Shown: positions 1 to 64,000 of the stretch, in pieces
How positions within the stretch are numbered: position 1 is the first letter of the stretch
Layout of the letters: every line of letters begins with the position of its first letter
Source of the DNA: Thermoplasmata archaeon
GTDB taxonomy: Archaea > Thermoplasmatota > Thermoplasmata > Lutacidiplasmatales > UBA184
DNA length: 64,000 nt
Direction of reading: 5' to 3'
Assembly: GCA_035623855.1 (NCBI GenBank)
Contig: DASPSQ010000009.1
Location: forward strand, 26,413 to 90,412
Translations under genes and position numbers: made by a program
The notes under the pieces: model-generated
What the model was told of the DNA's origin: nothing
Databases searched by the model: none
Seen by the model: the letters and a program-made list of their open reading frames with translations, nothing else

Positions 1-209
1 TCCACACCCGTCCCGACGGAGGCGATCCGTCCCACCGGTTCGTGGCCGAGGATGCCCGCGGTCCGGTAGTTCCCGCGGGCCTTTTCGAGATCGGTGCCGC
101 AGACGCCGCACTCGGCGAGCGAGACCGTTACCTCACCGGGACCGGCTACAGGCGCGGGCCGGTCCTCGAGCTCGACGGAGCCGCCGGTCGCGAGTCGGCC
201 GAACTTCAT
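1..209 (-). CDS. Zn-dependent alcohol dehydrogenase family protein, N-terminal fragment (rest lies beyond the window edge)
   Basis: Reverse-strand translation from the ATG at 209 reads MKFGRLATGGSVELEDRPAPVAGPGEVTVSLAECGVCGTDLEKARGNYRTAGILGHEPVGRIASVGTGV. The Cys-x-x-Cys..GHE signature matches the MDR/threonine dehydrogenase N-terminus. The ATG overlaps the stop of the next gene (ATGA). Confidence 0.55.
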   Translation of the reverse strand, partial: MKFGRLATGGSVELEDRPAPVAGPGEVTVSLAECGVCGTDLEKARGNYRTAGILGHEPVGRIASVGTGV

Positions 210-1597
210 TCGCGGGCGCGCGCGGCCCCAATTGCGGCGTCGACGATCTCGATCGCCTCGTCGATCTCTTCCCGCCGAACGATCAGAGGCGGGACGTACC
301 GGATGGACGACTTGCCGCACGGGAGGAGGATGAGCCCGCGACGGTACGTCTCCTCGATGACCCGGTCCCGGAACTGGACCGCCGGCTCCTTCGTGCGTCG
401 GTCCTTCACGAACTCGGTGGCGGTCATGAGTCCGAGGCCCCGGACGTCGCCGATCTCGGGGTGCTGGCGAGCGAGCTCGCGCAGCCGGGAGAGGAGGTAG
501 TCCCCCTGCACCCGGGCGTTGTCGAGGAGGCGCTCCTTCTCGATCACGTCGAGGGTTGCCATGGACGCCGCGACGGCAAGGAGGTTCCCACCAAACGTGT
601 TCGAATGCGACCCTTGGACCGTGTAATCCATCGCGTAGGGAAGGATGACCGCGCCCATCGGAAGCCCTCCCCCGAGAGCCTTCGCCATCGTGATGATCTC
701 CGGCACGACGCCGTGGTGTTCGATGGCGAACCACTTGCCCGTCCGGCCCATTCCGGCCTGGACCTCATCGTCGATGAGAAGGATTCCGTACTCATCGAGG
801 ATCGACTTGATCGCCCGGTGCCATCCCGGAGGCGGGACGACGTACCCTCCCTCGCCCATGACGGGCTCCGCGAGGAACGCCGCGACGTCCTCCGGCGGAA
901 TCGAGGTCTGGAAGTAGAGCTCTTTCAGGATCTTCGCGCAGTACAGATCGCAACTTGGGAACTCGAGCTTGTACGGGCATCGGAAGCAGTAGGGTGCAGG
1001 GATGTGCATTCCCCCACCGACGAAGGGAGCGTATCGGGCTCGCTGAATGGGCTTGGACGCCGTCAACGAAAGCGAGCCCATCGTGCGGCCGTGGAACGCG
1101 CCGAGGAGGCCGATGACGATCGGCCGCTGGCGGTTCCACCGAGCGAGCTTCAGCGCCGCCTCGGCGCTCTCGGTGCCGCTGTTCGTGAAGAAGACCTTCT
1201 TTGGAAACTCCCCCGGGGCCAGCTTGGTGAGTCGTTCAGCGAGCCGGATCTGATTCTCGTAGTAGAAATCCGTCCCGGCAAAGTGGGTCAACCGGCCCGC
1301 CTGGTCTCGAATCGCCCGAACGACGTCCGGATGCGCATATCCCACAGATTGCACCGCGACCCCGGAGGCGAAGTCGAGGAGCCGGTTTCCGTCCACGTCG
1401 GTAATCCAGACCCCGCTGCCCGACGCCGCGACGACCGGTGAAGTCTTGGTGGTCGTCATGAGATACTGTCGGTCCAGCCCGACGATCCGTTGGGCATTCG
1501 GACCCGGGATCGGCGTGCGGAGGATTACCCCTCGGCGGGCCGGTTCGTGCAGCTCATCGGGATGTGGGGCAACCGTGGAGGGAGCGGGCTCGCTCAT
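206..1597 (-). CDS. Class III PLP-dependent aminotransferase (acetylornithine / 4-aminobutyrate aminotransferase family)
   Basis: 463-aa ORF with typical class-III motifs (DVDGNRLLDF, FTNSGTEAxEAALKLAR, LIDDEVQAGMGRTG, ITMAKALGGG). Confidence 0.8.
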   Translation of the reverse strand: MSEPAPSTVAPHPDELHEPARRGVILRTPIPGPNAQRIVGLDRQYLMTTTKTSPVVAASGSGVWITDVDGNRLLDFASGVAVQSVGYAHPDVVRAIRDQAGRLTHFAGTDFYYENQIRLAERLTKLAPGEFPKKVFFTNSGTESAEAALKLARWNRQRPIVIGLLGAFHGRTMGSLSLTASKPIQRARYAPFVGGGMHIPAPYCFRCPYKLEFPSCDLYCAKILKELYFQTSIPPEDVAAFLAEPVMGEGGYVVPPPGWHRAIKSILDEYGILLIDDEVQAGMGRTGKWFAIEHHGVVPEIITMAKALGGGLPMGAVILPYAMDYTVQGSHSNTFGGNLLAVAASMATLDVIEKERLLDNARVQGDYLLSRLRELARQHPEIGDVRGLGLMTATEFVKDRRTKEPAVQFRDRVIEETYRRGLILLPCGKSSIRYVPPLIVRREEIDEAIEIVDAAIGAARARE

Positions 1598-2017
1598 GAA
1601 CTCACCGAATTCCCGAGTGCGGCGGAAACGTAAAAGCGTTCACCGCGAGCCCGTCCCTTTCCGCGTCCAATGGAACGACTCCTTTTATGCCGCAATCGCC
1701 GGGTCGAGGTGCGGACATGGAATCCCGACCGGGACCCGCAGGTCTCGACGAACGCGAGGCCGAGCAGATTCACGAGATCGTCCCGGCCCGCGCCGTGCTG
1801 ACCGAGCTCGCCCGGGGGTTTCTTCTCGTCCATGAGACGAACCCCGAGGCCGCGGTCCGGTTTGCCGAGACGTTTCTCCGGGAGCAGTCCGGCCGGCACC
1901 CGGTCGCCCGAGCGGAGGCCGAGCCCCGGCCCAGCCGAGCACGGTTGGTGCTCGGCCGATTCCCGCGAGGCGCCGTAGAGCCCTCGGCATCCCCGAAATC
2001 CCCGGGATCGATCTAGT

Positions 2018-2983
2018 TCACTGGGGCGCGAGCCGTCTTCGGACGGCGAGATAGGCGGCGAAATCCTTCGGAAAGCTCCTCTGCGTCAGGCAAATACGCA
2101 CCCCGGTTGGGTCGCCGAAGAGTGAACCCGGGCAGACAAGGACCGAGGCCGCGAGGCACCTTCGGGCGAGGGTGTCTCCGTCCACGTTCGGCACCCGGTC
2201 GAAGTAGGTCGGTCCGACGGGCGAATGCGCATCGGGAAGCCCGGTCCGGAGCGCGGCCAGGTTGGACCGGACGATCGCCGTCACTTCTCGGCGGATCGTC
2301 GCTCGAGCACCCAGGCACTCTAGGGCGCCCGCAACCGAATACCGAGGGAGCGAGTCGTAGAGTAGCCCGTGAAAACGGCTGAACTTCTCCCGCTCGTCCT
2401 CCGGGGCAACCACCCAGCCGACACGAAGATCGTCCGCCGCGTAGAACTTCGTGAACGTACCGGAGACCCAGCACCCCGGTCGATTGCGGACCGAAAGGGA
2501 AGGTTGCGCCGAGAATTCCCGGAACGTCTCGTCTACCACCCAGTCCTTCGCTCCCTCGATCCAATCCTCGAGCTCGGACCGCGGCCAGAGATCACCCTCG
2601 GGATTGCGCGGCAGACTGGTGATCGCGATCGTGACGCCGCCCGCCTTTTCGGTCGGCACCCAACCGAGGGATCGAGCGGTGTCGAAAATGGGTGGGTACT
2701 CTGGATACCGGACTCGACATCGACGAGACCCGCCGAGTCGGTGACGGGCGAGAAATAGGAGGATGCTCGCGTTCGCCTCCGTCGCCCCTGGGGTGAGAAA
2801 GATACGTCGCGGATCGACTCGATGATCCCGAGCGAGAAGAGCTCGCAAGGAGTCCTCGGAAGCCTCTCGGACCTGCCGACGGGTGGGAAGCGGGTGCCGG
2901 ACCGCCCCCTCCATCCCGCTCGAACCGAGTCGATGGCGACACTCCGAGTGGTCGTCGATCCAGTCCGCGAGAGGGAATCGCAT
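2018..2983 (-). CDS. Class I/II-fold PLP aminotransferase (histidinol-phosphate aminotransferase / CobD-like)
   Basis: 321-aa ORF. It carries an SGTFTKFY motif (PLP-lysine) and a GWVV motif typical of the class I/II fold. Confidence 0.6.
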   Translation of the reverse strand: MRFPLADWIDDHSECRHRLGSSGMEGAVRHPLPTRRQVREASEDSLRALLARDHRVDPRRIFLTPGATEANASILLFLARHRLGGSRRCRVRYPEYPPIFDTARSLGWVPTEKAGGVTIAITSLPRNPEGDLWPRSELEDWIEGAKDWVVDETFREFSAQPSLSVRNRPGCWVSGTFTKFYAADDLRVGWVVAPEDEREKFSRFHGLLYDSLPRYSVAGALECLGARATIRREVTAIVRSNLAALRTGLPDAHSPVGPTYFDRVPNVDGDTLARRCLAASVLVCPGSLFGDPTGVRICLTQRSFPKDFAAYLAVRRRLAPQ

Positions 2984-3103
2984 GAGCCCGTCAAGCCCGA
3001 ATGGTTTAGGAGTTCCCCCCCGTCGCGGCGGTCCGTCCCAACGTCTCGACCGGTCGCCCGTGCAAGCGAATCCTCAAAAGTGAGTTTCGCGCCGTATCAG
3101 GCA

Positions 3104-3547
3104 ATGCGCTCCGGCGAAGCGTCCGCCGCTTCGGTAGAGGTCAGCGCCAATGGGCGGGTCCTCGCGTTGTCAAGCGCCTGGTTCTCCGACGGCGAACGGC
3201 GTCGAAGGGACGCACGTCGCGCGGGGCGATGCGTGGAGTGCGGGTCTCCGCTCGCGAGCCATCGGTCCCCCTACTGTTCCCGACGGTGCCAGTGGAGGTT
3301 CCACGGCCATTACTTCTGGGATTCCGCACGGTCCTACACGATGTTGCGCGACCGGTATACGTGCCAGATCTGCGGACGACGCAAACGGGCCCGTGAGCTC
3401 GATGTCGATCACATCGTCGAGATCGCACGCGGGGGTGCCGCACTCGAGTACTCGAACCTGCAAACGGTCTGCCGAGCGTGTCACCGCTTGAAGACCGCGG
3501 AGTTCCTCCGCGCACAGCGTTCCACCCCGCGGTCTTTGGACGCGTAA
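3104..3547 (+). CDS. HNH endonuclease (standalone)
   Basis: The C-terminal region has paired CxxC zinc knuckles and DHIVEIARGG...N(L)QTVCRACH, the HNH signature. The start is uncertain; in-frame Mets also lie at 2822 and 2930. Confidence 0.6.
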   Translation: MRSGEASAASVEVSANGRVLALSSAWFSDGERRRRDARRAGRCVECGSPLASHRSPYCSRRCQWRFHGHYFWDSARSYTMLRDRYTCQICGRRKRARELDVDHIVEIARGGAALEYSNLQTVCRACHRLKTAEFLRAQRSTPRSLDA

Positions 3548-3604
3548 CCATCGTTCACCGCACCTTCATCTCCCCCGACGGTGCTCGGGATCCGAGGTTC
3601 ACCG

Positions 3605-4252
3605 ATGAAGGTCGGGATTCTCGGAAGTGGAGAGGTGGCCCTTCGGCTCGGCACATCGTTCATGGCGGCGGGACATGACGTCAAGCTCGGCACTCGCCAT
3701 CCGAATCAGCCGCAACTGGTCGAGTGGACGGCGAAGGCGGGACCGAAGGGATCGGTCGGCTCCTTCACCGATGCCGCGACCTTTGGTGAGGTGGTCGTTC
3801 TCGCCACGCAGGGGGTCTCCACTCCGGAGGCGATCCGTGCCGCCGGACTCCTCCCGTTCGACGGGAAAGTGGTCATCGACGCAACGAATCCGCTCGCACC
3901 GGGTCCCGATGGAACTCCCCATCTGGCTCCAGTCGCCGCGGGTTCGAACGGCGAGGCGGTTCAGGCCCTGCTCCCGAAGGCTCGCGTCGTCAAGGCGTTC
4001 AACATCATCGGCAACGCCCACATGTTCCACCCGACGTTTCCCGGCGGCCCACCGGACATGTTCATCTGTGGGAACGATGACGCAGCCAAACGAACCGTCG
4101 AAGGGATCCTTCACGAATTTGGCTGGTCGACCGTGATCGACATCGGCGGGATCGAGGGATCCCGCGAGCTCGAAGCTCTGTGCATTTTGTGGGTAAAGTC
4201 CGCGACGCGCCTCGGGAACTGGGACATCGGCTTCAAGCTCCTCCGAAAATAG
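3605..4252 (+). CDS. NADP oxidoreductase, coenzyme F420-dependent family (NADPH-dependent F420 reductase / Fno-like)
   Basis: MKVGILGSGEVALRLG Rossmann N-terminus. Overall shape matches the npdG/Fno family (~215 aa). Confidence 0.65.
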   Translation: MKVGILGSGEVALRLGTSFMAAGHDVKLGTRHPNQPQLVEWTAKAGPKGSVGSFTDAATFGEVVVLATQGVSTPEAIRAAGLLPFDGKVVIDATNPLAPGPDGTPHLAPVAAGSNGEAVQALLPKARVVKAFNIIGNAHMFHPTFPGGPPDMFICGNDDAAKRTVEGILHEFGWSTVIDIGGIEGSRELEALCILWVKSATRLGNWDIGFKLLRK

Positions 4253-4285
4253 ATCGGACGTCCGCCCGTCCCTCTCGGGCGCGGC

Positions 4286-5479
4286 TCAGTCCAAGACTTG
4301 CCGAGCGAGCTCGTCCGCGGAGAAACCGATTCCGGTCCCGGTGTTGTACAGGAGCACTCTCTCTCCGGTCCGGATCGCCCGCTCCCCGAGGAGTCGGGGA
4401 AGTGCGGCATAGGTTGCCGCCCCCTCCGGCGACGCCGACACTCCGTGATGCCGCGCGAGCATCCGCATCGCCTCCACGATCTCGCGGTCCGTAACCGTCA
4501 CGCCCCCGCCCCTCGTGACCCGCACGGCTTCTAGGACCCGCTCCGACGCGAACGGCGCCGGTACCAAGAGCCCCGGAGCGATCGTGGAGGGCTCGGGCCA
4601 CGGAGTGACCTTCGCGGCCCCATCCGCGAGTGCGCGGACGACCGGGGCACACCCTCGAGGTTGGACCGCGTACAGGCGAGGTACGTGGTCGAGAGCGCCA
4701 AGGGTCCGGAGTTCGGAGAACGCTTTGGCCATCCCCACCAGCCCTGTCCCACCGCCGGTCGGGTAGACGATCGCGTCGGGGAATCGATCCGGGTACGTCT
4801 CCTCGAAGATCTCGAGGCCCATCGTCTTCTTCCCTTCGACGCGGTACGGCTCCCGGAGCGTGGACATGTCGAACGATCCGCGCTCCTTCTCCGCGCGACG
4901 AGCCTCTTCGCCGGCCTCCCGGATGGTTCCCGGGACCTCGGTCACCTCCGCGCCGTACGCTGTACAGGCGATTTGCATCGCACTCGGAGTCCGTTCCGGA
5001 AGGTAGATTCGAGCCCGGAGTCCCGCCCGTGCGGAATATGCAGCCAGCGCCACCCCCGCATTCCCGGCGCTAGGGACGAAGAGGTCCTGCAACCCGAGTT
5101 CCCTCGCACGGGAAACCGCGACGGCCATCCCCCGAGCCTTGAACGAACCGGTGGGTAGCCCGCCATCATCTTTGACAACGATGTCCACCTCCGGCGCGCC
5201 CGCCACCGGGGTCAACGGCAGGATCGACGACCCACCTTCACCAAGAGTGGCGATCGATTCGACTCGACCCACGGGAAGTAGCTCCCGGTACCTCCAGAGC
5301 GACCTCGCCCGCGTCGAGACCTGGTCTCTCCAGCGACGAAGATCGAGGCGACGGAGATCGTATACGGCGAGGAGGGCGTGCCCGCACGTCGGGCACGTCC
5401 CAACGATTCCGGCGGGATCGAACTCCGAGCAGCAGGCACGACACTCGAGCTTTGTAAGAAGGGAGCCGGTCTCACTCAC
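4286..5479 (-). CDS. thrC: Threonine synthase with N-terminal zinc-ribbon
   Basis: 397 aa. N-terminal CxxC...CxxC ribbon, PLP-lysine motif PTGSFKARGM, and a GGGTG loop. Confidence 0.85.
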   Translation of the reverse strand: MSETGSLLTKLECRACCSEFDPAGIVGTCPTCGHALLAVYDLRRLDLRRWRDQVSTRARSLWRYRELLPVGRVESIATLGEGGSSILPLTPVAGAPEVDIVVKDDGGLPTGSFKARGMAVAVSRARELGLQDLFVPSAGNAGVALAAYSARAGLRARIYLPERTPSAMQIACTAYGAEVTEVPGTIREAGEEARRAEKERGSFDMSTLREPYRVEGKKTMGLEIFEETYPDRFPDAIVYPTGGGTGLVGMAKAFSELRTLGALDHVPRLYAVQPRGCAPVVRALADGAAKVTPWPEPSTIAPGLLVPAPFASERVLEAVRVTRGGGVTVTDREIVEAMRMLARHHGVSASPEGAATYAALPRLLGERAIRTGERVLLYNTGTGIGFSADELARQVLD

Positions 5480-5669
5480 AGTGCGGGTCGACCGGCCCTA
5501 AGGCGGATAACCTCTCGCTCGTTTCGGGGCTCGGTCAGGAATGGGAATCGACGAGCCGGTCCCGGATCGAGCGGCCGAACAGAACCATCCCCAATCCTGA
5601 GATCCCGGGCCTGGAAATCTCGTCGAAGGAGCCCGAAACACTGAACGCATTCTCCGCCCTTCGCGTCGT

Positions 5670-6194
5670 ATGCGGGTCTCGGTCTTCGTCGGCACGAGCC
5701 TGGATGGGTTCATCGCTCGAGAGAACGGGAGCCTTGACTTCCTCGAATTGGCGACGGACGAGGACTACGGCTACCAGGCATTCCTGAAATCCGTGGACGC
5801 GGTGATCCTCGGCCGGAAGACGTACGAGACGGTTCTCGCATATCCGGAATGGCCGTATGGAGATCGGCCCGTCGTCGTGATGAGCACGACCCTTCACGAT
5901 GCCCGGGGACCTGAAGGATCCCGATGCGAAATCATGAACCGTACTCCTACCGAGGTTCTTTCTCAGCTCGACCATCGTGGGGCACGCCATGTGTACGTCG
6001 ACGGCGGGTTGACGATCCAGAGGTTCCTGAGGGACGGTCTCGTTCACGATCTCACCATCAACCGGTGCCCCGTTCTCCTCGGCGCGGGCGTCCCGCTCTT
6101 CGGCTCCTTGTTCCGGGATGTCCGATTGCAACACGTCTGGACGCGAACGTTTCCGAGCGGGTTCGTACAATCCGAGTATCGTGTCCTCCCGTGA
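5670..6194 (+). CDS. Dihydrofolate reductase family protein (RibD C-terminal domain)
   Basis: 174 aa. N-terminal MRVSVFVGTSLDGFIAR and central VYVDGG match the RibD_C/DHFR-like family. Confidence 0.7.
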   Translation: MRVSVFVGTSLDGFIARENGSLDFLELATDEDYGYQAFLKSVDAVILGRKTYETVLAYPEWPYGDRPVVVMSTTLHDARGPEGSRCEIMNRTPTEVLSQLDHRGARHVYVDGGLTIQRFLRDGLVHDLTINRCPVLLGAGVPLFGSLFRDVRLQHVWTRTFPSGFVQSEYRVLP

Positions 6195-6319
6195 TGATTC
6201 CCAAAGACGGAACCGCTCCAGATGAGGAGATCGCCCGGTCGAAGAGGGCTCAGCCGGGCGTAGACCGAACAGAGGGCGGGGTCACTTCCGAGGTGATTGG
6301 TACTACCCCCGATGCCGGA

Positions 6320-6392
6320 TGGGCTCGGCCGGATTCGAACCGGCGACCTTCGCTGTGTGAGAGCGACGTCGTAACCGCTGGACCACGAGCCC
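6320..6392 (-). tRNA. tRNA-Val (anticodon CAC)
   Basis: The reverse complement folds as a 73-nt cloverleaf: GGGCUCG acceptor pairs with CGAGCCC, anticodon stem UCGCU/AGCGA, loop CUCACAC, T-arm GCCGG-UUCGAAU-CCGGC, discriminator A. No CCA is encoded. Confidence 0.85.
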
Positions 6393-6429
6393 GACATTCC
6401 GGGGCGAGCCTCCTAGGGGCATAAGTCTT

Positions 6430-7299
6430 CTACAATGGCAGGGCAAGGAGCGCCGGGAGGAGGAGGCCGGCCGCGAGGGTGAGGACGAGGCCGCTCGCGA
6501 GCGAAAGACTCCCCGCGTCAGCGTCCCCGTATCGCGTGACGAAGTAGAGCGTCGTGTCCATCGAGGTCGCTCCACCGAGCGCGGCGAGACCGGGGCCCCG
6601 GAGTCGTCGGCCCACGTAGGGGCTCGCGACCATCGTAAGGTTCTCGCGGAAGAAGTTCGTCAGGAATGCCAGAATGCCGAGGAGGGTACCCGCTCGGGCC
6701 GCGACCAGAGGTCCCGCGAGGGTATACCAGCCGAAGGCGAACGTCGTTGCGAACGACACCGACCACGCTGTGCCCGAGACGAGGGCGAAGGCGATCGCGC
6801 ATCCTGCGGCGGCCGCCACCGCGGAGGTCAGCGGAGCCGCGAGCTGACGAAGGCCGATCCACTGCAACTTGAGGTCGAATCCGACCAGCGCGAGCAGGAC
6901 ATAGAGGGCCCCTGTGATGCCGAGACTGCTTGGGAGGGTCGCGAAGTGGCCCAGCGCGAACCCTGCGAGCAGAGTCGCGATGAGGACGATGCCGAATGGA
7001 ACCCGCTCTCGCGTCCCGACAGGCCTCGCCGATGGGGTTGGTCCCGCCTCCCGGCGGGCGAGAAGGAGGTAGACCCCAGCCGTCGCGCCCAGGAGAGAAA
7101 CGGCCAGCGCGAGCGCGACGGGAACCGAGATCAGGAGCGAGGCGAACGGGACCCCATCCAGCAGGGTGCCGAGGAAAGCCACCAGAACGACGATCGTGAG
7201 TCGAGTGGCACGGCCCACCCACGGGCTGCGCCATCGAACGATCCGGCCCGCCGCAATGCCCGCTCCGAGCGCGACGTAGAGGAAGGGGTCGAACGCCAC
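6430..7299 (-). CDS. LysO/DUF340-family membrane protein (putative lysine exporter)
   Basis: Multi-pass hydrophobic protein (~290 aa) with two similar halves, typical of YbjE/LysO. The start is set at an in-frame GTG so that it does not overlap purA; the start is uncertain. Confidence 0.5.
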   Translation of the reverse strand: MAFDPFLYVALGAGIAAGRIVRWRSPWVGRATRLTIVVLVAFLGTLLDGVPFASLLISVPVALALAVSLLGATAGVYLLLARREAGPTPSARPVGTRERVPFGIVLIATLLAGFALGHFATLPSSLGITGALYVLLALVGFDLKLQWIGLRQLAAPLTSAVAAAAGCAIAFALVSGTAWSVSFATTFAFGWYTLAGPLVAARAGTLLGILAFLTNFFRENLTMVASPYVGRRLRGPGLAALGGATSMDTTLYFVTRYGDADAGSLSLASGLVLTLAAGLLLPALLALPL

Positions 7300-7306
7300 G
7301 AACGCG

Positions 7307-8647
7307 TCAGCCCGACCAGGCCGGGATCCCCGATCGGTCCCTCCGGACGCTCCCGACATCGAGGCGGACGGTCTCGTCCCGGCCTGGGCCGAAGCCGACG
7401 TATTCGACGGCGACCCCGGTCTCCTCCGTGATCCGTCGGAGGTACCGGCGCAGGGTCGCCGGCAGCGCGCGGGCGCCCTCGCGGCGAATCCGCTCCTTCA
7501 GTCGCTCGTGGAACTCGGGCCATCCGGGCATGTGCTCGTAGACCGGTTGCGCCCGGGCGAGGTCGTCCGCCTGGGACGGAAGCATGTCCCGCACGGTGGT
7601 GCCGTCCGGCATCAGATACTGGACGCTGATCGGCACTTCCTCGAGCCCCCCGAGCACGTCGACCTTCGTGATCGCGAGCGAGGTGAACCCGTTGAGTCGC
7701 GTGACGTAGCGCAGGAGCGCGAGGTCAAGCCAGCCGCAGCGGCGCGCGCGACCGGTGGTCGCCCCGCGTTCCCCTCCGACCCGGCGAAGGAATTCTCCGG
7801 CTTCCCCCGTGTCCTCCGTCGGGAACGGACCGGCTCCGACGCGGGTCGCGTACGCCTTCGAGACTCCGATCACCTCGTCAACCTCCGTGGGAGGGATTCC
7901 GCTCCCGATCAGGGCCCCCGCGCTCGTCGGGTGCGAGCTGGTGACGAAAGGGTAGGTACCGAAATCGATGTCGAGAAGGGCGCTCTGCGCGCCTTCCAGA
8001 AGGATGCCCTCGCCCCGGGCGGCTGCATCCCACAGGAGGGGCTCGGTGGGTCGGATGAGCGGGGCGAGCCGGGTCCCGACCTCCGCGAGCTGCGCCGTGA
8101 GCTCCTCGCGAGGTGGAAGCCCGGGGATCTGAGCCTTGGTCGCATACAGGAGCTCGAGCCGGTCGCGCAGCACCGCCGGATGGGTCAGGTCGGAGACCCG
8201 CAATCCCCAGCGGCCCGCTCGGTCCGCGTAGGCCGGTCCGATCCCGCGCCGTGTGGTGCCGAGAGACGCATGAGGGTCCTTCTTCGCCCGGAGGTCATCC
8301 TCCCATGCGTCCTCAATCTCGTGCACCGGGAGGAGCGCGTGAGCGCGGTCGGAGATGACGACCGAGCCACGGAGGAGCCCCCGTTGCTCGAGCTCGCGCA
8401 TCTCCTCCTCGAGTCGGAGGGGTTGAATCACCATCCCGGGGCCGCTGACGCCCGCGACCCCCCGACGCAGGACTCCGCAGGCCAGCTGGTGGAGGACGAC
8501 CGCGCCCTCGGGGAGATGGATCGTATGCCCGGCGTTCGGACCCCCGCCGGTGCGCACGACGTACCGGGCGTCCGCGGCGAGGAAGTCGGTAATCTTTCCC
8601 TTCGCCTCGTCTCCGAATTGGGCCCCGACGACCACACGCACGGACAT
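7307..8647 (-). CDS. purA: Adenylosuccinate synthetase (long, bacterial-type)
   Basis: N-terminus MSVRVVVGAQFGDEAKGKITD, then GPNAGHT and GTTRRGIGPAY motifs. Start taken at MSV, not the upstream in-frame Met of the 479-aa ORF. Confidence 0.85.
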   Translation of the reverse strand: MSVRVVVGAQFGDEAKGKITDFLAADARYVVRTGGGPNAGHTIHLPEGAVVLHQLACGVLRRGVAGVSGPGMVIQPLRLEEEMRELEQRGLLRGSVVISDRAHALLPVHEIEDAWEDDLRAKKDPHASLGTTRRGIGPAYADRAGRWGLRVSDLTHPAVLRDRLELLYATKAQIPGLPPREELTAQLAEVGTRLAPLIRPTEPLLWDAAARGEGILLEGAQSALLDIDFGTYPFVTSSHPTSAGALIGSGIPPTEVDEVIGVSKAYATRVGAGPFPTEDTGEAGEFLRRVGGERGATTGRARRCGWLDLALLRYVTRLNGFTSLAITKVDVLGGLEEVPISVQYLMPDGTTVRDMLPSQADDLARAQPVYEHMPGWPEFHERLKERIRREGARALPATLRRYLRRITEETGVAVEYVGFGPGRDETVRLDVGSVRRDRSGIPAWSG

Positions 8648-8779
8648 GGGACTCGACTCCCAACCTCGAGAGCGACGCCAGATAGATGTCGCTTGTGCTG
8701 GCGCACGTCGTGCGCGTCCGCGGCGTGACGCACCCTCGCACGGCACAACGATAATGAATCCCTCCCCGGTGCTGCGACC

Positions 8780-9922
8780 GTGGTCGCGCGCCGCGTGAGC
8801 TCTATCGAGATTTCGGGCATCCGGAAGATGTTCGAGGCGGCCCCCCCCAACGCGATCAATCTTGGCCTAGGAGAGCCCGACTTCAATCCGCCGAAGGTGG
8901 TGATCGACGCCCTTGCGGAAGCGACTCGTAGTGGCATGAACCACTACGGCCCTTCCGCCGGCCTCCTTCCCCTTCGGGACAAGATCGCCGAGCGGTATTC
9001 GACGAAGGATCCGAAAACCACGCGGGAGAACGTCATCGTCACCTCGGGAGGGTCGGAAGCCCTCATGACGGTCGCGTTGGCATTGTACGATCCCGGGGAC
9101 GAGATCCTGGTTCCGAACCCGGGGTTCGTGCTGTACCCGGCCCATGCGCGGCTCGTCGGGGCTGTTCCCGTCCCGTACAGTCTCCGGGCATCCCGCAGGT
9201 TCGTGCCGGACCTCAACGAGCTCGAGCGGATCGTGACCAAGCGTGCGCGGGCGATCGTCGTCAACAGCCCGTCGAACCCGACCGGCGGAGTGATCCCCGC
9301 CCCGGTGATCGACCAGCTCGTCGAGTTCGCGGATCGCCACGACCTCGCCATCATCTCGGACGAGGTGTACGAGCAGATCGTGTATGACGGGGTCGCTCCG
9401 TCGTTCTGGGGCCGCACCGACCGGGCGGTGATCGTCAACTCATTCTCGAAGACCCTCGCGATGACGGGGTGGAGGATGGGCTTCCTCCTCGCCTCGCGAC
9501 GGCTGGCGCCCGATCTCAACAAGATCCACTACCACATCATGGCGTGCCCGTCGACGCCGCTCCAGTCCGCGGTGCTTGCAGGTCTCGAAGCCGGGGACGA
9601 GGCGACGCGCGCGATGGTTCGGGAGTTCCGTGCCCGGCGCGAGCTCGTCTGCCGACTGCTGGAGCGGGTGCCCGGACTTACCCTCGTGCGACCGGCCGGG
9701 GCGTTCTACGTCTTCCCGTCGTTCACTTGGCCCCGAACGGCCTTCGAGGTCGCCACGGATCTTCTCTCTCGCGGAGTGATCACGACCCCTGGCGACGCGT
9801 TTGGCTCGCTCGGAGCGTCCCACCTGCGCCTCTCGTTTGCGGCCTCTCGAGACGCCCTCCGCCGGGGGATCGAGATCATCCGTGACTACGGCAAGAACGC
9901 CGGACTGCCGGCGCACCGATAA
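8780..9922 (+). CDS. Aspartate/aromatic aminotransferase (class I)
   Basis: 380 aa with NLGLGEPDF, NPSNPTGGV and SFSKTLAMTGWRMG motifs (PLP-lysine). Confidence 0.8.
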   Translation: MVARRVSSIEISGIRKMFEAAPPNAINLGLGEPDFNPPKVVIDALAEATRSGMNHYGPSAGLLPLRDKIAERYSTKDPKTTRENVIVTSGGSEALMTVALALYDPGDEILVPNPGFVLYPAHARLVGAVPVPYSLRASRRFVPDLNELERIVTKRARAIVVNSPSNPTGGVIPAPVIDQLVEFADRHDLAIISDEVYEQIVYDGVAPSFWGRTDRAVIVNSFSKTLAMTGWRMGFLLASRRLAPDLNKIHYHIMACPSTPLQSAVLAGLEAGDEATRAMVREFRARRELVCRLLERVPGLTLVRPAGAFYVFPSFTWPRTAFEVATDLLSRGVITTPGDAFGSLGASHLRLSFAASRDALRRGIEIIRDYGKNAGLPAHR

Positions 9923-9972
9923 CCGCAGCCTCTCGGAGACCCGTGGTCCGGGAGATTCTTCGGGCCAAGTGT

Positions 9973-11166
9973 TCAGTGAGCGACGAGCTCCCGGTAGAGT
10001 TCGAGGTGACGGCGAACGGTCATCGACCAATCGTGGGCTCGAACCCAATCGGACCCGTGACGTACGAGGGCGTGAGTGCCCTCGGGATCCTGCCAGGTCG
10101 CACGCAGTGCGGTCGAAAGTGCCGCGGGGTCCCCGTACGGAACGAGGCGGCCGGCCCGGCCCTGGTCGATCACCTCGGGAATACCTCCGGCCGCGGTCGC
10201 CACGACGGGGGTTCCCGCCGCCAAGGCGTCCAACAGGACCAGCCCGTACGCCTCCCACTCCGACGGGAGTACGAGGGCCCGGGCGTGACGGATGACGCCC
10301 CGGTACTTGGCGGGATCAAGAACCATCCCCAGCCAACGGACGTCCCGATCGATCCCAAGGGACCGGGCCCTCGCTTCGAGAGCGGAGCGTTCCCCCCAAT
10401 CCGGACCCATCATCACCAGCGGGATCCGCTCGGATGCCGGGAGGTGGGCGAGCGCGTCCAGAAGTACTGAAAGTCCTTTGTTGGACGCGATCCGGCCGGC
10501 GTACACGAGGTAGCGTTCCGGCAGCGCAAGATCGTCGGTCCGGTCGGTCGCGGGGTTCGCCCATGCGTCGAGATCGATGCCGGGAGGGATGACCCGGATT
10601 CGATCCCGCGGGGCGAACCCTCGCACGAGGCGGGCCTCGAGTTCCGATTCTGCAACCAGAGCCCGGGCAATCCGGTAGGCAGTCCACCCGAACGCTACGT
10701 CCTCGCACCGGAGGAGGCCTCTCTTGATCGCGGACTCCCGTCGGTCCGCCGGGTGATAGTGCGTCGAGGCTACGAGAGGGGTCCCGGTTCGTCTGGACAC
10801 CGCGGCCGCTTGGAGCACATGGCCGTAGCGATGGGAGTGGACATGGATCACATCGGCTCCGCTTTCCCGGAGCGCGTCGACCAGCCCGACCATGAGGGGG
10901 AGGGAAATCGCGCCCGAACGACCGGCCGCGAGCGGCGCCTCGGCCCGCGGGAACGGTCGCTTCAGCACCGGGAACCTCCGCACAGGGACGCCGTCGACCT
11001 CCGAGCGGAACTCCGTTCCCCGAACCCATCCGGACTCGTCCAGAAGGTCGCTCGCGAAGACCTCCACGTCGACTCCCTGGCTCTTCAGTCGACGCGTCAC
11101 CTCACGAACGGTGGTTTCGACACCCCCGGGGGCGTCGAACCGCAGGGTCACGTGGACGATCTTCAC
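9973..11166 (-). CDS. GT4-family glycosyltransferase
   Basis: Paralogous to the next two genes: (V/M)KIVHVTLRFDAPGGVET N-terminus, a C-terminal GT4 region with conserved acidic/Gly residues (LVLPSEWEAYG), and ASNKG. Start placed at the GTG aligning with MKIVHV of its paralog. The C-terminal ~50 aa is an extension. Confidence 0.75.
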   Translation of the reverse strand: MKIVHVTLRFDAPGGVETTVREVTRRLKSQGVDVEVFASDLLDESGWVRGTEFRSEVDGVPVRRFPVLKRPFPRAEAPLAAGRSGAISLPLMVGLVDALRESGADVIHVHSHRYGHVLQAAAVSRRTGTPLVASTHYHPADRRESAIKRGLLRCEDVAFGWTAYRIARALVAESELEARLVRGFAPRDRIRVIPPGIDLDAWANPATDRTDDLALPERYLVYAGRIASNKGLSVLLDALAHLPASERIPLVMMGPDWGERSALEARARSLGIDRDVRWLGMVLDPAKYRGVIRHARALVLPSEWEAYGLVLLDALAAGTPVVATAAGGIPEVIDQGRAGRLVPYGDPAALSTALRATWQDPEGTHALVRHGSDWVRAHDWSMTVRRHLELYRELVAH

Positions 11167-11647
11167 CGATCGCAATCCCCCCGCGCTGGCGATCGCATCC
11201 CGTGGAATCTCGCCGTTCTCTCGGGAGCGGTGGAGGACGGAACCGCGAACGTGGACATCCCCCAACCCGGGGAATCCCGCAGGCTTCGGCTCCCTCATTA
11301 CCATTGGCGCAGGCGGACGCCGGCGACCTGGAATGGCGCGGCACCCGCGAACCCCGACGACGACCTCGAGGTCTTCCAGGATCGAGACTCCCGATCTTGA
11401 CCCGGGTCCGGGGCTGCAGAATTTCCTACGGCTCGAGGAGAAGGGGACGAAAAGGGCCATCTACTGCCCACCCGTTTACGGTCGGCAAGGGTGGTGAGCC
11501 GGACGAGGATCGGTGCGGTAGAACCGTGGGCGTCTTTGGATGCCCGACGGGAAGCCCGGCGGAGTGGATCGTGCTAGCCCGCCTGGTAGGGTACGTCTTT
11601 CGAGTCGTGGCGCGATTCACCCCGGGAGACGCGGGGCGGGATCTGGA

Positions 11648-12847
11648 TCACGTCGGGGCGGAGCTAATCCGGCTGGAGCGTGGACCGGTTCCGCCCGCGA
11701 GGACCTCTCGGTAGAGGGCTCGGAACCGCTCCGCGGAGCGGGACCAGTCGAGTTGCTGGGCTTTCGTCCAACCGACTTCCACGCGACGGTGGGCGCCCTC
11801 GGGATCCGTGAGAACCGACTGCATCGCCCCCGCGAGCGCACGAGGGTCGCCGTAGGGTACCAAGAGTCCCGCCGCCCCTTGTTCCAGCACCTCGGGGATC
11901 GCCCCGACCCGGGTCGCGACGATCGGGGTCCGAGCGGCCATGGCTTCGAGCAGGACGAATCCGTAGGCCTCCCATTCGGAGGGCAGGACGAGCGCCCGGG
12001 CTCGTCGGATCACCGCCCGGTACGCGCGACGTTCCGGGACGTAGCCGATCCACCGGAGCATCCCGTGCACCCCCCGACGGCGTGCGAGATCCTCCAGGGA
12101 CGCCCGCTCCCCCCAGTCCGAGCCCAGCAGGACGAGAGGTCGACGGTACGGTTCAGGGGTCTCCGCGATCGCCTCGACGAGGCTCGGCAGCCCCTTGTTG
12201 GAGGCGATCCGCCCGGCGAACACGAAGTACTCGGGCGGGAGCTCGAGCTCGTCGGCTCGATCCCCCCCGGGGTCGGCCCACTCGGCGAGGTCGACCCCGG
12301 GGGGGATGATCCGGATTCGGTCCGCAGGTGCGAACTCTCGTACAAGACGGGCTTCGAACTCGGACTGGACGACGATCGCATCGGCGACTCGGTAGGCCGT
12401 CATCCCGAAGCCCACGTCGTTGAGACGAAGGAGCGCACGATTGCGGCTGGACTCGCGCCGATCCGCCGGGTGGTACGAAGTGGAGACCACCAGCGGGATG
12501 TGAAGACGCCGGGCGACCGCCGTGGCTTGAAGGACGTGGCCGTACCGGTGCGAGTGGGCGTGGATCACGTCGGCCCCGGAATTCGCGAGTGCGTCGATCA
12601 GGCCGACCATCATCGGCATCGTGAGGACCGGCACGAGCCTCTTCCGGACCGGGAACCGCCGGACCGGCACGCCGTCGACCTCCGCAGGGAAGTTCGATCG
12701 TCGGTCCCAGCCCGCCTCGTCGTAGAGGTCGCTTGCGAACACCTCCACGTCGTCTCCGGCGGCCCGGAGCCTCCGGGAAAGTTCGCGAACATTCGTCTCG
12801 ACCCCCCCCGGCGCGTCGAAGCGGAGCGTGACGTGCACGATCTTCAA
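11648..12847 (-). CDS. GT4-family glycosyltransferase
   Basis: 399 aa. MKIVHVTLRFDAPGGVETNV, ASNKG and LVLPSEWEAYG motifs; its stop overlaps the next gene's start. Confidence 0.8.
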   Translation of the reverse strand: MKIVHVTLRFDAPGGVETNVRELSRRLRAAGDDVEVFASDLYDEAGWDRRSNFPAEVDGVPVRRFPVRKRLVPVLTMPMMVGLIDALANSGADVIHAHSHRYGHVLQATAVARRLHIPLVVSTSYHPADRRESSRNRALLRLNDVGFGMTAYRVADAIVVQSEFEARLVREFAPADRIRIIPPGVDLAEWADPGGDRADELELPPEYFVFAGRIASNKGLPSLVEAIAETPEPYRRPLVLLGSDWGERASLEDLARRRGVHGMLRWIGYVPERRAYRAVIRRARALVLPSEWEAYGFVLLEAMAARTPIVATRVGAIPEVLEQGAAGLLVPYGDPRALAGAMQSVLTDPEGAHRRVEVGWTKAQQLDWSRSAERFRALYREVLAGGTGPRSSRISSAPT

Positions 12848-14025
12848 TGGGGTTGGACCTCCCGGTAGAGTGCATCGAGTCGGTCGGCGAGCGCATCCCA
12901 GCTGAACCGCGGGACGATCGTCTCGCGGCCGTACTCCCCGAGCGCTCGCGCGAGCCCGCGGTCGTTCCAGAGGCGAAGGATCGCCTTGGCGAGAGCCTCC
13001 GGCGAGCGCGGCGGCACAAGGAGTCCCGCCCGTCCATCCTCGACGACCTCGGGGATTCCGCCCACGTGGGTCGCGACCACCGGAGTCCCCTGGGCCAGTG
13101 CCTCCAGGAGCACGAGTCCGAACGCCTCGTATTCGCTCGGCAGAACGAAGAGTCGTGCGTCCCGGTACGCCGCGTCGACGACCGCGGGATTCTCAATGTA
13201 GCCCAGGAGATCGATCCGTCGCTCGAGACCGCGCGCACGGGCCCGTGCGAGGATCGCCTCGCGCATCCCTCCGTCCTCGCCGATCAGGACGAGACGCGCG
13301 GCGGGATCATTCGCCGCCACTTGTACGAACGCGTCCACGAGGTCCAGGAGCCCCTTGTTGGAGGCGAGGCGACCTACGAAGAGCACGTACGGGTCGGAGA
13401 TCCCGAACCGATCCCGGAAGACATCCCGTGCCGCTGGGGGGGAGGATCGAACCCCGTATCCCGGCGGGACGACGACGACGCGGGGAAGGGGGATGCCGAG
13501 CGAGCGCACGAGCCGCTCCTCCTCCCGGGTCTGAACAATGAGCGCGGACGCGTCGCGAACGACGGGACCCGCGAGGTAGCGGTCGTAGAAGCCCCGGAGG
13601 CGATGACGGACCCACCCGCCCTCGATCGACCAGATCGGATGGAAGTGGGCGGTGAGGACGAACGGAGTTCCATGACGTCGGCGATTCCGGCGGGCGACCG
13701 CGACCTGGTTCGTTCCGTACGTGTGAGCATGGACAAGGTCGGGTCGGTCCCGGTCCAGGGCCGCCTCGAGGCCCCGGAAAAATAGGTAGTGGAGCTCCCC
13801 TGGGAACGACCACACCGGTAGTCGGTGGATCTCCCCGAACGAGACGTGTTCCTCGCGCGGAACGTTCGCGGGGAGTCGTTCGAGGGGATACTCGCGATAG
13901 AGCTCGCTCGTGTAGACATCGACACGATGCCCCCGGGTCGCCAGGCGGGGAGCGATCTCGGCGACATGGCGCTCGACACCTCCCGGACCGGGGGGATACC
14001 GTGTGGTGAGTTGAGCGACCTTCAC
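12844..14025 (-). CDS. GT4-family glycosyltransferase
   Basis: 393 aa with the same architecture (GRLASNKG, FVLPSEYEAFG). Confidence 0.8.
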   Translation of the reverse strand: MKVAQLTTRYPPGPGGVERHVAEIAPRLATRGHRVDVYTSELYREYPLERLPANVPREEHVSFGEIHRLPVWSFPGELHYLFFRGLEAALDRDRPDLVHAHTYGTNQVAVARRNRRRHGTPFVLTAHFHPIWSIEGGWVRHRLRGFYDRYLAGPVVRDASALIVQTREEERLVRSLGIPLPRVVVVPPGYGVRSSPPAARDVFRDRFGISDPYVLFVGRLASNKGLLDLVDAFVQVAANDPAARLVLIGEDGGMREAILARARARGLERRIDLLGYIENPAVVDAAYRDARLFVLPSEYEAFGLVLLEALAQGTPVVATHVGGIPEVVEDGRAGLLVPPRSPEALAKAILRLWNDRGLARALGEYGRETIVPRFSWDALADRLDALYREVQPH

Positions 14026-14201
14026 AGAGGGGCGGTATCGTTTCGCTTACTTGATGACGTGGTCACATTCCGCGGTACGGGGCCACCCACACCGAGGGGT
14101 CGTGGGGAGGTCCATCGGGGGCGGAGGCAGATCTCCCGAGGTCGTCCGGCAAGTGTCGAGAGCACGGTTCCGCCGCAGGCCGCGGTACTGACGGGCACCG
14201 C

Positions 14202-15290
14202 CTAGGACAACGAACGCATCGTCGCGAGTCGCAGCGCATACTTCTTGTAGACCTCGGTCGCCCGGGCCACCGACTCGATCTTGACGTACTCGTTGGCCTG
14301 GTGGGACAGCTCCTCCTCGCCGGAACCGAAGATGACAACGTGCGGGTTCACCTGGGTGTAGTGGACCGCCTCGGAAGCGTGGACGAGGACGGTCGCCTCG
14401 GCCTGCGCGACCTCCCGGAGGAGCCTGACATGCTCGGCGTTGGGGTCGATCTGCACCGCGGGCATCGTGAGGATCCGCCGGAGGGTAAACGGCGTCTTGA
14501 TCCGCCGCAGGTGCTCCTCGATCTCGTGGTACAGCTGGTCGGGGGTGTACGGCGGCGGGAACCGGATGTCGACCTCGGAGGTCGCGCGGTTCGGCACGAC
14601 GTTGAGCCGCGTGCCGCCGTTGAACGTCCCGATGTTCAGCGTGACCGAACCCAGCTCGGGGTGGGCGATCCGCCCCTTGAACGACTCGAGGCCCCGCAAG
14701 ATCCGCATCATCTTCCCGATCGCGTTCTCGCCGAGGTGAGGCATCGCGCCGTGTGCGGCCTTCCCGCGGGTCTCGATCGCCAGGTCGAGGACGCCCTTCT
14801 CGGCGTACGCCACCCTCAATCCCGTGGGCTCGCCGACGACGACGGCCTTCGCCCGTCGGAGGGGGAGCGTCTTCGATAGCGCCATCGCGCCCTGCATGCT
14901 CGTCTCTTCATCGGTCGTGAAGGCGAGGACCACGGGGACCTTCCGGGCCACGAGATCTTGCGCCGCCTCGAGCATCGCGATGATCGTCCCCTTCATGTCG
15001 GCCGCACCGCGGCCGTACATCCGTCCGCTGGCGAGCTGGCTCTGGGAAAAGCTCCAGTAGTCACCGACCGGAGGGGTGTCGAGATGTCCGGACAGGACCA
15101 CCCCGCCCTGGCCATACTCCGCGAGAAGCGCGGGGGCCTGCGAGTCTCCAAAGAGGGTGTTTCGCATATGGATCTGGTCGGTGAAAGTCTGGACGTAGTC
15201 GAGGACCTCTTGCTTGTCCGAGAACGGATCGCTCGAGATCTTGATCAACTCGGCGAGCATGTCCACCATCTGTCGCTTCATCGAGTGCAA
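14202..15290 (-). CDS. M20-family metallopeptidase (ArgE/DapE/LysK-type deacylase)
   Basis: 362 aa. HLDTPPVG, GRGAADMKG and EEtS motifs are the metal ligands of M20. Confidence 0.75.
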   Translation of the reverse strand: MHSMKRQMVDMLAELIKISSDPFSDKQEVLDYVQTFTDQIHMRNTLFGDSQAPALLAEYGQGGVVLSGHLDTPPVGDYWSFSQSQLASGRMYGRGAADMKGTIIAMLEAAQDLVARKVPVVLAFTTDEETSMQGAMALSKTLPLRRAKAVVVGEPTGLRVAYAEKGVLDLAIETRGKAAHGAMPHLGENAIGKMMRILRGLESFKGRIAHPELGSVTLNIGTFNGGTRLNVVPNRATSEVDIRFPPPYTPDQLYHEIEEHLRRIKTPFTLRRILTMPAVQIDPNAEHVRLLREVAQAEATVLVHASEAVHYTQVNPHVVIFGSGEEELSHQANEYVKIESVARATEVYKKYALRLATMRSLS

Positions 15291-15357
15291 ACCCTCGTAC
15301 GGCCCGGTGTCCGGTCGGGTCGATCCCCGAACTTCTCGCCGTACGCCCCGGCGACCC

Positions 15358-16248
15358 TTAATCGTTCGGGTCGAGGCTCGAACGTCGGACGGCCGACCGA
15401 GTGCGGACCAGGGCCCGGGAGTATCCGTCCGGCGAGCCCACCGATTGCCAGGCTCCCAGCTTCGGATCGAGAACGAGCGCCACGACCCGTGCTCCGTCGT
15501 CGATCAACTGGCGAATCCCGTCAGTGACCTCGAGCTCCGAGGGGTGCTGCGCCCGCCGGTGGGCCCCGAGGGCCGGGATCAGCGCCGGGCCGAAGGCGTA
15601 CACCGCCGTCGCGGCCCAGTGCGAGCGGGGGTGTTCGGGCTTCTCGACCATTCCGGTGACATCGAGTCGTCGAAGTCCGCGGAAGGACCGGGTGGCTCGC
15701 CCCTCCACGACCCCGTACCGCCGGGGCTCAGCGACACGTCGGACGAGGAGGACCGCGTCCGCATCCTCGCTCTCTCGACATTCCGCCATCGTCTCCAGGA
15801 GGGACCCACGGCGGTCTTCGAGGAGGACGGCATCCCCCGCATGGAGGAGGAACGGTCCGTTCCCGACGGATCGACGGGCGCGCAGGACCGCGTCCCCAAA
15901 TCCCGCCGGGGTGGGCTGGACCGCGAAGGTGAGGTGGACCGTTCGGATCGCCGAGTAGAACCGTCGGGTTTCGGTGAGGCGTTCGGCGTGGTCCTGATGT
16001 CGCTCGAGGAACGCCGGATCGACCGTGAAGTAGTTCCGGACGAACACTGCGTCCTTGGGCTGGACGACCAGCGTGATCCGGTCGCACCCTGCACGGATCA
16101 GGGTCTCCACGACGAGGTGAGCGACTGGCTTTAGGATCGGTTGGCCGTTTGCGCTCCGGTCGTACAGCGGAAGGAACTCCTTCCGGAGCCCCCGGGACCA
16201 CGGGAGCATCCGGGTTCCTTCCCCGGCAAGGGTGACAACCCCGAGCAT
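15358..16248 (-). CDS. Sugar-1-phosphate nucleotidyltransferase (glucose-1-phosphate uridylyltransferase, Agl4-like)
   Basis: N-terminal GVVTLAGEGTRMLP...LRKEFLP matches the NTP_transferase G-x-G-T-R motif. It lies directly downstream of the SQD1-like gene. Confidence 0.75.
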   Translation of the reverse strand: MLGVVTLAGEGTRMLPWSRGLRKEFLPLYDRSANGQPILKPVAHLVVETLIRAGCDRITLVVQPKDAVFVRNYFTVDPAFLERHQDHAERLTETRRFYSAIRTVHLTFAVQPTPAGFGDAVLRARRSVGNGPFLLHAGDAVLLEDRRGSLLETMAECRESEDADAVLLVRRVAEPRRYGVVEGRATRSFRGLRRLDVTGMVEKPEHPRSHWAATAVYAFGPALIPALGAHRRAQHPSELEVTDGIRQLIDDGARVVALVLDPKLGAWQSVGSPDGYSRALVRTRSAVRRSSLDPND

Positions 16249-16254
16249 GCACGG

Positions 16255-17505
16255 TTACGCCGTCGGACGCACGGACGCAGGTTCGGTGGGCCGTGCCGGC
16301 GGAGTCGAGGGGGCCGACGGATGCCGTGCTGCGAGCTCCGGGCGGCTGTCCGCGGCCCTCCACTGCACGGTCGGCTGGATGACGTGACGACGCGCCTCGA
16401 GGCGGCGTCGGAACCGCAGCAGATCGTGGAAGATCTCTCGGATGACCTCCTCGAGGTCCCGGGTCCTCTTGTACCCGAGCGCGAGGAGATTGTCGTGAAG
16501 GGGATGGTAGTAGTGTTGCTCTGCCTCGACGCGCGGATCGGGAGGGTGATCGATCGTCGGGTGCAGTCCGAGTTCGCTCGCCACCCGGTGCGTGACCTCG
16601 GCGAGCTCGTTGACCGAGTACGCCGCATCGAATTGGTTGAACACCCGGTACTCCCCCGTCTTCGGAGGGTGTTCGACCGCGATCCGGAGCGACTGCATCG
16701 AGTCCTCGAGCGCGATGAACCCGCGTCGCTGCTCCCCCCGGCCGTACGGAGTGATCGGAAGACCCACGACGGACTGAGCGATGAACCGGTTCAGGGCCGT
16801 TCCCCAGGTCTCGTCAAAATCGAATCGGGTGAGGAGTCGGTCGTCGGTGATCTCCGGGGTACGGATGCCGTAGATGACGCCCTGCATCACGTCCGTGGCC
16901 CGGACGCCCCAGATCCTCGTCGCGAACATCACATCGCCCGAATCGAAGACCTTGCTCCAGTGGTACCAGGACCCCGCCGACCGGGGGAATGGAAGCCGGT
17001 CCTTGCGTCCCCGAAACTCGACGTCGAAGAATCCTTCCGCGATATCGATGTTCGGCGTTCCGTACTCGCCCATCGTTCCCATCTTCACGAGGTGGGTCTC
17101 GGGGGAGCACTCGCGTATCGCGTACAGGAGGTGGAGGGTGCCCGTCAGATTGTCGACCTGGGTCTCGACCGCATGATGCACGTCGATCATCGAGTATGGT
17201 GCGCTCCGCTGCTCGGCCAGATGGACGATGGCATCCGGGCGCTCTTGGTCGAGCACTCGGTGAACGAACTCGTAGTTCGAGAGATCTCCTCGGTGAAAGC
17301 CGATCTCCTTGCCCAGGATCTCCCGGACGGCTGCCTGGCGTCTCGGGAAGGTCGGGATCGGCGTCGCCGACCAGCTTCCGACCTCCCGCACCCGTCGGCG
17401 CGTCACGAAGTTGTCGACACCAACCACTTCGTGACCGCGGCCGAGCAGATGGAGGGCGAGCGGCCAGCCGGAATATCCGTCGATCCCCGTGATCAGGACC
17501 TTCAT
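16255..17505 (-). CDS. UDP-sulfoquinovose synthase (SQD1/Agl3-like NAD-dependent epimerase/dehydratase)
   Basis: 416 aa. MKVLITGIDGYSGWPLALHL Rossmann, YHWSK catalytic pair, and a long insert between Rossmann and active site typical of SQD1/SqdB rather than GalE. Confidence 0.75.
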   Translation of the reverse strand: MKVLITGIDGYSGWPLALHLLGRGHEVVGVDNFVTRRRVREVGSWSATPIPTFPRRQAAVREILGKEIGFHRGDLSNYEFVHRVLDQERPDAIVHLAEQRSAPYSMIDVHHAVETQVDNLTGTLHLLYAIRECSPETHLVKMGTMGEYGTPNIDIAEGFFDVEFRGRKDRLPFPRSAGSWYHWSKVFDSGDVMFATRIWGVRATDVMQGVIYGIRTPEITDDRLLTRFDFDETWGTALNRFIAQSVVGLPITPYGRGEQRRGFIALEDSMQSLRIAVEHPPKTGEYRVFNQFDAAYSVNELAEVTHRVASELGLHPTIDHPPDPRVEAEQHYYHPLHDNLLALGYKRTRDLEEVIREIFHDLLRFRRRLEARRHVIQPTVQWRAADSRPELAARHPSAPSTPPARPTEPASVRPTA

Positions 17506-17538
17506 CGACTCTCCGTGCCCTCCGTGGCGGCGGACGGG

Positions 17539-17546
17539 TTTTTATA
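17539..17546. promoter_or_regulatory. Archaeal TATA box (TTTTTATA) in a divergent intergenic region
   Basis: TTTTTATA lies ~30 nt upstream of the SQD1-like start codon on the opposite strand (leaderless geometry). It also lies upstream of the PAC2 gene. Confidence 0.5.
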
Positions 17547-17639
17547 GGTTGGGCCGTCCCCACTCTCGGAGGAGGAACTTCGTTCCAAAGGGGCATAAGA
17601 TTTGCCCCATTGACCCCTAGGCAGAGTTTCCCACCTTCG

Positions 17640-18416
17640 ATGCAGCCGGCCGAAGTCCGCATCATCGATACCCGCGACGAGCCCCTCAAGGGGGCCATGA
17701 TGGTAGTGGGCTTCCCGACGCACGGGCTCGTCGGGTCGGTGGCGTCCTCGTACCTCGTGCACTCCCTGGACATGACCCTGATCGCGTACATGATCAGCGA
17801 GGACTTTCCGCCGACGGTGATCATGGAAGAGGGCGTGGTCAGCGCGCCGGTCCGGTTCTACGCGAGCCGCCTCGTGTGTGGAGTCGATCGTTCGTGCGAC
17901 CAACTGGTGGTCGTGATCGCGGACATCCAGCCACCCGTCTCCACGCTGAATCAGCTCGGCCGCGTGCTTCTCGATTGGGCGGAGGCGAAGGGGGTCGCGC
18001 TCGTCGTCGCGGTCGAGGGCCAGCCGCTCGAGAGCGAGATCCGGGGGGACGCGCGGGTGGTCGCGATGGCGAACCGCGCGGCTGCGCCGCTGCTGGAGAA
18101 GTACCGGTTCGAGACGGCGAACGGGGTCGTCACCGGACTCGCGGGGGGCCTCCTTCTCGGTGCCATCGGCCGGGGAACGCCGGTGCTCTGTCTCGTGGCT
18201 CAGGCCCACAAGGACTACCCCGACGCCCGCGCCGCGGCGAAGGTGATCGAAACGATCAATCCTCTCGTCCCTCTCCTCGTGCTGGACACGAAGCCGCTCC
18301 GGGACAAGGCCCGGGAGATCGAGGCCGAGGTCCGAAAGACGCTTCAACAGACCCGGGAATCGATGTCCAGCATGCGGGCCGCAGAGCCCGAAGGTCCGGG
18401 TGAGATGTATCGCTGA
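17640..18416 (+). CDS. PAC2-family proteasome assembly chaperone
   Basis: MMVVGFPTHGLVGSVASSYLV matches the PAC2/DUF75 N-terminal signature. Start set at MQPAEV; the ORF caller's TTG at 17610 is also possible. Confidence 0.7.
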   Translation: MQPAEVRIIDTRDEPLKGAMMVVGFPTHGLVGSVASSYLVHSLDMTLIAYMISEDFPPTVIMEEGVVSAPVRFYASRLVCGVDRSCDQLVVVIADIQPPVSTLNQLGRVLLDWAEAKGVALVVAVEGQPLESEIRGDARVVAMANRAAAPLLEKYRFETANGVVTGLAGGLLLGAIGRGTPVLCLVAQAHKDYPDARAAAKVIETINPLVPLLVLDTKPLRDKAREIEAEVRKTLQQTRESMSSMRAAEPEGPGEMYR

Positions 18417-18906
18417 CACGGCTCCCGGGCCCGCGCCGACGGTCCTCCCCGAGTCTCCTCCCCCCGTGACCCTCCGCGGGTTCCGATTCTCCGATGTGCC
18501 GTTCGTCGCCGCGATCGTCGCGGAGGCGCTCCAGGAACATTACGACCCCTCGCTCTATGGCTCTCTGAGCCACGATTGGGCGGACGGGTTCCTCGTGGCC
18601 GCGGACAGCCGCGACGTCCCGATCGGGTTCCTTCTCGGGGTAAGCCAGGTCGAACACGAGGCCCGGATCCTGATGTTCGCCGTCGACCGACATTTCCGCA
18701 TGCAGGGGATTGGGACGCTCCTGATGACCCAGTTCCTGGGCCGATGCCGTGCCCGCGGCTTCCGGAGGGTCACGCTCGAGGTGCGTGTGTCGAACGCGAC
18801 CGCGATTCGGTTCTATGCCCGCTACCAGTTCTCCGTGATCGACCTACTGCGTGCGTACTACTCCGACGGGGAGAACGGGTATCAGATGGCCCGGGAACCC
18901 CCCTAG
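18400..18906 (+). CDS. GNAT N-acetyltransferase (RimI-like)
   Basis: RMQGIGTLLMTQFL and RRVTLEVRVSNATAIRFYARYQF match GNAT motifs A/B. The true start may be an internal GTG near 18466. Confidence 0.65.
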   Translation: MRCIADTAPGPAPTVLPESPPPVTLRGFRFSDVPFVAAIVAEALQEHYDPSLYGSLSHDWADGFLVAADSRDVPIGFLLGVSQVEHEARILMFAVDRHFRMQGIGTLLMTQFLGRCRARGFRRVTLEVRVSNATAIRFYARYQFSVIDLLRAYYSDGENGYQMAREPP

Positions 18907-18939
18907 GCAAGGTGCCGGCGCACCGCAGTCTCTAAGTTC

Positions 18940-20211
18940 TTGATGCTGGGTCCCATCGACATGCCTTCTGCCTGGCCCACGGCCGTCGACCTGATGACGG
19001 CACACCCCGTGACCCTTCCGGCCGATGCGCCGATCTCACGGGCCCTTGGCCTGATGCACACCCGGGGCTTCCACGAGATCCCGGTGCTGCGAAGATCCCG
19101 GCTCGTGGGACTGATCACGTTCGAGTCGATCGCCCGTCGATCCAGTCGGTCGCTCGCGACGAAGATCGAGCATCTCTTGATCCTGCCTCCGCTCATCACG
19201 ATGACCACTCCGCTCCCCGAGATCGCCGAGCAATTGCTCTCGACGGGCCTTCGGGCCGCCCCCGTGGTCGGCCGACGGGGCGAGCTCGTCGGCATCGTCA
19301 GCCGGACCGATCTCGTTCGGGCGCTGCCGAACCTTCCCCAGCTGGCGGGGCCGAATGCGCCGACGGTCGAAGCGGTCGCGGGCCCTGCGGCCGAGATCGT
19401 TCGCGAGGATGAGATGTGCCGCCGCCTCCTGAGCCGGATCCGCCTCCTCGAGGAACACCCCCTCCCGGTCGTGGACCGGAAGGGCCGGCTTGTTGGAGCC
19501 GTCGGGATCGCGGACCTCGGGGGAGTGCTCTGGCGACCGGTCGTCGGTGGAAAGCGCGACGCCCGGGCCGGCCGCTCCGCACTCGAGGTGAAGGTTGGAT
19601 CGATCATGCGTTCGCCCGCGCTGACCGTCAAGGTCGGAACCTCCGCAATGGACGCGGCGCGCGAGATGAGCCGGGAGAAAGTCTCCAGCGTGTTTGTCGT
19701 CGAGTCCGGCCGGCCCGTTCGCGTGCTCGGCCAGACCGACCTACTGGGGCTCGTCCTCGGGCGTACCCGGCGGCCCACGGCGAAGTCCCGTCTCGAGGAC
19801 GTGTACGTAGAGATCACCGGACTCCGTGGCTCGGGAGACCCGGCGCTTCTCGCGGAGATTGACAGCGTCGTCGCCCGGGGGCTGCGGCGCGTCGCCCGGT
19901 ACGTGCAGCCGACGCTCCTGACGCTCCACTTCGCCCCGCACGCGACGCATCGAACGAACGACCTCACGGTCGATGCACGGATTCACACCGATCACGGGAT
20001 CTTCTACGCGTCGCACACCGGCTGGAACCTCCTCGCGGGGGTCTCGGGGCTGCTCGAGGATCTCGCGGGGCAGACGCGCCGGATCCGCGAGGCGCGACGC
20101 GCGCCCCGCCCCCGCGCGAGACGGGGCGAGATGGAGGATGCCCCGTCGGTCGATCCGGACCTCGAGGAGCGGATCCGGGTCGCCACCGGAGGCGACGCGG
20201 AAGAGGAGTGA
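18940..20211 (+). CDS. CBS-domain protein (four CBS repeats) with uncharacterised C-terminal domain
   Basis: Repeated CBS-like segments (e.g. HEIPVLRRSRLVGLITFESI, APVVGRRGELVGIVSRTDL, PLPVVDRKGRLVGAVGIADL). Confidence 0.6.
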   Translation: MMLGPIDMPSAWPTAVDLMTAHPVTLPADAPISRALGLMHTRGFHEIPVLRRSRLVGLITFESIARRSSRSLATKIEHLLILPPLITMTTPLPEIAEQLLSTGLRAAPVVGRRGELVGIVSRTDLVRALPNLPQLAGPNAPTVEAVAGPAAEIVREDEMCRRLLSRIRLLEEHPLPVVDRKGRLVGAVGIADLGGVLWRPVVGGKRDARAGRSALEVKVGSIMRSPALTVKVGTSAMDAAREMSREKVSSVFVVESGRPVRVLGQTDLLGLVLGRTRRPTAKSRLEDVYVEITGLRGSGDPALLAEIDSVVARGLRRVARYVQPTLLTLHFAPHATHRTNDLTVDARIHTDHGIFYASHTGWNLLAGVSGLLEDLAGQTRRIREARRAPRPRARRGEMEDAPSVDPDLEERIRVATGGDAEEE

Positions 20212-20639
20212 GCGAGGAGCTCGACCGGAGGACGGAGATGCTGCCCGGGAACCCACGGAACGCCCGCCAGATGGAACTGATGATGCGCCGCCTCGGGATG
20301 AAGACCGAGGAGGTCCCGGACGTCGAGGAGGTCATCGTCCGGACCCGGACGAACGAGCACGTCTTCCGCGCGCCGGAGGTGACGATCTTGACCGTTCAAG
20401 GAGTCCGAACCTACCAGGTCGTCGGCGCCCCCGAGATTCGCCCGAAGGGAGCGGCCCCACCGGCCGTGGCAACGGCCGCCGCCACGTCGGCTCCGTCGGG
20501 ACCCCCCGAGGAGGACGTCCGTCTCGTGATGGAGCAGGCGAACGTGTCGCGGGAGGAGGCCATCGAGGCGCTGTTCCAGGCGCGTGGGGCTCCCGCCGAG
20601 GCGATCCTCCTCATCCTTTCTCGCGGTCGCTCCGCATGA
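20208..20639 (+). CDS. nac: Nascent polypeptide-associated complex protein (NAC-alpha, NAC + UBA domains)
   Basis: 143 aa. The NAC domain (EVPDVEEVIVRTRTNEHVFRAPEVTILTVQG) and C-terminal UBA (EEDVRLVMEQANVSREEAIEALFQARG) are the archaeal NAC-alpha signature. Stop overlaps the next start (ATGA). Confidence 0.75.
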   Translation: MSEELDRRTEMLPGNPRNARQMELMMRRLGMKTEEVPDVEEVIVRTRTNEHVFRAPEVTILTVQGVRTYQVVGAPEIRPKGAAPPAVATAAATSAPSGPPEEDVRLVMEQANVSREEAIEALFQARGAPAEAILLILSRGRSA

Positions 20640-21079
20640 TCGTCGCGGGCGAGATCGCCCAGGAGTGCGTCGAGGCGTACCTCTTTGCGTCGCCCCCGCT
20701 CGAGATCTTGATCTTCCGTCGTCCGCCCCCGCGGGGCGGGATCTGGGTCCCGGTCAGCGGCAAGGTGGAGCCTTCGGACGCGGATTTCGAGGCCGCCGTC
20801 CGACGGGAGCTCGTGGAGGAGACGGGGCTCTCGATGCCGCGACGGGTCCTCCCCATGGACTGGCACGTTCCGTTCCCGATGGAGAATGGAGAGACGTGGA
20901 GGCTCCACGCGTATGCCGTCGAGTGCGAGCGCCGCTTTGTCCCGGCCCTGAGCGGGGAGCACGACCGAGCCGAGTGGGTCTCGCCCGAGGAAGCCCGGCG
21001 CCGTCTTCACTATGAGGATAACCGTGCCGCCGTGGACCGGTTGGTCTCGCTCCTCGGATCGTCGACCCGAAACGATTAG
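20635..21079 (+). CDS. NUDIX hydrolase
   Basis: Nudix box G-x5-E-x7-REVxEETG is present as SGKVEPSDADFEAAVRRELVEETG. Confidence 0.7.
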
Positions 21080-21106
21080 TCCCCAGGGGCTGCTCGGGGA
21101 ACCCTC

Positions 21107-22156
21107 ATGGCCCCTCCATCGACCGAACCCCCCCAGAGCGCCCCGACGCCGGGGGCCCCGGCGTTCGTCTTCCCGTCGATTGGCCCGCAGTTGATTGCGG
21201 CCCTTCGAGAGGCTCGGCCGCACCGGATCATTCTCCAGGTGCCCGCGGGACTCGTTCGGAACGCCCACGAGCTCTCGTCCCGGCTGCGCGAGGAAGTGGG
21301 GGTGCCCGTGGCGCTCTCCGCCCGGCCGTGCTTCGGCGCATGCGATTTTCCGTCCCGCGATGAGGCCCCTCGAGAGGACGTCGCGGTCGTGCTCGGTCAC
21401 GCCCCGATCCCGAATGTGCCGCTCGTTCGAACGACGTTCTTCGTGGAGATGCGCGAGGCCGGAGGGGATCCCGAAGCGATCGTCGCGACCATCGAGGCGG
21501 GAGAGGTGCCGAAGCGGCTGGGCCTCGTGGTCTCGGTCCAGCATCTCGACCTTCTCGAGCCACTCAAGGAGGCGCTCGTGCGCCGCGGGTACGACCCTCG
21601 CATCGGACGGGGCGACCATCGATTGGCGTACGCGGCCCAGGCCCTCGGATGCAACTACACGAGCGCGGAGGCGGTCGAAGCCGAAGTGGACGCGTTCCTC
21701 TTCGTCGGCACCGGCCGTTTCCACCCCCTCGGTCTCGCGCTCGCCGTGGCGCGGCCGGTCTGGTCGATCGACCCTCTTCAGAACCTCCTCGAGCCCGCGA
21801 TCGATCGGGCCTCCCTCGTGCGTCGACGCCAGCTCCTCGTCGCTTCGGTCCGGGATGCGCGCCGCTGGGGGATCCTCGCCTCGACCTTTGCCGGTCAGTC
21901 TCGGATGCCGATGGCCAGTACCCTCCAGGAAAGGGCACGCGCACGGGGCCGGGAGGCGGAGATCCTCGTCTTCGACCGGCTCGACTCCCGGGACCTCGAG
22001 GGCCGAGCCTTCGACGCCTACGTCAACACCGCGTGTCCCCGGATCGCGCTCGACGACAGCCCGAACTATCCGAAGCCGGTGCTCACACCGCCCGAGTTCC
22101 TCATGGCCGTCGGCGATCTGCCGCTCCAGCCCTACCGGTTCGACACCTACCATTGA
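21107..22156 (+). CDS. dph2: 2-(3-amino-3-carboxypropyl)histidine synthase (diphthamide synthesis Dph2)
   Basis: 349 aa. Three-domain Dph2 layout with the conserved Cys-containing motifs (GACDF, LGCNYTSAEA...FLFVGTGRFHPLGLA, ACPRIALDD) that bind the 4Fe-4S cluster. Dph2 is restricted to archaea and eukaryotes. Confidence 0.8.
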   Translation: MAPPSTEPPQSAPTPGAPAFVFPSIGPQLIAALREARPHRIILQVPAGLVRNAHELSSRLREEVGVPVALSARPCFGACDFPSRDEAPREDVAVVLGHAPIPNVPLVRTTFFVEMREAGGDPEAIVATIEAGEVPKRLGLVVSVQHLDLLEPLKEALVRRGYDPRIGRGDHRLAYAAQALGCNYTSAEAVEAEVDAFLFVGTGRFHPLGLALAVARPVWSIDPLQNLLEPAIDRASLVRRRQLLVASVRDARRWGILASTFAGQSRMPMASTLQERARARGREAEILVFDRLDSRDLEGRAFDAYVNTACPRIALDDSPNYPKPVLTPPEFLMAVGDLPLQPYRFDTYH

Positions 22157-22238
22157 ACCGGGCCGCCGGTCCCCCGTCCGGTCCCGGAGGTCCGGCGGAC
22201 CCAAATGACGAAGTGACCCTTCCGAGGTACCGTTCGGC

Positions 22239-22646
22239 ATGCGTGCCGGGGGGTACGTCGCACTCGCAGCGATCGTTGCTGGAGCTGCGCTCATCGTGGA
22301 TGCGGTGGCCGAAGGCCGCGCCCTCGTCTCGCTGGTCGTGTTCATCCCGGTCGTCTCGGGGAGTTCGGCGGAGTTCCTTCTCGGGGTCGTACTTCTGGCG
22401 GGCGGGCTCGTTTCGCTTCCCTGGAGCCTTGCAGGGCCCCCGACGTCGGTCGTTCCACCACCGCCGGAGAGGATCGCGACGGATGCAGGGGCGGCGAGCG
22501 GGGGTGTCGTCCTCATTGGTCCCGTCCCGATTCTCTTCGGGAGTTGGCGGAACCTCTCCGCGCGCGCTCGCTGGATCCTCGCTCTGGTCGGTGCGGGTCT
22601 CCTCGTGCTCTTCGTACTCGGCTGGCTGTGGCTCGTCGTGCGCTAA
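22239..22646 (+). CDS. Small hydrophobic membrane protein (hypothetical)
   Basis: 135 aa with three or four predicted TM helices and no recognisable family. Confidence 0.35.
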   Translation: MRAGGYVALAAIVAGAALIVDAVAEGRALVSLVVFIPVVSGSSAEFLLGVVLLAGGLVSLPWSLAGPPTSVVPPPPERIATDAGAASGGVVLIGPVPILFGSWRNLSARARWILALVGAGLLVLFVLGWLWLVVR

Positions 22647-23236
22647 CGGGACCGAGAGTGTGCTTCGAGAAATTTCCGATGGAGTCGGGGGTCCGTTCCG
22701 AGCTCCGGATGGAAGGTCAGCCCCCAGATCGCCCCTTGCGCCACTCCCACGACCTCGTCGCCCCGCCAGGCGATCGGGCGCGCTCCGGGTCCCACTCCAA
22801 GAATCCTGGGCGCCCGGATGAAGACTCCGGGAAACGGTCCGCCTTTGAGCCCCTGAACGGTCACCGGGCCCTCGAACGACTCCCGTTGGGCCCCGTAGTC
22901 GTTCCGCCGGAGCTTGACGTCGACGACGCCGAACGTCGGAGGGTCCCGCCCGGTCCCGCTCGGTACGACTTCTCGAGCGAGAAGAATCAACCCGGCGCAG
23001 GTCGCGAGTACGGGGAAGCCGGCATGCAACTGTTCGGCGAGCGGGCGCCAGAGCCCGGCCTCCTCGAGGAGGCGGGCGATCGTCGTGGATTCCCCACCGG
23101 GAAGAAAAAGCGAGTCGACTTTTCGAAGATCGTCCGCCGTTCGTACGGGAACGAGCCGGGTGTTGGGTACAACTTTGGCGAGCGCCTGTAAGTGCTCCGG
23201 AACGTCTCCCTGGAGCGCGAGGACACCGACCTTCAT
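22643..23236 (-). CDS. pdxT: Pyridoxal 5'-phosphate synthase glutaminase subunit
   Basis: MKVGVLALQGDV, the LATCAG catalytic Cys, and a C-terminal HPE motif. Confidence 0.85.
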   Translation of the reverse strand: MKVGVLALQGDVPEHLQALAKVVPNTRLVPVRTADDLRKVDSLFLPGGESTTIARLLEEAGLWRPLAEQLHAGFPVLATCAGLILLAREVVPSGTGRDPPTFGVVDVKLRRNDYGAQRESFEGPVTVQGLKGGPFPGVFIRAPRILGVGPGARPIAWRGDEVVGVAQGAIWGLTFHPELGTDPRLHRKFLEAHSRSR

Positions 23237-24537
23237 CCGCTACCGCGCCGGATCTCCTCGAGGATGGCCTTCGCCCGGTCGAGCCGGATCTGGCGCTCGC
23301 TCACGAGGCGTTCGGCCACCCGGTCGATCTCGTCCGGGCGAGCTCCCGCGCTCGCCGCAAAGTTGCGAGCGTGCAGCTCCATGTGGCCCCGCTGGATCCC
23401 TTCGGTCGCGAGCGCCCGAAGCGCCGCGAAGTTCTGCGCGAGCCCCACGGCGGCGAGGACCTCCCCCAGCTCGCGCGCACTCTTGACCCCCAAGACCTTC
23501 ACGTTCGTCTTGGCCGTCGGGTGAACGGCCGTCGCTCCCCCGATCAGGCCGACCGCGACGGGGAGCTCGATAGAACCGACGAGGTTCCCATCCCGGTCCT
23601 TCTCGTAGGTCGTGAGGGGACGCACCACGCGGCCCGTTCCCGCTGCCAGCCACGCAGCGTACGTGTGGGCGCCGCTCTCAATCGCGCGGAAGTCGTTGCC
23701 CGTCGCGAGGACCACGCTCGAGACGCCGTTCATGATCCCCTTGTTGTGCGTCGCGCAGCGGAACGGGTCGGCGACCGCGAGCGCATAGGCGTCCAGGATC
23801 GCATCGACGACTTCGGGCCCGGACGCGTTCTCGGTCCGCAGGAGGTCCGCGCGGAACGTCGCGCGGGCCCGGGCGAGTCGATGGACCGCGAGGTTCGAGA
23901 TGATGCGCAGCACGACCTTTCCCCCGGTGAGCCGGGCGATCTCGGGGGCAAGCGCCTCGCACATCGTATTGACCGCGTTCATCCCTCCGGCGTCCCGAGC
24001 GTCCACGAGCAGGTGGACGACGAGCATCGTCCCGCGGGGAGATTCGACGATCCGCACCTCGAGGTCTCGCGCGCCGCCCCCGAACTTGACGAGCATCGGG
24101 TCCTTGTCGTTCGCGGACACGAGGAGCTCGGATCTTCGGTCCAGGATGCGCAGGCGGGCGGCGGCGGGGTCGGAGACGTTGAGCACCTGCACCTGGCCGA
24201 TCATCACGGGTTCCGTGGTCTGAGCCCAGAACCCGTCGGACGCCCGGGCGACCTTGGCCGCGTTCGATGCGGCCGCAACGACGCTCGGCTCCTCGATCGC
24301 CATCGGGATGAGATACTCCTTGCCGTTGATTCGGAAGTTCGTCGCAATTCCGAGCGGGATCGCCATCGTCCCGACCACGTTCTCGATCATCCGCTCGACG
24401 GTTCCCGGCTCGACTCCGGGAGGGAAGTCGTACGCACGGAGCTCCTCGTCGGTCAGTCCGGCCCACTCCTTGAGGAACGCTCGGCGATCCGCCAGGCTCC
24501 GGCGGTAGAATCCCGGCACTTCCGAGGACCGCGTCAT
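23233..24537 (-). CDS. hmgA: Hydroxymethylglutaryl-CoA reductase
   Basis: EPSVVAAAS, DAGGMN and the GTMAIPLG region match the HMGR catalytic domain. Start set at MTRSSEV (434 aa); its stop overlaps pdxT's start. Confidence 0.8.
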   Translation of the reverse strand: MTRSSEVPGFYRRSLADRRAFLKEWAGLTDEELRAYDFPPGVEPGTVERMIENVVGTMAIPLGIATNFRINGKEYLIPMAIEEPSVVAAASNAAKVARASDGFWAQTTEPVMIGQVQVLNVSDPAAARLRILDRRSELLVSANDKDPMLVKFGGGARDLEVRIVESPRGTMLVVHLLVDARDAGGMNAVNTMCEALAPEIARLTGGKVVLRIISNLAVHRLARARATFRADLLRTENASGPEVVDAILDAYALAVADPFRCATHNKGIMNGVSSVVLATGNDFRAIESGAHTYAAWLAAGTGRVVRPLTTYEKDRDGNLVGSIELPVAVGLIGGATAVHPTAKTNVKVLGVKSARELGEVLAAVGLAQNFAALRALATEGIQRGHMELHARNFAASAGARPDEIDRVAERLVSERQIRLDRAKAILEEIRRGSG

Positions 24538-24541
24538 CGAG

Positions 24542-25120
24542 CTAGGACTCCTCGGAGCTCCGCTCGGGAGCGACCGATGGGCTGGCCGTCGACGGACCGG
24601 ATCGATCTCGCGCGACCACCACCTTCGCGGGCCGTAGAAGGCCCCCATAGAATCGATATCCTTGTTGGACGACCTCGGCGATCGTCCCGGCCGGGTGGTC
24701 GGACGACGCCGCCGTCTCGCCCACCGCTTCGGCATCTTCGGCGCGGAATGGCTGACCGACCGCGGCGACGGGTTCCACCCCTTCGTGTTTCAGGAACGTC
24801 ATCCACTCGCGGTCCAGGATTTCGAGGCCTTTGCGGACCGGGTCGGAGGGAGGAAGGTGATCGAGCGCCTCCTCGGCGGTCTGGAACCCTTCGAGGATCG
24901 GCAGCAACTCCCGCAGCATGCCGGCGCGGACCTGGCGGGTCATCGTCTGTCGTTCCCGTTCCGTCCGGCGCCGGTAGTTCTCGAAGTCGGCGAAGAGGTA
25001 CTTGAACCGGGTGGCCCAGTCCTCGGCCGTGGCAGTCACCGGGGCGGCCGGGGTCGGCTCCTCCTGATTTGTGGAAGGTTCATCGGCCTTCCCGGAAGGC
25101 TCGGGTTCTCCGTCGGTCAT
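24542..25120 (-). CDS. grpE: Nucleotide exchange factor GrpE
   Basis: FKYLFADFENYRRRTERE... GrpE signature. Start taken at MTDGEPEP; its stop is 4 nt from the hmgA start. Confidence 0.8.
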   Translation of the reverse strand: MTDGEPEPSGKADEPSTNQEEPTPAAPVTATAEDWATRFKYLFADFENYRRRTERERQTMTRQVRAGMLRELLPILEGFQTAEEALDHLPPSDPVRKGLEILDREWMTFLKHEGVEPVAAVGQPFRAEDAEAVGETAASSDHPAGTIAEVVQQGYRFYGGLLRPAKVVVARDRSGPSTASPSVAPERSSEES

Positions 25121-25315
25121 TGGGTTGTGTTCGCGGAGTGCGGCGCCCGGTATTTGTGGTTGCCGCACGGGGCGTTTTTCTGGACAGATCGTCGGCCGAA
25201 GGGGGTCAACGCGGGGAGGTCCCGCGGGGTCGTTTGGACCTCCGAACACTGCTCGATTTTCCAGCCCAAGCCAAGCGTTATAATGCGTCCCCCGCTCGCT
25301 ATTCTACGCCGATAG

Positions 25316-27247
<1,932 letters not shown>

Positions 27248-27314
27248 TTCGACCCCAACCGCGGTCCGCGGGGGCCCACGCGAGGCTTTTACGCCGGACC
27301 GGCTGGTCCGCCCG

Positions 27315-28625
27315 ATGCCTCCCCGGTCCGGTCCGATCGTGGTCTCGGACGCACTCCTGGTGACCCAGGACGCGGGTCGACGCGTCCTACGAGGGGACCT
27401 TCGAATCGAGGAGGGTCGGTTTACCCATGTGGGCCCCCGGGCGCCCCGGGAAGGCGCCGAGGTCCTCGAGGGTCGCCCGTTCGCCGCGGTCCCCGGATTC
27501 ATCAACGCGCACACCCACGTCGCCATGGCTCCCCTGCGGGGGATTGCGGACGATCGGGAGCTCTCGGGCTTTTTGGAGACGCTCTTCGCGGTCGACGCGC
27601 GTCGGAGCGAGCGGGATGTGGAGGCCGGAGCACGCGCTGGGATCGCCGAGATGCTGCTCTCGGGTACGACGTCGTTCCTCGACCTCTACTACTTCGAGGA
27701 CTCCATCGCGAGGGCGGTGGAGTCCCTCGGGATCCGGGGGTTCCTCGGGTGGGCCGTCCTCGACCCGGAGCTGACCACTCAGAAGGGCCGGCCCATCGAC
27801 AATGCCCGGGGGTTCATCGAACGTTGGAAGGGGAACGCGCGCATCTCGCCGCTGGTCGCGCCGCAAGGAGTGTACGTCTGCAATTCGGAGACGTGGATCG
27901 CCGCGAAGGAGCTTGCCCAGTCGACCGGTACTCTCTGCCACTTCCACCTGTCCGAGACCCGGCGGGAGGTCCACGAGCACCAGGCGAAGACGGGCGATCG
28001 CCCGGTCGTCTGGCTCGACAAGATCGGATTCTTCGGCTCGAGGTCGGTGGCGGCCCACGCGGTCTGGCTGACCGGGCAGGAGATCGACCTTCTCGCCCGC
28101 CATCATGTCGGCATCGCGCACTGTCCGAGCTCCAACCTGAAGCTGGCCTCGGGGGGTGTCGCCCCGGTCGTCGAGCTCCGCAGCGCGGGGGCGGTGGTCG
28201 GGCTCGGCACCGACTCGGTCGCGAGCAATAATTCGCTGTCGATGCTGAGGGAGATGCACATTGCGGGCCTCGTCCAGAAGAATCAGCGGTGGGACGCCTC
28301 GGTCCTTTCCGCGCAGGAGCTCCTGGACCTCGCGACGGTGGGCGGGGCCCAGATCCTCGGCCGGAGCGACCTCGGTACGCTCGAGGTCGGTCAGCGTGCG
28401 GACTTCTCCCTCGTTCGCCTGGACCACCCGACGCTGGTGCCCGCACGGCCCGAGGCGATCGTCTCGCATCTCGCCTATTCCGCCTCGGAGGAGGCGATCG
28501 ACTCGGTCTTTGTCGATGGCGTGCCGGTGGTGCGCGAGCGCGCGCTGGTCCGTGCCGACTGGAGTGCGATTCGTTCGGAGGCGGAAGCCGCGGCCGATGC
28601 TCTCTGGTCGGCGCGACCCTCGTGA
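27315..28625 (+). CDS. Amidohydrolase (MtaD/5'-deoxyadenosine or chlorohydrolase/guanine deaminase family)
   Basis: FINAHTHVAMAPLRG (HxH metal site), then the HLSE and AHAVWL motifs of metal-dependent hydrolase subgroup III. Confidence 0.75.
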   Translation: MPPRSGPIVVSDALLVTQDAGRRVLRGDLRIEEGRFTHVGPRAPREGAEVLEGRPFAAVPGFINAHTHVAMAPLRGIADDRELSGFLETLFAVDARRSERDVEAGARAGIAEMLLSGTTSFLDLYYFEDSIARAVESLGIRGFLGWAVLDPELTTQKGRPIDNARGFIERWKGNARISPLVAPQGVYVCNSETWIAAKELAQSTGTLCHFHLSETRREVHEHQAKTGDRPVVWLDKIGFFGSRSVAAHAVWLTGQEIDLLARHHVGIAHCPSSNLKLASGGVAPVVELRSAGAVVGLGTDSVASNNSLSMLREMHIAGLVQKNQRWDASVLSAQELLDLATVGGAQILGRSDLGTLEVGQRADFSLVRLDHPTLVPARPEAIVSHLAYSASEEAIDSVFVDGVPVVRERALVRADWSAIRSEAEAAADALWSARPS

Positions 28626-28629
28626 GGGA

Positions 28630-29337
28630 CTAGGACCGTCCGGTCTCGTTCCACTCTTCGACGAGCGCCTGCGCGAGCCGTTCGGCGAGGACCTCCGAGG
28701 GTTCGCGGAGACCCAGTTCCTCAAGGGATGTCAGCCGATCGAGCCCGGGCCGAACCGGGAGCCCAAAGAGACGCTCGAGGGTGCGCCGGTCCAGCGTCCG
28801 GGCAATCGCACCGTGGTGAAGCAACGCGCGAGCCGTGAGGTGCTGCGCGGCACCGCCGAGGATCTTGCCCCGGGCCTCAAGGACCGAACCCCGGGATCCG
28901 AGTAGACAGTAGTCGGTCGGTAACCCCGGGGGGTCCACCCAATGAGCGGAAATGCCCTCGGACCTCAGATAACGGGCCACCCCCCCTCCAAAACGGTCGT
29001 ACCGTCGGACGTAGTCGTTCCCGAATCGGGGATCGGTGCGGGGAATGACAAGCGTCCACGCGAGATCCCCCGGCGCATGAAGCACGGCCGTTCCACCCGA
29101 AGCCCGCCGGACGATGGTACACCCCTCGGTCCGCGCACGGTCCAGGTACTCGGCCGACATGGGGACCGCGGCCCCGACGGAGAGCGCGCGATCGCCCAGC
29201 GTGGCCACGCGGATCGCGGGGAACCCCTCCCGGAGAAGATCCTCATCCGCCTGCACGTCGTTGGCGCAGCCGATCCCCAGTTCGAGCGTGAGGAACGCTC
29301 CCTCGGGGATGGCCGGGAGCGATTCAGGAGCCGACAT
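28630..29337 (-). CDS. Lipoate-protein ligase / octanoyltransferase family protein (BPL_LplA_LipB domain)
   Basis: RRASGGTAVLHAPGDL matches the LplA RRxSGGGAVYHD loop. At 235 aa it is the catalytic domain only. Confidence 0.6.
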   Translation of the reverse strand: MSAPESLPAIPEGAFLTLELGIGCANDVQADEDLLREGFPAIRVATLGDRALSVGAAVPMSAEYLDRARTEGCTIVRRASGGTAVLHAPGDLAWTLVIPRTDPRFGNDYVRRYDRFGGGVARYLRSEGISAHWVDPPGLPTDYCLLGSRGSVLEARGKILGGAAQHLTARALLHHGAIARTLDRRTLERLFGLPVRPGLDRLTSLEELGLREPSEVLAERLAQALVEEWNETGRS

Positions 29338-29411
29338 CGTCGAAGGAATCCGTTGGGGAGTTCATGGGGACCCCCTCGATACGTTATCAAGGTCGCCCGG
29401 GTAGTCACGCC

Positions 29412-29963
29412 ATGGCCGAATTGGAAACGTTTCGTCTGCACCCCGGCGATCCCGCCCCTCCGTTCTCGCTCCCCGGGGTCGACGGAAAAACCTACCGCCT
29501 CGCGGACTACTCGAAGGACCCATTCGTCCTCGTCGTATTCTGGTGCAATCACTGCCCGTACGTCCAAGCGTGGGAGGGCCGGATGATTGACATCGGCCGG
29601 CGGTACCAGCCGCGCGGGGTCCGAGTCGCCCTCATCAATTCGAACGACGCTCGCGCCTACCCGGAGGACAACTTCCAGTCGATGGCACGTCGGGCTCAGG
29701 AGCGGCGGTACCCATTCCCCTACCTTCAGGACGAGTCCCAGGAGGTCGCCCGGGCCTACGGTGCGCTGGTCACTCCCCACCCGATGCTGTTCGATTCGAA
29801 GCGGCGTCTGTTGTTCCAGGGACGCATCGACGACGATCACCAGCACCCCGAGCGGGTGACCGAGCGGTACTTGGAGCATGCGCTCGACCAGGCCCTGGCG
29901 GGTGCACCGGTCCAGCCGTCGGAGCTACCGGTTCTCGGGTGCACGGTCAAGTGGCGCACGTGA
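29412..29963 (+). CDS. Thioredoxin-fold thiol-disulfide oxidoreductase (redoxin family, CxxC)
   Basis: VVFWCNHCPYV active-site CxxC in a thioredoxin-like context. Start at MAELETF. Confidence 0.6.
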   Translation: MAELETFRLHPGDPAPPFSLPGVDGKTYRLADYSKDPFVLVVFWCNHCPYVQAWEGRMIDIGRRYQPRGVRVALINSNDARAYPEDNFQSMARRAQERRYPFPYLQDESQEVARAYGALVTPHPMLFDSKRRLLFQGRIDDDHQHPERVTERYLEHALDQALAGAPVQPSELPVLGCTVKWRT

Positions 29964-30974
29964 ACCCCCTCGCCGGGTCCGGGCACGCGGCCGCGGGGTT
30001 CGGCGCGCCCGCAACGCCTCGCGGCGAAGAGTGAACGAGCGCTCGAGAGAGGGATTCACTGGGGCCCCGGAGCGGTCGAGACGCGCCGCGATCGCCACTT
30101 TGCCGGCCAGCGCCCGGGCGAGTTTGCCGCGCTCGAATCGGCTGGCAGATTGGATGGCAGGGTGGAGGAACAGGAGGCCGTGGCGCGGTGGGGGGCCGTG
30201 CCCTCGGAGGTGCTCAAAGAATGCCCTCTCCGCCCCGAGGACCTGGATCGTGCTCGCGGGCAACCGGGCGAGTCGCTCGAGTCCGCCGGCCTGAGCGAGC
30301 AAGCGCGCCGTCAGCTCCGGTCCGAGCAGACTGACCAGGTTGGGCGTTCCGGAGGGCACGGAGATGCTTACCGCCTTCTCGAGAGCGGAATGGGTCGTCT
30401 CGATCGATCCATAGAGCTCGGCAAGCTTCTTTCGGGCCTCCCGGAGCGATGGGTCGGTCGGACCGAGTCGTCGGGCCTCTGAGGTCTGGAGGGCGGCTTC
30501 GACCACCCGATGGTGGTCCCCTGGGTCGATCTCGGGGAGGTCCCGCGCGACCCAGCTCCCGAGTCGCTCCCCAAGGAGGTTCCGGATCCGATCGAGGTCC
30601 GCCATCGCACGGACGGCTTCCTGGAGGTGAATCGACGGATCCCATGCGGACTGAAGCGACCGGTCGGCGTCGAGCAGGAGCGCCGCACGCAAGGGAGCTC
30701 CCTCGCTCCCTCCGCAGAGCTCATCGCTCGGGCCGGGGGCCCGAGGATCCCATCGCAAACCGTGCACCGCCAGCCTCCGATCCCGAGTGGACCACTCCTC
30801 TCCTCCGCGTTCGTTCAACAACGTCTCTTCCTCGGGGGTCAGTCGACCTTCCCGACGGGCCTGAGCGCGAGCTGCGAGCGCGTCCGGGTCGAGCGGGGCT
30901 CGGACCGACCGAACGACCGAGCGGTCCTCCACGAGGAACGTCCCGTACCACACGGTCACCACGGATCGATCCAT
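29925..30974 (-). CDS. nop5: C/D box sRNP core protein Nop5 (Nop56/58 family)
   Basis: Nop domain NLVSLLGPELTARLLAQAGGLERLARLPASTIQVLGAERAFFEHLRGHGPPPRHGLLFLHP, preceded by a coiled-coil region and followed by a charged tail. No fibrillarin gene is adjacent. Confidence 0.7.
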   Translation of the reverse strand: MDRSVVTVWYGTFLVEDRSVVRSVRAPLDPDALAARAQARREGRLTPEEETLLNERGGEEWSTRDRRLAVHGLRWDPRAPGPSDELCGGSEGAPLRAALLLDADRSLQSAWDPSIHLQEAVRAMADLDRIRNLLGERLGSWVARDLPEIDPGDHHRVVEAALQTSEARRLGPTDPSLREARKKLAELYGSIETTHSALEKAVSISVPSGTPNLVSLLGPELTARLLAQAGGLERLARLPASTIQVLGAERAFFEHLRGHGPPPRHGLLFLHPAIQSASRFERGKLARALAGKVAIAARLDRSGAPVNPSLERSFTLRREALRARRTPRPRARTRRGGSRAPLDRAPENR

Positions 30975-31116
30975 GGCCCCTACTCCAGGGAAGTCAGTCT
31001 CGACGCTCGGGTCGATGACGACCGAACTCCTCTCTTTTTCCTGGCGCACCGATCGAGTCCCACGGTGCGCGGGAGGGTGCGCGAGATAAATAGTCCGGCC
31101 TAGCGTGCTCCGCCTC

Positions 31117-32007
31117 ATGGCCGAACCTCCTCACGGGGAGCCCGTGCGCAGTGAACGCCAGGGGCGCGTGGCTCTCCTGACCCTCGATCATCCGCCGGTG
31201 AACGTCCTCTCCGAACCCGTTCTCAGGGCCTTGGCGAACCGGCTGGTCGAAGTCGAGCACGATCCCGAGGTACGGGTCGTAATCCTCGCGAGCGCGGCGC
31301 AACGAGCGTTCGCGGCCGGCGCCGACATTCATGAGATGGCCCCGATGGGTCCATCGGCCGCGCGGGAGCATGGAGGCCGCGGGCAGGGAGTGACCCGACA
31401 GATCGAACGGTTACCTCTCCCGGTCATCGCAGCGGTTCATGGGGTCTGCCTCGGTGGAGGATGCGAGATCGCGCTTGCCTGCGATTTCGTCGTGGCGAGT
31501 GAGGATGCCACCTTCGGTCAACCCGAAATCAATCTGGGTGTGATGCCCGGATGGGGGGGAAGTCGGCGGCTGCCACGTCGGATCGGGGCGTCGAGAGCCC
31601 GCGATTGGATCCTCACCGGACGCTCCGTTCCGGCGTCGGAAGCGTTCTCGGATGGGCTCATCTATCAGGTGGTGCCCCGAGGAGAACTTCTTCCGGCCTC
31701 GCTTCGTCTGGCCGAAGAGTTGGCCCGCAAGCCTCCGGTCGCGCTCGCGGCGGCGAAGTACGCGATTCTGAACGCGATCGATCCCCAGATCGACACGGGT
31801 CTCGCCTACGAGCTTGACCTGTGGGCCCGGCTGTTCGGTACCCCCGGCCAGAAGGAAGGCATGCGGGCGTTCCTGGAGAAACGGGCGCTCCCCGAGTTCT
31901 CGCGAGCCGACTGGGCCACGGTTTCGGGCGGCTTTCCCTGGGGATCAGCGGAACGTGCGGACCCGGGCGGAAAACGGAAGAAGGCCGGAGCGTCGGGTCG
32001 GGGCTGA
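31117..32007 (+). CDS. Enoyl-CoA hydratase/isomerase (crotonase) family protein
   Basis: VAAVHGVCLGGGCEIALACDF and the C-terminal EGMRAFLEKRALPEF are crotonase hallmarks. About 35 extra residues follow the canonical end; the stop sits 3 nt before tRNA-Thr. Confidence 0.8.
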   Translation: MAEPPHGEPVRSERQGRVALLTLDHPPVNVLSEPVLRALANRLVEVEHDPEVRVVILASAAQRAFAAGADIHEMAPMGPSAAREHGGRGQGVTRQIERLPLPVIAAVHGVCLGGGCEIALACDFVVASEDATFGQPEINLGVMPGWGGSRRLPRRIGASRARDWILTGRSVPASEAFSDGLIYQVVPRGELLPASLRLAEELARKPPVALAAAKYAILNAIDPQIDTGLAYELDLWARLFGTPGQKEGMRAFLEKRALPEFSRADWATVSGGFPWGSAERADPGGKRKKAGASGRG

Positions 32008-32009
32008 GC

Positions 32010-32082
32010 GCCGCGGTGGCTCAGCTGGTAGAGCGGCTCCTTGGTAAGGAGCAGGTCGAGGGTTCAAACCCCTCCCGCGGCT
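32010..32082 (+). tRNA. tRNA-Thr (anticodon GGU)
   Basis: 73-nt cloverleaf: GCCGCGG acceptor pairs with CCGCGGC, D-arm GCUC-AGCUGGUA-GAGC, anticodon arm GCUCC-UUGGUAA-GGAGC, T-arm GAGGG-UUCAAAC-CCCUC, discriminator U. No CCA is encoded. Confidence 0.85.
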
Positions 32083-32101
32083 GGAATTTCACTCAGCTCA
32101 C

Positions 32102-33163
32102 ATGCTAATTTGGGGGCGATCCCTTCCGTTCTTCGTGAACCGGGGTCGGACCGTTTCTCGTCTCCTTAAATCGCGAGAGCCATCTGTCCGCTGGAAGGCA
32201 CGGGTTCGGGTGCTCGGAGAAGAACCCGACTCGAGGCCAATCCGCGAACTCCGCGAGCAGATTCGGGTCTCGCCTCGGACCAGAGCGTTACTGGCGACGC
32301 GGAGAAGGCCCGGGCGTCGAGCCCCCGTCGGAATCTATCACAAGTGGCTGGGAACGCATTGGGCTCTGGCCCAGCTCGCAGACGTCGGGTATCCTTCGGG
32401 AGATGAATCACTCGAGCCGCTGGCTCGGCAAGCCTTGGACCTGTGGCTTCAGCCAGCTTACTTTCGCGAGTTTGACGCTTCCACGGAAGAGGAAGCCACT
32501 CGTCGGCATGACGCGGTCCCGAGGTTGGCGGGACGTTATCGACGATGTGCATCGCAACAGGGCAACGCACTGTTCTACTGCACCACGCTTGGCTTGGCAC
32601 CCGACGCGTGCGACCAGCTGGCGGAGCGACTGATGCACTGGCAGTGGCCCGACGGGGGCTGGAACTGCGACCGAAATCCCAACGCCGACACATCGTCCTT
32701 TGGTGAGACGCTCACGCCGATGTTGGGTCTCTTTGCCTACGGAACGGCCCGCCGAAAGACGGTCGCTATTCAAGCGGCGCGTCGGGCCAGCGAAGTATTC
32801 CTGCGCCGCCGTCTCTATAAGCGAGTCTCTGACGGCCACGTCATCCATTGGGAGTTTGCCGAACTCCACTACCCGCTCTACTGGCACTACGATGTCCTCG
32901 GCGCGCTGAAAGTCCTTGGTCCGATGGCACAGTTGGATGACCCTCGATGTGACGACGGGTTGAATCTGCTCGAGTCCAAGGAGCTGCCCGGCGGCGGTTG
33001 GCGGGCCGATCGCCGCTACTACGACCTCCCGGGCGAGCGACCCCGAAGGGGAACCGATCGGGTCCGTTGGGGGCGCCTGGGACGTAACACGATGAACGAA
33101 TGGGTGACCGCAGACGCTCTGTCGGTCTTGCGCGCCGCCGGTCGCCTTTCCCCGGGGGAGTGA
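32102..33163 (+). CDS. Alpha/alpha-toroid (prenyltransferase / terpene-cyclase-like repeat) protein, hypothetical function
   Basis: 353 aa with repeated aromatic-GGW motifs (WQWPDGGWNCD, LPGGGWRAD) characteristic of squalene-cyclase/prenyltransferase beta-type repeats. First cassette after the tRNA. Confidence 0.45.
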   Translation: MLIWGRSLPFFVNRGRTVSRLLKSREPSVRWKARVRVLGEEPDSRPIRELREQIRVSPRTRALLATRRRPGRRAPVGIYHKWLGTHWALAQLADVGYPSGDESLEPLARQALDLWLQPAYFREFDASTEEEATRRHDAVPRLAGRYRRCASQQGNALFYCTTLGLAPDACDQLAERLMHWQWPDGGWNCDRNPNADTSSFGETLTPMLGLFAYGTARRKTVAIQAARRASEVFLRRRLYKRVSDGHVIHWEFAELHYPLYWHYDVLGALKVLGPMAQLDDPRCDDGLNLLESKELPGGGWRADRRYYDLPGERPRRGTDRVRWGRLGRNTMNEWVTADALSVLRAAGRLSPGE

Positions 33164-33291
33164 GGCTCGTCGCCGGCTCGTCTCCATCGACGTGCCACCA
33201 AGTCGAGCCGCGAGACCAGGCCTAGGTTTCCGTGCTCGTTGCACGAGAAATCGGTGTCGATTCTCTCCGGAGGATCATTCGAGCCCGGGAA

Positions 33292-33329
33292 GGGATTCGA
33301 ACCAAAAGGGAAGGTCCTCCCCCGGCCTC
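33292..33329 (+). repeat. Degenerate copy R1 of tRNA-Thr 3'-end-derived repeat
   Basis: GGGATTCGAACC..aaaaggga..TCCTCCCCCGGCCTC, same architecture as the other copies (inverted T-arm-like arm plus CTCCCGCGGCTG-like tail). Confidence 0.5.
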
Positions 33330-33402
33330 AGGCAGACGGACTTTCCAGTGCCACAATCCACACTTCTCAGAAACTTTAATTGTAGGATATCCATAACAGC
33401 AA

Positions 33403-33627
33403 TTGAATCATACCATGGCGGCAACGACCATCACCGTTTCTCAGGAGACTCGAAAGCTGTTGGAGGGTCTGAAGACCGGCGGTGCCACCTACGACGACGT
33501 GATTCGCGGCCTGATCATCGCCCATCCCACTCAACTCACGCTGGCGGAGTTGGCCCGGCGGATTCGAGAGGGGAAGCCGCATCCTATCGAGGAGCTCATC
33601 GCTCGCAGCCGAGAACAGCCCTACTGA
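33403..33627 (+). CDS. Putative antitoxin (ribbon-helix-helix-like)
   Basis: 74 aa. N-terminal TITVSQETRKLLEGLK fits a beta-strand then helix RHH pattern. It sits immediately upstream of a RelE/ParE-like ORF (8-nt gap). Confidence 0.4.
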   Translation: MNHTMAATTITVSQETRKLLEGLKTGGATYDDVIRGLIIAHPTQLTLAELARRIREGKPHPIEELIARSREQPY

Positions 33628-33634
33628 GGGAACC

Positions 33635-33979
33635 GTGCCGTTCCGCCTCGAGAGCGTCGAGGAGGCGGACACCGAGTTTCTCGCCCTTCCTCCCGATGTT
33701 CGAGAAGTGTTCATCGCGGCGTTTCGAGAGCTGGCTGCCAGCGATACTCCGCTCGCCCGGGGACCCGGGTGGTACACGGAGGAGCTGCGACAACGCCAGC
33801 GTGTCGCACCACAAGGGCTGTTCTCGCTCCACGTCCGGAATCTCTGGAGAGGGGTCTACTTTCGGCGCGGCAGGTCCCTGATCTTCATCGCTTTCGGATT
33901 CCGACTGCCCGAGTTCTACGACAAACTGAAACGGTTGCGGAAGGTAATCTCGACTCCAGCCCTTTCGGGGCGGATTTGA
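33635..33979 (+). CDS. Putative RelE/ParE-family toxin
   Basis: 114 aa, basic, small-toxin-like sequence pattern (LWRGVYFRRGRSLIFIAFGFRLPEFYD). Its stop codon lies inside repeat R2. Confidence 0.4.
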   Translation: MPFRLESVEEADTEFLALPPDVREVFIAAFRELAASDTPLARGPGWYTEELRQRQRVAPQGLFSLHVRNLWRGVYFRRGRSLIFIAFGFRLPEFYDKLKRLRKVISTPALSGRI

Positions 33980-34008
33980 ACCCTTCGTTCAATCCCCTCC
34001 CGCGGCTG
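33972..34008 (+). repeat. Copy R2 of tRNA-Thr 3'-end-derived repeat
   Basis: GGATTTGAACCCttcGTTCAATCCCCTCCCGCGGCTG; the last 14 nt are identical to the tRNA-Thr T-stem/acceptor 3' strand. Confidence 0.7.
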
Positions 34009-34310
34009 TGTTCCCCCCCGAAAACTCCTTTCGAGAGGGCAACCTCCAGAGACGAGCTCAGCCGTTCGGGAAGTACCGATCCGTGGTGGCCGCTGGGACA
34101 TGCCCGGAATCCTCGGTTTGCGGGCAGGTGGCCAAGAATCGATTTTCGAGGGTGTCGCCGGATCCCCCCTCTTCCTCGGGGGAACGTAGCCTGTCCTCGG
34201 CATGGACGGGCCGCGGCTTGGGGGGCCGAACCCCATCGCCGCTCCAGACGCGGGTCAAAGCCCGTCGGTTCGAAAGTCGGGGATCTCCTCGACCGTACGA
34301 AGGTGAGGTC

Positions 34311-35000
34311 CTACCAGGTCTTCTGGAGGACTTCGGCGACCGAGGGCAGGTCACGAAGTCTAACCTTAGCTCCCGTCTGGAGGGGACCCTGATCCCATCC
34401 CCTCTCTACCGTGAGGAACGCTTCTCTCCAGGTCGACGGTTCCGCCCCCCGAAGATGCAGAATGTGCTCATACCCAAACCGGTTTGCGTTCGGGGCATCC
34501 GCCCACAACATGAGCACAGGTCCTCCGGCCTCTACGATGGAACGGATCGTGGGGCCCACAACATCTGCCGGATACAAGGTGTGTAGGCGATGCGCCCCCG
34601 ACAGAACCAGAATCGGCCTCGGTCCTTCGCGCGGAAGTCGGGAGAGCATATCCTGAGTCTGCTGCGGGAGGCGGAGGAACTCGGCAAAAGAACGGACGGA
34701 CTCGTCCCCCTCATCCGACCGTATGAGGTAACCGAGCGCGACATTGCCGACAGGTTCGTTCCTCTCGAGTACTTTCGGAGCGACGACAATGAGCCTATCC
34801 TGCGGAATGAGCGAGGTCTTCAGCAGATCTGTATCTTCGAGCACTTCGCCCTCCAGCTGGACATGCCCCCAAAGGAAACCGCCCGGATGCCCGAACACCA
34901 GGCCATAGGCGACCCAGTTGAGCAAGGAGCGACCACTGCCACAGATAATCACGGAGGTGCGCGGCTCAAACAATCCTTGGGGTGGCGCGGTAGGGACCAT
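34311..35000 (-). CDS. Hypothetical protein (possibly degenerate RecA/KaiC-superfamily fold)
   Basis: 229-aa ORF in the correct codon frame. IICGSGRSLLNW resembles a Walker-A loop but lacks the lysine. No confident family assignment. Confidence 0.35.
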   Translation of the reverse strand: MVPTAPPQGLFEPRTSVIICGSGRSLLNWVAYGLVFGHPGGFLWGHVQLEGEVLEDTDLLKTSLIPQDRLIVVAPKVLERNEPVGNVALGYLIRSDEGDESVRSFAEFLRLPQQTQDMLSRLPREGPRPILVLSGAHRLHTLYPADVVGPTIRSIVEAGGPVLMLWADAPNANRFGYEHILHLRGAEPSTWREAFLTVERGWDQGPLQTGAKVRLRDLPSVAEVLQKTW

Positions 35001-35340
35001 CGAGCCCTCTTTCTTGATCCGGAAGGAGATGATGTCCCTTCCTCTTGTCTCTATTGCCCCAAGCGGTGTCGGCCCGAGCGATTGCCTCGCGGCAGTCGCA
35101 AGTGCATCGGAGGCAGTCCAAGTTGATCACACGCGCACCCTGAGGTTCTCGCGGGAACCGATCTGCTCCGAAGGGACGTGAACCAAGATGTCGGTCCCTC
35201 CCACAGCTGGAATTTCCTTCAGCCTTCAGGATATCTCGGAACTTGGAAGGCTTCCCCGAGGCCAAACTTTGCACGTCCCCAACATGGGCCGAGAAGAAAC
35301 CCTTTCGTGGACTTGGGCGGTACCGAGCCCAGAATTCGGT

Positions 35341-35964
35341 ATGCTAAGAACCAATCGAGCGATCACGAGGCTCTCAGGACTTCCGCGATACTCGACAAAG
35401 GAGCTGTCCCCCCAATCTTGGCGAGACTTTGAGAGCCTCTTTCTGAGGAAAAGCGAAGGTGGAGGTTGCTGGTGCATGATCTTTCATCATCTCGGTCGAC
35501 TTCCGAAGACCGAAAAGGGAGGGATGACCCCGGCCCGAGTCGCCAGGTGCCGCAAAGAGAAGCGAACCTTGGTGTGGAAGGGTGCCTCCCACGGCATCCT
35601 GGTCTACGCGAACACAGAACCGGTCGGGTGGTGCCAATACGGCCCGAAGGAAGAGCTACCTCGAATCGATGCGGGGACGCTCTACAGGAAGCTCGCAATC
35701 GACCACGATCGCCAGCGACTTTGGAGGATTACATGCTTCTGGGTCGACCGGAAGCATCGCAATCGGGGGGTTGCAAGCACAGCCTTGGGTGCAATCCTCG
35801 AATCGATCAAAAGAAAGGGCGGAGGACTTGTCGAAGCGTATCCAGCCAAAGTAAAGGGATTCCCGGCCGACTGGATGGGCACCTGGTCCATGTTCCGGAA
35901 GGAAGGATTCGAAATCGTGGCGCCCTACGGTGCATCCAACGTGCTCGTACGGCGGACGGTGTAA
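35341..35964 (+). CDS. GNAT-family N-acetyltransferase
   Basis: ITCFWVDRKHRNRGVASTALGAILESIKRKG matches GNAT motif A (R/Q-x-x-G-x-G/A). Start uncertain; 35188 and 35284 are also in frame. Confidence 0.6.
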   Translation: MLRTNRAITRLSGLPRYSTKELSPQSWRDFESLFLRKSEGGGCWCMIFHHLGRLPKTEKGGMTPARVARCRKEKRTLVWKGASHGILVYANTEPVGWCQYGPKEELPRIDAGTLYRKLAIDHDRQRLWRITCFWVDRKHRNRGVASTALGAILESIKRKGGGLVEAYPAKVKGFPADWMGTWSMFRKEGFEIVAPYGASNVLVRRTV

Positions 35965-36028
35965 CACGGGTCAAGGCCGGCAGCGAATCTTGGCCCAGGC
36001 CAGCGCGGGCAGGGGCACCCGCATCGCT

Positions 36029-36062
36029 GTGAACCCTCAGTTCAAACTCCTCCCCCGCCCGG
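36029..36062 (+). repeat. Degenerate copy R3 of tRNA-Thr 3'-end-derived repeat
   Basis: GTGAACCCTCAGTTCAAACTCCTCCCCCGCCCGG; left arm truncated, tail mutated. Confidence 0.55.
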
Positions 36063-36164
36063 AAAATCTCGTACGGGATGCGCCCTCGTATTGACTTCGC
36101 CGTGCCAACGGCTTGAGCTATCGCGACTGGCGGAGTAATTAGGGCCGGCTCATCATCCCAAGCC

Positions 36165-38369
36165 GTGGCGTCGCCGCCCCTCACCCCAGAACGGGTGTTC
36201 GGCAGCCCCGCGTTGTCGGGGCCGGTGGCTCGGGGCGTTGAGGTCTCGCCGGACGGTCGCTACGTCACCTTCCTGGCTCCCGAGCCGACGAATCAGTTCA
36301 AGCTCGATCTGTGGATTGCGCCGGCGGATGGCGGCGAAGCTCGTCTCCTGGTCTCTGGTGAGGCCGTCGAACCATCTGACCAGAGCCTAAACGAGGCCGA
36401 GAAGAGCCGACGAGAACGGATGCGACTGGCGGCGGTCTCCGGCGTGTTGACCTATCACTGGGACGAACAGTCCAGGATGCTGCTGATTCCCGCCGGCGGC
36501 GAACTCTACACCGCTGACGCCCGGACCGGCCGTGTGGCGAGGCTCAACACCGGCGGCCCCGGTGCCACCGACGCTCGAATCTCTCCGTTGGGCCGTTACG
36601 TGAGCTATGTGCGTGACCAGAACCTCTATGTGATCGACTTCGACGATGGCCGGGAGCGAGCACTGACGACGGAGGGGCAGGGGCCGATCAGCTTCGGTGT
36701 CGCCGAGTTTGTCGCCCAGGAAGAGATGGGCCGCTACACCGGCTATTGGTGGGCGCCGAACGACGACGCCATCGCGTACGCAAGGATTGACGAGAGCCCG
36801 GTTGAGATTGTCCCGCGGCTCGAGGTTGCCGTGGAGGGCGCCCGGGTCTCATCCCAACGGTATCCCCGCGCCGGCACGGCCAACGCCCTGGTCAGCCTGT
36901 ACGTGCGGCGGATGACGGACGACGGGTCGCCGGTGCTCGTCGACTTGGGCACCGCTACCGACGTCTATCTAGCGCGAGTTCACTGGTCGGCCGACGGGCG
37001 CGATCTCTATGTGGAACGCGAGAGCCGTGATCAGAAGAGGCTCGACCTGCTTCGAGTCGACCCCGCCACCGGAGACTCCGTCGTAATCCTCAGCGAAACT
37101 CGATCACCTTGGGTCATGCTCACCCACGATTTTCGTGCCTTGAAGGATGGTGATTTCATTTGGGCGTCCGAGCGCTCCGGTTCCAATCAGTTGTATCTCT
37201 ACCATGGCGACGGAACCCTGGTGCGGTCCATTACTGCCGGCAACGCCCCGGTGGTGCGTGGCGCCCTCGGCGCCGGCGCCGAGGCGCCGGGCTTAGTGGG
37301 TGTCGACGAGGAAGAGGGGGTTCTCTACTTCATGGCCTCTCGCGAGACCCCGATCGAGCGCCAACTCTATTCGGTCTCCTACCGCGCCCCGGCAGAACCC
37401 GTGGCCGTCACCCAAGGTCACGGGTGGTGGACCGCAGTGATGCCCCAGTCTGCGACCGTGTTCGTGGGCTACTACTCCGACCCAGTAACGCCACCGCAGA
37501 CCGCCCTACTCCGCGCCGACGGCCAGCGGTTGCGGTGGGTCGAACAGAACGCCCTCGACGCCCACCACCCGTACGCCCCCTACGCCGCGCGCTATCCGCT
37601 GCCGGAGTTTGGCACTCTGAAATCTTCGGATGGCCAGGACCTTTACTACGTCCTACAAAAGCCCGTCAACTTCGATCCGTCCCGCCGATATCCGGTGATC
37701 GTTAGAGTCTACGGAGGGCCCGCCGCGCAGTTTGTGACGCGTGCCTGGCCGGATGTGAGGGAGAAGCTCTTCCTCGAGGCCGGCTTCCTTGTCTTCTGGC
37801 TCGACAATCGCGGGTCGGCCAATCGCGACTCCACTTTCGAGGGGGCGATTGCCGGCCGACTAGGGTCGGTGGAGGTTGATGACCAGATCGTCGGGTTGGA
37901 CTGGCTCAAATCGCTGCCCTTCGTGCGCGCCGACAAGATCGGTGTCTGCGGCTGGTCCTACGGGGGATTCATGGCGCTGCGCATGCTCACCGACCCGCGG
38001 GCCCATCTCGCGGCCGGCGTGGCCGGCGCCCCGGTCACCGACTGGCGTCAGTACGACACCCATTACACGGAGCGCTACTTGGGAGACCCCACGGTCAACG
38101 CCGCCGCGTACGACCACTCAGCAGTCATCCCGCGCCTTGGTGCCTTGTCCGGCCGCCTGCTCCTCATTCATGGGATGGCCGACGACAACGTTCCACTCGG
38201 GAATTCTATCGCGGTGATGGCGGCCCTCCAGGCCCAGGGAACGCTCTTCGACCTGATGCTCTATCCCGGTGAGCGTCACGGCGTTCAGGGTGTAGGTCGA
38301 CAACTCCAGCTCTGGCGAACTCTGCTCGGGTTCTTCGTACGGGAACTGGGCGGGAACGCAGGTCTCTGA
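36165..38369 (+). CDS. S9-family serine peptidase (dipeptidyl-peptidase IV / prolyl oligopeptidase type)
   Basis: 734 aa. N-terminal beta-propeller region, then alpha/beta-hydrolase domain with GWSYGG (catalytic Ser), GMADDNV (Asp) and GERHG (His). Confidence 0.8.
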   Translation: MASPPLTPERVFGSPALSGPVARGVEVSPDGRYVTFLAPEPTNQFKLDLWIAPADGGEARLLVSGEAVEPSDQSLNEAEKSRRERMRLAAVSGVLTYHWDEQSRMLLIPAGGELYTADARTGRVARLNTGGPGATDARISPLGRYVSYVRDQNLYVIDFDDGRERALTTEGQGPISFGVAEFVAQEEMGRYTGYWWAPNDDAIAYARIDESPVEIVPRLEVAVEGARVSSQRYPRAGTANALVSLYVRRMTDDGSPVLVDLGTATDVYLARVHWSADGRDLYVERESRDQKRLDLLRVDPATGDSVVILSETRSPWVMLTHDFRALKDGDFIWASERSGSNQLYLYHGDGTLVRSITAGNAPVVRGALGAGAEAPGLVGVDEEEGVLYFMASRETPIERQLYSVSYRAPAEPVAVTQGHGWWTAVMPQSATVFVGYYSDPVTPPQTALLRADGQRLRWVEQNALDAHHPYAPYAARYPLPEFGTLKSSDGQDLYYVLQKPVNFDPSRRYPVIVRVYGGPAAQFVTRAWPDVREKLFLEAGFLVFWLDNRGSANRDSTFEGAIAGRLGSVEVDDQIVGLDWLKSLPFVRADKIGVCGWSYGGFMALRMLTDPRAHLAAGVAGAPVTDWRQYDTHYTERYLGDPTVNAAAYDHSAVIPRLGALSGRLLLIHGMADDNVPLGNSIAVMAALQAQGTLFDLMLYPGERHGVQGVGRQLQLWRTLLGFFVRELGGNAGL

Positions 38370-38571
38370 GGACCGGCCGTCGCGAGGAGGAGGGCTTATC
38401 CAATTTCTCGATTGACGTTGGGGAAGTTTTCGTCGGGTCCGAGCGAACGCTTCTGTCATCCGGGTGAGCCTCCGCCCCGAGCACGTCGATGAGGGAGCGA
38501 GGCTCGATTTTCACCGCCATCCGGGCGGGGGGTACTCGGTCCACCGTGACGGATCGCCGGCGTCTTCTCAT

Positions 38572-38608
38572 GGATTTGAACCCCCAGTTCAAACTCCTCC
38601 CGCGGCTG
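38572..38608 (+). repeat. Copy R4 of tRNA-Thr 3'-end-derived repeat
   Basis: GGATTTGAACCCCCAGTTCAAACTCCTCCCGCGGCTG; 7-bp inverted arms TTTGAAC/GTTCAAA flank a 5-nt spacer. Confidence 0.7.
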
Positions 38609-38844
38609 ATATTCTCTCGTAAGCTGGCCCACGGTGGACCCCCAGCGGTTCCTCGACAGTGGGATTTCATCAGGGGCCTGGCGCTAGCAGATCAGCCGAG
38701 TTAACGACGAGACTCCGCGCCAAAGGGGGTGTGATTGGGACGGACCCGTACTCCCCGGCCATGATCTCCCGGATGCTTCCGAAACATCTATCAGGAGGGA
38801 GCTTACTCACGGCGCAGTCCACCCGCGGATTGGAAGGTAGAAAG

Positions 38845-39531
38845 ATGGGGTTCATCGACGATCTGAGCGTGGTCGTCGATCTGCTGGTGCTGGTTGCGGT
38901 AGTGCTCTTCTACACGGGGTTCCTCGTGTGGTTTCACACGCTCTACCGAAAGGATCCGGCCCGAGCTTACACGCACCTCCGAGGCGGAGGGTTCATCCTG
39001 GCGCTCCTGGGTGGTCTCATCGGATTGTTCGCCATCTGGGGTGAGTTCGTTTGGCCCCTCACGATCCAAACCCCCGGGGGCGCGCTGACCGTTTACAATG
39101 TCTTCTTCTTCGACCCGTTGCTCTTGCTAGCCGTTCTGCTTGTCGGATTCGGAGTCGCGGTGTGGGCCAAGCTCCCCACGCATTTCATCGGGGTGATGGG
39201 CATCGTGAGCGGCGGCGGAGTGATTTACTACGGGTACTTGGGGTACCAAAACAGCCTCACGCTAGACCACCTCGAGACGTACCTCCTGTTCCTGGTTTGG
39301 GGCACAGTGTCCATCGCATCCTACGGCGCGACGCTGTTTGTGGACTGGTTCGTGATCGGGCCGCAGAACCCGAGCGTCGGTCCCCTCGCTTCGGGCCCGA
39401 CGCCCGCGTTCCCGCGGATGTGGGCCGTGCTCATCTTCCTCTTCCTCATCGTGGTCGTGCTCGCCGGGGTCGCCACGATTTGGTACGGGCAGAACATCAC
39501 CTGGGGTCATCTACGAGGGCTAGGCCCCTAG
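38845..39531 (+). CDS. Integral membrane protein (DUF981-like, ~6 TM)
   Basis: 228 aa and very hydrophobic, with regularly spaced Gly/aromatic TM segments. Its stop codon abuts repeat R5. Confidence 0.5.
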   Translation: MGFIDDLSVVVDLLVLVAVVLFYTGFLVWFHTLYRKDPARAYTHLRGGGFILALLGGLIGLFAIWGEFVWPLTIQTPGGALTVYNVFFFDPLLLLAVLLVGFGVAVWAKLPTHFIGVMGIVSGGGVIYYGYLGYQNSLTLDHLETYLLFLVWGTVSIASYGATLFVDWFVIGPQNPSVGPLASGPTPAFPRMWAVLIFLFLIVVVLAGVATIWYGQNITWGHLRGLGP

Positions 39532-39568
39532 GGATTCGAACCACGGTGTGAGTCCCTCCCGCGGCTGG
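39531..39568 (+). repeat. Copy R5 of tRNA-Thr 3'-end-derived repeat
   Basis: GGGATTCGAACCacggtgtgaGTCCCTCCCGCGGCTGGAAT; the tail matches the tRNA-Thr 3' end including the downstream GGAAT. Confidence 0.7.
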
Positions 39569-39748
39569 AATCTTCCTCGGCCCACAGGCCAGCTTGGGTC
39601 AAGTTCGGTTGCTTTCACCCATCACTGCGAGGAGACCCCGAGCTAGGCCGAGAAGTTACCCCTCCGCAGAGGGTGGGAGCGAAGTCAGTCGCCCTCTGGG
39701 GGAATGGCAGGCTCCATCCGGAAGAGTGGAAGCGGAAAGTCCTGTAGG

Positions 39749-40780
39749 TCAGGGCGGAACCGAAAGGGGTGGGTCTGCGACCTTCAGGAGTTGCTTACCG
39801 AAATTCTCGCCGCTGAACAGCCGCGCGAGGGTCTTCGGCGCTTTCTCGAGCCCGACCGCGATGTCCACTTTCTGCTTGAGGCGTCCTTCGGCATGCCAGC
39901 CGGCGAGGACCGGCGCCGCTTCCGCAAACCGTGCCGCGTAATCGAGTATGATGAACCCCTCCATCCGGCCCCGCTTCGTGATCAGGAGAGGATAGTTCCT
40001 CAGCGGCCGGAACTCCCGACTCACGTAGTCGGATATCGCTCCGCACATCACGATCCGGGCGTGCAGGTTGATCCGGCCCAGCACCTCGTCGAGGATCTCG
40101 CCGCCGACGTTGTCGAAGTAGACATCGATTCCCTGCGGGCACGTCTCAGAAAGTCGGGGGCCGACTTTCTCCGCGCGATAATCGATAGCGGCATCGAATC
40201 CGGCTTCCTTCCGAAGCCAATCGCACTTCGCGGGACCTCCGGCGATACCGACGACCCGCGCTCCACGGATCTTGGCGATCTGTCCCGCGATCGACCCGAC
40301 GGCGCCCGCGGCGCTCGAGACCACGAACGTCTCCCCCGCTTGAACCCTCGCGATATCGACGACTCCGAAGTAGGCGGTCATCCCGGTGATGCCGAAGAGG
40401 CTCAGCGCCAACTCGGGAGGGATACGGGGAGGAACTCTCTGGACCGTGTTCAGGTCGCTCCCGCCGACGACGACGTAGTCTTGCCAACCGGTCAAGCCCC
40501 TCACCAGCTCGCCGACCTTGAAGCCTGCGCTCCGCGACTCGACCACCTGGCCGATCCCGGATGCGCGCATCACCCCGCCGATCGGAACCTTTGGAACGTA
40601 AGTGTCCACTTTCATCCATCCCATTTGCGTGGGGTCGCAGGAGAGCCATAGGGTCCTGAGGAGAATCTCTCCGTCCTTCGGCGGCGGGATCGAGGTCTCT
40701 ACCCACTTGAAGTTCTGTTCGCCGAACATACCTTCGGGTCGGCTCACGAGCAGCCACTGACGGTTCGGTCGACTCGCCAT
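39749..40780 (-). CDS. NADP-dependent oxidoreductase, MDR superfamily (YncB/CurA/PTGR-type alkenal/quinone reductase)
   Basis: 343 aa from MASRPNRQW. AAGAVGSIAGQIAKIRGARVVGIAGG nucleotide-binding motif and the overall PTGR/LTB4DH layout. Confidence 0.75.
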   Translation of the reverse strand: MASRPNRQWLLVSRPEGMFGEQNFKWVETSIPPPKDGEILLRTLWLSCDPTQMGWMKVDTYVPKVPIGGVMRASGIGQVVESRSAGFKVGELVRGLTGWQDYVVVGGSDLNTVQRVPPRIPPELALSLFGITGMTAYFGVVDIARVQAGETFVVSSAAGAVGSIAGQIAKIRGARVVGIAGGPAKCDWLRKEAGFDAAIDYRAEKVGPRLSETCPQGIDVYFDNVGGEILDEVLGRINLHARIVMCGAISDYVSREFRPLRNYPLLITKRGRMEGFIILDYAARFAEAAPVLAGWHAEGRLKQKVDIAVGLEKAPKTLARLFSGENFGKQLLKVADPPLSVPP

Positions 40781-40939
40781 CGGACCCCCTCCTCGAAGAA
40801 TCGAGACGGTTTCGTTGCCCGGAGCACCGAAGGCCAGCATAAGTCCGGCGCCCGAACCTCGAGTTGACGTAGCCCGGGTCGATCGCTGGGATTCTTCAAC
40901 CCCCGAAGGGTCGGGGGAGATTTTCACGTGACGGGGTGT

Positions 40940-41464
40940 TTAGGGAGGCCGCCTGTTCTTCGTGGACCGCTGGGCTCTGATCGGTCGACCTAGGATCCAT
41001 GCGCGATCAACGTACCGCATCGATCGGTACAGCCTGATCGCGGGCCGGTTCCTCGGCTGAACCTCTAGCCGGATCCAGTTGTATCCTCGCTGTTGGAACC
41101 GGCGCTCCACTTCCTCGAGGAGTCGACTTCCGACCCCGTGTCTCCGGAACCCCGGCGAAACATAGAGTTCGTAGATGATGCAAGGGCGGGCCCCTCGAAC
41201 GACCACCATGCGTTCGGCGGGCGAAAGAGGTGCCGGCAAGCCCACGACGAACCCGGCGGGTCGTCCACGACCGGCCTCCGCGAGCAGGAAAAGGCCCCGT
41301 CGTATTCGAGTTTGGCGAAGCAGCGACCGAGCGTAGGTGCCGCCAAAACCCGAGGCCGGGCGGTGCCGCAGTTGAGGGTCGAGGCGTGCCGCCTCGCGTG
41401 CATAGCTCACGCAGGATCGAGCCACGAAGGGGAAGTCGTTCGGGCGGTAAGGACGGATCTGCAC
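40940..41464 (-). CDS. GNAT-family N-acetyltransferase
   Basis: 174 aa. YVSPGFRRHGVGSRLLEEV matches GNAT motif A. Confidence 0.65.
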   Translation of the reverse strand: MQIRPYRPNDFPFVARSCVSYAREAARLDPQLRHRPASGFGGTYARSLLRQTRIRRGLFLLAEAGRGRPAGFVVGLPAPLSPAERMVVVRGARPCIIYELYVSPGFRRHGVGSRLLEEVERRFQQRGYNWIRLEVQPRNRPAIRLYRSMRYVDRAWILGRPIRAQRSTKNRRPP

Positions 41465-41593
41465 GGTCGCTCGGTAGCCTCGGATAGACCGCCATCAGGA
41501 AAAAGCACCCGATTTCCGTGCATGTATGGTAGTAGAGCGAACCTCGGCTGCCCGGGTCCGTCGGCACGCGTTTCTCACGGCTTGGGACTCGCA

Positions 41594-41626
41594 ACTCAAA
41601 TCCCTCCCGCGCGCGACCTTCCCCGT
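41594..41626 (+). repeat. Degenerate copy R6 of tRNA-Thr 3'-end-derived repeat
   Basis: GGGACTCGCAACTCAAATCCCTCCCGCGCGCGA. Confidence 0.5.
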
Positions 41627-41682
41627 TTCGCTCCACGCGTTTAGCCGGCCGAGTGCCAGGGAGAAGGAATGGACCTTCAAGG

Positions 41683-41958
41683 TCAGGTCAGATCGCGGAG
41701 GCTCTCACGAATCTGAGTAAGGACCTCCTGCCGACGGGTCTTGGGCGCGTCCATGAACGCCTCCAGCATTCCCTCTAGGACCATCACGGAGGCCTTCTCG
41801 AGCTGGGCGTGCACCGCCAGGATCTGGCGGAGGACCTGGGTATCATCCTTGCCATCATCGACCATCCTGATGATTCCGTCGATATGGCCCTTGGCCGACA
41901 CGAGACGTTCCCGGACGGCAACCTGCGGTGACTCCGGCATTCCACCACGCCATCCCAT
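41683..41958 (-). CDS. CsoR/RcnR/FrmR-family metal-sensing transcriptional repressor (DUF156)
   Basis: 91 aa. VSAKGHIDGIIRMV...QILAVHAQLEKAS is the conserved CsoR-family helix pattern with a C-H-x-C/H-type metal-site spacing. Confidence 0.75.
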   Translation of the reverse strand: MGWRGGMPESPQVAVRERLVSAKGHIDGIIRMVDDGKDDTQVLRQILAVHAQLEKASVMVLEGMLEAFMDAPKTRRQEVLTQIRESLRDLT

Positions 41959-42028
41959 CCGGTAGCATTAATCCTTCCCCTCAAAGCACCGCTCCGCCGG
42001 AGGGCTTATAAATCCCCGCCCCCATGGT

Positions 42029-42053
42029 CCCCTATCCCCCCCCGGGGGGTAGG
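42029..42053. promoter_or_regulatory. Candidate CsoR-family operator (G/C-tract inverted repeat) overlapping the mntH start region
   Basis: TCCCCTATCCCCCCCGGGGGGTAGGGA is an AT-flanked C7/G6 inverted repeat of the type bound by CsoR/RcnR. It lies between the divergent csoR-like and mntH genes; TTATAAAT is at 42006-42013. Confidence 0.5.
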
Positions 42054-42064
42054 GACTGGCCTCC

Positions 42065-43465
42065 GTGTCAGATTCGACAGATCCTGCGGGGAGCACGGTC
42101 CGTAGTGCGACGGCGAATCCGTCCGGTGGCCGGGGGCAGATCGCAGCGGTTCAGAGGAGCGTCACGAACGCGCTCGCGCGGTCTGGCCGGATGGGGTTCG
42201 TCTCGCGGATTTACTTCCGGTACCGGCGGTTCTCGAAGCATCTTGCGATTCTTGCCGCGGTGATCGGCCCCGGTGTCATCGTGATGGTGGCCGATAACGA
42301 CGCCGGCGGGATCACGACGTACATGCTCTCTGGCGCGTACTATCGGTACAGTTTCATTTGGATCGTCTTGTTGCTCGGGCCGGTCGCGTACGTCTGCCAG
42401 GAGATGACCGTCCGACTGGGGGTCATGACCAAACGCGGTCACGCCCAAGCGATTTTCGAGGCGTTCGGCCCGTTCTGGGGATGGTTCTCGCTGAGCGACC
42501 TCACGCTCACCGATTGCCTCACCATCACGACCGAGTTCATCGGAATGACGATGGCCATGGCCGTGTTCGGAATCCCTCCCCTTTTCACCGAGATCGTCGT
42601 GATCACGTTCATCATGCTCATGCTGATCAACGGCCGGTACTGGACCTGGGAAAAGATCGTCCTCGCCATCTGCGCCGTGAACATGATCTACGTCCCGGTG
42701 GTCTTCTTCATCCATCCCAACGTCAGCGACATCTTCCGCACGGGGGTCGTCCCCGGCTTCCCCGAGGGGCTTGGCGGGCCGGTCATCTTCCTCCTCATGG
42801 CGACGATCGGAACCACGATTGCGCCCTGGATGATCTTCTTCCAGCAGAGCTCCGTGGTCGATAAGGGGCTCAAGAAGCGGGACGTTCCGTACGCCCGTTG
42901 GGACACCGCGATCGGATCGACGTTCACGGTCATCACCGCGGTCGCGCTCATCATCATCGCGACGCTCTTCTTTGGAGGGGACATGAGCCTCACCTCCGCT
43001 GGGCAGGCGGCGGGCCTGCTGATGGCGATTCACCCCTGGGTGGGCACGATCCTGGCCATCGGGCTGTTTGACGCCGGCCTCATCGGAGCATTGTCCGTCT
43101 CGTTGGCCAGCTCCTGGGCCGTGGGCGAAGTCTTCGGATGGTCCCACTCACTCAACGACCGCCTAGGGCAGGCGAAGTGGTTCAACGTGTTCCGTCTGAG
43201 CATCATGTGCATCGCCGGTAGCATCGTTCTGATTCCCGGGGCCCCGCTCGGGTTGATCACCCTCTTCGTCCAGGTCATCGCCGTGACCTTGCTGCCGGCC
43301 GCGTTGGTCTTCTTGATCGTGCTCCTGAACCAAGAGGAGCTGGTGGGAAGCTACAAGAACACGCGAGCCCAGAACATCATGGCCGGGACCATCGTTGGCG
43401 CCCTTCTAGCCCTCTCGACGCTCTATGCGGTCGGGACCATCTTACCGAAGCTGTTTGGAGGCTGA
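42065..43465 (+). CDS. mntH: Nramp-family divalent metal cation transporter
   Basis: 466 aa, ~11-12 TM. GPGVIVMVADNDAGGITTY matches the Nramp DPGN-like metal-site motif region; the MntH layout is conserved. Confidence 0.85.
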   Translation: MSDSTDPAGSTVRSATANPSGGRGQIAAVQRSVTNALARSGRMGFVSRIYFRYRRFSKHLAILAAVIGPGVIVMVADNDAGGITTYMLSGAYYRYSFIWIVLLLGPVAYVCQEMTVRLGVMTKRGHAQAIFEAFGPFWGWFSLSDLTLTDCLTITTEFIGMTMAMAVFGIPPLFTEIVVITFIMLMLINGRYWTWEKIVLAICAVNMIYVPVVFFIHPNVSDIFRTGVVPGFPEGLGGPVIFLLMATIGTTIAPWMIFFQQSSVVDKGLKKRDVPYARWDTAIGSTFTVITAVALIIIATLFFGGDMSLTSAGQAAGLLMAIHPWVGTILAIGLFDAGLIGALSVSLASSWAVGEVFGWSHSLNDRLGQAKWFNVFRLSIMCIAGSIVLIPGAPLGLITLFVQVIAVTLLPAALVFLIVLLNQEELVGSYKNTRAQNIMAGTIVGALLALSTLYAVGTILPKLFGG

Positions 43466-43471
43466 CGAAGC

Positions 43472-43645
43472 ATGACGGTGTTCCACGACGCAGCCGAGAA
43501 GCTACGCGAGATCAACCGGACCTATGCCGTCCCTCGAATTCGCATGACCGCCGGGACGAAGGCCGTCCTGATCCTCCTTCGGATCTATCTGCTCACTCTG
43601 GTGAGCTTGCTCCTCTATTCCTTGCTCACCCGTGCCGGGGTCTAG
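43472..43645 (+). CDS. Small hydrophobic ORF downstream of mntH (hypothetical, 57 aa)
   Basis: ATG 6 nt after the mntH stop. Encodes MTVFHDAAEKLREINRTYAVPRIRMTAGTKAVLILLRIYLLTLVSLLLYSLLTRAGV, with one predicted TM helix. It falls below the 60-aa cutoff of the supplied ORF track. Confidence 0.3.
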   Translation: MTVFHDAAEKLREINRTYAVPRIRMTAGTKAVLILLRIYLLTLVSLLLYSLLTRAGV

Positions 43646-43685
43646 GGAGGGGGGCGAGGGTGGCGCGCCGGAGGTCGCGTGGAAA

Positions 43686-45053
43686 ATGATTTCGTCCAAC
43701 GATCCCGAGAGGAAGACCGCGCCCCCAAGGGGGGCGAATGGGGGTAGTCCGGCAAGTTCGGCGGCCCGCATCCGAGAGATCGAGGAGGCCCAGTATCTCG
43801 AGGTGAGCGAGCTCGTGGATCGCAAGGTCCGAACGGAGGCCGGCGCGACGCTCGGGCGGCTCCAGGATTTCATCTTTACCGATGACCCGAAGTACGCCGA
43901 AGTGACCCACTTGGTGGTTCGCCGGGCGTTCGGCCGACCACCGTTGAAGGTGCCATGGTCCCAGGTTCTCCGCATGGACCCTTCGGAGACGGTCGCGAGG
44001 GATCTCGCCGAGGGGACCGAGTACGAGAGCATCGAAGATACCGGCGAGCTGTTGCTCCTGCGCGACCGGATTCTCGACAAACGCATTCTCGATACCCGAG
44101 GCTTGGGGATTGACGTGGTCTACGACATCCAATTGCTAAGGGCGGGCAACCAGCTCTTCATCGTGGCGGCGGTGACGGGTCCGGAGGCCCGGCGGCGTCG
44201 CCTGGGTCTCTGGGGAAAGGTCGCCGCTTCCGTATCCGAGGGCCACGTCCCCGAGGAGCGGATTCCTTGGAAGTACGTTCAGCCCATCGGCCCCGAACTC
44301 ACGAGCACCGCGGGCGACGTGCGACTCACGGTCACTCGGGAAGCTCTGGGCAGGATTCCCCCGGTCGATGTGGCCGATATCCTCGAGGAGCTCAGCCGCG
44401 AGGAGCGGCTCACCCTCTTCAACGCCCTCGACACCAGGGCAGCGGCCCTCGCCCTGGAAGCGACGGAGCCCCGGGTGCAGCGGGAGATCATTGCGGACAC
44501 CGAGGCAGCCCGGCTCGGGCAGATCATCGTTCACCTTTCCCCCGTGGAGATCGCCGACATCGTCACCATCCTCCCCGACGACGACGCCCGCGAGCTGCTG
44601 GGGATGCTGAAGGGAGAGGTCGCCACGAAGGTGCGGTCAATCGTCGAGGAGCACGAAGTGCCCGCCCTCACCCTCGCGGTCCACACGTATCTCGAGTTTC
44701 CCGGGGAGACCCCGGTCGAGGAAGCGTTCGCGAGGTTCCGTCGGGAGGCTCCGAAGTGCCTCGTTACGATGTACATCTACGTGGTCGATGCGGACCGGCA
44801 CCTTCGAGGAGTTGTCGACATCAATGAGCTCCTGCAAGCCGACCCCGTGCGGCCGCTCGAGGAAATCATGACCCAAGGACTGGTCACCGTCTCCCCGCAA
44901 ACGAGCTGGACTCAAGTGCTCGAGCTCTTCCGCAAGTACCGGTTTCGGGCGATTCCCGTGGTGGACGACTCTCGGAAGATTCTCGGAGTGATTCGCGAGA
45001 AGGACGCCTTCGTCCTCGAGGACGAGGAAGTGCGCTCGAAGCGTCGCCTCTAG
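43686..45053 (+). CDS. Soluble MgtE-N / CBS-pair domain protein with N-terminal PRC-barrel-like region (no pore domain)
   Basis: MgtE-N-like helical region (DVADILEELSREERLTLFNALD...IADIVTILPDDDARELL) followed by two CBS motifs; no TM segments. Start set at MISSND. Confidence 0.6.
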   Translation: MISSNDPERKTAPPRGANGGSPASSAARIREIEEAQYLEVSELVDRKVRTEAGATLGRLQDFIFTDDPKYAEVTHLVVRRAFGRPPLKVPWSQVLRMDPSETVARDLAEGTEYESIEDTGELLLLRDRILDKRILDTRGLGIDVVYDIQLLRAGNQLFIVAAVTGPEARRRRLGLWGKVAASVSEGHVPEERIPWKYVQPIGPELTSTAGDVRLTVTREALGRIPPVDVADILEELSREERLTLFNALDTRAAALALEATEPRVQREIIADTEAARLGQIIVHLSPVEIADIVTILPDDDARELLGMLKGEVATKVRSIVEEHEVPALTLAVHTYLEFPGETPVEEAFARFRREAPKCLVTMYIYVVDADRHLRGVVDINELLQADPVRPLEEIMTQGLVTVSPQTSWTQVLELFRKYRFRAIPVVDDSRKILGVIREKDAFVLEDEEVRSKRRL

Positions 45054-45100
45054 CGAGGCCTCTGAACCCGGACTTCATGCCCTTCCCTCGTCTCCCTTCG

Positions 45101-46726
45101 TCAACGGGTGCGGTCGGCTCGCCTCGAGCCGGCGGTCGTCGGGTTCCGTGGTCGTCGTCCGGGGCGTTCGGCCTGTCGGTCGGGGACCGGGGCCAAGGGC
45201 CCGGACTCCTGCGGTTCCCTCTTCGGGAGCAGTCGGCCACGGAGCCACAGGGCTGACAAAAAGGCCGCGAGGACGAGGAACGCGGCGGCGAGGAAGACGT
45301 CGGCGTACGAGCCCGCAAGAGCGTTCCGGAGCGCCGAAGGAATGGCCGCCCCCGAGCTCAGCTGCCGGAACCGGTCGGTCTGGTAGATCGTGAGGAGCGA
45401 GATCCCGATCGCTCCTCCCAGGCTTTGAAAGAACCGCGTCAAACCGACTGCCGCGCCGATCTCCGCCGGGGGAGCCTCGTTCTGGACGGCAACCGTCGCC
45501 CCCGCAAGGGCGAGGCCGAGGCCGAAGCCGACGGGGATCAGCGGCAGGACCAGCCCTCCGACGGGGACGAACCCGTAGGCGAGCCGCCAGAGAGGCGTTG
45601 AGGCCGTCACCGTGCCCAGGGCGAGCGCGGCCAAGCCCGAGACCAACAGCCCGGGCGCGACCATCGCGCGGTACGAGACCCGATCGAGAAGCGGTCCGGA
45701 GAGAGCCGCACCGACGATCATCGGGATTGCAAAGAAGTAGATCACGTCGCGGATCTCCGCGGCCGAACCCCCCAGCACGAGCCCGACATACAGGGAAAGG
45801 AACGTCAGGGATCCGCTGAAGACCACGCCGAGGAAGAGCATGATCGCGCTCGAGGACCCTACGACCCGTTCCCCCAGCATTCGAAGAGGGACGAGCGGCT
45901 GGGGATGACGGAGTTCCCAGAAGAGGAAGGTGAAGAACAGGGCCACGGCTGTGATGAGTAGCGCGAGGGTCGCGGGGTCCGTCCATGTCCAGCCGTCTTC
46001 CGAAATCTGGACGAGCGGGAGCATCAGCGCGGCCACCCAGGACGAAAGGAGCACGGCTCCCGGCAGATCGAACGAGCCTCGAGACTCGGGACGCAGCGGA
46101 CCCACCACCGCCCAAATGATGACGAAACCGAAGAGGCCGAAGGGGAGGTTAATGTAGAACACCCACCGCCATGTGGTCACCGACACGATGTAGCTGCCCA
46201 GGAGCGGCCCCGCTACGATCGCCACTCCGGCCGCGCCGGTCAGCGCTCCGATCACTTTGGCCCGCACTTGGGGAGGGTAGAGGAGCGCGACCATCGCGAT
46301 CGCCACCGGGAATACGGCTCCTCCACCGAACCCCTGCATACTGCGGAAGGCGATCAGCTCCCCGAGCGTCTGGCTCAAGCCGGCGAGCGCCGATCCGACG
46401 ATGAAGATCACGAGACCGACGAGAAACACGTTCCGGCGGCTCGAGATGTCCGAAAGGCGTGCGAAGATGGGAATCGCGAGGGTTGAGGCGATGAGGTATC
46501 CCCCGACGACGAACGGGGCTCCGTTGACCTGGTGCAGGCTGCTCGCGATGGTGGGGAGTACGGTCGACACGACAAGGCCGTCCATTGCACCCATCAGGAT
46601 CGCGAGGAAGACGCCGGTCAGCACGAGCGCGCTCGCGCGGGGCGAAAGTGTCGGAGAGGCCGTGGTGGCCGGACCCGTCCTGACGCCGTTCCCCGGTCGA
46701 ATTCCTGAGCGAGTCGGGTCGGTCAT
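45101..46726 (-). CDS. MFS transporter, DHA2 (EmrB/QacA) 14-TMS drug:H+ antiporter family
   Basis: 541 aa with 14 hydrophobic segments and an MFS motif A region (GxLaDrxGrR-like: LSDISSRRNVFLVG). Confidence 0.8.
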   Translation of the reverse strand: MTDPTRSGIRPGNGVRTGPATTASPTLSPRASALVLTGVFLAILMGAMDGLVVSTVLPTIASSLHQVNGAPFVVGGYLIASTLAIPIFARLSDISSRRNVFLVGLVIFIVGSALAGLSQTLGELIAFRSMQGFGGGAVFPVAIAMVALLYPPQVRAKVIGALTGAAGVAIVAGPLLGSYIVSVTTWRWVFYINLPFGLFGFVIIWAVVGPLRPESRGSFDLPGAVLLSSWVAALMLPLVQISEDGWTWTDPATLALLITAVALFFTFLFWELRHPQPLVPLRMLGERVVGSSSAIMLFLGVVFSGSLTFLSLYVGLVLGGSAAEIRDVIYFFAIPMIVGAALSGPLLDRVSYRAMVAPGLLVSGLAALALGTVTASTPLWRLAYGFVPVGGLVLPLIPVGFGLGLALAGATVAVQNEAPPAEIGAAVGLTRFFQSLGGAIGISLLTIYQTDRFRQLSSGAAIPSALRNALAGSYADVFLAAAFLVLAAFLSALWLRGRLLPKREPQESGPLAPVPDRQAERPGRRPRNPTTAGSRRADRTR

Positions 46727-46744
46727 GGTACCACCGCGTTCGAA

Positions 46745-46768
46745 TATAACTGACTACAAGTTAGTATA
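46745..46768. promoter_or_regulatory. Candidate TetR operator / divergent promoter (imperfect palindrome in AT-rich spacer)
   Basis: TATAACTGACTACAAGTTAGTATA followed by AAATCTTTAA, in the 130-bp AT-rich region between the divergently oriented MFS and TetR genes. Confidence 0.45.
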
Positions 46769-46857
46769 AAATCTTTAAGTCATTTAATGTGCGACAGGAA
46801 AGAGATTATACGCTGGGAAGGGGTTCTCCGTTCCGACGGCGAGGGCGTCGGCCGGTC

Positions 46858-47460
46858 ATGCCAAAGGTCGTTCCCGAGTACAAGGAGCAGGCCCGGGCGA
46901 GGATCGTGGAAGCGGCCGCTGCAGTGTTCAAGCGGGAGGGCTTGCCCGCCGGCACGATGGACGAAATCGCGCGTGAGATCGGAGTGAGCAAAGGGGCGCT
47001 CTACCTCTACTTCCCGACGAAGGCCCGCCTCCTCGAGGCCGTCCAAGCGAAGTATCGTGCCCAGTACATCGGAACACTCGAGAGACGGCTTGAGCACGGT
47101 GACGTGGCCGAAGGAATCGTCGACTCGATCGATGGGATCCTCTCGGGCGAGTTCGACCCGTCCGTGTTTCACCAGCTCGTGATGAGCGCCGGGACTGAAC
47201 CCGAAGTACGGGAAGCGATGCGTGCCGACGCCCGGGGGGACCGAATCGAACTTCGGAAGCTCCTGAAGCACCTCGAGGCTGAGGGACGCATCCCACGGAT
47301 GAAGGACCCGGAGGCCACGGTGGACGCGGTGATACTCCTCCTCCAAGGGACGTTCATGGGCGCGGCCCTGCGGGGCGACCCGAAGGAAAGCCGTGAGCAG
47401 CTCGTTCGCGCGCTTCGTCTGGTGCTCGGCCCTCCCTCCCGAGGTCCGAGACGAAACTGA
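46858..47460 (+). CDS. TetR/AcrR-family transcriptional regulator
   Basis: RIVEAAAAVFKREGLPAGTMDEIAREIGVSKGALYLYFPTKARLL is the TetR HTH signature. An alternative upstream start at 46789 would give an Arg-rich extension. Confidence 0.75.
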   Translation: MPKVVPEYKEQARARIVEAAAAVFKREGLPAGTMDEIAREIGVSKGALYLYFPTKARLLEAVQAKYRAQYIGTLERRLEHGDVAEGIVDSIDGILSGEFDPSVFHQLVMSAGTEPEVREAMRADARGDRIELRKLLKHLEAEGRIPRMKDPEATVDAVILLLQGTFMGAALRGDPKESREQLVRALRLVLGPPSRGPRRN

Positions 47461-47528
47461 GTCCGCGTTCGATGAGAACGGATACCCAGACGGAAGTTCC
47501 GAAGTCGGGAAAGCAGCTTCAGCGAGTG

Positions 47529-47567
47529 AGGGATTTGAACCCTCAGTTCACCTCCATTCCGCGGTTG
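47529..47567 (+). repeat. Copy R7 (last) of tRNA-Thr 3'-end-derived repeat
   Basis: GGGATTTGAACCCTCAGTTCACCTCCATTCCGCGGTTGA. Confidence 0.6.
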
Positions 47568-47686
47568 ACGTTCCTGCATTTCCTCCGAGAAACCCACCCC
47601 GAGCGGGAGTCACGCGGCAGACCCACGGCACAATCCGACGTGGCCCCGAGGGCTAATCTAATCGAGTGCGATTTTGACGCGCGGTC

Positions 47687-49681
47687 ATGGTGCGGCGTCT
47701 CGCCGCCATAATGTTCACCGATATCGCCGGCTATACCGCGACGACCCAGTCCGACGAGGCCGGAGCCCTGAGACTGCTTCGAGAACAAGAACGGCTGCTT
47801 CGGCCCCTCTTGGAAGCTCATCGAGGACGCAAGGTGAAATCGATGGGAGATGGTCTCCTCATCGAGTTCCCGGACGCCTTGGACGCCGTCCAAAGTGCCG
47901 TGGAGCTCCAGCGTCTCACCCGAGAGCGAAATGCCCAGAGAGCCACCGCGCCTCTCCGGTTGCGGGTGGGCATCCATCTGGGTGACGTCCAAGGCCGTGG
48001 GCGAGACATCCTGGGGGACGCGGTGAATATCGCATCTCGCGTGGAACCCTTGGCCGATCCGGGGGGTGTATGCCTCACAGCTCAGGTATTCGTCCAGGTT
48101 CAGAACAAAGTCCCCTACCGGTTCGACAAGCTCGGTCCGAAACAGCTCAAAGGAGTTCGGGAACCGATCGACATCTATCGCATTGTGCTCCCTTGGGCGT
48201 CCGAGCCGTCGACACCCAGTGAGCCCACCCATCCCCGCCTCGCGGTCCTTCCGCTGGCCAATATCAGCCCGGACCCCGGCGACGAGTATTTCGCGGACGG
48301 CCTCACGGAGGAGCTCATCTCGGTCCTATCTCAGGCGCGTGGGCTCCGGGTCATTGCACGGACCTCGGTGATGCCGTACAAAGCGGCCACGAAATCGATC
48401 GCTCAAATCGGGAGTGAGCTCGGTGTCGACAGCGTCTTGGAGGGCAGCGTGCGAAAAGCAGGAAACCAGTTGCGGATCTCGGTTCAGTTGATCGATGTGC
48501 GAACCCAGGAGCATCGGTGGGCGCAGTCCTACGACCGCAAGCTCGAGAACGTCTTCGCGATCCAGGCTGAGGTCGCCGAGAAAACTGCCGAAGCATTGAA
48601 GGTCGAACTCCTACGACCCGAACGGGAAGCCATCCAGGAACGGCCGACTTCGAACCTCGTCGCGTATGAATTCTATCTGCGTGGAATCGAAGAATCTCGA
48701 CGCATCGGTTCGGGCGGATCCCGGACGGAGGAGATCGGCCGACGCGCGTGGAGGTACTTCGAAGAGGCGATTCGGGAGGATCCCGAGTTCTCGGCGGCCC
48801 ACGCCTACCTCGCCAACCACCTCCTCGCGCTCATGGGAGAGGACATTCCTGCTTCCGAGGTGGTCTCGCGTATCCGAGAACTCGTGGCCCGGGCGCTCGA
48901 ACTGAACCCGGACTCCTCGGAAGCGCACACGGCGCGGGGCAACCTCGCCATGCAAGTGGACCACGACTGGGTCCGCGCAGAAGCGGAGTTTCAGCAGGCC
49001 ATCGCCCTCAACCCGAGCAGTTCGCTCGCTCATTTCTGGTATGGAAACCTGCTCCACTTTCTGCAGCGGTTTGGCGAGTGCGAGAAGCAGCACTGCATTG
49101 CGATCGAGCTGGACCCTCTCTGGGTTTTGCCCAGGGAGAACTTGGTCTGGAGCTACGCATTCTCCGGGGACTTGGAGTCCGCGATCGCCAATTGTGAGAA
49201 GGCCGCGCAGACCTTCCGAGACAGCGGCTCCGTTCGAGTCCAACTTGCATGGCTCTATGCGTTCGCTGGCCGAGCGGCCGATGCAATGGCGGTGGTCGAA
49301 CCGATGAAGGACGTCCAGGTCCCCGACGTGTGGTTCAATCCGCTGGGGGTCCTAGCCTTCCTCGGACAACGAGAAGGTGCCCGAACGCTACTCGCAGATT
49401 GGAAAGAACACCGGCTCTCCGGGTACCTCTCGTTGGGGAATGCGGCAGCTTTTTACGCTCTCGTGGGCGAAAGAAGTACCGCGCTCGAATTGTTTGAGCA
49501 GGCGAGTCTCGAGCGTGACGTCACCGTATGGGCCGGCTACCAAGCACCCTGGTTCGACTCCATTCGAGGCGATCCGCGTTTCGTTGCGATCCTCCGGTCG
49601 GCGCAGCTACCGACCTCGATATCCCGACCGTTGATGCCGGGAGTCCCGGACGCGCAGCGCGGTGTGAACGGGCCGGCGTGA
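47687..49681 (+). CDS. Class III adenylate/guanylate cyclase (CHD) - TolB-N-like domain - TPR protein
   Basis: N-terminus AAIMFTDIAGYTATTQ...VKSMGDGLLIEF...GIHLGDV matches the CHD fold. It is followed by the PRLAVLPLANISPDPGDEYFADGLTEELISVLS region and TPR-like helical repeats. Confidence 0.75.
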   Translation: MVRRLAAIMFTDIAGYTATTQSDEAGALRLLREQERLLRPLLEAHRGRKVKSMGDGLLIEFPDALDAVQSAVELQRLTRERNAQRATAPLRLRVGIHLGDVQGRGRDILGDAVNIASRVEPLADPGGVCLTAQVFVQVQNKVPYRFDKLGPKQLKGVREPIDIYRIVLPWASEPSTPSEPTHPRLAVLPLANISPDPGDEYFADGLTEELISVLSQARGLRVIARTSVMPYKAATKSIAQIGSELGVDSVLEGSVRKAGNQLRISVQLIDVRTQEHRWAQSYDRKLENVFAIQAEVAEKTAEALKVELLRPEREAIQERPTSNLVAYEFYLRGIEESRRIGSGGSRTEEIGRRAWRYFEEAIREDPEFSAAHAYLANHLLALMGEDIPASEVVSRIRELVARALELNPDSSEAHTARGNLAMQVDHDWVRAEAEFQQAIALNPSSSLAHFWYGNLLHFLQRFGECEKQHCIAIELDPLWVLPRENLVWSYAFSGDLESAIANCEKAAQTFRDSGSVRVQLAWLYAFAGRAADAMAVVEPMKDVQVPDVWFNPLGVLAFLGQREGARTLLADWKEHRLSGYLSLGNAAAFYALVGERSTALELFEQASLERDVTVWAGYQAPWFDSIRGDPRFVAILRSAQLPTSISRPLMPGVPDAQRGVNGPA

Positions 49682-49772
49682 CCAGACCAGACAATCTCAC
49701 CGTGACGAGCCGGGGATGACCACCCTGTCCACCACCGGTTCCCCGACCGCTACTCCGGGGACTCCTCCACCG

Positions 49773-52700
49773 TTACGCAGTGCCTCGCGCCTTTGCTTTG
49801 ACGTCCCGGATTTGACCCTCGAGGCGAAGGACGTCATTGCTCGCTCCCAGGCGCGACGCGATCTCGCGGGCCCGCGTGTGCGTCTCCAACGCCAGCGCGT
49901 ACTTTCCTCGTGCCTCGTGCGCGGAGCCGAGATCCTGCAGCACCCTCAGGTATTCGACCGGCCACCCTACCTTTTCCCATAGTCGGGCCGAGGTCTCCAA
50001 AGCCCTGGCTGCCGAGATCAGATCGCCAGCGTGGGATCGGACTCGACCTTCTGCGTGCTGAGCGTAGGCCCGGATGAGGTCCTCATCCATCGCTTCTGCG
50101 AGGGCCGACAGTTCGCGAGAGCGAGCCTCCGCTTGGGATCGGTCCGACTCGGTCCCCTCCAGTCCGGTGGTGACCAGACCGAGAAGAATCGACGAGTAGA
50201 GTTGTCCGAAGAGGGCAGACTCGCCCACCCGCTGAGCGAGCTCTCGCGCTTGTCGATAGAGTGGAACCGCTTCCTCGCCCTTCCCTTGCGCTTCCCGGAT
50301 CCAAGCCAGTGTTCCGAGGCACAGGAGACGGACGGACCAGTCGGGCGACGTGTCAAGGACTTCGAGGGCCTTCGAGAGATGACTCTCGGCCCCGGCGAGG
50401 TCGCCCCGGATCGCGGCGACGCGACCGAGCACGAACAGGTCCAGCGGTTCCGGGGTCGGGGTGTATCGGGCCATGTACGCGAGCATCTCCTGCGCCAGCT
50501 CCGCGGCCCGGTCCAGCTGCCCTGCGTGGACAAGGACGTATGGGAGGAATCGGGTTCGCAACGTCATTTCGAACGGGACGCTGCGGACCTTCCGCGCGAA
50601 TCCAATCCCTTCGTCGAGCGTTCGAACGGCTTGTTCCCAGTTTCCCTGGATCTGCATATGAGCCACGCTGAGGTTGTGGAGCGCGCCCACGAAGACCTCG
50701 GGGAGGTCGTACCGCTCGCCGATGTCCCGCATTTTCTCGAGGTACTCGAACGTCCGGTTCTTCTCGGCTGGAGGGACCAGGGCGGCCAGGAGCAAGTACA
50801 CCCATCCCTCGACCTCGTGGGCGTTGACCCGCCCCGCAAGCTCCAGTGCCTTCTCGCACATGTCGCGAGCCTGCGAAATTTGGCCGTCGTACCAGTAGAG
50901 GTCCGCGAGGTCGCCGAACAGGCTCGCGAGCTCCGGTCCCTCGGGCTCGGTCTCCAGGATCTCGCGGGCGCGAACGAGTTCGCGCAGTGCCAACTCGTTC
51001 CTTTGAAAGAATTGCCTCTGGAGATATCCAAGGCGGCGGTGGAGGTCCGCCGCCCGCTTGCGATCGGACGCGGTGTCGAAAACCTGGATCGCGGCTTCCC
51101 AGGCCTCAGAGGCCATCTCCGGGTGACCGAGCGCGACCAGCTCTTCCCCCCTCTGCTCTAGAAGATGGGCGCGGAGGGCCGGCGTCGGTTGCGCCGCGAG
51201 CGCGATGTCCAGGGATCGGACCGCGCCTTCGTGGTCGTAGACCGAAGCCGCAAATTCCGCGGCCGTCTGCGCACACCTGAGCGCCTCGGCCAGATCGCCC
51301 CCCAGGCGATAGTGGCGGGCGAGCTCCGAAGCAGCCTCCGGAGCATTGCCGCCCGGAATCCCCTGGAGGACGTGGGCGACCTCGAGATGGTACCGTTGCC
51401 GTCGGATCTTGGACAGTCCCGCGTAGAGGACGTCGCGGATCTGCTCGTCCACAAACTCGTACACCACCTCGCCGGGTGAGGGTTCCCTCTCGCGGAGAAG
51501 ACGGGCCCGGAGGGCGCGCTCCAGCAGGAGGAGAAGACGCTCCGACTCCAGGCCGGAAACCCGCCGGAGCCAGTCGAACCGGAACGTGCTTCCCACGACC
51601 GAGGCGATCGCGAGAACCTCGATGGTCTCGTCCCCGGCTCGTCGCACGCGGCGCAGCACGACGTCGCGCACCGACGCAGGGATTTCGATCTCCGTCGCGG
51701 ATCTCCGTCGCCATCCGTCGGACGTTCGCACCAGATCGCCTTCTTCCACAAGCGAGCGAAGGAGCTCCTCCACGAAGAACGGGTTCCCCCCCGCCTTCTC
51801 GAGGATGGGCTCCGTGACCTCGCGTGGGAGATCGGTGGCCCCGAGGATCGCGCTCGCGAGGCGGGAGCCGTCCTCGGAATCGAACCGCTTCAGGGAGAGG
51901 GAGGTGACCAAGCGGCTGCGGCGCAGCTCCGAGAGGAGCTCGGCGAGGAGATCCCCTTCCGCGAGGTCGGTATCTCGATAGGTGAGAAGGATCGCGATCC
52001 GGTGGCCCTGGAGATGGTGGGCAAGGTACTCCAAGAGACGGAGCGAACCCGGATCCGCCCACTGGAGGTCATCGATCACGATGGCGAGGGGGCCCTCGCG
52101 GGCAACGTTCTGGAAGAACTGGACCATTCCTGCGAAGAGTGTCAGTTGCGAGGGAACCGGTGCGCTCGTAGGGTGAACCGGGACGGTCCCGAGGCGCTGG
52201 GCCAGTTGCGGGACGATCTGCGCGACCTCCACCGAACAGTTGGCGCACACCTTGTAGAGGAGCAGATCCGGGATTTCGCGCACGTACTCGAGGCACGTTT
52301 CGGCCCAGACCGAATACGGGACGTCTCCCACGCCTTGGAATCCTCTCGCGCGCAACACCCGAAACGCAGTGGGGCCAGCTCTTCGGAAGACCTCCTCGGC
52401 CAGCCGGCTCTTGCCGATGCCCGAATCGCCTCCAATCGCGATGACCTGCCCCTCCCCCTGGGTGACCGCGCCCAGCAATCGACGAAGCAGGCCGAGCTCC
52501 GTCGTTCGGTCGGTCCAGGGCGTTACGCGCGCCGCCGGGGGAGCGTGCCACGGAAGGTCGACCTCGTAGACCAGGATCGGGGTGTCGATGTTCTTGAGAA
52601 ACGCGTGCTCAAGGGGCAGGAGCCGATACGGGATCTTGTTCGTGACTTGGTCGGCCACCGGGCCGGTCAGGCAGATGCCCCCGGCTTCCGCGAGAGGTTC

Positions 52701-53066
52701 GATCCTGGAGGCGATATTGACGGCATCCCCGAGCAGGTCTCCTTCTCGATGCAGGACGTCACCGACGTGAATCCCGATCCGCAGTTCGATCGCGGGAGGT
52801 TCGGACCGAGAATTCCGCTGAACGAGCGACTTCTGGATTTCGATGCCGGACTCGGTCGCAGCCAGCGCGCTATCGAACTCCACGAGGAAACCGTCCCCGA
52901 CCGTCTTCACCTCCCGACCCCCGAACCGGGTGAAGATGGGCCGGAGGATGGTCCGGTGTTCCTCGAGCAGAGTCAGCGCGAGTCGCTCTTCCCGCTGAGC
53001 CAGCGCGGACCAGCCGACCATGTCCGTGAACATGATCGCGGCCAATCGTCGTTCGCCGGCAGCCAC
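49773..53066 (-). CDS. Class III nucleotidyl cyclase (CHD) - AAA/STAND ATPase - TPR multidomain protein
   Basis: 1097 aa. N-terminal CHD (AAIMFTDMVGWSAL...KTVGDGFLVEF...GIHVGDV), Walker A (GGDSGIGKSRL) and Walker B/DDLQWAD, then a long TPR/helical region. Confidence 0.75.
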   Translation of the reverse strand: MAAGERRLAAIMFTDMVGWSALAQREERLALTLLEEHRTILRPIFTRFGGREVKTVGDGFLVEFDSALAATESGIEIQKSLVQRNSRSEPPAIELRIGIHVGDVLHREGDLLGDAVNIASRIEPLAEAGGICLTGPVADQVTNKIPYRLLPLEHAFLKNIDTPILVYEVDLPWHAPPAARVTPWTDRTTELGLLRRLLGAVTQGEGQVIAIGGDSGIGKSRLAEEVFRRAGPTAFRVLRARGFQGVGDVPYSVWAETCLEYVREIPDLLLYKVCANCSVEVAQIVPQLAQRLGTVPVHPTSAPVPSQLTLFAGMVQFFQNVAREGPLAIVIDDLQWADPGSLRLLEYLAHHLQGHRIAILLTYRDTDLAEGDLLAELLSELRRSRLVTSLSLKRFDSEDGSRLASAILGATDLPREVTEPILEKAGGNPFFVEELLRSLVEEGDLVRTSDGWRRRSATEIEIPASVRDVVLRRVRRAGDETIEVLAIASVVGSTFRFDWLRRVSGLESERLLLLLERALRARLLREREPSPGEVVYEFVDEQIRDVLYAGLSKIRRQRYHLEVAHVLQGIPGGNAPEAASELARHYRLGGDLAEALRCAQTAAEFAASVYDHEGAVRSLDIALAAQPTPALRAHLLEQRGEELVALGHPEMASEAWEAAIQVFDTASDRKRAADLHRRLGYLQRQFFQRNELALRELVRAREILETEPEGPELASLFGDLADLYWYDGQISQARDMCEKALELAGRVNAHEVEGWVYLLLAALVPPAEKNRTFEYLEKMRDIGERYDLPEVFVGALHNLSVAHMQIQGNWEQAVRTLDEGIGFARKVRSVPFEMTLRTRFLPYVLVHAGQLDRAAELAQEMLAYMARYTPTPEPLDLFVLGRVAAIRGDLAGAESHLSKALEVLDTSPDWSVRLLCLGTLAWIREAQGKGEEAVPLYRQARELAQRVGESALFGQLYSSILLGLVTTGLEGTESDRSQAEARSRELSALAEAMDEDLIRAYAQHAEGRVRSHAGDLISAARALETSARLWEKVGWPVEYLRVLQDLGSAHEARGKYALALETHTRAREIASRLGASNDVLRLEGQIRDVKAKARGTA

Positions 53067-53295
53067 GCGCGGTCATCGAGGTTCCCCAAGTTAACAACTC
53101 CGACGAGGGACTGGCGGGGCCGTCGGCCGAGACTCCTCGGCTCCAGGCGGAATGTCCTCGTGCCGTACACCGGCTCGTCTCCTTCCTTGCCGGCGGGGGA
53201 TGGCCCTCGGGAAAGAGACCACCGTCACCCAAGGGTATCTCCCGAAGGCGGACGTAGAATTGAGTCCGCGTACGCCAGGTTGGTCGTGGATGCCG

Positions 53296-53640
53296 TCAGT
53301 CGGTCTCGAACGTCAAGTCCGGCACGTTCACCGAGCGGTCCGTGATACCGAGGCCGGCCGGGGAGAACCAGCGATAGAGGTCCAGGACGAGGTACCCGCC
53401 TGCGACCAACGGGTCGGTCTGCATGAGTGCTCGGGCGTGGGCGATGGAGTCGGTCCGGAAAATGAGGAATCCGCGCAGCTCTCCGCCTTCCTCGACGGGG
53501 CCGGTCGTGATGACCTCGCCGGATTCTCGAAGGTGGCGTAGATGCGCGAGGTGCCCCTCCTGGAGTGCATCGGCATCCGTCGCAGGCGGTCGCGGAGCCG
53601 GGACGGGCCGACGGAGAACTCCCAAGGTATAGTGGGTCAT
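53296..53640 (-). CDS. YciI-like (DGPF/YCII-related) small protein
   Basis: MTHYTLGVL...GHLAHLRHLRESGEVITTGPV...GFLIFRTDSIAHARALMQTDPLVAGG fits the YciI family pattern. Confidence 0.45.
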   Translation of the reverse strand: MTHYTLGVLRRPVPAPRPPATDADALQEGHLAHLRHLRESGEVITTGPVEEGGELRGFLIFRTDSIAHARALMQTDPLVAGGYLVLDLYRWFSPAGLGITDRSVNVPDLTFETD

Positions 53641-53721
53641 CGGGGGCAGTCGGTCCATCTCGGATGCCGGCGGGTCACCGGGGGACATGGAGTAGGTCGA
53701 GTCCCGCGAATCGTTCCCGGC

Positions 53722-54276
53722 TCAAAGCTTCCCCTCCGGCTTACCGCCGGCCATTCCCGCCCGTCGCAGCTCATCGAGAGCCGCCCCGACGACTAGATCA
53801 ACGGATCCGGTCGCGTCGAGGGGGATTCCGTAGTCGAACGAGGTCGCCTTTGCGTAAACCTCTGCCGCCGCCTCCGCGCCGTGGGGCGGGGCACGCTGTG
53901 CATCCCGGGCTATGCACACCGCGAGCGAGACTTTGAGCGTGAGGACCACGTGCGGGAACGGGAGGCGCTTCTCGAGGTCCTTCACGGCGGACTTCCAATA
54001 GAAGTTGCCGTCGATCACCACCGGTACGCCCCGTTGAAGGTCCGCCATCGCCTGCTTCGCCGCGATTCCGTTGGCATCGAGAAAACTTCCCTCGGAAATG
54101 CAATCCTCATCCCAGCGCTCGAGACCGTACTTCTCCAGGATCTCGTCGATCGCGATGTGGCTCGCGGCGATTTGGTCCGCGATCCGATCGGAAACGGTGG
54201 TCTTCCCGGCACCGAGCGGCCCGCGGACGATCACGTAGTAGGCCACGCAGAATGCCTCCCCGAGCCCGGGTCGCAT
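53722..54276 (-). CDS. P-loop kinase (AAA_33 / CPT-zeta-like nucleotide kinase fold)
   Basis: YVIVRGPLGAGKTTVS Walker A near the N-terminus in a ~180-aa protein. The true start may be an internal GTG. Confidence 0.5.
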   Translation of the reverse strand: MRPGLGEAFCVAYYVIVRGPLGAGKTTVSDRIADQIAASHIAIDEILEKYGLERWDEDCISEGSFLDANGIAAKQAMADLQRGVPVVIDGNFYWKSAVKDLEKRLPFPHVVLTLKVSLAVCIARDAQRAPPHGAEAAAEVYAKATSFDYGIPLDATGSVDLVVGAALDELRRAGMAGGKPEGKL

Positions 54277-54587
54277 CGAGATTTAAGCGCGACACCCGTG
54301 AAAAGGATCGTCCGGTCGACCCTGCATGGCCGGGGGGCATGTAGCCAAGGTGAGTTCGGCTTCTTCGGGGGCGGTCGGTCTGGGGAAATCCGAAGGCGCC
54401 GGCCGATCGTGAGCATCGGAGTTCCCGAGTTCACGTCCCGATCGCTGGCTTCCGCTCAAGGAGGTGACGCCTTCAGGTCCCCTACGGAGCGGTACTGCGT
54501 CCTCGGAGAGTTGGATGCGACGGTCGGACCCTGTCGGTGTTTTCTTCCCCGTCGTGAGCGGGTCGGCGAGTTAATCTATCCCGAGCC

Positions 54588-56702
54588 GTGTTTCGAGTCG
54601 TGGCTTCGACTCGGCACCTTGCCGCTGTCATGTTTACGGACGTGGTCGGGTTCACAGCCTCGGCCCAGTCGAACGAAGCGCTCGCGTTGCACCGCCTCCA
54701 GGAGGAGCAAGGGCTGGTTCGAGCTCTCTTCCCACCCTACGGCGGGCGGGAGGTGAAGTCCACCGGCGATGGGTTTCTCGTGGAGTTCGAGAGCGCCCTG
54801 AAGGCCACGGAGTGCGCCATCGAGATCCAGCGGAGCCTGCACGAACGGAACTCCCAGTCCTCGGATTCACCGATCCACCTGCGGATCGGGATCCACGTGG
54901 GGGATGTGGAGGAGATGGGCGGGGACATTCTCGGCGACGCGGTCAACGTTGCGTCGCGGGTCATGCCGCTCGCGGATCCCGGCGGGGTGTGCCTCTCGGA
55001 ACTTGTCTTCGCTCACGTGCGCAACAAGATCGCCCTCCCGCTGGAGAAGATGGGTCCGAGATGGTTGAAGGGGGTTCGGGACCCGGTCGAGGTGTACCGG
55101 GTGGTCCTCCCGTGGTTTGTCCGTCCGAGTCCGACGGAGGGGCCCCTCCCGCCCCGCCTCGCGGTTCTGCCTCTCGCGAGCATCAGCCCGGACCCGAACG
55201 ACGCCTACTTTGCGGACGGTCTCACCGAGGAGCTCACCTCGGTTCTCTCCAAAGTCCGCGGACTCCGGGTCATCGCCCGCACGTCGGTCGGGCGGTACAC
55301 GTCGACCTCCGAGTCGATCCCCCAGATCGGAGAGGAACTCGGGGTCAGCTCGATCCTGGAGGGGAGTGTTCGAAAGGCCGGACGCCGGATTCGAGTGACG
55401 ATGCAGCTCATCGATGTCGCAAGCCAGGAGCACATTTGGTCGGAGAGCTACGATCGAGAGGTGGACGATGTTTTCGCGATTCAGGGGGAGGTCGCGAAGC
55501 GGACCGCGCTAGCACTCCGGGTCGAGCTCCTGAGCTCTGACCGAGACGTCCTCTCGAGGCGGCCCACGTCGAGCGTCGAGGCGTATGACCTCTACCTGCG
55601 AGGGATTCACGCGCTGAGGGCCTCGACGGAGGAGTCCCTCCCCCAACGGGTCACCGAGGCGATGGAATGCTTCGAAGCCGCGATCCAGACCGACCCCAAG
55701 TTCTCTCTCGCGTACTCGTACCTCGCGAACACGTTGGTGGGTGGGGTCGAGGATCGGATCCCACCACGGGAGGCCAATCTCCGGGCCAAGGAGCTCGCCG
55801 ACACGGCGCTCGAGCTGGACCCCGATTCTTCCGACGCGCACACCGCCCGGGGGAATGTCGCACGGTGGCTCGACCTCGACTGGGGGCTCGCCGAGGCGGA
55901 ATTACGGAAGGCGATCGCCCTCAACCCGAGCAACTCGATCGCCCATTTCTGCTACGGTATGCTCCTCCGAACGCTTCAGCGGTACGAGGCGGCGAAGACC
56001 GAACTCCGGTCGGCGATCGACCTCGAGTTCGACGAGTCGCGCGCGGAACTCCGTTCCTCGGTCGAGTTCGATCCGTTGGACTACGGGGCCCCGGCATGGC
56101 TCGCCGAGGTCCATTGCCGGCTGGGGGAGTGCGATTCCGCGATCTCCCTCGCGATCCAGCGGCTGCAGGAGGCGCCGGAGGAACACCGGTACCACGTGGC
56201 ACTAGGCTGGGCGTACGCCGCATCCGGGCGGTGGGAGGACGCGCGGGCGGAAGCATCGCTTTCGGCCGGACCGGCCTCGCGATGGGTCCGACTGTGCCGC
56301 GCGTCGCTTCTAGCCGTCCTCGGGTCGAGCGAGGAAGCCCGACGGCTACGTAGCGAATGGAGCGATGAAGCGAAGTCTACGTACCTGCCGCCCGCGTGGA
56401 GGGCCGGGCTCGACGCGATCCTCGGCGATCCCGACGGCGCCCTCGCCCTCCTCGAGCGCGACGTTCGAGAAGGAGACCGGTTGCTCTCCTCCGTCTATGA
56501 ATGGGAGTTCTACGACCGGATCCGGGGGGACCCGCGGTTCGCGGCTCTGCTGCACCAGATGAACCTCCCCGCGACCGTCGGCTGGAGGAGGGTGGAGGCT
56601 GCGCCTCCGACCTCGGAGCCCGCCCCCGCGTCCCCGTCACTGGGGTCTTCCCGGAACGAGACAATGACACCTACCGACTCGTGGCGGGTGGTCGGACCAT
56701 GA
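54588..56702 (+). CDS. Class III adenylate/guanylate cyclase (CHD) - TolB-N-like domain - TPR protein (paralog of 47687-49681)
   Basis: AAVMFTDVVGFTASAQ...VKSTGDGFLVEF...GIHVGDV, then PRLAVLPLASISPDPNDAYFADGLTEELTSVLS and TPR region. Confidence 0.75.
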   Translation: MFRVVASTRHLAAVMFTDVVGFTASAQSNEALALHRLQEEQGLVRALFPPYGGREVKSTGDGFLVEFESALKATECAIEIQRSLHERNSQSSDSPIHLRIGIHVGDVEEMGGDILGDAVNVASRVMPLADPGGVCLSELVFAHVRNKIALPLEKMGPRWLKGVRDPVEVYRVVLPWFVRPSPTEGPLPPRLAVLPLASISPDPNDAYFADGLTEELTSVLSKVRGLRVIARTSVGRYTSTSESIPQIGEELGVSSILEGSVRKAGRRIRVTMQLIDVASQEHIWSESYDREVDDVFAIQGEVAKRTALALRVELLSSDRDVLSRRPTSSVEAYDLYLRGIHALRASTEESLPQRVTEAMECFEAAIQTDPKFSLAYSYLANTLVGGVEDRIPPREANLRAKELADTALELDPDSSDAHTARGNVARWLDLDWGLAEAELRKAIALNPSNSIAHFCYGMLLRTLQRYEAAKTELRSAIDLEFDESRAELRSSVEFDPLDYGAPAWLAEVHCRLGECDSAISLAIQRLQEAPEEHRYHVALGWAYAASGRWEDARAEASLSAGPASRWVRLCRASLLAVLGSSEEARRLRSEWSDEAKSTYLPPAWRAGLDAILGDPDGALALLERDVREGDRLLSSVYEWEFYDRIRGDPRFAALLHQMNLPATVGWRRVEAAPPTSEPAPASPSLGSSRNETMTPTDSWRVVGP

Positions 56703-57639
56703 CCGAGAGCTGACCGTCGATCCACTGGGGATAGGTCGCAGACCGAAGACCGAAGGTCCTTCGGACCGCCAGAACCCCGTCGACCTCCAAGATCCGGCGG
56801 ATGATTTTCTCCAGGACGGCGGGTCGGTCGGCGGGAACCAGGCCGGCGAGGGGTGGGCGTTGGACCCCGGGATCGATGCCAAGTCCATCGGGCGCGACCG
56901 GAATCCAGGGGCCGACCGTCCGGCCGACCTCAGCCGCGACCGGGGCCGCCTCCGAGTCTGGGCGGAGCGAGAGGTGGAGGAGCGCCAGCGGCCACTCCTG
57001 AGAATCGGCGTTCGGGCTCCACCAGCAGGACCTGGAATCCAGGAGCAGATCGAACCGGCGCGACACGGTCTTCAGGCTGATGCCGGCGCCCGAGGCCAAG
57101 CGCGCGATCGTCGCGTCGGGATCCCGGCGAAATTCCGCGAGAAGCCTCCAATCCAGCGGGGATGGGATCCGGAGGGACCCGGGAATCCAGTACGGCGTCG
57201 GTCCCCGAGCGGAGCCTGACGGGGCCAATCTCCTCAGAAGCGAAGTCCGTCGGGTGGTCGCCGGGGGAGCGTCCGAGACGTAGTACACCTGAACCTTCCG
57301 ATCTTCTTCGTCGAGGATATCGCGCGCGAAGAGAATGCCGTCAACCAGAGCAAGGTCGTGGAAGACCCGGTCGGACTCCTGGGGGCTTCGGACCGGCACT
57401 TCAAGCATCACCGTCGTGGCTCCGAAGAGCGAAGGATTCAATCCGACCTCGCTACCCAGCAAGAGCCCGTTCTCGCGGAGCCGCCGAAGTCTTGAGCGGA
57501 CCCCGGCCTCACTCAGGCCTACCTTTCCGGCAATCTCACGAGCTGTCACACGCGGGTCGGTCAGCCGCCGGGAGGCCCAGAAACGGGCGAGGCCATCGCG
57601 GGAAAGATGCTGATAGATCGCGTAATCGATGGCGTCCAC
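56671..57639 (-). CDS. Tandem Lrp/AsnC-type HTH transcriptional regulator
   Basis: Two AsnC-like HTH units (MDAIDYAIYQHLSRDG...EIAGKVGLSEAGVRSRLRRLRENG and LDWRLLAEFRRDPDATIARLASGAGISLKTVSRRF), each followed by a putative ligand-binding region. Confidence 0.55.
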   Translation of the reverse strand: MDAIDYAIYQHLSRDGLARFWASRRLTDPRVTAREIAGKVGLSEAGVRSRLRRLRENGLLLGSEVGLNPSLFGATTVMLEVPVRSPQESDRVFHDLALVDGILFARDILDEEDRKVQVYYVSDAPPATTRRTSLLRRLAPSGSARGPTPYWIPGSLRIPSPLDWRLLAEFRRDPDATIARLASGAGISLKTVSRRFDLLLDSRSCWWSPNADSQEWPLALLHLSLRPDSEAAPVAAEVGRTVGPWIPVAPDGLGIDPGVQRPPLAGLVPADRPAVLEKIIRRILEVDGVLAVRRTFGLRSATYPQWIDGQLSVMVRPPATSR

Positions 57640-58372
57640 GTGACTCGCTCGCTAGACGGAGCCGGCTCGGAAAAGCCTAGGGGTGGCAGCCCCGCGTCGC
57701 GTCGAAGGAAGATCGGCGAGCTCGTCCGTGCAGCCGTACGGGTGGCGGGCGACGATCGACCGAGGGGCACTCCGTTCCCGACGCTTACCGGAGTTCTTCG
57801 CGGCAGACCGGGAGCCCGGCCAGAGGGATTCGAGCTGCGTCCGTTCGCGAGGCCGCTCCCAAGGGAGTGAGTCGAGCGGCCGGCACCGCATAGAGGGGCC
57901 TCGCGCGGTCCATCGCTCCGGCGGACGCGCAGGGAACCTCCGCCGTGTCCGAGAGAGCCCGGCCGGTGCGGGCCCGGGCGGTCAGCGCACGGAGCGCGGC
58001 TCGAAGCCGGCTCCAACGATCCCATGAAGGGGCTCGAAGGTCGCTCTCTGCCCCGATTGGGGTACAGGCTGCCGCGTAGATCGAAACCCGCGTGGCCCGG
58101 TCTCGGCTCGGGTAGGTCTGAAGAGAGCGGAGCTCAGCGAGGCGGGCGCTCAGGAGCGCCGCTTCCGGCATCATCCCCGTCATGCCTCTCCCCTCCTGCC
58201 TCCCCAGTCAGGAGACGGCGGTCGACGGAGTCAAGCCTGTCGATGGAGTCTGGAGGGAAACGTGAATCCCGGATGGCTCGGTGCTCGTTTCGTCACGACA
58301 AGTGTTGAAACCGGCATTCTGCAGGCCAACGGCCGGTGCGGGCGAGGGGTATGGTGGGAGGGTCGGGCTCGC

Positions 58373-58858
58373 CTACTCGGAAAGCGATCGGTCCGTCTCG
58401 GCTAGGCGGCGGGCCATCTCGGCGAGCATGCCCCGCAACATGCGGGGCTGATTCATCGCGAACCCCCAGAACTCCCACTTCGTCAGTACGAGGCAACGGG
58501 TTGGCTGGAGGGCGACGACATCCGCGGATCGGGGTTGATCGTCAAAAAGGGCCATCTCGCCAAAAAACTCTCCGGGGCCGAGAGTCGCGAGCCGTCGGCC
58601 CTTGCGCCGTACCTCTACCTGTCCCTCCAGGAGCAGGTAGAAGCCAAGCCCCTTCTCCCCCTGCTTCACCACGGTCTCTCCTTCGGTGAAACCACGGCCC
58701 TGAGAGTCCCGCGTCAGATGCCGAAGCTGGCGATCGTTCAGTCCGGAAAAGATCGGAACGCCTTGTAACATCCGAAGGGTGCTCGCATCGACCTTCGTCT
58801 CAAACGTCGACACGAAGGGCGCAAACGGCTTCCGGGATATAGAGCTGAGCTCGTCCAA
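58373..58858 (-). CDS. Standalone cyclic-nucleotide-binding (cNMP/CAP-family) domain protein
   Basis: FTEGETVVKQGEKGLGFYLLLEGQVEV...LGPGEFFGEMALFDDQPRSADVVA is the cNMP-binding beta-roll with a phosphate-binding cassette. No HTH or effector domain is present. Confidence 0.65.
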   Translation of the reverse strand: MDELSSISRKPFAPFVSTFETKVDASTLRMLQGVPIFSGLNDRQLRHLTRDSQGRGFTEGETVVKQGEKGLGFYLLLEGQVEVRRKGRRLATLGPGEFFGEMALFDDQPRSADVVALQPTRCLVLTKWEFWGFAMNQPRMLRGMLAEMARRLAETDRSLSE

Positions 58859-58969
58859 GGTCGAATGCTCGGCCCTCTCAAAGTACGGCGGACCTGCCGA
58901 TTCCCCTCCGTTCCACCGGCCCGTCTGGGCGACGAGAGATAAAAACCGCCTCTGGATCTATGAGGTCCG

Positions 58970-59506
58970 TTGCCGCACCGTACCCTCCGCGGAGAGCGCG
59001 TGGAGCTCCGACCGCTCCGCCACTCGGATGGCGCTGCCCTCGACGCGATTTTTCGGGACTCACAGGTCAAGCGCATGCTCCCGCCCCGAGTTCGGCGGGA
59101 GACCGGAGTCCAGTTCACCGCTCGGGTCCTGGGGGAGAATCGTCGAAGGGATGGCTACGCGTTCGCGGTTCGCTGGCTCGGGACGCCCGAGGCCATCGGA
59201 CTGATTCGTCTGCGAAACTGGTCCCACGAGGAACGATCGGCCGAGGTCGGTTACTGGATCCGACGCAGGGACTGGGGCCGGGGAGCGGGAAGCGAGGCAC
59301 TCCATCTCGTGTGTCGGTTCGGGTTCCGGTCGATGCGATTGCATCGCATCGTTGCGAACGTGGTCGCCGGGAACACCCGCTCGATCCGAACGCTCGAAGG
59401 CGCCGGGTTCCGCCAGGAGGGGAAGCGCCGGCTCTCCGCGCGAGTCTCGCGCGGATGGGCGGACGAACTCGAGTTCGGTCTCCTTCGAGCGGATTGGACA
59501 GGGTAG
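58970..59506 (+). CDS. GNAT-family N-acetyltransferase (RimJ/RimL-like)
   Basis: GYWIRRRDWGRGAGSEALHLVCRFGF and RIVANVVAGNTRSIRTLEGAGF match the RimJ/L-type GNAT pattern. Confidence 0.7.
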   Translation: MPHRTLRGERVELRPLRHSDGAALDAIFRDSQVKRMLPPRVRRETGVQFTARVLGENRRRDGYAFAVRWLGTPEAIGLIRLRNWSHEERSAEVGYWIRRRDWGRGAGSEALHLVCRFGFRSMRLHRIVANVVAGNTRSIRTLEGAGFRQEGKRRLSARVSRGWADELEFGLLRADWTG

Positions 59507-59571
59507 ACCGTTCCCGGCGGGTTCACGACCCCGGCCTCAGGTCGGTCCCACGTGCCGAGAGTCCGACCCTT

Positions 59572-61650
59572 TCAGCCCGGGCTGCCGATCGAGATCCAGC
59601 GTAGGGAGTACGAATTCAGAACGACGATGGTCGAGGAGAGTGCCATCGCGAGCGCGCCGGTATACGGAAGGACTTGGAAGACTCTCAGTCCCAGGAACGG
59701 AACCAGTGCCCCCATCGCGATCGGCAGAAGGACCGCATTGTATCCGGTTGCCCAGAGGAGATTTCCGCGGATCTTTCGCACGGTCCGACGACCGATGCGC
59801 AGGGCAAGGGCAACCCCCCGAAAATCCGTGCGTACCAGAATGACCCCACCGGCTTCCCGGGCGACATCGGTGCCCGCGCCGATCGCGATCCCCAGATCGG
59901 CCTGCAGGAGCGCCGGCGCGTCGTTGATTCCGTCTCCGACGTAGGCCACCAACCTGCCCTGAGACTGCAGTCGCTGGATCCAGTGCAGCTTGTCTTCGGG
60001 GGACATCCGAGCATGCACCTCGGAAATCCCCGCGCGTTCGGCGACAGCGTGCGCGGCCTGCTCGTGATCCCCCGTGAGCATCGCCACCCCGATCCCATCG
60101 GTCCTCAGGGCATGGATGGCCTCGGGGACTCCCGGAGCGAGCTCGTCCGAGAACCCGAGGATGGCGGCCGGTGCCGAGCCCCGGAGGACGAGCGACCAGG
60201 ACTTTCCCTCGCGCCCGAGCTCCGCAGCTCGACCCGCTAGGGGACCTAGATCGATCCCGGACATCTCGACCGCGGCCGCTCCCAGCACCGCGACGGTCTC
60301 GGTCCCGAGGCGAGCGGAAACTCCCCGGCCGGGGTCGGCGGTGATCTCGTCGACTCGAACGGGATTCGCTCCCCGTCTCTCTGCCGCCTCCACGACGGCG
60401 TTCGCGAGGGGATGTTCCGAGCCCTGCTCGATGCCGGCAGCGAGCGACAATGCGTCCATTTCCGAGAATCCCGCCACTGGAACGATGTCCGTCAGGACGG
60501 GGAATCCACGGGTCAGCGTGCCGGTCTTGTCGGTCAGGACGAGGTCGACTCGGCTTGCCTGTTCGATCGAGTCCCGCCCCCTGAAGAGGATTCCCTCCTC
60601 GGCCGCCCGACCCGTCCCGACGACGAGTGCCGCCGGGGTCGCAATCCCGAACGCGCACGGACAGGCGGTAATCACCACGGACACGACGATCAAGAGCACC
60701 CACGTCCAGCCGGCACCCCCCCAGAGGAACCACGCGGCTGCTGTCGCTAGGGCGAGTGCCAGGACCAAGGGAACGAAGACCGACGCGACGCGGTCGGCGA
60801 GTCGCTGGAGGGGCACGCGGCTCGTTTCGGCCTCGGTCACCAGCCGCCCGATCTCGGCGAGCCACGTATCCGAGCCGACCCGGGTCGCGACGACCGTCAA
60901 GAACCCCTCGCCGTTGACGGTCCCTGCGATCACGGAATTCCCGGCGTTCTTCGATACCGGTGCGGACTCTCCCGTGATCAGGGCCTCGTTCACGGTCGAC
61001 CGCCCATCGCGGACGATTCCGTCCGCAGGGAATCGAGCCCCAGGACGGACCTGGAGCAGGTCCCCCACTCGAACTTCGGCAGCGGGGATCTCCACCTCCC
61101 GGCCCTCCCGAATCGCTGTCGCGACCACGGGACCGAGCGCCGCGAGGGCCGCAACGACGCCTCGAGCCCCCTCCCGGACCCGGTGTTCGAGATAGTTTCC
61201 CGTGAGAATCAAGGTCACGATCAGCGACGAAGCGTCGAAGTAGTAGGTGGACGGGAGAACCCGGAGAACGAGAGCCGCTGAACTGTAGGCGAACGCGATG
61301 GACGTGCCGACTGCGATCAGGATATCCATGTTCCAGATCCGGGAACGGATGGCATCGTAGGTCCCCCGATAGAATTCGAGGCCCGGATAGAACTGGACCA
61401 CGCCCGCCAGAGCGAAAGCGACCCAGGGCCAGTCCGTGAAGTGGACTGCGTACGTAATCGCAGCCACCGCGATGGACAGGGGCCAACTGACGGCCAACCG
61501 GTGTCGGAGACGAGCGAGTTCGCGTACGGGCTCGCCAAACTGCTGGAGGCAGTGGGTGGAACAGAAGAAGTACGATCGGTTTTCCCGGACCAGGGTTAGC
61601 TCAGCAGTGCGCTCATCGACGTACATCCCACAGACCGGGTCGGTCGCCAT
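59572..61650 (-). CDS. copA: Copper-translocating P1B-type ATPase with N-terminal TRASH/YHS metal-binding domain
   Basis: 692 aa. N-terminal DPVCGM...FCSTHC (TRASH), the CPC transmembrane motif (ACPCAFGIATP), DKTGTLT phosphorylation site and GDGINDAP hinge. Confidence 0.85.
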   Translation of the reverse strand: MATDPVCGMYVDERTAELTLVRENRSYFFCSTHCLQQFGEPVRELARLRHRLAVSWPLSIAVAAITYAVHFTDWPWVAFALAGVVQFYPGLEFYRGTYDAIRSRIWNMDILIAVGTSIAFAYSSAALVLRVLPSTYYFDASSLIVTLILTGNYLEHRVREGARGVVAALAALGPVVATAIREGREVEIPAAEVRVGDLLQVRPGARFPADGIVRDGRSTVNEALITGESAPVSKNAGNSVIAGTVNGEGFLTVVATRVGSDTWLAEIGRLVTEAETSRVPLQRLADRVASVFVPLVLALALATAAAWFLWGGAGWTWVLLIVVSVVITACPCAFGIATPAALVVGTGRAAEEGILFRGRDSIEQASRVDLVLTDKTGTLTRGFPVLTDIVPVAGFSEMDALSLAAGIEQGSEHPLANAVVEAAERRGANPVRVDEITADPGRGVSARLGTETVAVLGAAAVEMSGIDLGPLAGRAAELGREGKSWSLVLRGSAPAAILGFSDELAPGVPEAIHALRTDGIGVAMLTGDHEQAAHAVAERAGISEVHARMSPEDKLHWIQRLQSQGRLVAYVGDGINDAPALLQADLGIAIGAGTDVAREAGGVILVRTDFRGVALALRIGRRTVRKIRGNLLWATGYNAVLLPIAMGALVPFLGLRVFQVLPYTGALAMALSSTIVVLNSYSLRWISIGSPG

Positions 61651-61676
61651 GCGTCAGTGCGGCCCGGCAGGTCGGA

Positions 61677-61820
61677 TTACTTCGACTTCCGCTGCGCCTC
61701 GTACTTCTTCTGACAGACCCCGGAGCAGAAGTAGACGATCCGTCCGTCGTACAGCCCCTTCGCCGGCGCCTGGTCCGTGTCGACGGTCATTCCACAAATC
61801 GGATCCGTTGCGTTGGACAT
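61677..61820 (-). CDS. Small TRASH/YHS-domain metal-binding protein (47 aa)
   Basis: Encodes MSNATDPICGMTVDTDQAPAKGLYDGRIVYFCSGVCQKKYEAQRKSK with the C-x-M...C-x3-C metal ligands of the TRASH domain. It is upstream of and co-oriented with copA, and shorter than the ORF-track cutoff. Confidence 0.55.
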   Translation of the reverse strand: MSNATDPICGMTVDTDQAPAKGLYDGRIVYFCSGVCQKKYEAQRKSK

Positions 61821-61869
61821 CTAATGACCTCACCCTCCTGAGCGCATTACTTTATTTGAGCCCTCCGCT

Positions 61870-62529
61870 TTGCCCGGTGCGCAAGGGGGAGGCTGTGTAG
61901 TGGATCGGACGAATCCGGCCCGCCATCGTACGACTCCCGCCCCTCGCGTGAGCGGAGCGCTCGCCATCGATTTTGCGAACACGGTGGCGTGCGATGCATG
62001 CGGGGTGGGGGACGCGCTCTCTCGGTCCGAAGGGTTCGATCAGTGGCTCCGTGCGCATCCAGAGGTCCGGGTTCGTTCTCTCACGCTTGGCGAGCTCTCA
62101 CGTCTGAGAACGTTCCGGCGGGATCTCCGAGTCACCTTCCGCGCAGCCGCTCGTCGGACCCCTCCCCCCGCTCATGCACTCGGAGGGATGAATCGCGTGG
62201 CCCGCCGGTTCCGGGTGGAACGAGCCCTTCGCTGGCGCGACGGCGCCTGGGAGGTGGAGGAGCGGAGCTCGGAGTCCGATCCCGTGCTTCGGCTCGCCGG
62301 GAAATTGTGCGAATCGGCCTTCGCGGCGATCGTCGGGAGGGGCTCAGGCCGGCTGCGGGAGTGCCAAGGTCCACGGTGCGCCCATTTCATCTTGGCTCGT
62401 ACGCGGACCCAGCTCTGGTGTTCTCCTACGGGGTGCGGGAACCGCGCACGGGTCGCACGGCATTACTGGCGATCTCGACCTCGGTCCCGGCGAAGCGTTC
62501 GTGCGACTCGCGCGTCCGCGTCACGATGA
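61870..62529 (+). CDS. CGNR zinc-finger / ABATE-domain putative regulator
   Basis: C-terminal CxxxxC...RRWCSPTGCGNRARVARHY is the CGNR zinc-finger signature; the N-terminal region is ABATE-like. Confidence 0.6.
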   Translation: MPGAQGGGCVVDRTNPARHRTTPAPRVSGALAIDFANTVACDACGVGDALSRSEGFDQWLRAHPEVRVRSLTLGELSRLRTFRRDLRVTFRAAARRTPPPAHALGGMNRVARRFRVERALRWRDGAWEVEERSSESDPVLRLAGKLCESAFAAIVGRGSGRLRECQGPRCAHFILARTRTQLWCSPTGCGNRARVARHYWRSRPRSRRSVRATRASASR

Positions 62530-62589
62530 CCGGAGGGCCCCGGACCGGAACGGAAAGTGACATGGGCGCCCCTCCGGTACGCCAGAGGA

Positions 62590-62874
62590 ATGAGCGCCGT
62601 CGTGCACTGGCACTGCGTCGCCGTGGGCCGCGTGCAGGGCGTGAACTACCGGGTCCGAGTGGCGGAGTCCGCTCGCCGCCACGGCGTTGTCGGCGCCGTG
62701 GAGAACCGCCCGGATGGATCGGTCTTCCTCGACGTCCAGGGCCCCGTGGACGTCCTCGAGGCGTTCCTCAAGGACGTTCGAGGTCCGCGCGGAATGAGCC
62801 ACGCCCACTCCGTAGAGCGCGTCGCGGAGGTTCCGGTCTCTCCCGATCTGTACGGGTTCGAGATCGTGCGATGA
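62590..62874 (+). CDS. acyP: Acylphosphatase
   Basis: VAVGRVQGVNYRVRV (V-x-G-x-V-Q-G-V-x-F-R motif) and the C-terminal GF..V pattern; ~94 aa. Confidence 0.8.
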   Translation: MSAVVHWHCVAVGRVQGVNYRVRVAESARRHGVVGAVENRPDGSVFLDVQGPVDVLEAFLKDVRGPRGMSHAHSVERVAEVPVSPDLYGFEIVR

Positions 62875-62907
62875 CCCGATCCTCGGGGTGCCGAGCCCAG
62901 AAGGCCG

Positions 62908-63831
62908 TCAGCCCACGTACGTCAGCCACGCGTCGTACGCCGGTGAGCGCCCGTGGATCGCGTCTTCGTAGCGCCTCTGGAGCCGCCGGGTAATCGGGTA
63001 GTCCCCGTTTCCGATCGGTCGGCCGTCGACCTCCCGGATCGGGGTGACTCCTGCGGCCGTACCGGAGTAGAACAGCTCGTCCGCGGTGAACAGCTCCTCC
63101 CGGGTGAAGTCGGTGCGCTGGAAGGCGAGTCCTTCGTGGGCGAGGAACTTGATCACCGTGTCCCGGGTGATCCCCCGCAAAATCCCCGAGCTTGCCGGGG
63201 GTGTGCTCACGATCTCATTCTTCACACGGAAGACGTTCTCCCCCGGGCCCTCCGCGACCATTCCCGCCGAGTTCAGGAGAATCGCTTCATCGTAGCCGCC
63301 GACGACCGCCTCCATCTTCGCGAGCGCGGAGTTCGCGTAGTTCGCCGCGCATTTTGCCTGCGGCGGGAGCGAGCGAGAATCCATCCGGACCCAGCTAGAA
63401 ATCGTAGCCCGGACTCCCTTCTCCACGCCTTCGGCGCCCAAGTACGCTCCCCAGACCCACTCCCCAATAGCCACGCGGACCGGACATCGGGTGGGGTCGA
63501 GTCCCATCTCCCCGTATCCGGAGAATGCAATGGGCCGGATGTAGACCGTCGGCTCCCCGTTCGCCGCCACGAGATTGACGCACGCCTTTTCGAGATCGGC
63601 CTGGGAGTACGGAATCTTCATCCGATAGACCTTCGCGCTGTTCAGGAATCGGTCGAGGTGTTCCCGGAGGCGGAAAATAGCGGGTCCTCGTGGCGTGTCG
63701 TGCGAACGGATCCCCTCGAAAATCGCGTACCCGTAATGGAGGCCATGCGTCAGGACGTGAACGTTCGCATCCGCCCAATCGACCAGCTGTCCGTCAAGCC
63801 AGATCTTCTTCAGGGCGCGAATACCGACCAT
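62908..63831 (-). CDS. ilvE: Branched-chain amino acid aminotransferase
   Basis: IWLDGQLVDWADANVHVLTHGLHYG N-terminus and the E-x-G-x-x-N-ff motif (AEGPGENVFRV) of fold-type IV aminotransferases. Start set at MVGIRAL, not the upstream in-frame Met. Confidence 0.8.
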   Translation of the reverse strand: MVGIRALKKIWLDGQLVDWADANVHVLTHGLHYGYAIFEGIRSHDTPRGPAIFRLREHLDRFLNSAKVYRMKIPYSQADLEKACVNLVAANGEPTVYIRPIAFSGYGEMGLDPTRCPVRVAIGEWVWGAYLGAEGVEKGVRATISSWVRMDSRSLPPQAKCAANYANSALAKMEAVVGGYDEAILLNSAGMVAEGPGENVFRVKNEIVSTPPASSGILRGITRDTVIKFLAHEGLAFQRTDFTREELFTADELFYSGTAAGVTPIREVDGRPIGNGDYPITRRLQRRYEDAIHGRSPAYDAWLTYVG

Positions 63832-63929
63832 GTCCAAACCATGCGACGTGGACGGATTTAGTGGGTGGTCAAGTGGGGATGACCCCTCCTTCATCAATCC
63901 CGGCCGACTCGTTCACTTTGGAGGAGCCG

Positions 63930-64000
63930 GTGATCGAGATTCGCTTCCACGGTCGAGGCGGGCAAGGAGCCGTCGTCGCATCCGAACTGCTCGCTCAAGC
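63930..64000 (+). CDS. 2-oxoacid:ferredoxin oxidoreductase gamma subunit, N-terminal fragment (continues past window end)
   Basis: GTG-initiated reading frame [23 protein letters not shown] matches the conserved PorG/KorC N-terminus [14 protein letters not shown]. Confidence 0.45.

Follow-up and report, generated by a model that had tools for sequence, protein, structure and literature searches.

An array of integrase-less gene cassettes at the 3' end of tRNA-Thr(GGU) in Lutacidiplasmatales-like Thermoplasmata

Host Xer recombinases are responsible for the movement of pdif modules and IMEX elements, which, like the array described here, are recombinase-less, include toxin-antitoxin modules, carry short palindromic sites and occur in varied contexts. 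In this array, which resides behind tRNA-Thr(GGU) of an uncultured peat-soil archaeon from a clade of Lutacidiplasmatales-like Thermoplasmata, the sites are, by contrast, all in one orientation and tied to the tRNA end, the cassette boundaries lie outside the palindrome, and a dedicated integrase family occupies the same tRNAs in relatives.

Site-specific accretion and cis-mobilisable elements (CIMEs) at tRNA or other bacterial genes (ICESt1/ICESt3; PMC5704250) are similar in that tandem elements, separated by att repeats, occupy the 3' end of a gene that is regenerated as target, while some elements without integration genes retain their att sites and rely on an integrase from an adjacent element or from one newly arriving. 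The integrase-less units of the present locus are, however, of much smaller size, with a median of 1.2 kb, and occur in far larger numbers, up to 8-9 to an array; the same discrete cassettes recur in many genomes, relics of lost integration genes are absent from the arrays, and the host is an archaeon, with no conjugation machinery involved. Integrons and CALINs (PMC9668308) likewise contain short, mostly single-gene cassettes with a recombination site at the 3' end, have a single fixed chromosomal insertion point, are rich in toxin-antitoxin cassettes and include arrays without a nearby integrase. Here, however, IntI is lacking, each site reproduces the 3' end of a tRNA and is conserved in sequence, whereas integron attC sites are conserved in structure, and insertion occurs at a tRNA gene instead of attI. 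Since genes of both orientations are present in the arrays, there is no common Pc-driven expression logic, unlike in integrons.

The preprint on Prochlorococcus tycheposons (bioRxiv 10.1101/2020.12.28.424599) describes islands located beside tRNA genes, including tRNA-Thr(GGU), in which older elements are displaced inward as integration is repeated, degraded elements and incomplete tRNA copies lie dispersed throughout, and the cargo genes are niche-adaptive. As described there, tycheposons are kilobases long, are defined by their own integrase and replication genes and leave remnants, whereas the present locus holds recurrent 1-kb cassettes that are intact, lack an integrase and have an inverted-repeat site of their own. 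Finally, archaeal tRNA-integrating elements (SSV, pTN3/pT26-2, SNJ2; PMC8371274, PMC6563490) encode a tyrosine integrase directed at the 3' portion of tRNA genes; these elements, Thaumarchaeota cryptic integrated elements among them, are bordered by direct repeats of the tRNA end, and arrays resulting from re-use of a site are known. In contrast to the "suicidal" split integrases of the SSV type, the integrase gene in the clade studied here is intact beside attL. In addition, identity with the tRNA extends over only 13-21 nt, the att site includes an inverted copy of the T-arm, and the array is built mostly of integrase-less cassettes.

Repeat units and cassettes of the window

The window (the whole 64-kb stretch of DNA analysed) carries eight same-strand units behind tRNA-Thr(GGU), plus a decayed ninth (Table 1). 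A unit (~37 nt) is composed of an inverted T-arm copy, GGGATTYGAACC, followed by 4-10 nt and a 13-nt core, CCCTCCCGCGGCT, identical to the last 13 nt of the tRNA (32070-32082), i.e. the 3' strand of the T-stem, the 3' strand of the acceptor stem and the discriminator. All copies have in common the terminal 12-13 nt of the tRNA, (C)CCTCCCGCGGCT; subtype A units additionally retain GTTCAAAY. A type-A unit can be read as a pair of inverted arms of ~11 nt separated by a spacer of 5-6 nt, while in type-B units a gap of 17-19 nt separates short complementary ends. In a profile HMM search of the window only the eight units and the tRNA scored (E 1e-11 to 1e-5), all on the + strand in the 32.0-47.6 kb interval; the match that came next had E=0.15.

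Table 1. Anchor, cassettes, units and right border of the variable region (window positions)
Feature	Position	Strand	Content
tRNA-Thr(GGU)	32010..32082	+	array anchor (attB-like site); ARAGORN; Rfam RF00005, 69.8 bits
Cassette 1	32083..33327	+	ORF 32633-33163 (176 aa as called on source contig; no Pfam or NCBIfam match); unit 1 (type B) 33291-33327
Cassette 2	33328..34007	+	antitoxin-like ORF 33415-33627 (70 aa); RelE-fold toxin 33635-33979 (114 aa)
Unit 2 (type A)	33971-34007	+	overlaps toxin stop codon; closes cassette 2
Cassette 3	34008..35208	-	ORF 34311-35000 (229 aa; no family match); unit 3 (type B) 35171-35208 on +
Cassette 4	35209..36060	+	GNAT acetyltransferase 35476-35964 (PF00583); unit 4 (degenerate type A) 36025-36060
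Cassette 5	36061..38607	+	DPP-IV/S9 peptidase 36165-38369 (PF00930, PF00326)
Unit 5 (type A)	38571-38607	+	best-preserved copy, HMM E=1.5e-11; closes cassette 5
Cassette 6	38608..39566	+	DUF981 membrane protein 38845-39531 (PF06168), stop codon abutted by unit 6 (type B) 39530-39566
Cassette 7	39567..41614	-	oxidoreductase 39749-40780/40927 (PF16884 ADH_N_2, PF00107); GNAT 40940-41464 (PF00583)
Unit 7 (degenerate)	41579-41614	+	closes cassette 7, whose genes run on -
Cassette 8a	41615..45082	mixed	CsoR-type repressor 41683-41958 (-), Nramp/MntH 42065-43465 (+), MgtE_N+CBS 43632-45053 (+); Pfam
Unit remnant of cassette 8a	45059-45082		decayed; weak on its own
Cassette 8b	45083..47566	mixed	MFS transporter 45101-46726 (-), TetR regulator 46789-47460 (+); Pfam
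Unit 8 (type A)	47529-47566	+	diverged core CATTCCGCGGTT, E=2e-8; closes cassette 8b
Distal part of variable region	47567..56670		three adenylate/guanylate-cyclase + TPR genes (one with an AAA_16 domain), YCII, kinase-like gene; Pfam
AsnC-type double-HTH regulator	56671..57639	-	first conserved far-side gene, right border; Pfam

A first-pass annotation of this DNA had listed seven copies of a ~21-nt tRNA end, each preceded by an inverted arm. A + strand unit is present at all seven positions, and there is a clear eighth (35171-35208) that had been overlooked, as had the decayed ninth; the eighth divides into two cassettes what had been taken for one (an unknown protein plus a GNAT). The full 21-mer (<=3 mismatches) was matched three times, 0 matches being expected: by the tRNA itself and at 33988 and 38588. 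The arm GGGATTYGAACC (<=2 mismatches) is present in five of the eight units and is degenerate at those starting at 35172, 36025 and 41579; in the window it has six matches, including the tRNA T-arm read on the minus strand, against 1.58 expected. The ninth unit, located behind the CBS gene, gave an nhmmer score of 1.6, non-significant alone, and aligns to the intact unit that closes the same CsoR-Nramp-CBS cassette in a relative (L032). The conservation of the copies shows no steady fall with distance from the tRNA: outward from it, the HMM scores are 21, 36, 23, 23, 40, 34, 21, ~2 and 30. Simple stacking, with the newest cassette next to the tRNA, therefore does not explain everything.

The window cassettes (0.7-3.5 kb) are all foreign in composition, with a G+C content of 0.585-0.65 vs 0.67 in the flanks and deviant tetranucleotide use. 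The first-pass reading of their cargo was borne out except for the first ORF, listed as an alpha/alpha-toroid protein, for which neither Pfam nor NCBIfam gave a match. The 114-aa protein of the toxin-antitoxin-like pair adopts a RelE/YoeB/HigB fold in an AlphaFold2 model (mean pLDDT 77.7), for which the top 46 PDB matches found by Foldseek are all toxins of such systems, mostly RelE/YoeB/HigB/YafQ and some ParE, and Pfam bore out the remaining GNAT, peptidase, membrane protein, oxidoreductase, metal-related, transporter and regulator assignments (Table 1).

On the Nop5/AhpC/LplA/GyrB side of the tRNA, gene order is strictly syntenic across the compared relatives, and the succession ECH, Nop5, tRNA-Thr(GGU) has the same placement in ~77 related loci; the sequence beyond the tRNA 3' end is different in each compared relative. 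The variable region of the window spans 32083-56670. Its distal part has no units detectable by the profile HMM and a still low G+C (0.65), and its cyclase-TPR genes form unit-bounded cassettes in relatives L006, L020, L067 and L217. The AsnC-type regulator is syntenic in L005 and L010, where the variable region measures 7.6 and 5 kb, respectively. All data are metagenome assemblies; two ENA assemblies made independently and a pair of JGI contigs agree on the cassette order of the window.

No recombinase had been recognized in the window, and none was found there by Pfam among 45 larger predicted genes or by tblastn with 120 homologues of the clade integrase described below (no match at E<1e-3). 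About ten predicted genes were outside the Pfam scan (in 1687-2016, 18400-18906, 20411-22516, 22643-23236, 23233-24735, 25331-27247, 43472-43645 and 62557-62874). For most of 20-27 kb the gene table of an identical contig (L001) lists no recombinase, its entries being GyrB, GrpE, HMG-CoA reductase, SNO, DUF131, diphthamide synthase, NUDIX and NAC.

A clade-wide hot spot with shared cassettes

The window locus is one case of an integration hot spot present throughout the clade, for which 136 units were counted in 72 contigs. Among ~77 related genome loci (1.28 Mb), 48 full-unit matches lie downstream of tRNA-Thr vs two weak ones upstream, and all significant matches but one are on the tRNA strand. 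In 58 metagenome contigs with arrays, every co-resident tRNA is tRNA-Thr(GGU), located upstream and co-oriented. This confinement agrees with the original view of the units as recombination sites or scars at a tRNA hot spot. The 110 complete cassettes have a median length of 1,219 bp and in 87 cases contain one or two genes, and arrays reach 8-9 cassettes. The mixed gene orientation noted in the window holds generally: 106 genes share the orientation of the units and 58 (35%) are opposite.

Related genomes contain the same cassettes in another order. As the first-pass annotation had foreseen, the boundaries are precise: homology stops exactly at the core, each cassette beginning directly behind the tRNA discriminator base (...GGCT|). 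The commonest is the RelE-fold toxin-antitoxin pair. In the window (33339-34008) it is 78-85% identical to its counterparts in L029, L056, L052, L049, L020 and L018, with homology starting just past GGCT and ending within the next core. At least 17 distinct copies occur elsewhere, at array positions 1, 2 or 3. The unit on their 3' side is essentially always of type A, while on the 5' side they adjoin the tRNA in 6 copies, a type-B unit in 7, a type-A unit in 1 and something else in 1. In another lineage (L215, L216) this cassette lies directly behind the discriminator of tRNA-Cys(GCA), whose 3' end, CCCTCCCTCGGCT, is near-identical to that of tRNA-Thr(GGU). Cassette 1, adjacent to the tRNA here, follows other units in L113, L197, L187, L126 and L138. 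Homologues were also found of cassette 3 (L172, L115, L138), cassette 5 (L010, 78%; L184, 82%), cassette 6 (L101, L184) and cassette 8a (79% identity over 3.4 kb to the L032 cassette with its intact end unit; also L125, L188, L207, L209, L110), as well as a block homologous to cassette 8b (L178). Between genomes, cassettes are 3-13 points more similar than the adjoining core genes, a modest excess that could partly reflect selective constraint, and part of the cassette sharing could result from vertical inheritance and rearrangement.

In some relatives only, tRNA-Thr is accompanied by a gene for a tyrosine integrase of ~400 aa whose C-terminus carries a zinc ribbon. In L217, L044 and L038 it lies directly 3' of tRNA-Thr(GGU), and in L090 at a distance of 5 kb, so a recombinase is known for this site. 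Integrase fragments are present in L055 and L081 (N-terminal) and L046 (internal), and in L072 an N-terminal part is broken off by the contig end. The integrase-bearing elements are 7-9 kb long. In L217 the tRNA is followed by a 7.9-kb int element ending in a type-B unit, then by a cyclase-TPR cassette and a Zn-ribbon cassette, each with its unit. A unit at the distal end was seen in two of these few elements (L217, type B; L055, type A), a small number of cases suggesting that the integrase may act at standard units. Further subfamilies reside behind tRNA-Thr(CGU) in L219-L221 and, in L222-L227, at the tRNA-Cys site that holds the toxin-antitoxin cassette in L215/L216.

Origin of the array

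We consider it likely that integrase-less cassettes were stacked at the tRNA-Thr(GGU) 3' end through site-specific recombination and are mobilised in trans. A circular cassette would recombine, within the core, with the tRNA or with any core already in the array; this would restore an intact tRNA and leave the inverted repeat and core of the cassette at the distal end, so that the array grows. A crossover inside the core is what the cassette boundaries suggest. The likely enzyme would be the integrase encoded directly behind tRNA-Thr in relatives, which presumably acts on the cassettes. For those of the window, insertion, excision and shuffling would depend on an integrase provided in trans, since the genome lacks such a gene within the 64 kb, and, judging from the comparison between genomes, they may still be mobile.

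The first-pass annotation had left two readings side by side: an array serviced in trans and an accretion of decayed elements. According to the latter, the cassettes are remnants of once-autonomous, integrase-encoding elements, the array is now static, and genomes resemble one another through vertical descent, with units now and then undergoing homologous recombination. This corresponds to the bacterial CIME route documented for islands, in which integration is followed by loss of integration genes and further integration (PMC5704250). It is consistent with the decay of integrase elements at this very site (the fragments in L055, L081 and L046), the degenerate units at 36025, 41579, 45059 and 47529, the distal cyclase-TPR block now devoid of units and the lack of any observed excision product, circular junction or empty site. 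Independent decay is, however, unlikely to have produced a 0.68-kb toxin-antitoxin cassette with identical ends in at least 17 distinct copies, both at array positions 1, 2 and 3 and next to another tRNA. The small size of the cassettes (one or two genes) and the free variation of a given cassette's 5' neighbour also count against it. Moreover, an integrase gene would be expected directly behind a core, and tblastn with the 120 homologues detected no relic beside any of ~130 internal units, nor elsewhere inside the arrays of the window and the 58 metagenome contigs. The tiny cassettes, their recurrence with core boundaries at varied positions and at a second tRNA, and the lack of integrase fragments in arrays favour servicing in trans, and we regard a purely fossil array as rather unlikely, although tandem accretion of integrase-bearing elements does also happen at tRNA-Thr.

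Movement by the host XerA, with the inverted repeat of the unit mimicking chromosomal dif as in IMEX/pdif elements, appears improbable. Bacterial dif has ATAA/TTAT at the inner arm positions, where the units have GAAC/GTTC. Thermococcales dif sites, for comparison, have 14-18 of 28 positions in common with the bacterial dif consensus (Cortez et al.). Type-A units do share the geometry of dif, XerA integrates DNA in vitro without partners (PMC8371274), and in L215 and L216 the tRNA-Cys site has a XerA-like gene at a distance of 5.6 kb. Yet the cassette boundaries fall not at the spacer but within the 13-nt core, which is situated right of the inverted repeat, type-B units have a gap of 17-19 nt between their complementary ends, and a dedicated integrase family is found at exactly these tRNAs. 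Still less probable is a true integron or CALIN, whose attC sites would be recombined as folded single strands by an IntI-type integrase from another locus, even though both have been reported in archaeal MAGs (PMC9668308) and the array, with an imperfect palindrome behind each short, mostly single-gene cassette and frequent toxin-antitoxin cassettes, recalls sedentary chromosomal integrons. The units are conserved in sequence and not in structure alone: across 43 type-A units, 76.0% of cells pair vs 77.3% in shuffles, and covariation does not exceed the control. Their AAC...GTT motifs are 5-6 nt apart instead of terminating a site of 55-140 nt, the core is a tRNA 3' end, the insertion point is the tRNA and not attI beside intI, over a third of the cassette genes are on the opposite strand, and the IntI model gives the clade integrase 38 bits, with a cut-off of 265. 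IntI, attC structure, insertion point and orientation, every testable defining feature, thus contradict this reading; what stands of the "undescribed integron-like system" first proposed is the integron-like array.

The units would hardly be anything other than recombination sites, such as a REP/MITE-like repeat of dispersed type, a transcription terminator or a signal for processing of tRNA-like RNA, a reading to which we assign the lowest probability. They are intergenic, often directly behind a stop codon, are stem-capable and in many copies precede a T-rich run (GATTTTC). Their distribution contradicts it, however: they are confined behind one tRNA and share its strand irrespective of how the adjacent genes are oriented, and cross-genome homology breaks exactly at them; no Rfam family matches them and they show no covariation. 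Genome-wide dispersal was not seen in a sample of ~2.2 Mb and one unbiased metagenome pattern scan. Nor did the other signs that had been named as adverse appear, namely relatives with the same genes in the same order without repeats, or similarity limited to a generic GC-rich terminator.

Mobilisation in trans is in keeping with the position of the tyrosine integrase behind the same tRNA, in an element ending in the same kind of unit, which argues for classical tRNA-att recombination with integrase-less passengers. As the cassettes are reordered between relatives, and the likely recombinase is present in only some of these, the array looks like an integron without being one. Homologues of the clade integrase are annotated in Ferroglobus, Bathyarchaeota, Nitrososphaerales and other archaea.

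Repeat units downstream of tRNA-Thr(GGU)

Direct-repeat searches and multiple alignment revealed units of about 37-40 nt downstream of the tRNA-Thr(GGU) gene of the window, all of them on the plus strand (see the table). The seven repeat positions listed in the first-pass annotation were each recovered as a unit, and the unit at 35171 is additional to these. The 21-nt repeat described there proved too long: the exact 21-mer, with no more than 3 mismatches allowed, occurs at two sites only, and the part common to all copies is the last 12-13 nt of the tRNA gene, (C)CCTCCCGCGGCT. When the whole 64 kb was searched with a profile HMM of the unit, the eight copies and the tRNA alone scored (E-values of 1e-11 to 1e-5; next-best match in the window, E=0.15), with no unit elsewhere in the window outside the array. 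They are thus genuine repeats, not chance similarities, and stay within 32-47.6 kb. One more copy, the ninth, is decayed; it follows the CsoR-Nramp-CBS block, and is recognisable only because this block is 79% identical to a cassette with an intact end unit in the locus of a relative (L032).

The units are of two types, namely type A, (A)GGGMTTTGAACCC-TTAG-TTCAAAYCCCTCCCGCGGCT, and type B, GAGGGATTCGAACC-(8-10 nt)-nCCCTCCCGCGGCT. The left arm is the reverse complement of the T-arm (GGTTCRAATCCC), and the right part reproduces the tRNA through its discriminator, starting from the T-loop (type A) or from the 3' strand of the T-stem (type B). Among 43 distinct type-A units, 76.0% of the cells of the 12-bp stem pair, compared with 77.3% in column shuffles, and covariation (0.127 versus 0.136 in the control) shows no excess. 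Since pairing does not exceed the shuffle level and covariation is absent, the unit is a sequence-conserved inverted repeat and not an attC-type, structure-selected hairpin; judged by its sequence, it fits what protein-binding half-sites would show. A structure-selected hairpin was ruled out by the lack of covariation, and an RNA element by an Rfam scan of the window, which detected the tRNA alone and no RNA family in the units. Successive integrations, as envisaged in the first-pass annotation, should have left units diverging with distance from the tRNA. The unit scores are not monotonic along the array, and therefore insertion at the tRNA alone cannot fully explain the array.

The window matches metagenome contigs of two ENA assemblies and of JGI tropical-peat samples, all with identical cassette order, and its Nop5 protein falls among homologues of uncultured Thermoplasmata, including UBA184 and AcS MAGs. 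We fetched the orthologous locus from 80 species-representative genomes, about 77 of which were usable. In relatives the Nop5-AhpC-LplA-amidohydrolase-GyrB side is strictly syntenic, and everything beyond ECH and tRNA-Thr differs. The tRNA-Thr(GGU) gene is in place in nearly all of the fetched loci, with 1-5 units downstream of it in 20-25 of the about 77 usable ones. Throughout these loci (1.28 Mb) there are 48 full-unit matches downstream of tRNA-Thr versus 2 weak ones upstream, and significant units lie on the tRNA-Thr strand, the sole exception being an inverted copy about 30 nt past tRNA-Thr in L061 (also in L188). No other significant unit on the opposite strand was seen, and this one could speak for inversion instead of excision. 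A dispersed repeat of the REP/MITE type was rejected for these 1.28 Mb and the window, as 48 of the 50 matches in the former are downstream of the tRNA and 45 of the 50 are on its strand.

When JGI metagenomes were scanned with an unbiased pattern, more than 119 stretches were obtained. Of these, 58 proved to be true array contigs, carrying up to 6-7 units; wherever these contigs include a tRNA, it is always tRNA-Thr(GGU), upstream and co-oriented. The resulting census comprises 136 units on 72 non-redundant contigs and 110 complete cassettes, most of them with 1-2 genes and with a median size of 1,219 bp (10th-90th percentile, 685-2,565 bp). Exact-pattern scans gave 0 matches for the composite type-A pattern in viral contigs and 0 for GTTCAAACTCCTCCCGCGGCT in species-representative genomes. 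The single viral match of a gapped pattern (contig L093) lies inside a 768-aa ORF with no tRNA, and was taken as chance.

Features of the window and of related loci (L-numbers denote loci of relatives or metagenome contigs)
Feature	Location	Strand	Content	Basis
tRNA-Thr(GGU)	32010-32082	+		Rfam, 69.8 bits
Unit starts	33291, 33971, 35171, 36025, 38571, 39530, 41578, 47529	+		repeat search, alignment
Decayed unit	45059-45082			
Cassette 1			ORF 176 aa, no family match	
Cassette 2	33339-34008		ORFs 70 + 114 aa, predicted RelE-fold toxin-antitoxin pair	
Cassette 3		-	ORF 229 aa, no family match	
Cassette 4			GNAT	Pfam
Cassette 5			DPP-IV/S9 peptidase	Pfam
Cassette 6			DUF981	Pfam
Cassette 7		-	oxidoreductase + GNAT	Pfam
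Cassette 8a			CsoR, Nramp, MgtE_N/CBS	Pfam
Cassette 8b			MFS, TetR	Pfam
Cyclase-TPR paralogue	47687-49681	+	adenylate/guanylate cyclase + TPR	
Cyclase-TPR paralogue	49773-53066	-	adenylate/guanylate cyclase + TPR	
Cyclase-TPR paralogue	54588-56702	+	adenylate/guanylate cyclase + TPR	
AsnC-type regulator	56671-57639		first conserved gene beyond variable region	
tRNA-Gly(CCC)	20389-20477	-	89 nt	ARAGORN
Integrase, full copies	L038, L044, L090, L217			tblastn
Integrase, N-terminal relics beside tRNA	L055 (7281-7466), L081 (218-412)		first 62-66 codons only, directly after tRNA-Thr	tblastn
Integrase, N-terminal part	L072		ended by contig end	tblastn
Integrase, internal fragment	L046			tblastn
tRNA-Gln(CUG) of integrase element	L217 (14080-14151)			
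XerA-like recombinase	L215 (3455-4357), L216 (3438-4352)		Phage_int_SAM_4 + Phage_integrase	
Inverted unit	L061 (1092-1128), L188 (about 12718)	+		

Cassette cargo and exchange between genomes

Most entries of the cargo list in the first-pass annotation were borne out by Pfam; the ORF of cassette 1, for which an alpha/alpha-toroid protein had been proposed, matched no family. The per-cassette k-mer and G+C comparison suggested there gave a consistent result, since every cassette has a lower G+C content (0.585-0.65 versus 0.67 in the flanks) and a deviant tetranucleotide composition. Neither the toxin-antitoxin proteins nor the products of cassettes 1 and 3 had a credible match in Pfam, NCBIfam or a PDB profile search, and the toxin of cassette 2, to which sequence-based annotation was blind, was resolved by fold search alone. 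Its AlphaFold2 model (29-sequence alignment; mean pLDDT 77.7) was compared with the PDB using Foldseek, and the top 46 matches all came from toxin-antitoxin systems, being toxins chiefly of the RelE, YoeB, HigB and YafQ kinds along with some ParE (TM, normalised to target length, up to 0.81). The 70-aa ORF ends 8 nt upstream of the 114-aa toxin ORF. With a RelE-type alpha/beta fold in the model and a small antitoxin gene upstream, cassette 2 is predicted to be a toxin-antitoxin system of the RelE/ParE superfamily.

The toxin-antitoxin cassette is 78-85% identical to segments of six relatives' loci or contigs (L029, L056, L052, L049, L020 and L018). In the multiple alignment, homology starts directly after ...CCCTCCCGCGGCT|, alike where the upstream sequence is the tRNA and where it is a type-B unit, and stops in the next core. 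In 17 distinct copies, found at array position 1, 2 or 3, the 3' unit is essentially always type A, and the 5' neighbour is variable (tRNA in 6, type B in 7, type A in 1, other in 1). The inverted repeat is therefore carried along by the cassette on its upstream side, and sequence specific to a cassette begins right after the discriminator. Moreover, polymorphisms 5' of CCTCCC (ACTCC in several units versus ACCCC in the tRNA of the window) stay with the unit. Taking these two observations together, we infer that any crossover would be confined to the 12-13-nt core.

Other cassettes are shared as well. Cassette 1, which follows the tRNA in the window, comes after other units in L113, L197, L187, L126 and L138, and the S9-peptidase, DUF981, CsoR-Nramp-CBS and MFS-TetR cassettes are also present elsewhere. 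Compared between genomes, the cassettes exceed the adjacent core genes in similarity by 3-13 points. In two loci of a different lineage (L215 and L216), the toxin-antitoxin pair of cassette 2 lies directly against the discriminator of tRNA-Cys(GCA), whose 3' end, CCCTCCCTCGGCT, matches the core at all but one base. The cassettes without an integrase behave as discrete, exchangeable modules.

As conserved genes restart at the AsnC-type regulator, the variable region spans 24.6 kb in the window, compared with 7.6 kb and 5 kb in two relatives (L005 and L010). Its distal part carries no units and contains the three cyclase-TPR paralogues, one of which has an AAA_16 STAND-type ATPase domain. Genes of this family form unit-bounded cassettes in L006, L020, L067 and L217, and those of the window may be old cassettes with decayed units.

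A tyrosine integrase at the same tRNA in relatives

The statement of the first-pass annotation that the window has no recombinase was upheld by Pfam (45 of the larger predicted genes) and by tblastn with 120 integrase homologues. The Pfam scan left out about ten genes of the window; most of the interval of 20-27 kb is covered by the gene table of an identical contig (L001), which contains no recombinase. A regular-expression screen for box II of tyrosine recombinases gave nothing but spurious matches and overlooked the true integrases, because GW, not GH, precedes their catalytic Tyr; it was superseded by tblastn, and the negative results rest on tblastn and Pfam.

A tblastn search with the XerA-like protein of L215 detected a tyrosine recombinase directly 3' of tRNA-Thr(GGU) in two relatives (L038 and L044). 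It represents a family of proteins of about 400 aa with a C-terminal CxxC...CxxC ribbon and 229 database relatives, the closest of which are all from the clade of the window (one homologue is labelled Candidatus Lutacidiplasmatales); distant relatives are annotated in Ferroglobus, Bathyarchaeota and Nitrososphaerales. The protein scores 82 bits against the XerA model (cut-off 220), 38.2 bits against the IntI model TIGR02249 (cut-off 265) and 24 bits against PRK15417 (cut-off 435). A tblastn census of all 2.2 Mb gathered, performed with the 120 homologues, identified the copies and relics listed in the table, with no match in the window or in any of the 58 metagenome array contigs. None of the integrases among the cluster members carries the VEK13_ tag of the window's MAG, a result that is uninformative for the genome.

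The key arrangement is that of L217, where ECH and tRNA-Thr are followed by the integrase, four further genes with a tRNA-Gln, and a type-B unit 7.9 kb from the tRNA; beyond it lie a cyclase-TPR cassette and a Zn-ribbon cassette, each closed by a unit. Three large ORFs of this integrase element (457, 245 and 723 aa) have no family match. In L055 an integrase relic follows the tRNA, with a type-A unit 6.6 kb further on; the reading frame of the relic runs on into a cNMP-binding-domain gene. The closest homologues (69-74% identity) reside after tRNA-Thr(CGU), and the elements that contain them also have a D5-type primase and a resolvase. A subfamily (48% identical) occupies the MetRS-PHP-tRNA-Cys site, i.e. 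that of the toxin-antitoxin cassette in L215 and L216. The putative link between integrase and units is drawn from these few elements.

Two other recombinases were encountered. The PF00589 integrase of L213 and L214 was rejected as the cassette recombinase, being 22% identical to the tRNA-Thr family and having no tRNA or unit nearby. At a distance of 1 kb it has a homologue of cassette 2, a RelE-like toxin-antitoxin pair, and both are part of a defence island (L213, 1-20342) with a G+C content of 0.59, Mrr, a type I restriction-modification system and a TIR-domain gene. The XerA-like gene of L215 and L216, whose synteny is conserved, is 5.6 kb upstream of the tRNA-Cys site holding the toxin-antitoxin cassette, a closeness that is probably coincidental.

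Relation to known systems and possible mechanism

The array is best read as having arisen by recombination, through a tyrosine integrase, of the tRNA 3' end with att sites that mimic the tRNA. Autonomous elements of this system exist and are rare; the arrays consist mostly of small integrase-less cassettes with an att site of their own. As in tRNA-targeted integrative elements, the tRNA is intact and is followed by co-oriented copies of its last 13-21 nt (eight in the window; the same pattern in relatives). Unlike such elements, no cassette of the window has its own integrase, which is present in the L217, L044, L038 and L090 elements at the same tRNA-Thr. Mechanistically, the locus belongs with the kin of bacterial site-specific accretion and CIMEs, tRNA-seeded islands (tycheposons) and archaeal tRNA-integrating elements.

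The resemblance to integrons is one of outcome, i.e. a single docking site, single-gene cassettes with a 3' site, toxin-antitoxin cassettes as stabilisers and arrays that have no integrase nearby. Assignment to integrons or CALINs was rejected on the IntI criterion, as no recombinase was found among the scanned genes of the window and the integrase of the clade is far below the IntI cut-offs. Integron attC sites (55-140 nt, ending in R''/L''...L'/R' boxes) are conserved in structure and variable in sequence, whereas the units are about 37 nt long and sequence-conserved, with pairing at the shuffle level. Integron cassettes are inserted at attI beside intI, with genes co-oriented for Pc; here the docking site is the tRNA-Thr 3' end, and cassette genes run both in the direction of the tRNA (106) and opposite to it (58), with cassettes 3 and 7 of the window reversed.

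The first-pass annotation had offered two explanations, an accretion of decayed elements or a cassette array serviced in trans. The layout is that of CIMEs and site-specific accretion: cassettes 1-8b are core-bounded and devoid of a recombinase, and L217 combines an integrase element with adjacent integrase-less segments in a CIME-like tandem. An origin by decay predicts relics of integration or transfer genes, and tblastn detected no integrase relic next to internal units, either in the window or in the 58 array contigs from metagenomes; such relics as there are adjoin the tRNA (L055 and L081), apart from one internal fragment (L046). We regard fossil accretion as improbable. A further possibility is that the host XerA acts on the units as on dif. 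Type-A units have a geometry like that of dif (11-6-11); type-B units lack it, and the boundaries of the cassettes fall within the core, on the right-hand side of the palindrome, and not at a dif-type spacer. Checked against these boundaries and the literature, this reading is not supported, though it keeps a small probability.

Mobilisation in trans by the integrase of larger elements is the most economical explanation. There is a pool of cassettes that lack an integrase and measure about 0.7-3 kb, each with a site of about 37 nt (a T-arm copy in inverted orientation and the final 13 nt of tRNA-Thr). Their capture and stacking, their shuffling and their exchange from one species to another would take place at the tRNA-Thr(GGU) 3' end, and in another lineage at tRNA-Cys. 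The enzyme would be the tyrosine integrase with the zinc ribbon, which larger elements using the same site would provide in trans, and RelE-type toxin-antitoxin cassettes would stabilise the arrays. In this scheme, Lutacidiplasmatales-like archaea would have a tRNA-anchored means of gene capture that fills the role of an integron with other components; we consider it about as likely as not.

If the cassettes do move in trans, this would be an independent archaeal invention of the integron idea, with one chromosomal dock reshuffling single-gene modules, built from an ordinary tRNA-targeting integrase and tRNA-mimicking sites instead of IntI and folded attC. Heavy lateral gene transfer has been inferred in acid-soil Thermoplasmatota (PMC9287336), for which a concrete mechanism would thus be available; the cargo of the window (metal homeostasis, efflux, peptidase, acetyltransferases, signalling cyclases) fits such a role. 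The tRNA-Thr gene with its units would provide a simple metagenome signature for the flexible gene pool of these uncultured archaea, and a compact integrase with a 13-nt core would be a candidate genetic tool. Even under fossil accretion, the island is sharply bounded and varies greatly, which makes it of use in typing strains. Such arrays are not described in the Lutacidiplasmatales paper or in the literature searched; as coverage of the latter is incomplete, this is no proof of novelty.

Several minor features of the locus were also recorded. The 3' flank of tRNA-Thr is often G(A/G)TTTTC(C) (e.g. in L016, L020, L033, L039, L048 and L071), a motif also present after many units, and its T-run may at the same time act as terminator of the tRNA; where the flank is a different one (TCGGGGC, TTGGTCC and others), the genome has no units, or has the integrase. 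A second tRNA-Thr(GGU), complete in L030 (region 2503-9067) and partial, beginning at the anticodon arm, in L024 (region 509-5830), lies 5-6.4 kb downstream of the first. This duplication was rejected as an integrase-bearing island, since Pfam identified, between the two copies, a dTDP-rhamnose/glycosyltransferase cluster with no recombinase. The tRNA-Gly(CCC) gene of the window probably contains an intron, given its length, and a similar 94-nt tRNA-Gly(CCC) is present in L052. Finally, short-read Logan contigs of the same or related strains (L003, L004 and L008) end no more than about 30 nt from the end of ECH, i.e. at tRNA-Thr, and two JGI contigs (L128 and L156) break at or near units, which fits branching of the assembly graph and hence strain variation at the hot spot.

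What the first reader, a model, noticed from the sequence alone, without database searches (positions are those of the whole stretch)
38572..38608. Repeat unit has an unusual back-to-back T-arm architecture (7-bp inverted arms, 5-nt spacer) reminiscent of a recombinase core site
The best-preserved copies read GGATTTGAAC-CCCCA-GTTCAAAC-TCCTCCCGCGGCTG. The left arm is the reverse complement of a tRNA T-loop/T-stem (GGGTTCAAATCC) and the right arm is the forward T-loop plus acceptor 3' strand. The result is two 7-bp inverted half-sites (TTTGAAC/GTTCAAA) around a 5-6 nt spacer. That is the geometry of a tyrosine-recombinase core (Xer/dif-like or attC-like). It is not a fragment of a functional tRNA, because the 5' arm cannot pair as a T-stem. 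The tRNA gene's own T-arm (GAGGG-TTCAAAC-CCCTC) is palindromic and may be the ancestral target.
Basis: seen in the sequence. Interest (0 to 1): 0.6.

Follow-up and report, generated by a model that had tools for sequence, protein, structure and literature searches.

The report
tRNA-Thr-anchored gene cassette junction site
The 37-base unit is one of about eight recombination-type junction sites, copied from the end of a threonine tRNA gene, that separate swappable one-to-four-gene cassettes in an archaeal (Thermoplasmata) chromosome, an arrangement reminiscent of integrons.

Summary
38572-38608 reads exactly as described. It belongs to a family of 8 same-strand copies of the 3' end of tRNA-Thr(GGT) (32010-32082), spread over 32.0-47.6 kb, and each copy lies between gene modules.

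About 34 distinct sites in related Thermoplasmata contigs share a fixed ~40-nt layout: GGAGGGAyTTGAACC, then ~12 nt, then CCCTCCCGCGGCT. In "type A" sites the middle is GTTCAAA, which gives the back-to-back T-arm palindrome. In "type B" sites it is not.

The same cassettes recur in different positions and next to different partners. One example is a 680-bp RelE-type toxin-antitoxin module. Between two contigs, identity jumps from 84% to 99% exactly at the 12-nt core CCTCCCGCGGCT, not at the palindrome's 5-nt spacer. The core matches whichever tRNA anchors the array. Cassettes are more alike (84-88% nt) than the flanking core genes (68-73%).

The sites are therefore att-like cassette junctions. 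The palindrome is the arm carried by the cassette, not the crossover core. The geometry fits neither dif nor attC, and no covariation supports a folded structure.

No integrase lies in the window. A Thermoplasmata-specific tyrosine integrase sits inside an analogous tRNA-Cys array and is only a candidate.

I rate this a new variant of a known kind.

The parts
32010..32082 (+). Intact tRNA-Thr(GGT). It anchors the array, and its last 12-13 nt (32071-32083, CCTCCCGCGGCTG) form the shared core.
   Evidence: ARAGORN. Rfam tRNA, 69.8 bits. Sequence.
32084..33290 (+). Cassette 1: 353-aa ORF at 32102-33163 with no Pfam family. It starts with the trailer GGAATTTCACTCAGC.
   Evidence: The same cassette, 84% nt identical over its full length, lies in second position in L126/L132, preceded there by a type-A site.
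33291..33326 (+). Type-B junction site: AGGGATTCGAACC..GGTCCTCCCCCGGC, with a partly decayed core.
33327..33971 (+). Cassette 2: a toxin-antitoxin module. The antitoxin is DUF7557-like (33415-33627). The toxin has a RelE fold (33635-33979), and its stop codon lies inside the next site.
   Evidence: Pfam. AlphaFold2 pLDDT 76.5 with Foldseek hits to RelE/YoeB/HigB. A module of 679-681 bp core-to-core recurs in at least 9 contexts.
33972..34008 (+). Type-A junction site: GGATTTGAACCCTTCGTTCAATCCCCTCCCGCGGCTG.
34009..35171 (-). Cassette 3: 229-aa ORF at 34311-35000 on the minus strand, with no Pfam family.
   Evidence: A homologue with 74.5% aa identity lies in the L129 array.
35172..35208 (+). 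Type-B junction site: AGGGACGTGAACC..GGTCCCTCCCACAGCTG. The core carries two G>A changes.
35209..36024 (+). Cassette 4: GNAT acetyltransferase (ORF 35188-35964; the true start is probably further downstream).
   Evidence: Pfam. The same trailer, GGAATTTCCTTCAGCC, directly follows tRNA-Thr in L137.
36025..36061 (+). Decayed type-A junction site: CGCTGTGAACCCTCAGTTCAAACTCCTCCCCCGCCCG.
36062..38571 (+). Cassette 5: DPP-IV / S9 peptidase (36165-38369).
   Evidence: Pfam.
38572..38608 (+). The finding: the best-preserved type-A junction site. Left arm GGATTTGAAC, spacer CCCCA, right arm GTTCAAAC, core (T)CCTCCCGCGGCTG.
38609..39530 (+). Cassette 6: DUF981 membrane protein (likely start 38846, stop 39531).
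   Evidence: Pfam.
39531..39567 (+). Type-B junction site: GGGATTCGAACCACGGTGTGAGTCCCTCCCGCGGCTG, with a trailer (GGAATC...) resembling the tRNA's own.
39568..41578 (-). Module 7: zinc-type oxidoreductase (39749-40927) and GNAT (40940-41464), both on the minus strand.
   Evidence: Pfam.
41579..41611 (+). Strongly decayed site: ..CAACTCAAATCCCTCCCGCGCGCG. It is the positional counterpart of the type-A site that precedes Nramp in L125.
   Evidence: E = 0.13, weak.
41612..47528 (.). Distal modules: Nramp, MgtE_N/CBS protein, MFS transporter (minus strand) and TetR regulator. The Nramp-MgtE block is 79-83% nt identical to blocks at the distal ends of arrays in L011/L133, L125 and L150.
47529..47566 (+). 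Distal type-A site with a decayed core: GGGATTTGAACCCTCAGTTCACCTCCATTCCGCGGTTG.
   Evidence: E = 8e-5.

Best explanation
The unit is a cassette junction (att-type) site in a gene-cassette array anchored on the 3' end of tRNA-Thr(GGT).

Layout. Each site has two parts. The first is an arm belonging to the cassette on its left: GGAGGGAyTTGAACC plus about 12 nt. In type A those 12 nt repeat the tRNA's T loop and so create the palindrome. The second part is a 12-13-nt core, CCTCCCGCGGCT(G), identical to the T-stem and acceptor 3' strand of the tRNA. The T-rich trailer that follows the core belongs to the next cassette.

Proposed mechanism. A site-specific recombinase encoded outside the array, most likely a tyrosine integrase, exchanges strands within the core. 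It acts between the tRNA or an existing junction and a free, presumably circular, cassette carrying arm-core-trailer. Cassettes are thereby inserted, stacked and reshuffled, and the tRNA gene is always rebuilt.

Shown here: the copies and their single orientation; modules bounded by them; the same modules in other positions and with other partners; a sharp similarity breakpoint at the core; the core matching the resident tRNA; and cassettes more conserved than the flanking core genes.

Inferred: the enzyme, the circular intermediate, tRNA-proximal insertion, the arm acting as a protein-binding half-site, and the trailer acting as a tRNA terminator.
For: - All 8 copies are on the + strand, intergenic and downstream of the intact tRNA, whatever the orientation of the genes between them.
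- Among the 14 metagenome contigs found with the type-A pattern and 2 Thermoplasmata MAG contigs, 10 carry tRNA-Thr(GGT) followed on the same strand by type-A/B sites; the others show the same same-strand sites without the tRNA in reach.
- The toxin-antitoxin cassette measures 679-681 bp core-to-core. It follows the tRNA directly (L131, L138), a type-B site (window, L125 twice, L126, L130/L134) or a type-A site (L128).
- Cassette 1 is first in the window but second in L126, behind an extra 3.1-kb cassette.
- L129 versus L132: 84.4% identity over the 455 nt upstream of the core, 99.4% over the 180 nt downstream.
- In the tRNA-Thr(CGT) array of L144 the same cassette is flanked by CCCTCCAGTGGCT, the 3' end of that tRNA.
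- Cassettes are 84-88% nt identical between contigs, against 68-73% for the flanking ECH and Nop5 genes.
- GC falls from about 0.68 upstream of the tRNA to 0.58-0.65 in the array.
- Cassette content is accessory: RelE toxin-antitoxin, GNATs, regulators, peptidases, transporters.
- In L162-L171 a tyrosine integrase with conserved R..K..HxxR..H..Y residues lies between two direct copies of the tRNA-Cys 3' core CCCTCCCTTGGCT, in an analogous array.
Against: - No integrase or other recombinase was found in the 64-kb window or in any tRNA-Thr array locus.
- The link between the candidate integrase family and the tRNA-Thr arrays rests only on analogy. Other members of that family sit in contexts with no detectable sites.
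- No free attP-type copy was found on viral contigs.
- No circular cassette or empty site was observed directly.
- Several window sites have decayed cores (33291, 35172, 36025, 41579, 47529), so part of this array may be fossil.
- The role of the conserved left arm is not established.
Confidence: 0.75

Rival explanations
1. The palindrome itself is the recombinase core. Two inverted half-sites bind a Xer-like or Cre-like dimer, and strand exchange happens at the 5-7-nt spacer (a 13-7-13 or 7-5-7 geometry).
For: The inverted arms are real and in register (77.9% paired). The spacer CCTTA is conserved in 16 of 21 type-A sites, as an overlap region shared between partner sites would be. Tyrosine recombinases commonly use stem sequences of tRNA genes as inverted binding sites; this is established knowledge (Williams 2002, listed in the reference list of PMC8371274).
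Against: The L129/L132 breakpoint lies to the right of the right arm, and there are mismatches between the spacer and the core. Type-B sites lack the right arm yet bound the same cassettes. The tRNA has CGAGG where the spacer would be, so tRNA x site exchange at the spacer lacks overlap identity. The geometry differs from dif, which is 11-6-11 (PMC8371274). Spacer conservation can also be explained by common descent.
Confidence: 0.08
2. The sites work as folded single strands, like integron attC sites. The hairpin is recognised by shape, and the cassettes form a true archaeal integron variant.
For: The array looks like an integron: short integrase-less cassettes, a toxin-antitoxin cassette, GNATs, and palindromic sites with a variable middle. 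The 38572 copy folds better than shuffled sequence (z = -2.98).
Against: There is no covariation: observed values equal the shuffled controls. The other copies, including all type-B sites, fold no better than shuffles. The R boxes do not fit RYYYAAC/GTTRRRY. The sites are about 40 nt rather than 57-141 nt. No IntI was found. Genes lie in both orientations. The archaeal integrons described so far use canonical attC/attI, and that paper does not mention tRNA (PMC9668308).
Confidence: 0.07
3. The array is a graveyard. Full-size integrative elements integrated one after another into tRNA-Thr and then lost their integrases and most genes (CIME-like decay). The cassettes are no longer mobile, and the shared modules reflect vertical descent and homologous recombination.
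For: Tandem accretion and decay at tRNA genes is well documented (PMC5704250; tycheposon islands, 10.1101/2020.12.28.424599). Five of the 8 window sites have degenerate cores. No integrase lies in the arrays.
Against: A 680-bp module with identical boundaries occurs in at least 9 different contexts and twice within one array (L125). Random decay is unlikely to produce that. Cassettes are much more similar than flanking core genes. The identity switch is sharp, from 84% to 99.4% at a 12-nt core. Arms of fixed length are conserved across about 34 sites.
Confidence: 0.12
4. The units act at the RNA level as tRNA-like 3' elements (a T-arm mimic plus an acceptor 3' strand). They would serve as processing or termination signals for cassette transcripts.
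For: Every site has a GGAGGG...CCCTCC inverted repeat followed by the acceptor 3' strand and a T-rich trailer, which resembles a tRNA 3' end with an archaeal terminator.
Against: Site orientation follows the tRNA and not the adjacent genes (minus-strand cassettes at 34311-35000 and 39749-41464). No 5' acceptor strand is consistently present. There is no Rfam or ARAGORN hit, no covariation, and poor folding for most copies. An RNA role does not explain the cassette reshuffling.
Confidence: 0.04

Closest known systems
attL/attR junctions of tyrosine-integrase elements integrated at the 3' end of tRNA genes, including tandem accretion and CIMEs (PMC5704250; Williams 2002)
   Same: Direct repeats identical to the tRNA 3' segment. 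An intact tRNA sits at one end. Successive modules are stacked at the same site, and they are flanked by att sites without their own integrase.
   Different: The modules here are very small (0.68-2.5 kb, 1-2 genes) and numerous (6-8 per array). They recur as precise units in many contexts. They carry a conserved, fixed-length arm containing an inverted T-arm copy. No parent element encoding an integrase is present in the tRNA-Thr arrays.
Tycheposon-seeded genomic islands of Prochlorococcus (10.1101/2020.12.28.424599)
   Same: tRNA-anchored islands that grow as new arrivals push older ones distally. Partial tRNA copies are scattered through the island, and the cargo is adaptive.
   Different: Tycheposons carry their own integrase and replication genes, and the partial tRNAs mark decayed elements. 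Here no hallmark genes are present, and the units behave like autonomous cassettes. The host is an archaeon.
Integron cassette arrays (attI/attC/IntI), including the archaeal integrons of PMC9668308
   Same: A platform site followed by many short integrase-less cassettes, each ending in an imperfect palindromic site. Toxin-antitoxin and GNAT cassettes are present, and cassette order differs between relatives.
   Different: The platform site is a tRNA 3' end rather than attI. The sites are about 40 nt with a 12-13-nt conserved core instead of structure-defined attC sites of 57-141 nt. There are no R/L boxes, no adjacent IntI and no evidence of single-strand folding. Genes lie in both orientations.
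Xer/dif sites and Xer-dependent modules (archaeal XerA/dif, PMC8371274)
   Same: A short imperfect palindrome that could bind a recombinase dimer.
   Different: dif has 11-nt arms, a 6-nt spacer and one copy per chromosome, with the crossover at the spacer edges. Here the arms are 7-14 nt, the spacer is 5 nt, there are 8 copies next to a tRNA, and the exchange maps outside the palindrome.

Membership tests
tRNA gene or tRNA pseudogene | A cloverleaf with acceptor, D, anticodon and T arms that tRNA models can detect | tested here: not met
   ARAGORN finds only the intact tRNA-Thr at 32010-32082. An Rfam search at E <= 1 over 30-42 kb gives only that tRNA. The copies hold only the last 13-22 nt of the tRNA.
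att junction of a tRNA-targeting site-specific integrase | Direct repeats identical to the 3' segment of an intact tRNA gene, in the same orientation, bounding inserted DNA | tested here: met
   Searches show that the core CCTCCCGCGGCT is shared by the tRNA and the sites, all on the tRNA strand.
att junction of a tRNA-targeting site-specific integrase | The exchange point lies inside the shared identity segment | tested here: met
   The similarity breakpoint (84.4% to 99.4%) falls at the core in L129 versus L132. The core changes to CCCTCCAGTGGCT in the tRNA-Thr(CGT) array.
att junction of a tRNA-targeting site-specific integrase | A cognate integrase gene in the inserted element or the genome | tested here: inconclusive
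   None is present in the window or the tRNA-Thr arrays. A tyrosine integrase lies between tRNA-Cys core copies in L162-L171. The whole genomes could not be reached.
Xer/dif site | [quoted passage not shown] | tested here: not met
   The arms are 7 nt perfect and up to 14 nt imperfect, around a 5-nt spacer. The centre is odd-length, so a 6-nt spacer is impossible with symmetric arms.
Xer/dif site | A single site per replicon, with the crossover at the spacer edges | tested here: not met
   There are 8 copies in 16 kb. The breakpoint lies outside the palindrome.
Integron attC site | R''/R' boxes RYYYAAC...GTTRRRY, L boxes with extrahelical bases, and a length of 57-141 bp | tested here: not met
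   TTTGAAC and GTTCAAA each miss the consensus at 2 positions. The palindrome is 19-33 nt and the whole site about 40 nt. The consensus values come from my own knowledge of the integron literature.
Integron attC site | Structure conserved rather than sequence (folded bottom strand); adjacent IntI and attI | tested here: not met
   There is no covariation beyond the shuffled controls. Most copies fold no better than shuffles. No integrase is in the window.
CIME / tandem accretion (PMC5704250) | An element flanked by att sites that lacks integration and transfer genes | tested here: met
   Pfam annotation of the cassettes.
CIME / tandem accretion (PMC5704250) | Origin by decay of a larger integrase-bearing element | not testable with these tools
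   No integrase pseudogenes were seen. The precise 680-bp recurrent unit argues against case-by-case decay.
Tycheposon | Hallmark tyrosine or serine recombinase plus replication (primase/helicase) genes within the element | tested here: not met
   None appears among the annotated cassette genes.
tRNA-derived MITE/SINE | Dispersed copies in either orientation, with terminal inverted repeats and target duplications | tested here: not met
   All copies are on one strand, in one 16-kb block next to the parent tRNA, with none elsewhere in the 64 kb.

The most novel reading that the evidence does not exclude
A lineage of soil and peat Thermoplasmata has an integron-like gene-capture platform. The 3' end of a tRNA gene (Thr, and Cys or Leu in other lineages) plays the role of attI. 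Short integrase-less cassettes carry a ~40-nt tRNA-mimicking site (inverted T-arm arm plus acceptor core). A lineage-specific tyrosine integrase encoded elsewhere inserts, excises and reshuffles them in trans.
Probability: 0.4. Interest if true: 0.8.

Novelty: new variant of a known kind. Interest (0 to 1): 0.6.

Why it matters
If cassettes of one or two genes are really moved in trans at a tRNA 3' end, then these archaea have a gene-capture system that works like an integron but is built from different parts: a tRNA gene as the docking site and a tRNA-mimicking cassette site.

That would give a concrete mechanism for the fast turnover of accessory genes in uncultured Thermoplasmata. It would supply a defined ~40-nt substrate and a candidate integrase family for biochemical tests. 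It would also give a sequence signature, GGAGGGAyTTGAACC-N12-tRNA 3' core, for finding such arrays in other archaea.

There is a practical point for annotation as well. Repeated tRNA 3' fragments with an inverted T arm mark cassette boundaries, not tRNA pseudogenes.

Tried and rejected
- Viral-contig scans for the core (CCCTCCCGCGGCTG; 112 hits) and for the type-A centre (TTGAACCCTTAGTTCA; 7 hits) gave only chance matches and no attP.
- A genome-collection scan with the loose type-A pattern returned 12 loci. Only 2 were real, both Thermoplasmata MAGs.
- Exact look-ups of the window's ECH protein found no record.
- Pfam annotation of about 50 window ORFs and about 20 ORFs from related arrays found no integrase, small serine recombinase or transposase.
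- More distant toxin-antitoxin loci (L139-L142, L146) sit next to tRNA-Cys, tRNA-Leu or tRNA-Thr. They have no type-A arms and no clear repeats, apart from one type-B-like site in L142.
- I followed the integrase next to an A-like site in L139/L140. The family is large (455 hits), but three further contexts (L159, L161, L173-L182) showed no tRNA-core repeats and no conserved upstream sequence. A search for the family on viral contigs gave one distant hit.
- The RNA minihelix idea (a 5' acceptor strand upstream of the hairpin) fits only a few copies, such as L125-2495. I dropped it.
- I looked for an inverted repeat between the arm and the trailer, or flanking the core. AAATC...GATTT brackets the 12-nt core in many sites. 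The spacing is too long for a standard overlap region, and the motif is not universal, so the question stays open.
- Sequence searches for the 114-aa toxin in Pfam, NCBIfam and PDB gave nothing. Only the predicted fold identified it.

Full report
**1. What is at the coordinates.**
The window reads GGATTTGAACCCCCAGTTCAAACTCCTCCCGCGGCTG at 38572-38608. Within 3 mismatches this 37-mer is unique in the window. Its last 22 nt match the 3' end of the tRNA-Thr(GGT) gene at 32010-32082 at 21 of 22 positions. Its first 12 nt are the reverse complement of a tRNA T arm. TTTGAAC and GTTCAAA form a perfect 7-nt inverted repeat around a 5-nt spacer. As single-stranded DNA the unit folds at -6.5 kcal/mol, z = -2.98.

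**2. The unit belongs to a family.**
Repeat finding and two profile searches identify the tRNA plus 8 further copies. They start at 33291, 33972, 35172, 36025, 38572, 39531, 41579 (weak) and 47529. All are on the + strand, all lie between 32.0 and 47.6 kb, and there are no others in the 64 kb. ARAGORN and Rfam call none of them a tRNA.

Two forms exist.
- Type A (33972, 36025, 38572, 47529) has the back-to-back T-arm palindrome.
- Type B (33291, 35172, 39531) keeps the left arm (AGGGAyTCGAACC) at the same distance from the core, but has an unrelated ~10 nt where the right arm would be.

**3. What the copies separate.**
Each copy lies between gene modules:
- a 353-aa protein of unknown family;
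- a two-gene toxin-antitoxin pair;
- a 229-aa protein on the minus strand;
- a GNAT;
- a DPP-IV/S9 peptidase;
- a DUF981 membrane protein;
- an oxidoreductase plus GNAT on the minus strand;
- then Nramp, an MgtE_N/CBS protein, MFS and TetR.

The 114-aa partner of the DUF7557 protein has no sequence-family hit. Its predicted structure (pLDDT 76.5) matches RelE, YoeB and HigB toxins.

Upstream of the tRNA lie core genes, Nop5 and an enoyl-CoA hydratase, at GC about 0.68. GC in the array drops to 0.58-0.65. Nop5 and the protein-database hits place the window in a Thermoplasmata archaeon MAG.

**4. Relatives.**
A genome scan found type-A sites in two Thermoplasmata MAGs. A metagenome scan found 14 contigs. 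Ten of these contigs carry tRNA-Thr(GGT) followed on the same strand by type-A and type-B sites spaced 0.6-3.8 kb apart. One contig (L125) has 6 sites with a near-exact core in 11 kb (7 by profile search). L127 is the same sequence as the window.

About 34 distinct non-tRNA sites share a fixed-length layout: GGAGGGAyTTGAACC, about 12 nt, then (T)CCCTCCCGCGGCT. In the 21 type-A sites, 7-13 of 14 palindrome positions pair. The spacer is CCTTA in 16 of them.

**5. Evidence that the modules are mobile cassettes and that the junction is the core.**
- (a) The toxin-antitoxin module measures 679-681 bp core-to-core everywhere. It always begins right after ...CGCGGCT with C(C/T)nrGACAAC and always ends in a type-A arm. 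Its upstream neighbour varies: the tRNA itself (L131, L138), a type-B site (window, L125 twice, L126, L130/L134, L150) or a type-A site (L128).
- (b) Cassette 1 of the window is 84% nt identical over its full length to a cassette that lies second in L126/L132, behind an extra 3.1-kb cassette.
- (c) Between L129 and L132, the toxin-antitoxin cassette is 84.4% identical over 455 nt, with mismatches up to 2 nt before the core and inside the right arm. The 180 nt after the core are 99.4% identical. The exchange point is therefore in CCTCCCGCGGCT, not in the palindrome spacer.
- (d) In L144 the same cassette sits at tRNA-Thr(CGT), and the flanking cores there read CCCTCCAGTGGCT, the end of that tRNA.
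- (e) Cassettes are 84-88% nt identical between contigs whose flanking ECH and Nop5 genes are only 68-73% identical.

Together these results indicate site-specific exchange at a short core and horizontal spread of individual cassettes.

**6. The palindrome.**
The register is real: 77.9% of cells pair, against 24-52% when slid. Every covariation measure, however, equals the shuffled control. Apart from 38572, the copies fold no better than shuffled sequence, and this includes all type-B sites.

The complementarity therefore comes from two conserved sequence blocks, not from selection for a fold. The left arm is conserved in type-B sites that have no complementary partner, so it behaves as a sequence motif of the cassette-borne half of the site. 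I infer that it binds the recombinase or an accessory protein. This is not shown.

The T-rich trailers (GATTTTCC, GGAATTTC) that start each cassette would terminate tRNA transcription when a cassette lands next to the tRNA. This is also an inference.

**7. The enzyme.**
No integrase, small serine recombinase or transposase is encoded in the window or in any tRNA-Thr array locus examined. No attP-like copy was found on viral contigs.

In more distant Thermoplasmata, a 321-aa tyrosine integrase lies 320 bp downstream of a decayed A-like site and 1.2 kb upstream of the toxin-antitoxin pair (L139/L140). The family is large and conserved in Thermoplasmata, with 455 hits and invariant R..K..HxxR..H..Y residues.

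In L162-L171, a family member lies inside a cassette bounded by direct copies of the tRNA-Cys 3' core CCCTCCCTTGGCT, within an array anchored on tRNA-Cys. The arms there are of a third type. This makes the family a reasonable candidate for CCCTCCCnnGGCT cores.

Three other genomic contexts of the family showed no such sites. The connection to the tRNA-Thr arrays remains an inference.

**8. Comparison with known systems.**
The sites meet the defining features of att junctions at tRNA 3' ends, except that no cognate integrase has been shown. The integrase-less modules fit the CIME definition (PMC5704250). The growth of an island from a tRNA resembles tycheposon islands (10.1101/2020.12.28.424599).

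They do not meet dif geometry, which is 11-6-11 and single copy (PMC8371274). They also do not meet attC features. The archaeal integrons described so far use canonical attC/attI, and that paper does not mention tRNA (PMC9668308).

Full-text searches found no description of tRNA-anchored cassette arrays in Thermoplasmata.

What is unusual is the number and small size of the units, their precise recurrence, and the conserved arm containing an inverted T arm. I classify this as a new variant of a known kind. The integron-like reading is still open, at about 0.4.

**9. Verdict.**

The best explanation is a cassette junction site of a tRNA-Thr-anchored array, with exchange in the 12-13-nt core by a trans-acting integrase that has not yet been identified. 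Confidence is 0.75.

Noticed in passing
window 33415-33979; L131, L138, L141, L142, L144, L146: The toxin-antitoxin pair (DUF7557-like antitoxin plus RelE-fold toxin, no Pfam family for the toxin) is the gene module found most often directly next to a tRNA. It sits after tRNA-Thr(GGT), tRNA-Thr(CGT), tRNA-Cys(GCA) and tRNA-Leu(CAG) in different Thermoplasmata lineages. The toxin family has 107 clusters at 90% identity.
   Followed up: partly
L162-L171 (e.g. L166 140-200, L170 230-290): Contigs that carry the same integrase lose similarity to one another immediately upstream of the integrase start, just beyond the motif GGTGCGCGGTCCATTGCAC, which contains a 5-bp inverted repeat GGTGC/GCACC. The sequence beyond that point differs in at least five ways. 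This may be a second kind of junction, or the boundary of variable cargo.
   Followed up: no
window 47687-49681, 49773-53066, 54588-56702: Three paralogous adenylate/guanylate-cyclase-TPR genes lie just beyond the last recognisable site. Homologues (68-73% nt) are bona fide cassettes between sites in L125, L129 and L150. The array may once have extended further, with sites now decayed beyond recognition.
   Followed up: partly
window 32102-33163; L173 15051-16040: The 353-aa first-cassette protein has no Pfam family. It has a 29%-identical homologue (E = 4e-20, faint SQHop_cyclase_C) that is also the first gene next to a tRNA, here tRNA-Leu(CAA), in contigs carrying the candidate integrase family.
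   Followed up: partly
window 20389-20477 (-): ARAGORN calls an 89-nt tRNA-Gly(CCC) here. The sequence does not look like a normal tRNA and lies inside long ORFs, so it is probably a false positive or would need an intron. I did not check it with Rfam.
   Followed up: no
window 35197-35208 and 36049-36061: The decayed cores differ from the consensus mainly at the CG dinucleotides (CCCACAGCTG; CCCCCGCCCG). This suggests mutational decay of inactive sites rather than a distinct site type.
   Followed up: no
L142 10545-10570 and 11823-11865: Downstream of tRNA-Leu(CAG) and the toxin-antitoxin pair there is a lone 3' fragment of a different tRNA (GGTTCGAATCCCCGCCAGG). After it comes a type-B-like arm (GGGATTTGAACC) followed by a degenerate tRNA-Leu 3' end. 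The inverted T-arm arm therefore also occurs in arrays on other tRNAs.
   Followed up: partly

Follow-up and report, generated by a model that had tools for sequence, protein, structure and literature searches.

A putative native cAMP signaling locus with a stand-alone CRP-like receptor in a soil Thermoplasmata archaeon

Described relatives of the locus

Class III nucleotidyl cyclases are poorly documented in archaea, as the original prediction for this locus, made from the DNA alone, rightly stated (PMC1183210, PMC10249747). Its further view that archaeal cAMP stems mostly from class IV enzymes is outdated, and archaeal CYTH proteins are now regarded as non-cyclases (PMC10249747, PMC8233210). 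Described relatives of the largest cyclase of the locus, cycB, include Rv0386, Rv1358, and Rv2488c of Mycobacterium tuberculosis, which combine a CHD, an AAA/NB-ARC module, and a LuxR HTH domain (PMC4452763). Like them, cycB has a class III CHD at its N terminus and then a P-loop ATPase of the STAND type, and in sequence this CHD comes closest to LipJ/Rv1900c and Ma1120, of the short mycobacterial type. cycB differs by its archaeal host and by ending in a long TPR/TPR_MalT sensor region without a LuxR DNA-binding domain. Moreover, its CHD has the canonical Lys/Asp pair, whereas a non-canonical substrate selection is ascribed to Rv0386 (Castro 2005, as cited in PMC4452763).

The three-part architecture of cycA and cycC is that of bacterial CHD/TolB_N-like/TPR cyclases (Bacteroidota, Ignavibacteria, and others), with full-length identities of 29 to 41%. 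Their CHDs are closest to 3mr7 of Silicibacter (Ruegeria) pomeroyi, the top PDB match of cycA (1.3e-26), and their catalytic set also occurs in most bacterial members. However, the archaeal sequences form their own clade. In addition, 39 of 83 bacterial homologs have a hydrophobic stretch linking the CHD to the middle domain, which would place their sensor part outside the cytoplasm, as against 0 of 22 archaeal ones. To our knowledge, none of these bacterial cyclases has been characterized.

The stand-alone cNMP-binding protein of the locus (CNB) resembles CRP/CAP proteins (E. coli CRP, M. tuberculosis CRP, and Thermus CRP 4ev0) in its β-barrel, FGE...RSA cassette, and long C-helix, and aligns end to end with the N-terminal half of CRP (NCBIfam CRP, 3.7e-11, below threshold). 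Unlike CRP, it stops after the C-helix and lacks an HTH domain, which precludes a role of its own as a CRP/FNR transcription factor; the candidate for DNA binding is instead a separate neighbor unrelated to CNB, the Lrp-type protein tHTH. Over the CNB part only, it is also similar to mycobacterial Pat, a CNB-GNAT fusion (NCBIfam Pat, 8.5e-12), and to the Pycsar effector PycTIR (PADLOC, 2.2e-20), but it is unfused and carries no effector domain. Each half of tHTH is built, like Lrp/AsnC proteins (Pyrococcus LrpA 1i1g, PH0140, and E. coli Lrp), from a winged HTH and a RAM-like domain; in contrast to these, a single 322-aa chain joins two units as an intramolecular pseudo-dimer, and the family, conserved beside the CNB gene, is apparently restricted to Thermoplasmata where its members are named. 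Among fused tandem Lrp-like proteins, only NirDL (4ch7/4czc) has a solved structure. It shares this two-unit architecture, whereas tHTH lacks its essential His, a profile-level sequence match to it, and nearby tetrapyrrole genes.

Composition and origin of the locus

The locus spans positions 47687-58858 of a 64,000-nucleotide stretch of DNA (the window), where Pfam identifies three paralogous class III cyclases, a YCII-like protein, an AAA_33 kinase-like protein, the tandem Lrp/AsnC-like protein, and CNB (Table 1). All previously listed genes were recovered at or near the positions given for them, including the YciI-like protein, the P-loop kinase, and the double-HTH regulator (here, tHTH). 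No transmembrane segments were found in the window proteins.

Table 1. Features of the locus, numbered from the first position of the window
Feature	Position	Strand	Length or residues	Description
cycA	47687-49681	+	664 aa	Pfam Guanylate_cyc 3.6e-15 and TPR families; predicted soluble class III adenylate cyclase
cycA CHD	47693-48196	+	aa 3-170	
cycA middle domain	48233-48616	+	aa 183-310	TolB_N/FlgO-like
cycA TPR		+	aa ~320-640	
cycB	49773-53066	-	1097 aa	CHD-STAND ATPase-TPR; Pfam Guanylate_cyc 9.5e-14, AAA_16 1.8e-23, TPR_12, TPR_MalT
cycB CHD	52542-53051	-	aa 6-175	
cycB AAA_16	51999-52514	-	aa 185-356	
cycB TPR/TPR_MalT		-	aa ~570-1090	
YCII-like protein	53296-53688	-	130 aa	Pfam YCII 1.9e-7; 5' of cycB, same strand
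AAA_33 P-loop kinase-like	53722-54276	-	174-184 aa	Pfam AAA_33 1.6e-11; divergent from cycC
cycC	54588-56702	+	704 aa	Pfam Guanylate_cyc 5.7e-13 and TPR; CHD/TolB_N-FlgO-like/TPR cyclase
cycC CHD	54612-55115	+		
cycC middle domain	55152-55535	+		
tHTH	56671-57639	-	322 aa	Pfam HTH_24 and HTH_AsnC, two stretches each; tandem Lrp/AsnC-like
X	57785-58183	-	132 aa	ORF called on the source contig; missing from the earlier gene list
CNB	58373-58813	-	146 aa from GTG 58813	Stand-alone cNMP-binding protein; PF00027 3.4e-22
CNB phosphate-binding cassette	58517-58564	-		FGEMALFDDQPRSADV; from translation
CNB promoter-like region	58814-58870	-		TATA-like box AGCTCTATATCCCGG ~22-31 nt upstream of GTG 58813
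GNAT gene	59000-59506			Divergent from adjoining CNB

The host is an archaeon, as had been predicted, since Nop5 (PF01798) is encoded on the same contig (29925-31118) and the nearest named homologs of cycA, cycB, CNB, and tHTH belong to Thermoplasmata MAGs. The suggestion that the module was possibly acquired horizontally was not supported. The GC and GC3 contents of the locus match the rest of the contig, TATA-like archaeal promoter elements lie about 25-30 nt before start codons (for example, TTAATCTATCC ~25 nt 5' of the cycC GTG start), and the two cyclase types have undergone wide expansion among Thermoplasmata and Nitrososphaerales. Furthermore, the archaeal sequences gather in one clade. 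With a native composition and a single archaeal cyclase clade, there is no sign of recent transfer; a bacterial origin, if any, would be ancient.

Two other loci (L003 and L067) likewise have a YCII gene after a cyclase. In NCBIfam, the AAA_33 kinase-like protein resembles PSTK and archaeal CMP kinase, and these only weakly. The GNAT gene beside CNB is not conserved in the CNB contexts of other genomes.

Conserved residues and folds

The CHD hits exceed the Pfam thresholds for all three cyclases. Since the CHDs are 48 to 55% identical in pairwise comparisons and no fourth copy exists in the window, the three represent real paralogs rather than chance matches, with the architectures originally described; cycC and cycA share 49% identity. 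The STAND-like character of cycB was likewise borne out by its AAA_16 domain, intact Walker A (GDSGIGKS, 213-220) and Walker B (AIVIDD, 328-333) motifs, and TPR_MalT region, and a protein (P0001) on the ENA contig k141_1762632 is 100% identical to it. For the middle domain of cycA and cycC, the “TolB-N-like” label finds only Pfam matches below threshold: to FlgO in 18 of 23 members (best 3e-5) and to TolB_N in 8 of 23 (best 2e-4).

Each CHD keeps the metal-binding Asp pair, the transition-state Asn/Arg, and the adenine-specifying Lys/Asp pair (cycA D12, K51, D55, R93, D107, N114, R118, and K155; cycB D15, K54, D58, R96, D110, N117, and R121; cycC D18, K57, D61, R99, D113, N120, R124, and K161), so that their catalytic residues are not degenerate. 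None of the eight catalytic or substrate residues is missing from the three window cyclases or from any of the 20 archaeal homologs. The Lys/Asp pair aligns with K101/D157 of Ma1120, two residues that mutagenesis showed to select ATP (PMC4215837). The three cyclases are thus apparently active, with cAMP as their predicted product.

CNB consists of a CRP-like β-barrel and C-helix without a DNA-binding domain; its residues 3-130 align with the N-terminal halves of the CRP family members 4ev0 and 3d0s, the alignment stopping after the C-helix. The original prediction of a protein made only of a cNMP-binding domain was therefore right as to its presence, but probably not as to its start. Although the ORF reaches TTG 58858, GTG 58813 (146 aa) or ATG 58771 (132 aa) is more likely, since the 727 homologs (52-92% identity) are 132-146 aa long and the longer ORF contains a conserved TATA-like box. 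This box recurs in L082, L092, and L080, and in a variant form in L084. In the cassette (FGE...PRSA), which aligns to functional cassettes of PKG domains, F84, G85, E86, R95, A97, D98, and V99 are invariant across 108 family members, so absence of the Glu/Arg phosphate-binding residues is excluded. With the catalytic residues kept in the cyclases and the cassette kept in CNB, neither of the two defects that the original prediction had named as fatal is present. The RSA cassette does not discriminate between cAMP and cGMP.

tHTH comprises two copies of a winged HTH followed by a β-α-β-β-α-β RAM-like domain, the latter undetected by Pfam. Its AlphaFold2 model (pLDDT 96.3, pTM 0.92) is a fused pseudo-dimer, whose halves match DNA-binding Lrp/AsnC factors in Foldseek with 21-23% identity and a TM-score of ~0.6 normalized to the target. 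The family counts no fewer than 142 proteins, ~319 aa in length, and those named all come from Thermoplasmata; S43, R48, and R50, in and next to the predicted helix 3 of the first HTH, are invariant. We regard tHTH as probably a DNA-binding output or a local regulator.

The small ORF X is conserved in position: it always either separates CNB from tHTH or immediately precedes tHTH. L082, L084, L080, L092, and L096 have syntenic ORFs of 130-145 aa, alignable only at the N terminus, where “M.GMGPEALLL.AR” is conserved; the tail is variable and rich in Ala, Arg, and Pro. In sequence, X is fast evolving and barely conserved. It could also be partly spurious, since only 2 relatives were found among 1.84e9 representative proteins and it shows no codon-position GC signal.

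A conserved gene trio and its possible readings

In several Thermoplasmata genomes, CNB, X, and tHTH are kept together as a conserved trio of genes, an association that is new here. The order CNB-X-tHTH is found in the window, L082, L084, and L092, while L096 shows cyclase-X-tHTH; in L080, a cyclase separates CNB from X-tHTH, the distance being 6.5 kb. Of 9 assessable CNB contexts, 7 contain a CHD cyclase no more than 10 kb from CNB. Given the conservation of the trio across Thermoplasmata, tHTH is no casual neighbor of CNB, and the original prediction underestimated their link. The original view of the module as complete was not supported: neither the window nor the related loci yielded a cAMP phosphodiesterase.

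We favor, with a probability of about 0.6, a native cAMP signaling locus with a split CRP-like logic, a reading that draws on domain content, conserved catalytic and ligand residues, the predicted tHTH fold, and gene neighborhood. Three soluble class III adenylate cyclases would convert ATP to cAMP at homodimeric CHD active sites, with differing C-terminal sensor modules controlling their dimerization or oligomerization. In cycA and cycC, this module would be the TolB_N/FlgO-like domain and TPR; in cycB, by analogy with MalT-type STAND proteins, the STAND ATPase and TPR may oligomerize upon binding of ligand and ATP, allowing the N-terminal CHDs to meet. CNB, 146 aa long and devoid of a DNA-binding domain, would read cAMP. 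Synteny suggests that it is coupled, perhaps physically, to X and tHTH, which would most likely provide the DNA-binding output (a “split CRP”); alternatively, tHTH would be a local regulator of the module.

It is unlikely, though worth weighing, that the genes are only loosely related: the cyclases part of a large, mobile paralog family dispersed genome-wide, CNB a receptor or buffer acting elsewhere, tHTH an ordinary small-ligand Lrp regulator, and proximity a matter of inherited gene order. In a milder form, tHTH would be an upstream, ligand-sensing regulator of CNB and cyclase transcription and not a cAMP output; Lrp-type regulators often control adjoining genes. Among 78 cyclase-centered loci from GTDB genomes, none has a tHTH orthologue and only one (L003) a close CNB gene. 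CNB lacks a tHTH orthologue within the sequence of L093, L094, L095, and L003, solitary CNB genes occurring in L093 and L094, and tHTH stands alone in L097, with an AAA_33 gene 6 kb away. Furthermore, CNB, X, and tHTH have separate promoter-like elements and gaps of 130-190 bp, and are thus not an obvious operon. The trio synteny could also partly reflect gene order inherited among related MAGs. However, CNB/tHTH adjacency persists at CNB identities of 63-75% although the flanking genes all differ from locus to locus, and in L086 a second CNB gene fills the slot between CNB and tHTH (CNB-CNB'-tHTH). Moreover, the two genes lie within 10 kb in 6 of 10 CNB contexts, against a chance proximity that we estimate, for single-copy genes in a ~2-3 Mb genome, at <1% per genome.

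A different product is less probable still, whether the CHDs make cGMP or mixed purine cNMPs or some paralogs serve as regulatory, non-catalytic heterodimer partners. The RSA cassette of CNB fits either purine cNMP (compare CRP, MloK1, and PKG), and three co-located paralogs of ~50% identity could heterodimerize. Sequence rules are also imperfect: despite its Lys/Asp pair, Ma1120 shows residual guanylate cyclase activity when the pH is alkaline (PMC4215837). Nevertheless, none of the three looks like a degenerate partner, since all keep the full catalytic set. The canonical Glu/Cys-type guanylate pair is absent, and Lys/Asp is found in all 20 archaeal homologs, whereas bacterial relatives show Gln/Glu and Asn/Gln variants.

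That tHTH is instead a siroheme decarboxylase-type enzyme (NirDL or fused AhbAB), functionally unrelated to cAMP signaling, is highly improbable. NirDL 4ch7 and 4czc are its best full-length Foldseek matches (E 2.7e-8, probability 1.00), Pfam NirdL-like_HTH matches weakly (17.4 bits versus a cutoff of 27), some family members carry PF22451, many Arg residues are invariant, and archaea take the siroheme route to heme (PMC3942049). However, the TM-score is only 0.45 at 11-12% identity (Foldseek), and the family profile retrieves LrpA, PH0140, and E. coli Lrp from PDB sequences (down to 1.4e-8) but no NirDL/AhbAB at E<=1. Siroheme decarboxylase needs two essential His (Haufschildt 2014, as cited in PMC4835899), whereas among 110 tHTH family members no His is invariant or nearly so. 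Genes for ahbC, ahbD, nirJ, or other tetrapyrrole functions occur in 0 of 7 tHTH contexts. We conclude that tHTH is not a siroheme decarboxylase.

STAND and TPR modules with an N-terminal effector domain are a typical Avs architecture. Antivirus defense, through a Pycsar-like cyclase and CNB effector or an Avs-like STAND sensor (cycB) whose cyclase effector alarms CNB, is nonetheless hardly credible: PADLOC gives weak PycC matches to the three CHDs (21-27 bits) besides that of CNB to PycTIR, and Pycsar cyclases are reported from some euryarchaea (PMC10249747), but no PADLOC model is matched over its full length, CNB has no TIR, transmembrane, or other killing domain, the cyclases retain the purine (Lys/Asp) pair, the CNB family is highly conserved with stable neighbors, unlike defense islands, and the more than 5000 cycB homologs are, where JGI names them, class 3 adenylate cyclases and/or TPR repeat proteins.

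The locus is of interest for the Archaea, where no protein of cAMP signaling has yet been characterized: since CNB and tHTH travel together in related archaea, it offers testable candidates for such signaling.

A candidate cAMP pathway and its genomic setting

The cluster may encode a "split CRP" of soil Thermoplasmata, in which soluble class III cyclases (the products of cycA, cycB and cycC) signal to a CRP-like receptor without a DNA-binding domain (CNB, a stand-alone cNMP-binding protein) that acts, with a fast-evolving adaptor (ORF X), on a fused tandem Lrp-type protein (tHTH). This would be a genuine, lineage-wide cAMP pathway, unlike the bacterial build; the reading is tentative, and we put its probability at about 0.3. 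All of the genes listed in the original prediction are present according to ORF listing and Pfam scan, and no further copy of a cyclase homology domain (CHD) or of CNB was found in the window.

Positions of the genes of the cluster and of the features around it, in order along the window
Feature	Position	Strand	Description
tRNA-Gly(CCC)	20389-20477	-	89 nt; ARAGORN call
Long ORF	20411-22516	-	5' part overlapped by the tRNA-Gly(CCC) call
Nop5/Nop56 snoRNP protein	29925-31118		PF01798
tRNA-Thr	32010-32082		
Low-GC region	32010-44000		GC 0.60-0.63
ORFs of the low-GC region	32102-33163, 33192-33881, 34311-35000, 39704-40651, 41007-41636		No Pfam match
Metal-homeostasis genes, upstream	42065-47460		Nramp, MgtE-CBS, MFS transporter with TetR regulator, CsoR-like Trns_repr_metal gene
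cycA	47687-49681	+	664 aa; CHD and TPR (Pfam)
cycB	49773-53066	-	1097 aa; CHD, AAA_16, TPR_12, TPR_MalT (Pfam)
YCII protein	53296-53688	-	Pfam
AAA_33 kinase-like protein	53722-54276	-	Pfam
cycC	54588-56702	+	704 aa; CHD and TPR (Pfam)
Convergent overlap of cycC and tHTH 3' ends	56671-56702		32 bp
tHTH	56671-57639	-	322 aa; two HTH_AsnC/HTH_24 units (Pfam)
Conserved element upstream of tHTH	57640-57784	-	AGGCTTTTCC
ORF X	57785-58183	-	132 aa, without Pfam match; independent gene calls
Conserved element upstream of ORF X	58184-58372	-	GCTTGACTCC, with TTTCC ~25 nt further upstream
CNB	58373-58858	-	cNMP_binding (Pfam)
CNB phosphate-binding cassette	58517-58564		FGEMALFDDQPRSADV
Conserved element upstream of CNB	58814-58870	-	TCTATATCC
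GNAT gene	59000-59506	+	Acetyltransf_3; divergent from CNB and adjoining it
Metal-homeostasis genes, downstream	59572-63000		CopA P-type ATPase, YHS, ABATE/zf-CGNR

The window sits within ENA contig k141_1762632 (73.6 kb, sample ERZ27251239), for which the gene calls and precomputed Pfam matches agree with our analysis; these independent calls add the ORF in the gap between receptor and HTH protein and the GNAT gene just past the receptor. The public calls begin cycB and cycC at an internal ATG (1086 and 690 aa), cutting the conserved RRLAAIMFTD strand, and give CNB only 99 aa, so that its β-barrel is truncated. For all three genes, upstream GTG starts agree better with the homologues.

That the host is an archaeon is borne out by the Nop5/Nop56 gene on the same contig, which also carries gyrB, a class II HMG-CoA reductase gene and other housekeeping genes. 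In related loci, too, there are markers of archaea, among them Ta0938 and the small subunit of PolD. Among species-representative genomes, the closest relatives of cycA are found in Thermoplasmata MAGs (64-43% identity), then in Nitrososphaerales (~40-52%) and then in Bacteroidota (~30-41%). The NCBI-named close homologues of cycB, the receptor and tHTH belong to Thermoplasmata, with the exception of one cycB relative from a thaumarchaeon.

Metal-homeostasis genes surround the cluster on both sides. Further upstream, GC falls right after tRNA-Thr in a region that could be an integrated element; no integrase was detected in it. The tRNA-Gly(CCC) call finds no confirmation in Rfam at the gathering score; it could be a false positive or an archaeal tRNA with an intron.

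Catalytic and sensor domains of the cyclases

The CHDs match PF00211 at 56.5 (cycA), 51.8 (cycB) and 49.3 bits (cycC) against a gathering score of 21.9, with pairwise identities of 48-55%. Their best PDB cyclase matches are 3mr7 (1.3e-26), Ma1120 (1e-17) and Rv1900c/LipJ (7e-11), and their NCBIfam match is LipJ; of the cyclase types, the short bacterial one is closest to them. Catalytic residues were read from an alignment with 3mr7 and Ma1120 and by motif search. The metal-binding Asp pair (FTD and GDG motifs) is intact in cycA (D12, D55), cycB (D15, D58) and cycC (D18, D61). The phosphate-binding Arg is R93, R96 and R99, respectively, and the C-terminal Lys is K155, K158 and K161, while the transition-state Asn and Arg (N114/R118, N117/R121 and N120/R124), in the motif xVNxAxR, are spaced as A164/R168 of Ma1120. 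Since this set is intact in all three domains, at all eight catalytic and substrate positions, the objection that they might be degenerate pseudo-cyclases fails.

The substrate pair, K51/D107 in cycA, K54/D110 in cycB and K57/D113 in cycC, aligns exactly with K101/D157 of Ma1120, which specify ATP, as established by mutagenesis (PMC4215837). The choice between adenine and guanine posed in the original prediction is thus answered by adenine-type Lys/Asp in all three CHDs, not the Glu/Cys type, and cycA, cycB and cycC are predicted to be adenylate cyclases. All eight positions are kept in 20/20 archaeal homologues; among bacterial relatives, some carry Gln/Glu and Asn/Gln variants at the substrate pair.

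Between CHD and TPR, the products of cycA and cycC carry a middle domain (cycA residues 183-310), for which all Pfam matches are sub-threshold. FlgO (PF17680) is matched in 18/23 homologues (best 3.1e-5) and TolB_N (PF04052) in 8/23 (best 2.4e-4), and there are FlgT_M and LpoB matches too; the middle and TPR regions together resemble the HilA/EilA regulators, likewise below threshold (NCBIfam). A profile of the domain searched against PDB sequences gave nothing significant: a FlgO-domain protein appeared only at E 0.15, and a CcmE match (E 0.05) was spurious. An AlphaFold2 model of full-length cycA from a two-sequence alignment (cycA and cycC) has a pLDDT of 55.8, falling below 50 in the middle domain. 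The "TolB-N-like" label in the original prediction agrees with these consistent FlgO/TolB_N matches, all of them below the Pfam threshold; the domain is probably TolB_N/FlgO-like.

Transmembrane segments are absent from all of the window proteins. In 39/83 bacterial cycA/cycC homologues (L014-L078), but in 0/22 archaeal ones, a hydrophobic and probably membrane-spanning segment separates the CHD from the middle domain. Since no archaeal homologue has it, the same sensor module would be cytoplasmic in archaea and extracytoplasmic in many bacteria.

The 1097-aa cyclase (cycB) had been likened to STAND proteins of the MalT/AfsR style, and its architecture agrees. The CHD, as N-terminal effector, is followed by an AAA_16 P-loop (84.3 bits, cutoff 32.6) with intact Walker A (GDSGIGKS, 213-220) and Walker B (AIVIDD, 328-333) and by C-terminal repeats matching TPR_12 (77 bits) and, marginally, TPR_MalT (45.8 bits, cutoff 45). 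By analogy with the STAND family model, ligand and ATP would promote oligomerization of cycB and activation of its effector. More than 5000 cycB homologues are present in databases. Among characterized proteins, Rv0386, Rv1358 and Rv2488c of mycobacteria (CHD-AAA/NB-ARC-LuxR; PMC4452763) come nearest; these end in an HTH, whereas cycB ends in TPR.

Receptor, fused Lrp-type protein and ORF X

CNB matches PF00027 at 78.7 bits (cutoff 27.5) and aligns with the functional cNMP sites of PKG. Residues F84, G85, E86, R95, A97, D98 and V99 are invariant in 108 homologues. The phosphate-binding cassette is therefore intact, with both its Glu (E86) and its Arg (R95), and the objection that these might be missing fails. 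The family comprises 727 matches at 52-92% identity over approximately the full length, with members of 132-146 aa. This size range argues for a 146-aa leaderless gene that starts at GTG 58813, not for the 161-aa TTG ORF, and so does a conserved TATA-like box (AGCTCTATATCCCGG) that precedes this GTG by 22-31 nt. CNB residues 3-130 align with the N-terminal half of CRP-family proteins; the alignment stops past the C-helix, and the protein itself reaches only as far as the equivalent of CRP residue ~134-142. No HTH family was matched in CNB by Pfam, so the C-terminal HTH of CRP/FNR proteins is missing. Without a DNA-binding domain, CNB is on sequence grounds a CRP-like sensor and not a CRP/FNR family member.

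The adjoining GNAT gene recalls the mycobacterial CNB-GNAT fusion Pat, but in the window the two genes are separate. A GNAT gene also lies 3 kb from CNB in L080 (6667-7500), and a GNAT and AAA_33 kinase pair (L097:3226-4437) lies 6 kb from a tHTH orthologue. A split Pat was rejected, the adjacency not being consistently conserved across loci.

In tHTH, HTH_24 (59.1 bits) and HTH_AsnC-type (52 bits) winged HTHs each match two stretches (Pfam). The AlphaFold2 model, from a 110-sequence alignment (pLDDT 96.3, pTM 0.92), consists of two consecutive units, each a winged HTH with a β-α-β-β-α-β domain. This RAM-like domain follows each HTH in the model; Pfam PF01037 gives no match. Lrp/AsnC (FFRP) regulators are single units of ~150 aa that form dimers or octamers and bind DNA, whereas tHTH fuses two units in one 322-aa chain. 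With Foldseek, each half retrieves transcription factors of the Lrp/AsnC type, at 21-23% identity and a target-normalized TM of ~0.6, and the full-length model has as its sole match the fused sirohaem decarboxylase NirDL (E 2.7e-8, TM 0.45, 11-12% identity).

The latter match raises the alternative that tHTH is a sirohaem decarboxylase, which we reject on profile, histidine, gene-context and helix evidence. Against PDB sequences, the tHTH family profile matches Lrp factors (LrpA 1i1g at 1.4e-8) and neither NirDL nor AhbAB at E≤1. A sirohaem decarboxylase is described as needing two His (PMC4835899); no invariant or near-invariant His exists among 110 family sequences, and no tetrapyrrole genes lie near tHTH. 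Finally, the family has invariant Ser and Arg residues (S43, R48, R50) within or next to the predicted recognition-type (third) helix of its first HTH. At least 142 proteins (~319 aa, 46-86% identity) make up the family, all named ones from Thermoplasmata; a scan of metagenome contigs with tHTH found one true relative, on a 1.8-kb contig.

ORF X, which the original prediction did not list, holds its position between CNB and tHTH in at least six Thermoplasmata loci. Its six syntenic copies have in common only an N-terminus of ~12 residues (M.GMGPEALLL.AR), followed by a variable Ala/Arg/Pro-rich tail. A phmmer search over 1.84e9 representative proteins returned two relatives; PADLOC, NCBIfam and Pfam gave no family match, and the ORF has no codon-position GC signal. 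By our own estimate, chance at this GC would give an open frame of 130-145 codons in ~8% of cases per genome, so that one frame of this size in all six genomes, each time from the conserved start, is improbable as an accident. We treat ORF X as a real, fast-evolving and probably disordered protein.

Conserved neighbourhood, origin and the proposed wiring

Eleven distinct contexts were gathered from seven divergent CNB and two tHTH homologues, together with loci already in hand. In the window, CNB, X (130-145 aa across loci, without Pfam match) and tHTH (~319 aa) are co-directional, and this order recurs in L082/83, in L084/85 (with a cyclase one gene beyond) and in L092 (with a frameshifted cyclase directly upstream). 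L086 has CNB, a second CNB and tHTH; L080 has CNB, pyruvate kinase and a cyclase, then X-tHTH 6.5 kb downstream; L096 has cyclase-X-tHTH, with a CHD-AAA-TPR gene 8.5 kb off. Elsewhere, CNB has a cyclase on each side (L095), ends the run cyclase-YCII-aldo/keto reductase-CNB (L003) or lies 7 kb from a divergent CHD-AAA gene (L094), while L093, full of mobile elements, and L097 carry a single partner alone. The second CNB on the short L086 metagenome contig (343-726), a paralogue 49% identical to the window CNB, fills the X slot. In L092 (7707-9648), a cycA/cycC-like cyclase is split by the frameshift between CHD and remainder, the gene caller giving only a 421-aa TPR protein; this is a pseudogene, unless the assembly is at fault.

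These genes could be mere neighbours, a reading that we disfavour: the genes flanking the CNB/X/tHTH units vary between loci, but the CNB/tHTH pair persists. CNB and tHTH lie within 10 kb of each other in 6/10 CNB contexts, far beyond chance for single-copy genes in a genome of a few Mb, although shared ancestry contributes. Among 78 cyclase-centred loci, tHTH was found in none and a close CNB in only one, which fits a multi-copy cyclase family with only some members near a single CNB/tHTH unit.

The conserved elements upstream of CNB, X and tHTH are found at the same positions in L082, L084, L092, L080 and L096 and may be promoters or operators. No operator motif common to the three genes was found, and a search of the cluster's upstream regions for 8-mers common to them all yielded nothing of use. 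With gaps of 130-190 bp, the three genes look co-located rather than co-transcribed. The start codons of cycA, cycB, cycC and CNB are each preceded, at ~25-30 nt, by a TATA-like box.

The original prediction also considered the module complete and possibly horizontally acquired. The first suggestion is not supported, since no phosphodiesterase was found in the window or at the related loci. As for the second, cluster GC is 0.62-0.69 versus ~0.655 for the window, and GC3 is 0.72-0.82 versus 0.76-0.87 for Nop5, CopA and GyrB; with both resembling the rest of the contig and with archaeal TATA-like boxes, we reject recent transfer or a genomic island. In a tree built from CHD and middle domain by neighbour joining, a crude method applied to 101 sequences from the best 80 loci only, 22/22 archaeal sequences form one clade with no bacteria inside (bootstrap 63/100), within which Thermoplasmata and Nitrososphaerales are largely, not perfectly, separated. 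Among these 80 loci, the nearest bacterial sequences come from Bacteroidota-type MAGs (L015, L029). Such a picture fits an ancient transfer, after which the cyclases expanded in soil archaea. The paralogy of cycA and cycC, which share 49% identity over their full length, is old rather than the result of a recent tandem duplication.

Defence functions (Pycsar, a cyclase-based anti-phage system, or Avs-like STAND) were rejected, PADLOC giving domain-level matches only: PycC matches the CHDs at 21-27 bits, and the match of CNB to PycTIR is confined to the cNMP-binding part of that model (positions 31-143 of 288), CNB having no further domain and hence no killing domain. Pycsar combines a pyrimidine cyclase with a CNB effector bearing a TIR/TM killing domain, whereas the window cyclases carry purine-type Lys/Asp.

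From synteny only, we infer a coupling of CNB to tHTH. In the proposed split CRP, cAMP from the soluble cyclases would be read by CNB, which together with the adaptor X would control tHTH as a fused, pseudo-dimeric Lrp-type transcription factor. The individual parts belong to known kinds; what is new, as a variant, is that a fused Lrp-type protein is paired, in a conserved manner, with a CRP-like receptor consisting of CNB only.

These candidates bear on an acknowledged gap in archaeal cAMP biology. cAMP has been measured in archaea, yet no archaeal protein making, degrading or binding it had been characterized according to a 2023 review (PMC10249747), and archaeal CYTH proteins, which used to carry a class IV cyclase annotation, are no longer counted as cyclases (PMC10249747, PMC8233210). 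In agreement with the original prediction that class III cyclases are sparsely documented in archaea, a 2005 census reports none (PMC1183210), and a 2025 genomics paper merely lists them among Nitrososphaeraceae-specific genes (PMC13577086); in the literature accessible to us, no paper deals with Thermoplasmata class III cyclases or CNB proteins. The locus and its Thermoplasmata and Nitrososphaerales relatives supply soluble, expressible candidates with catalytic and ligand-binding residues intact, namely, three cyclases with different sensor modules, a 146-aa receptor and a conserved candidate output regulator. Although none of these organisms is in culture, how archaea make and read cAMP thus becomes testable with recombinant proteins. 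The coupling of CNB, X and tHTH, should it hold, would represent a new wiring of a cyclic-nucleotide receptor to DNA binding, and the split CRP, if true, would be the first defined chain of cAMP synthesis, reception and output in Archaea.
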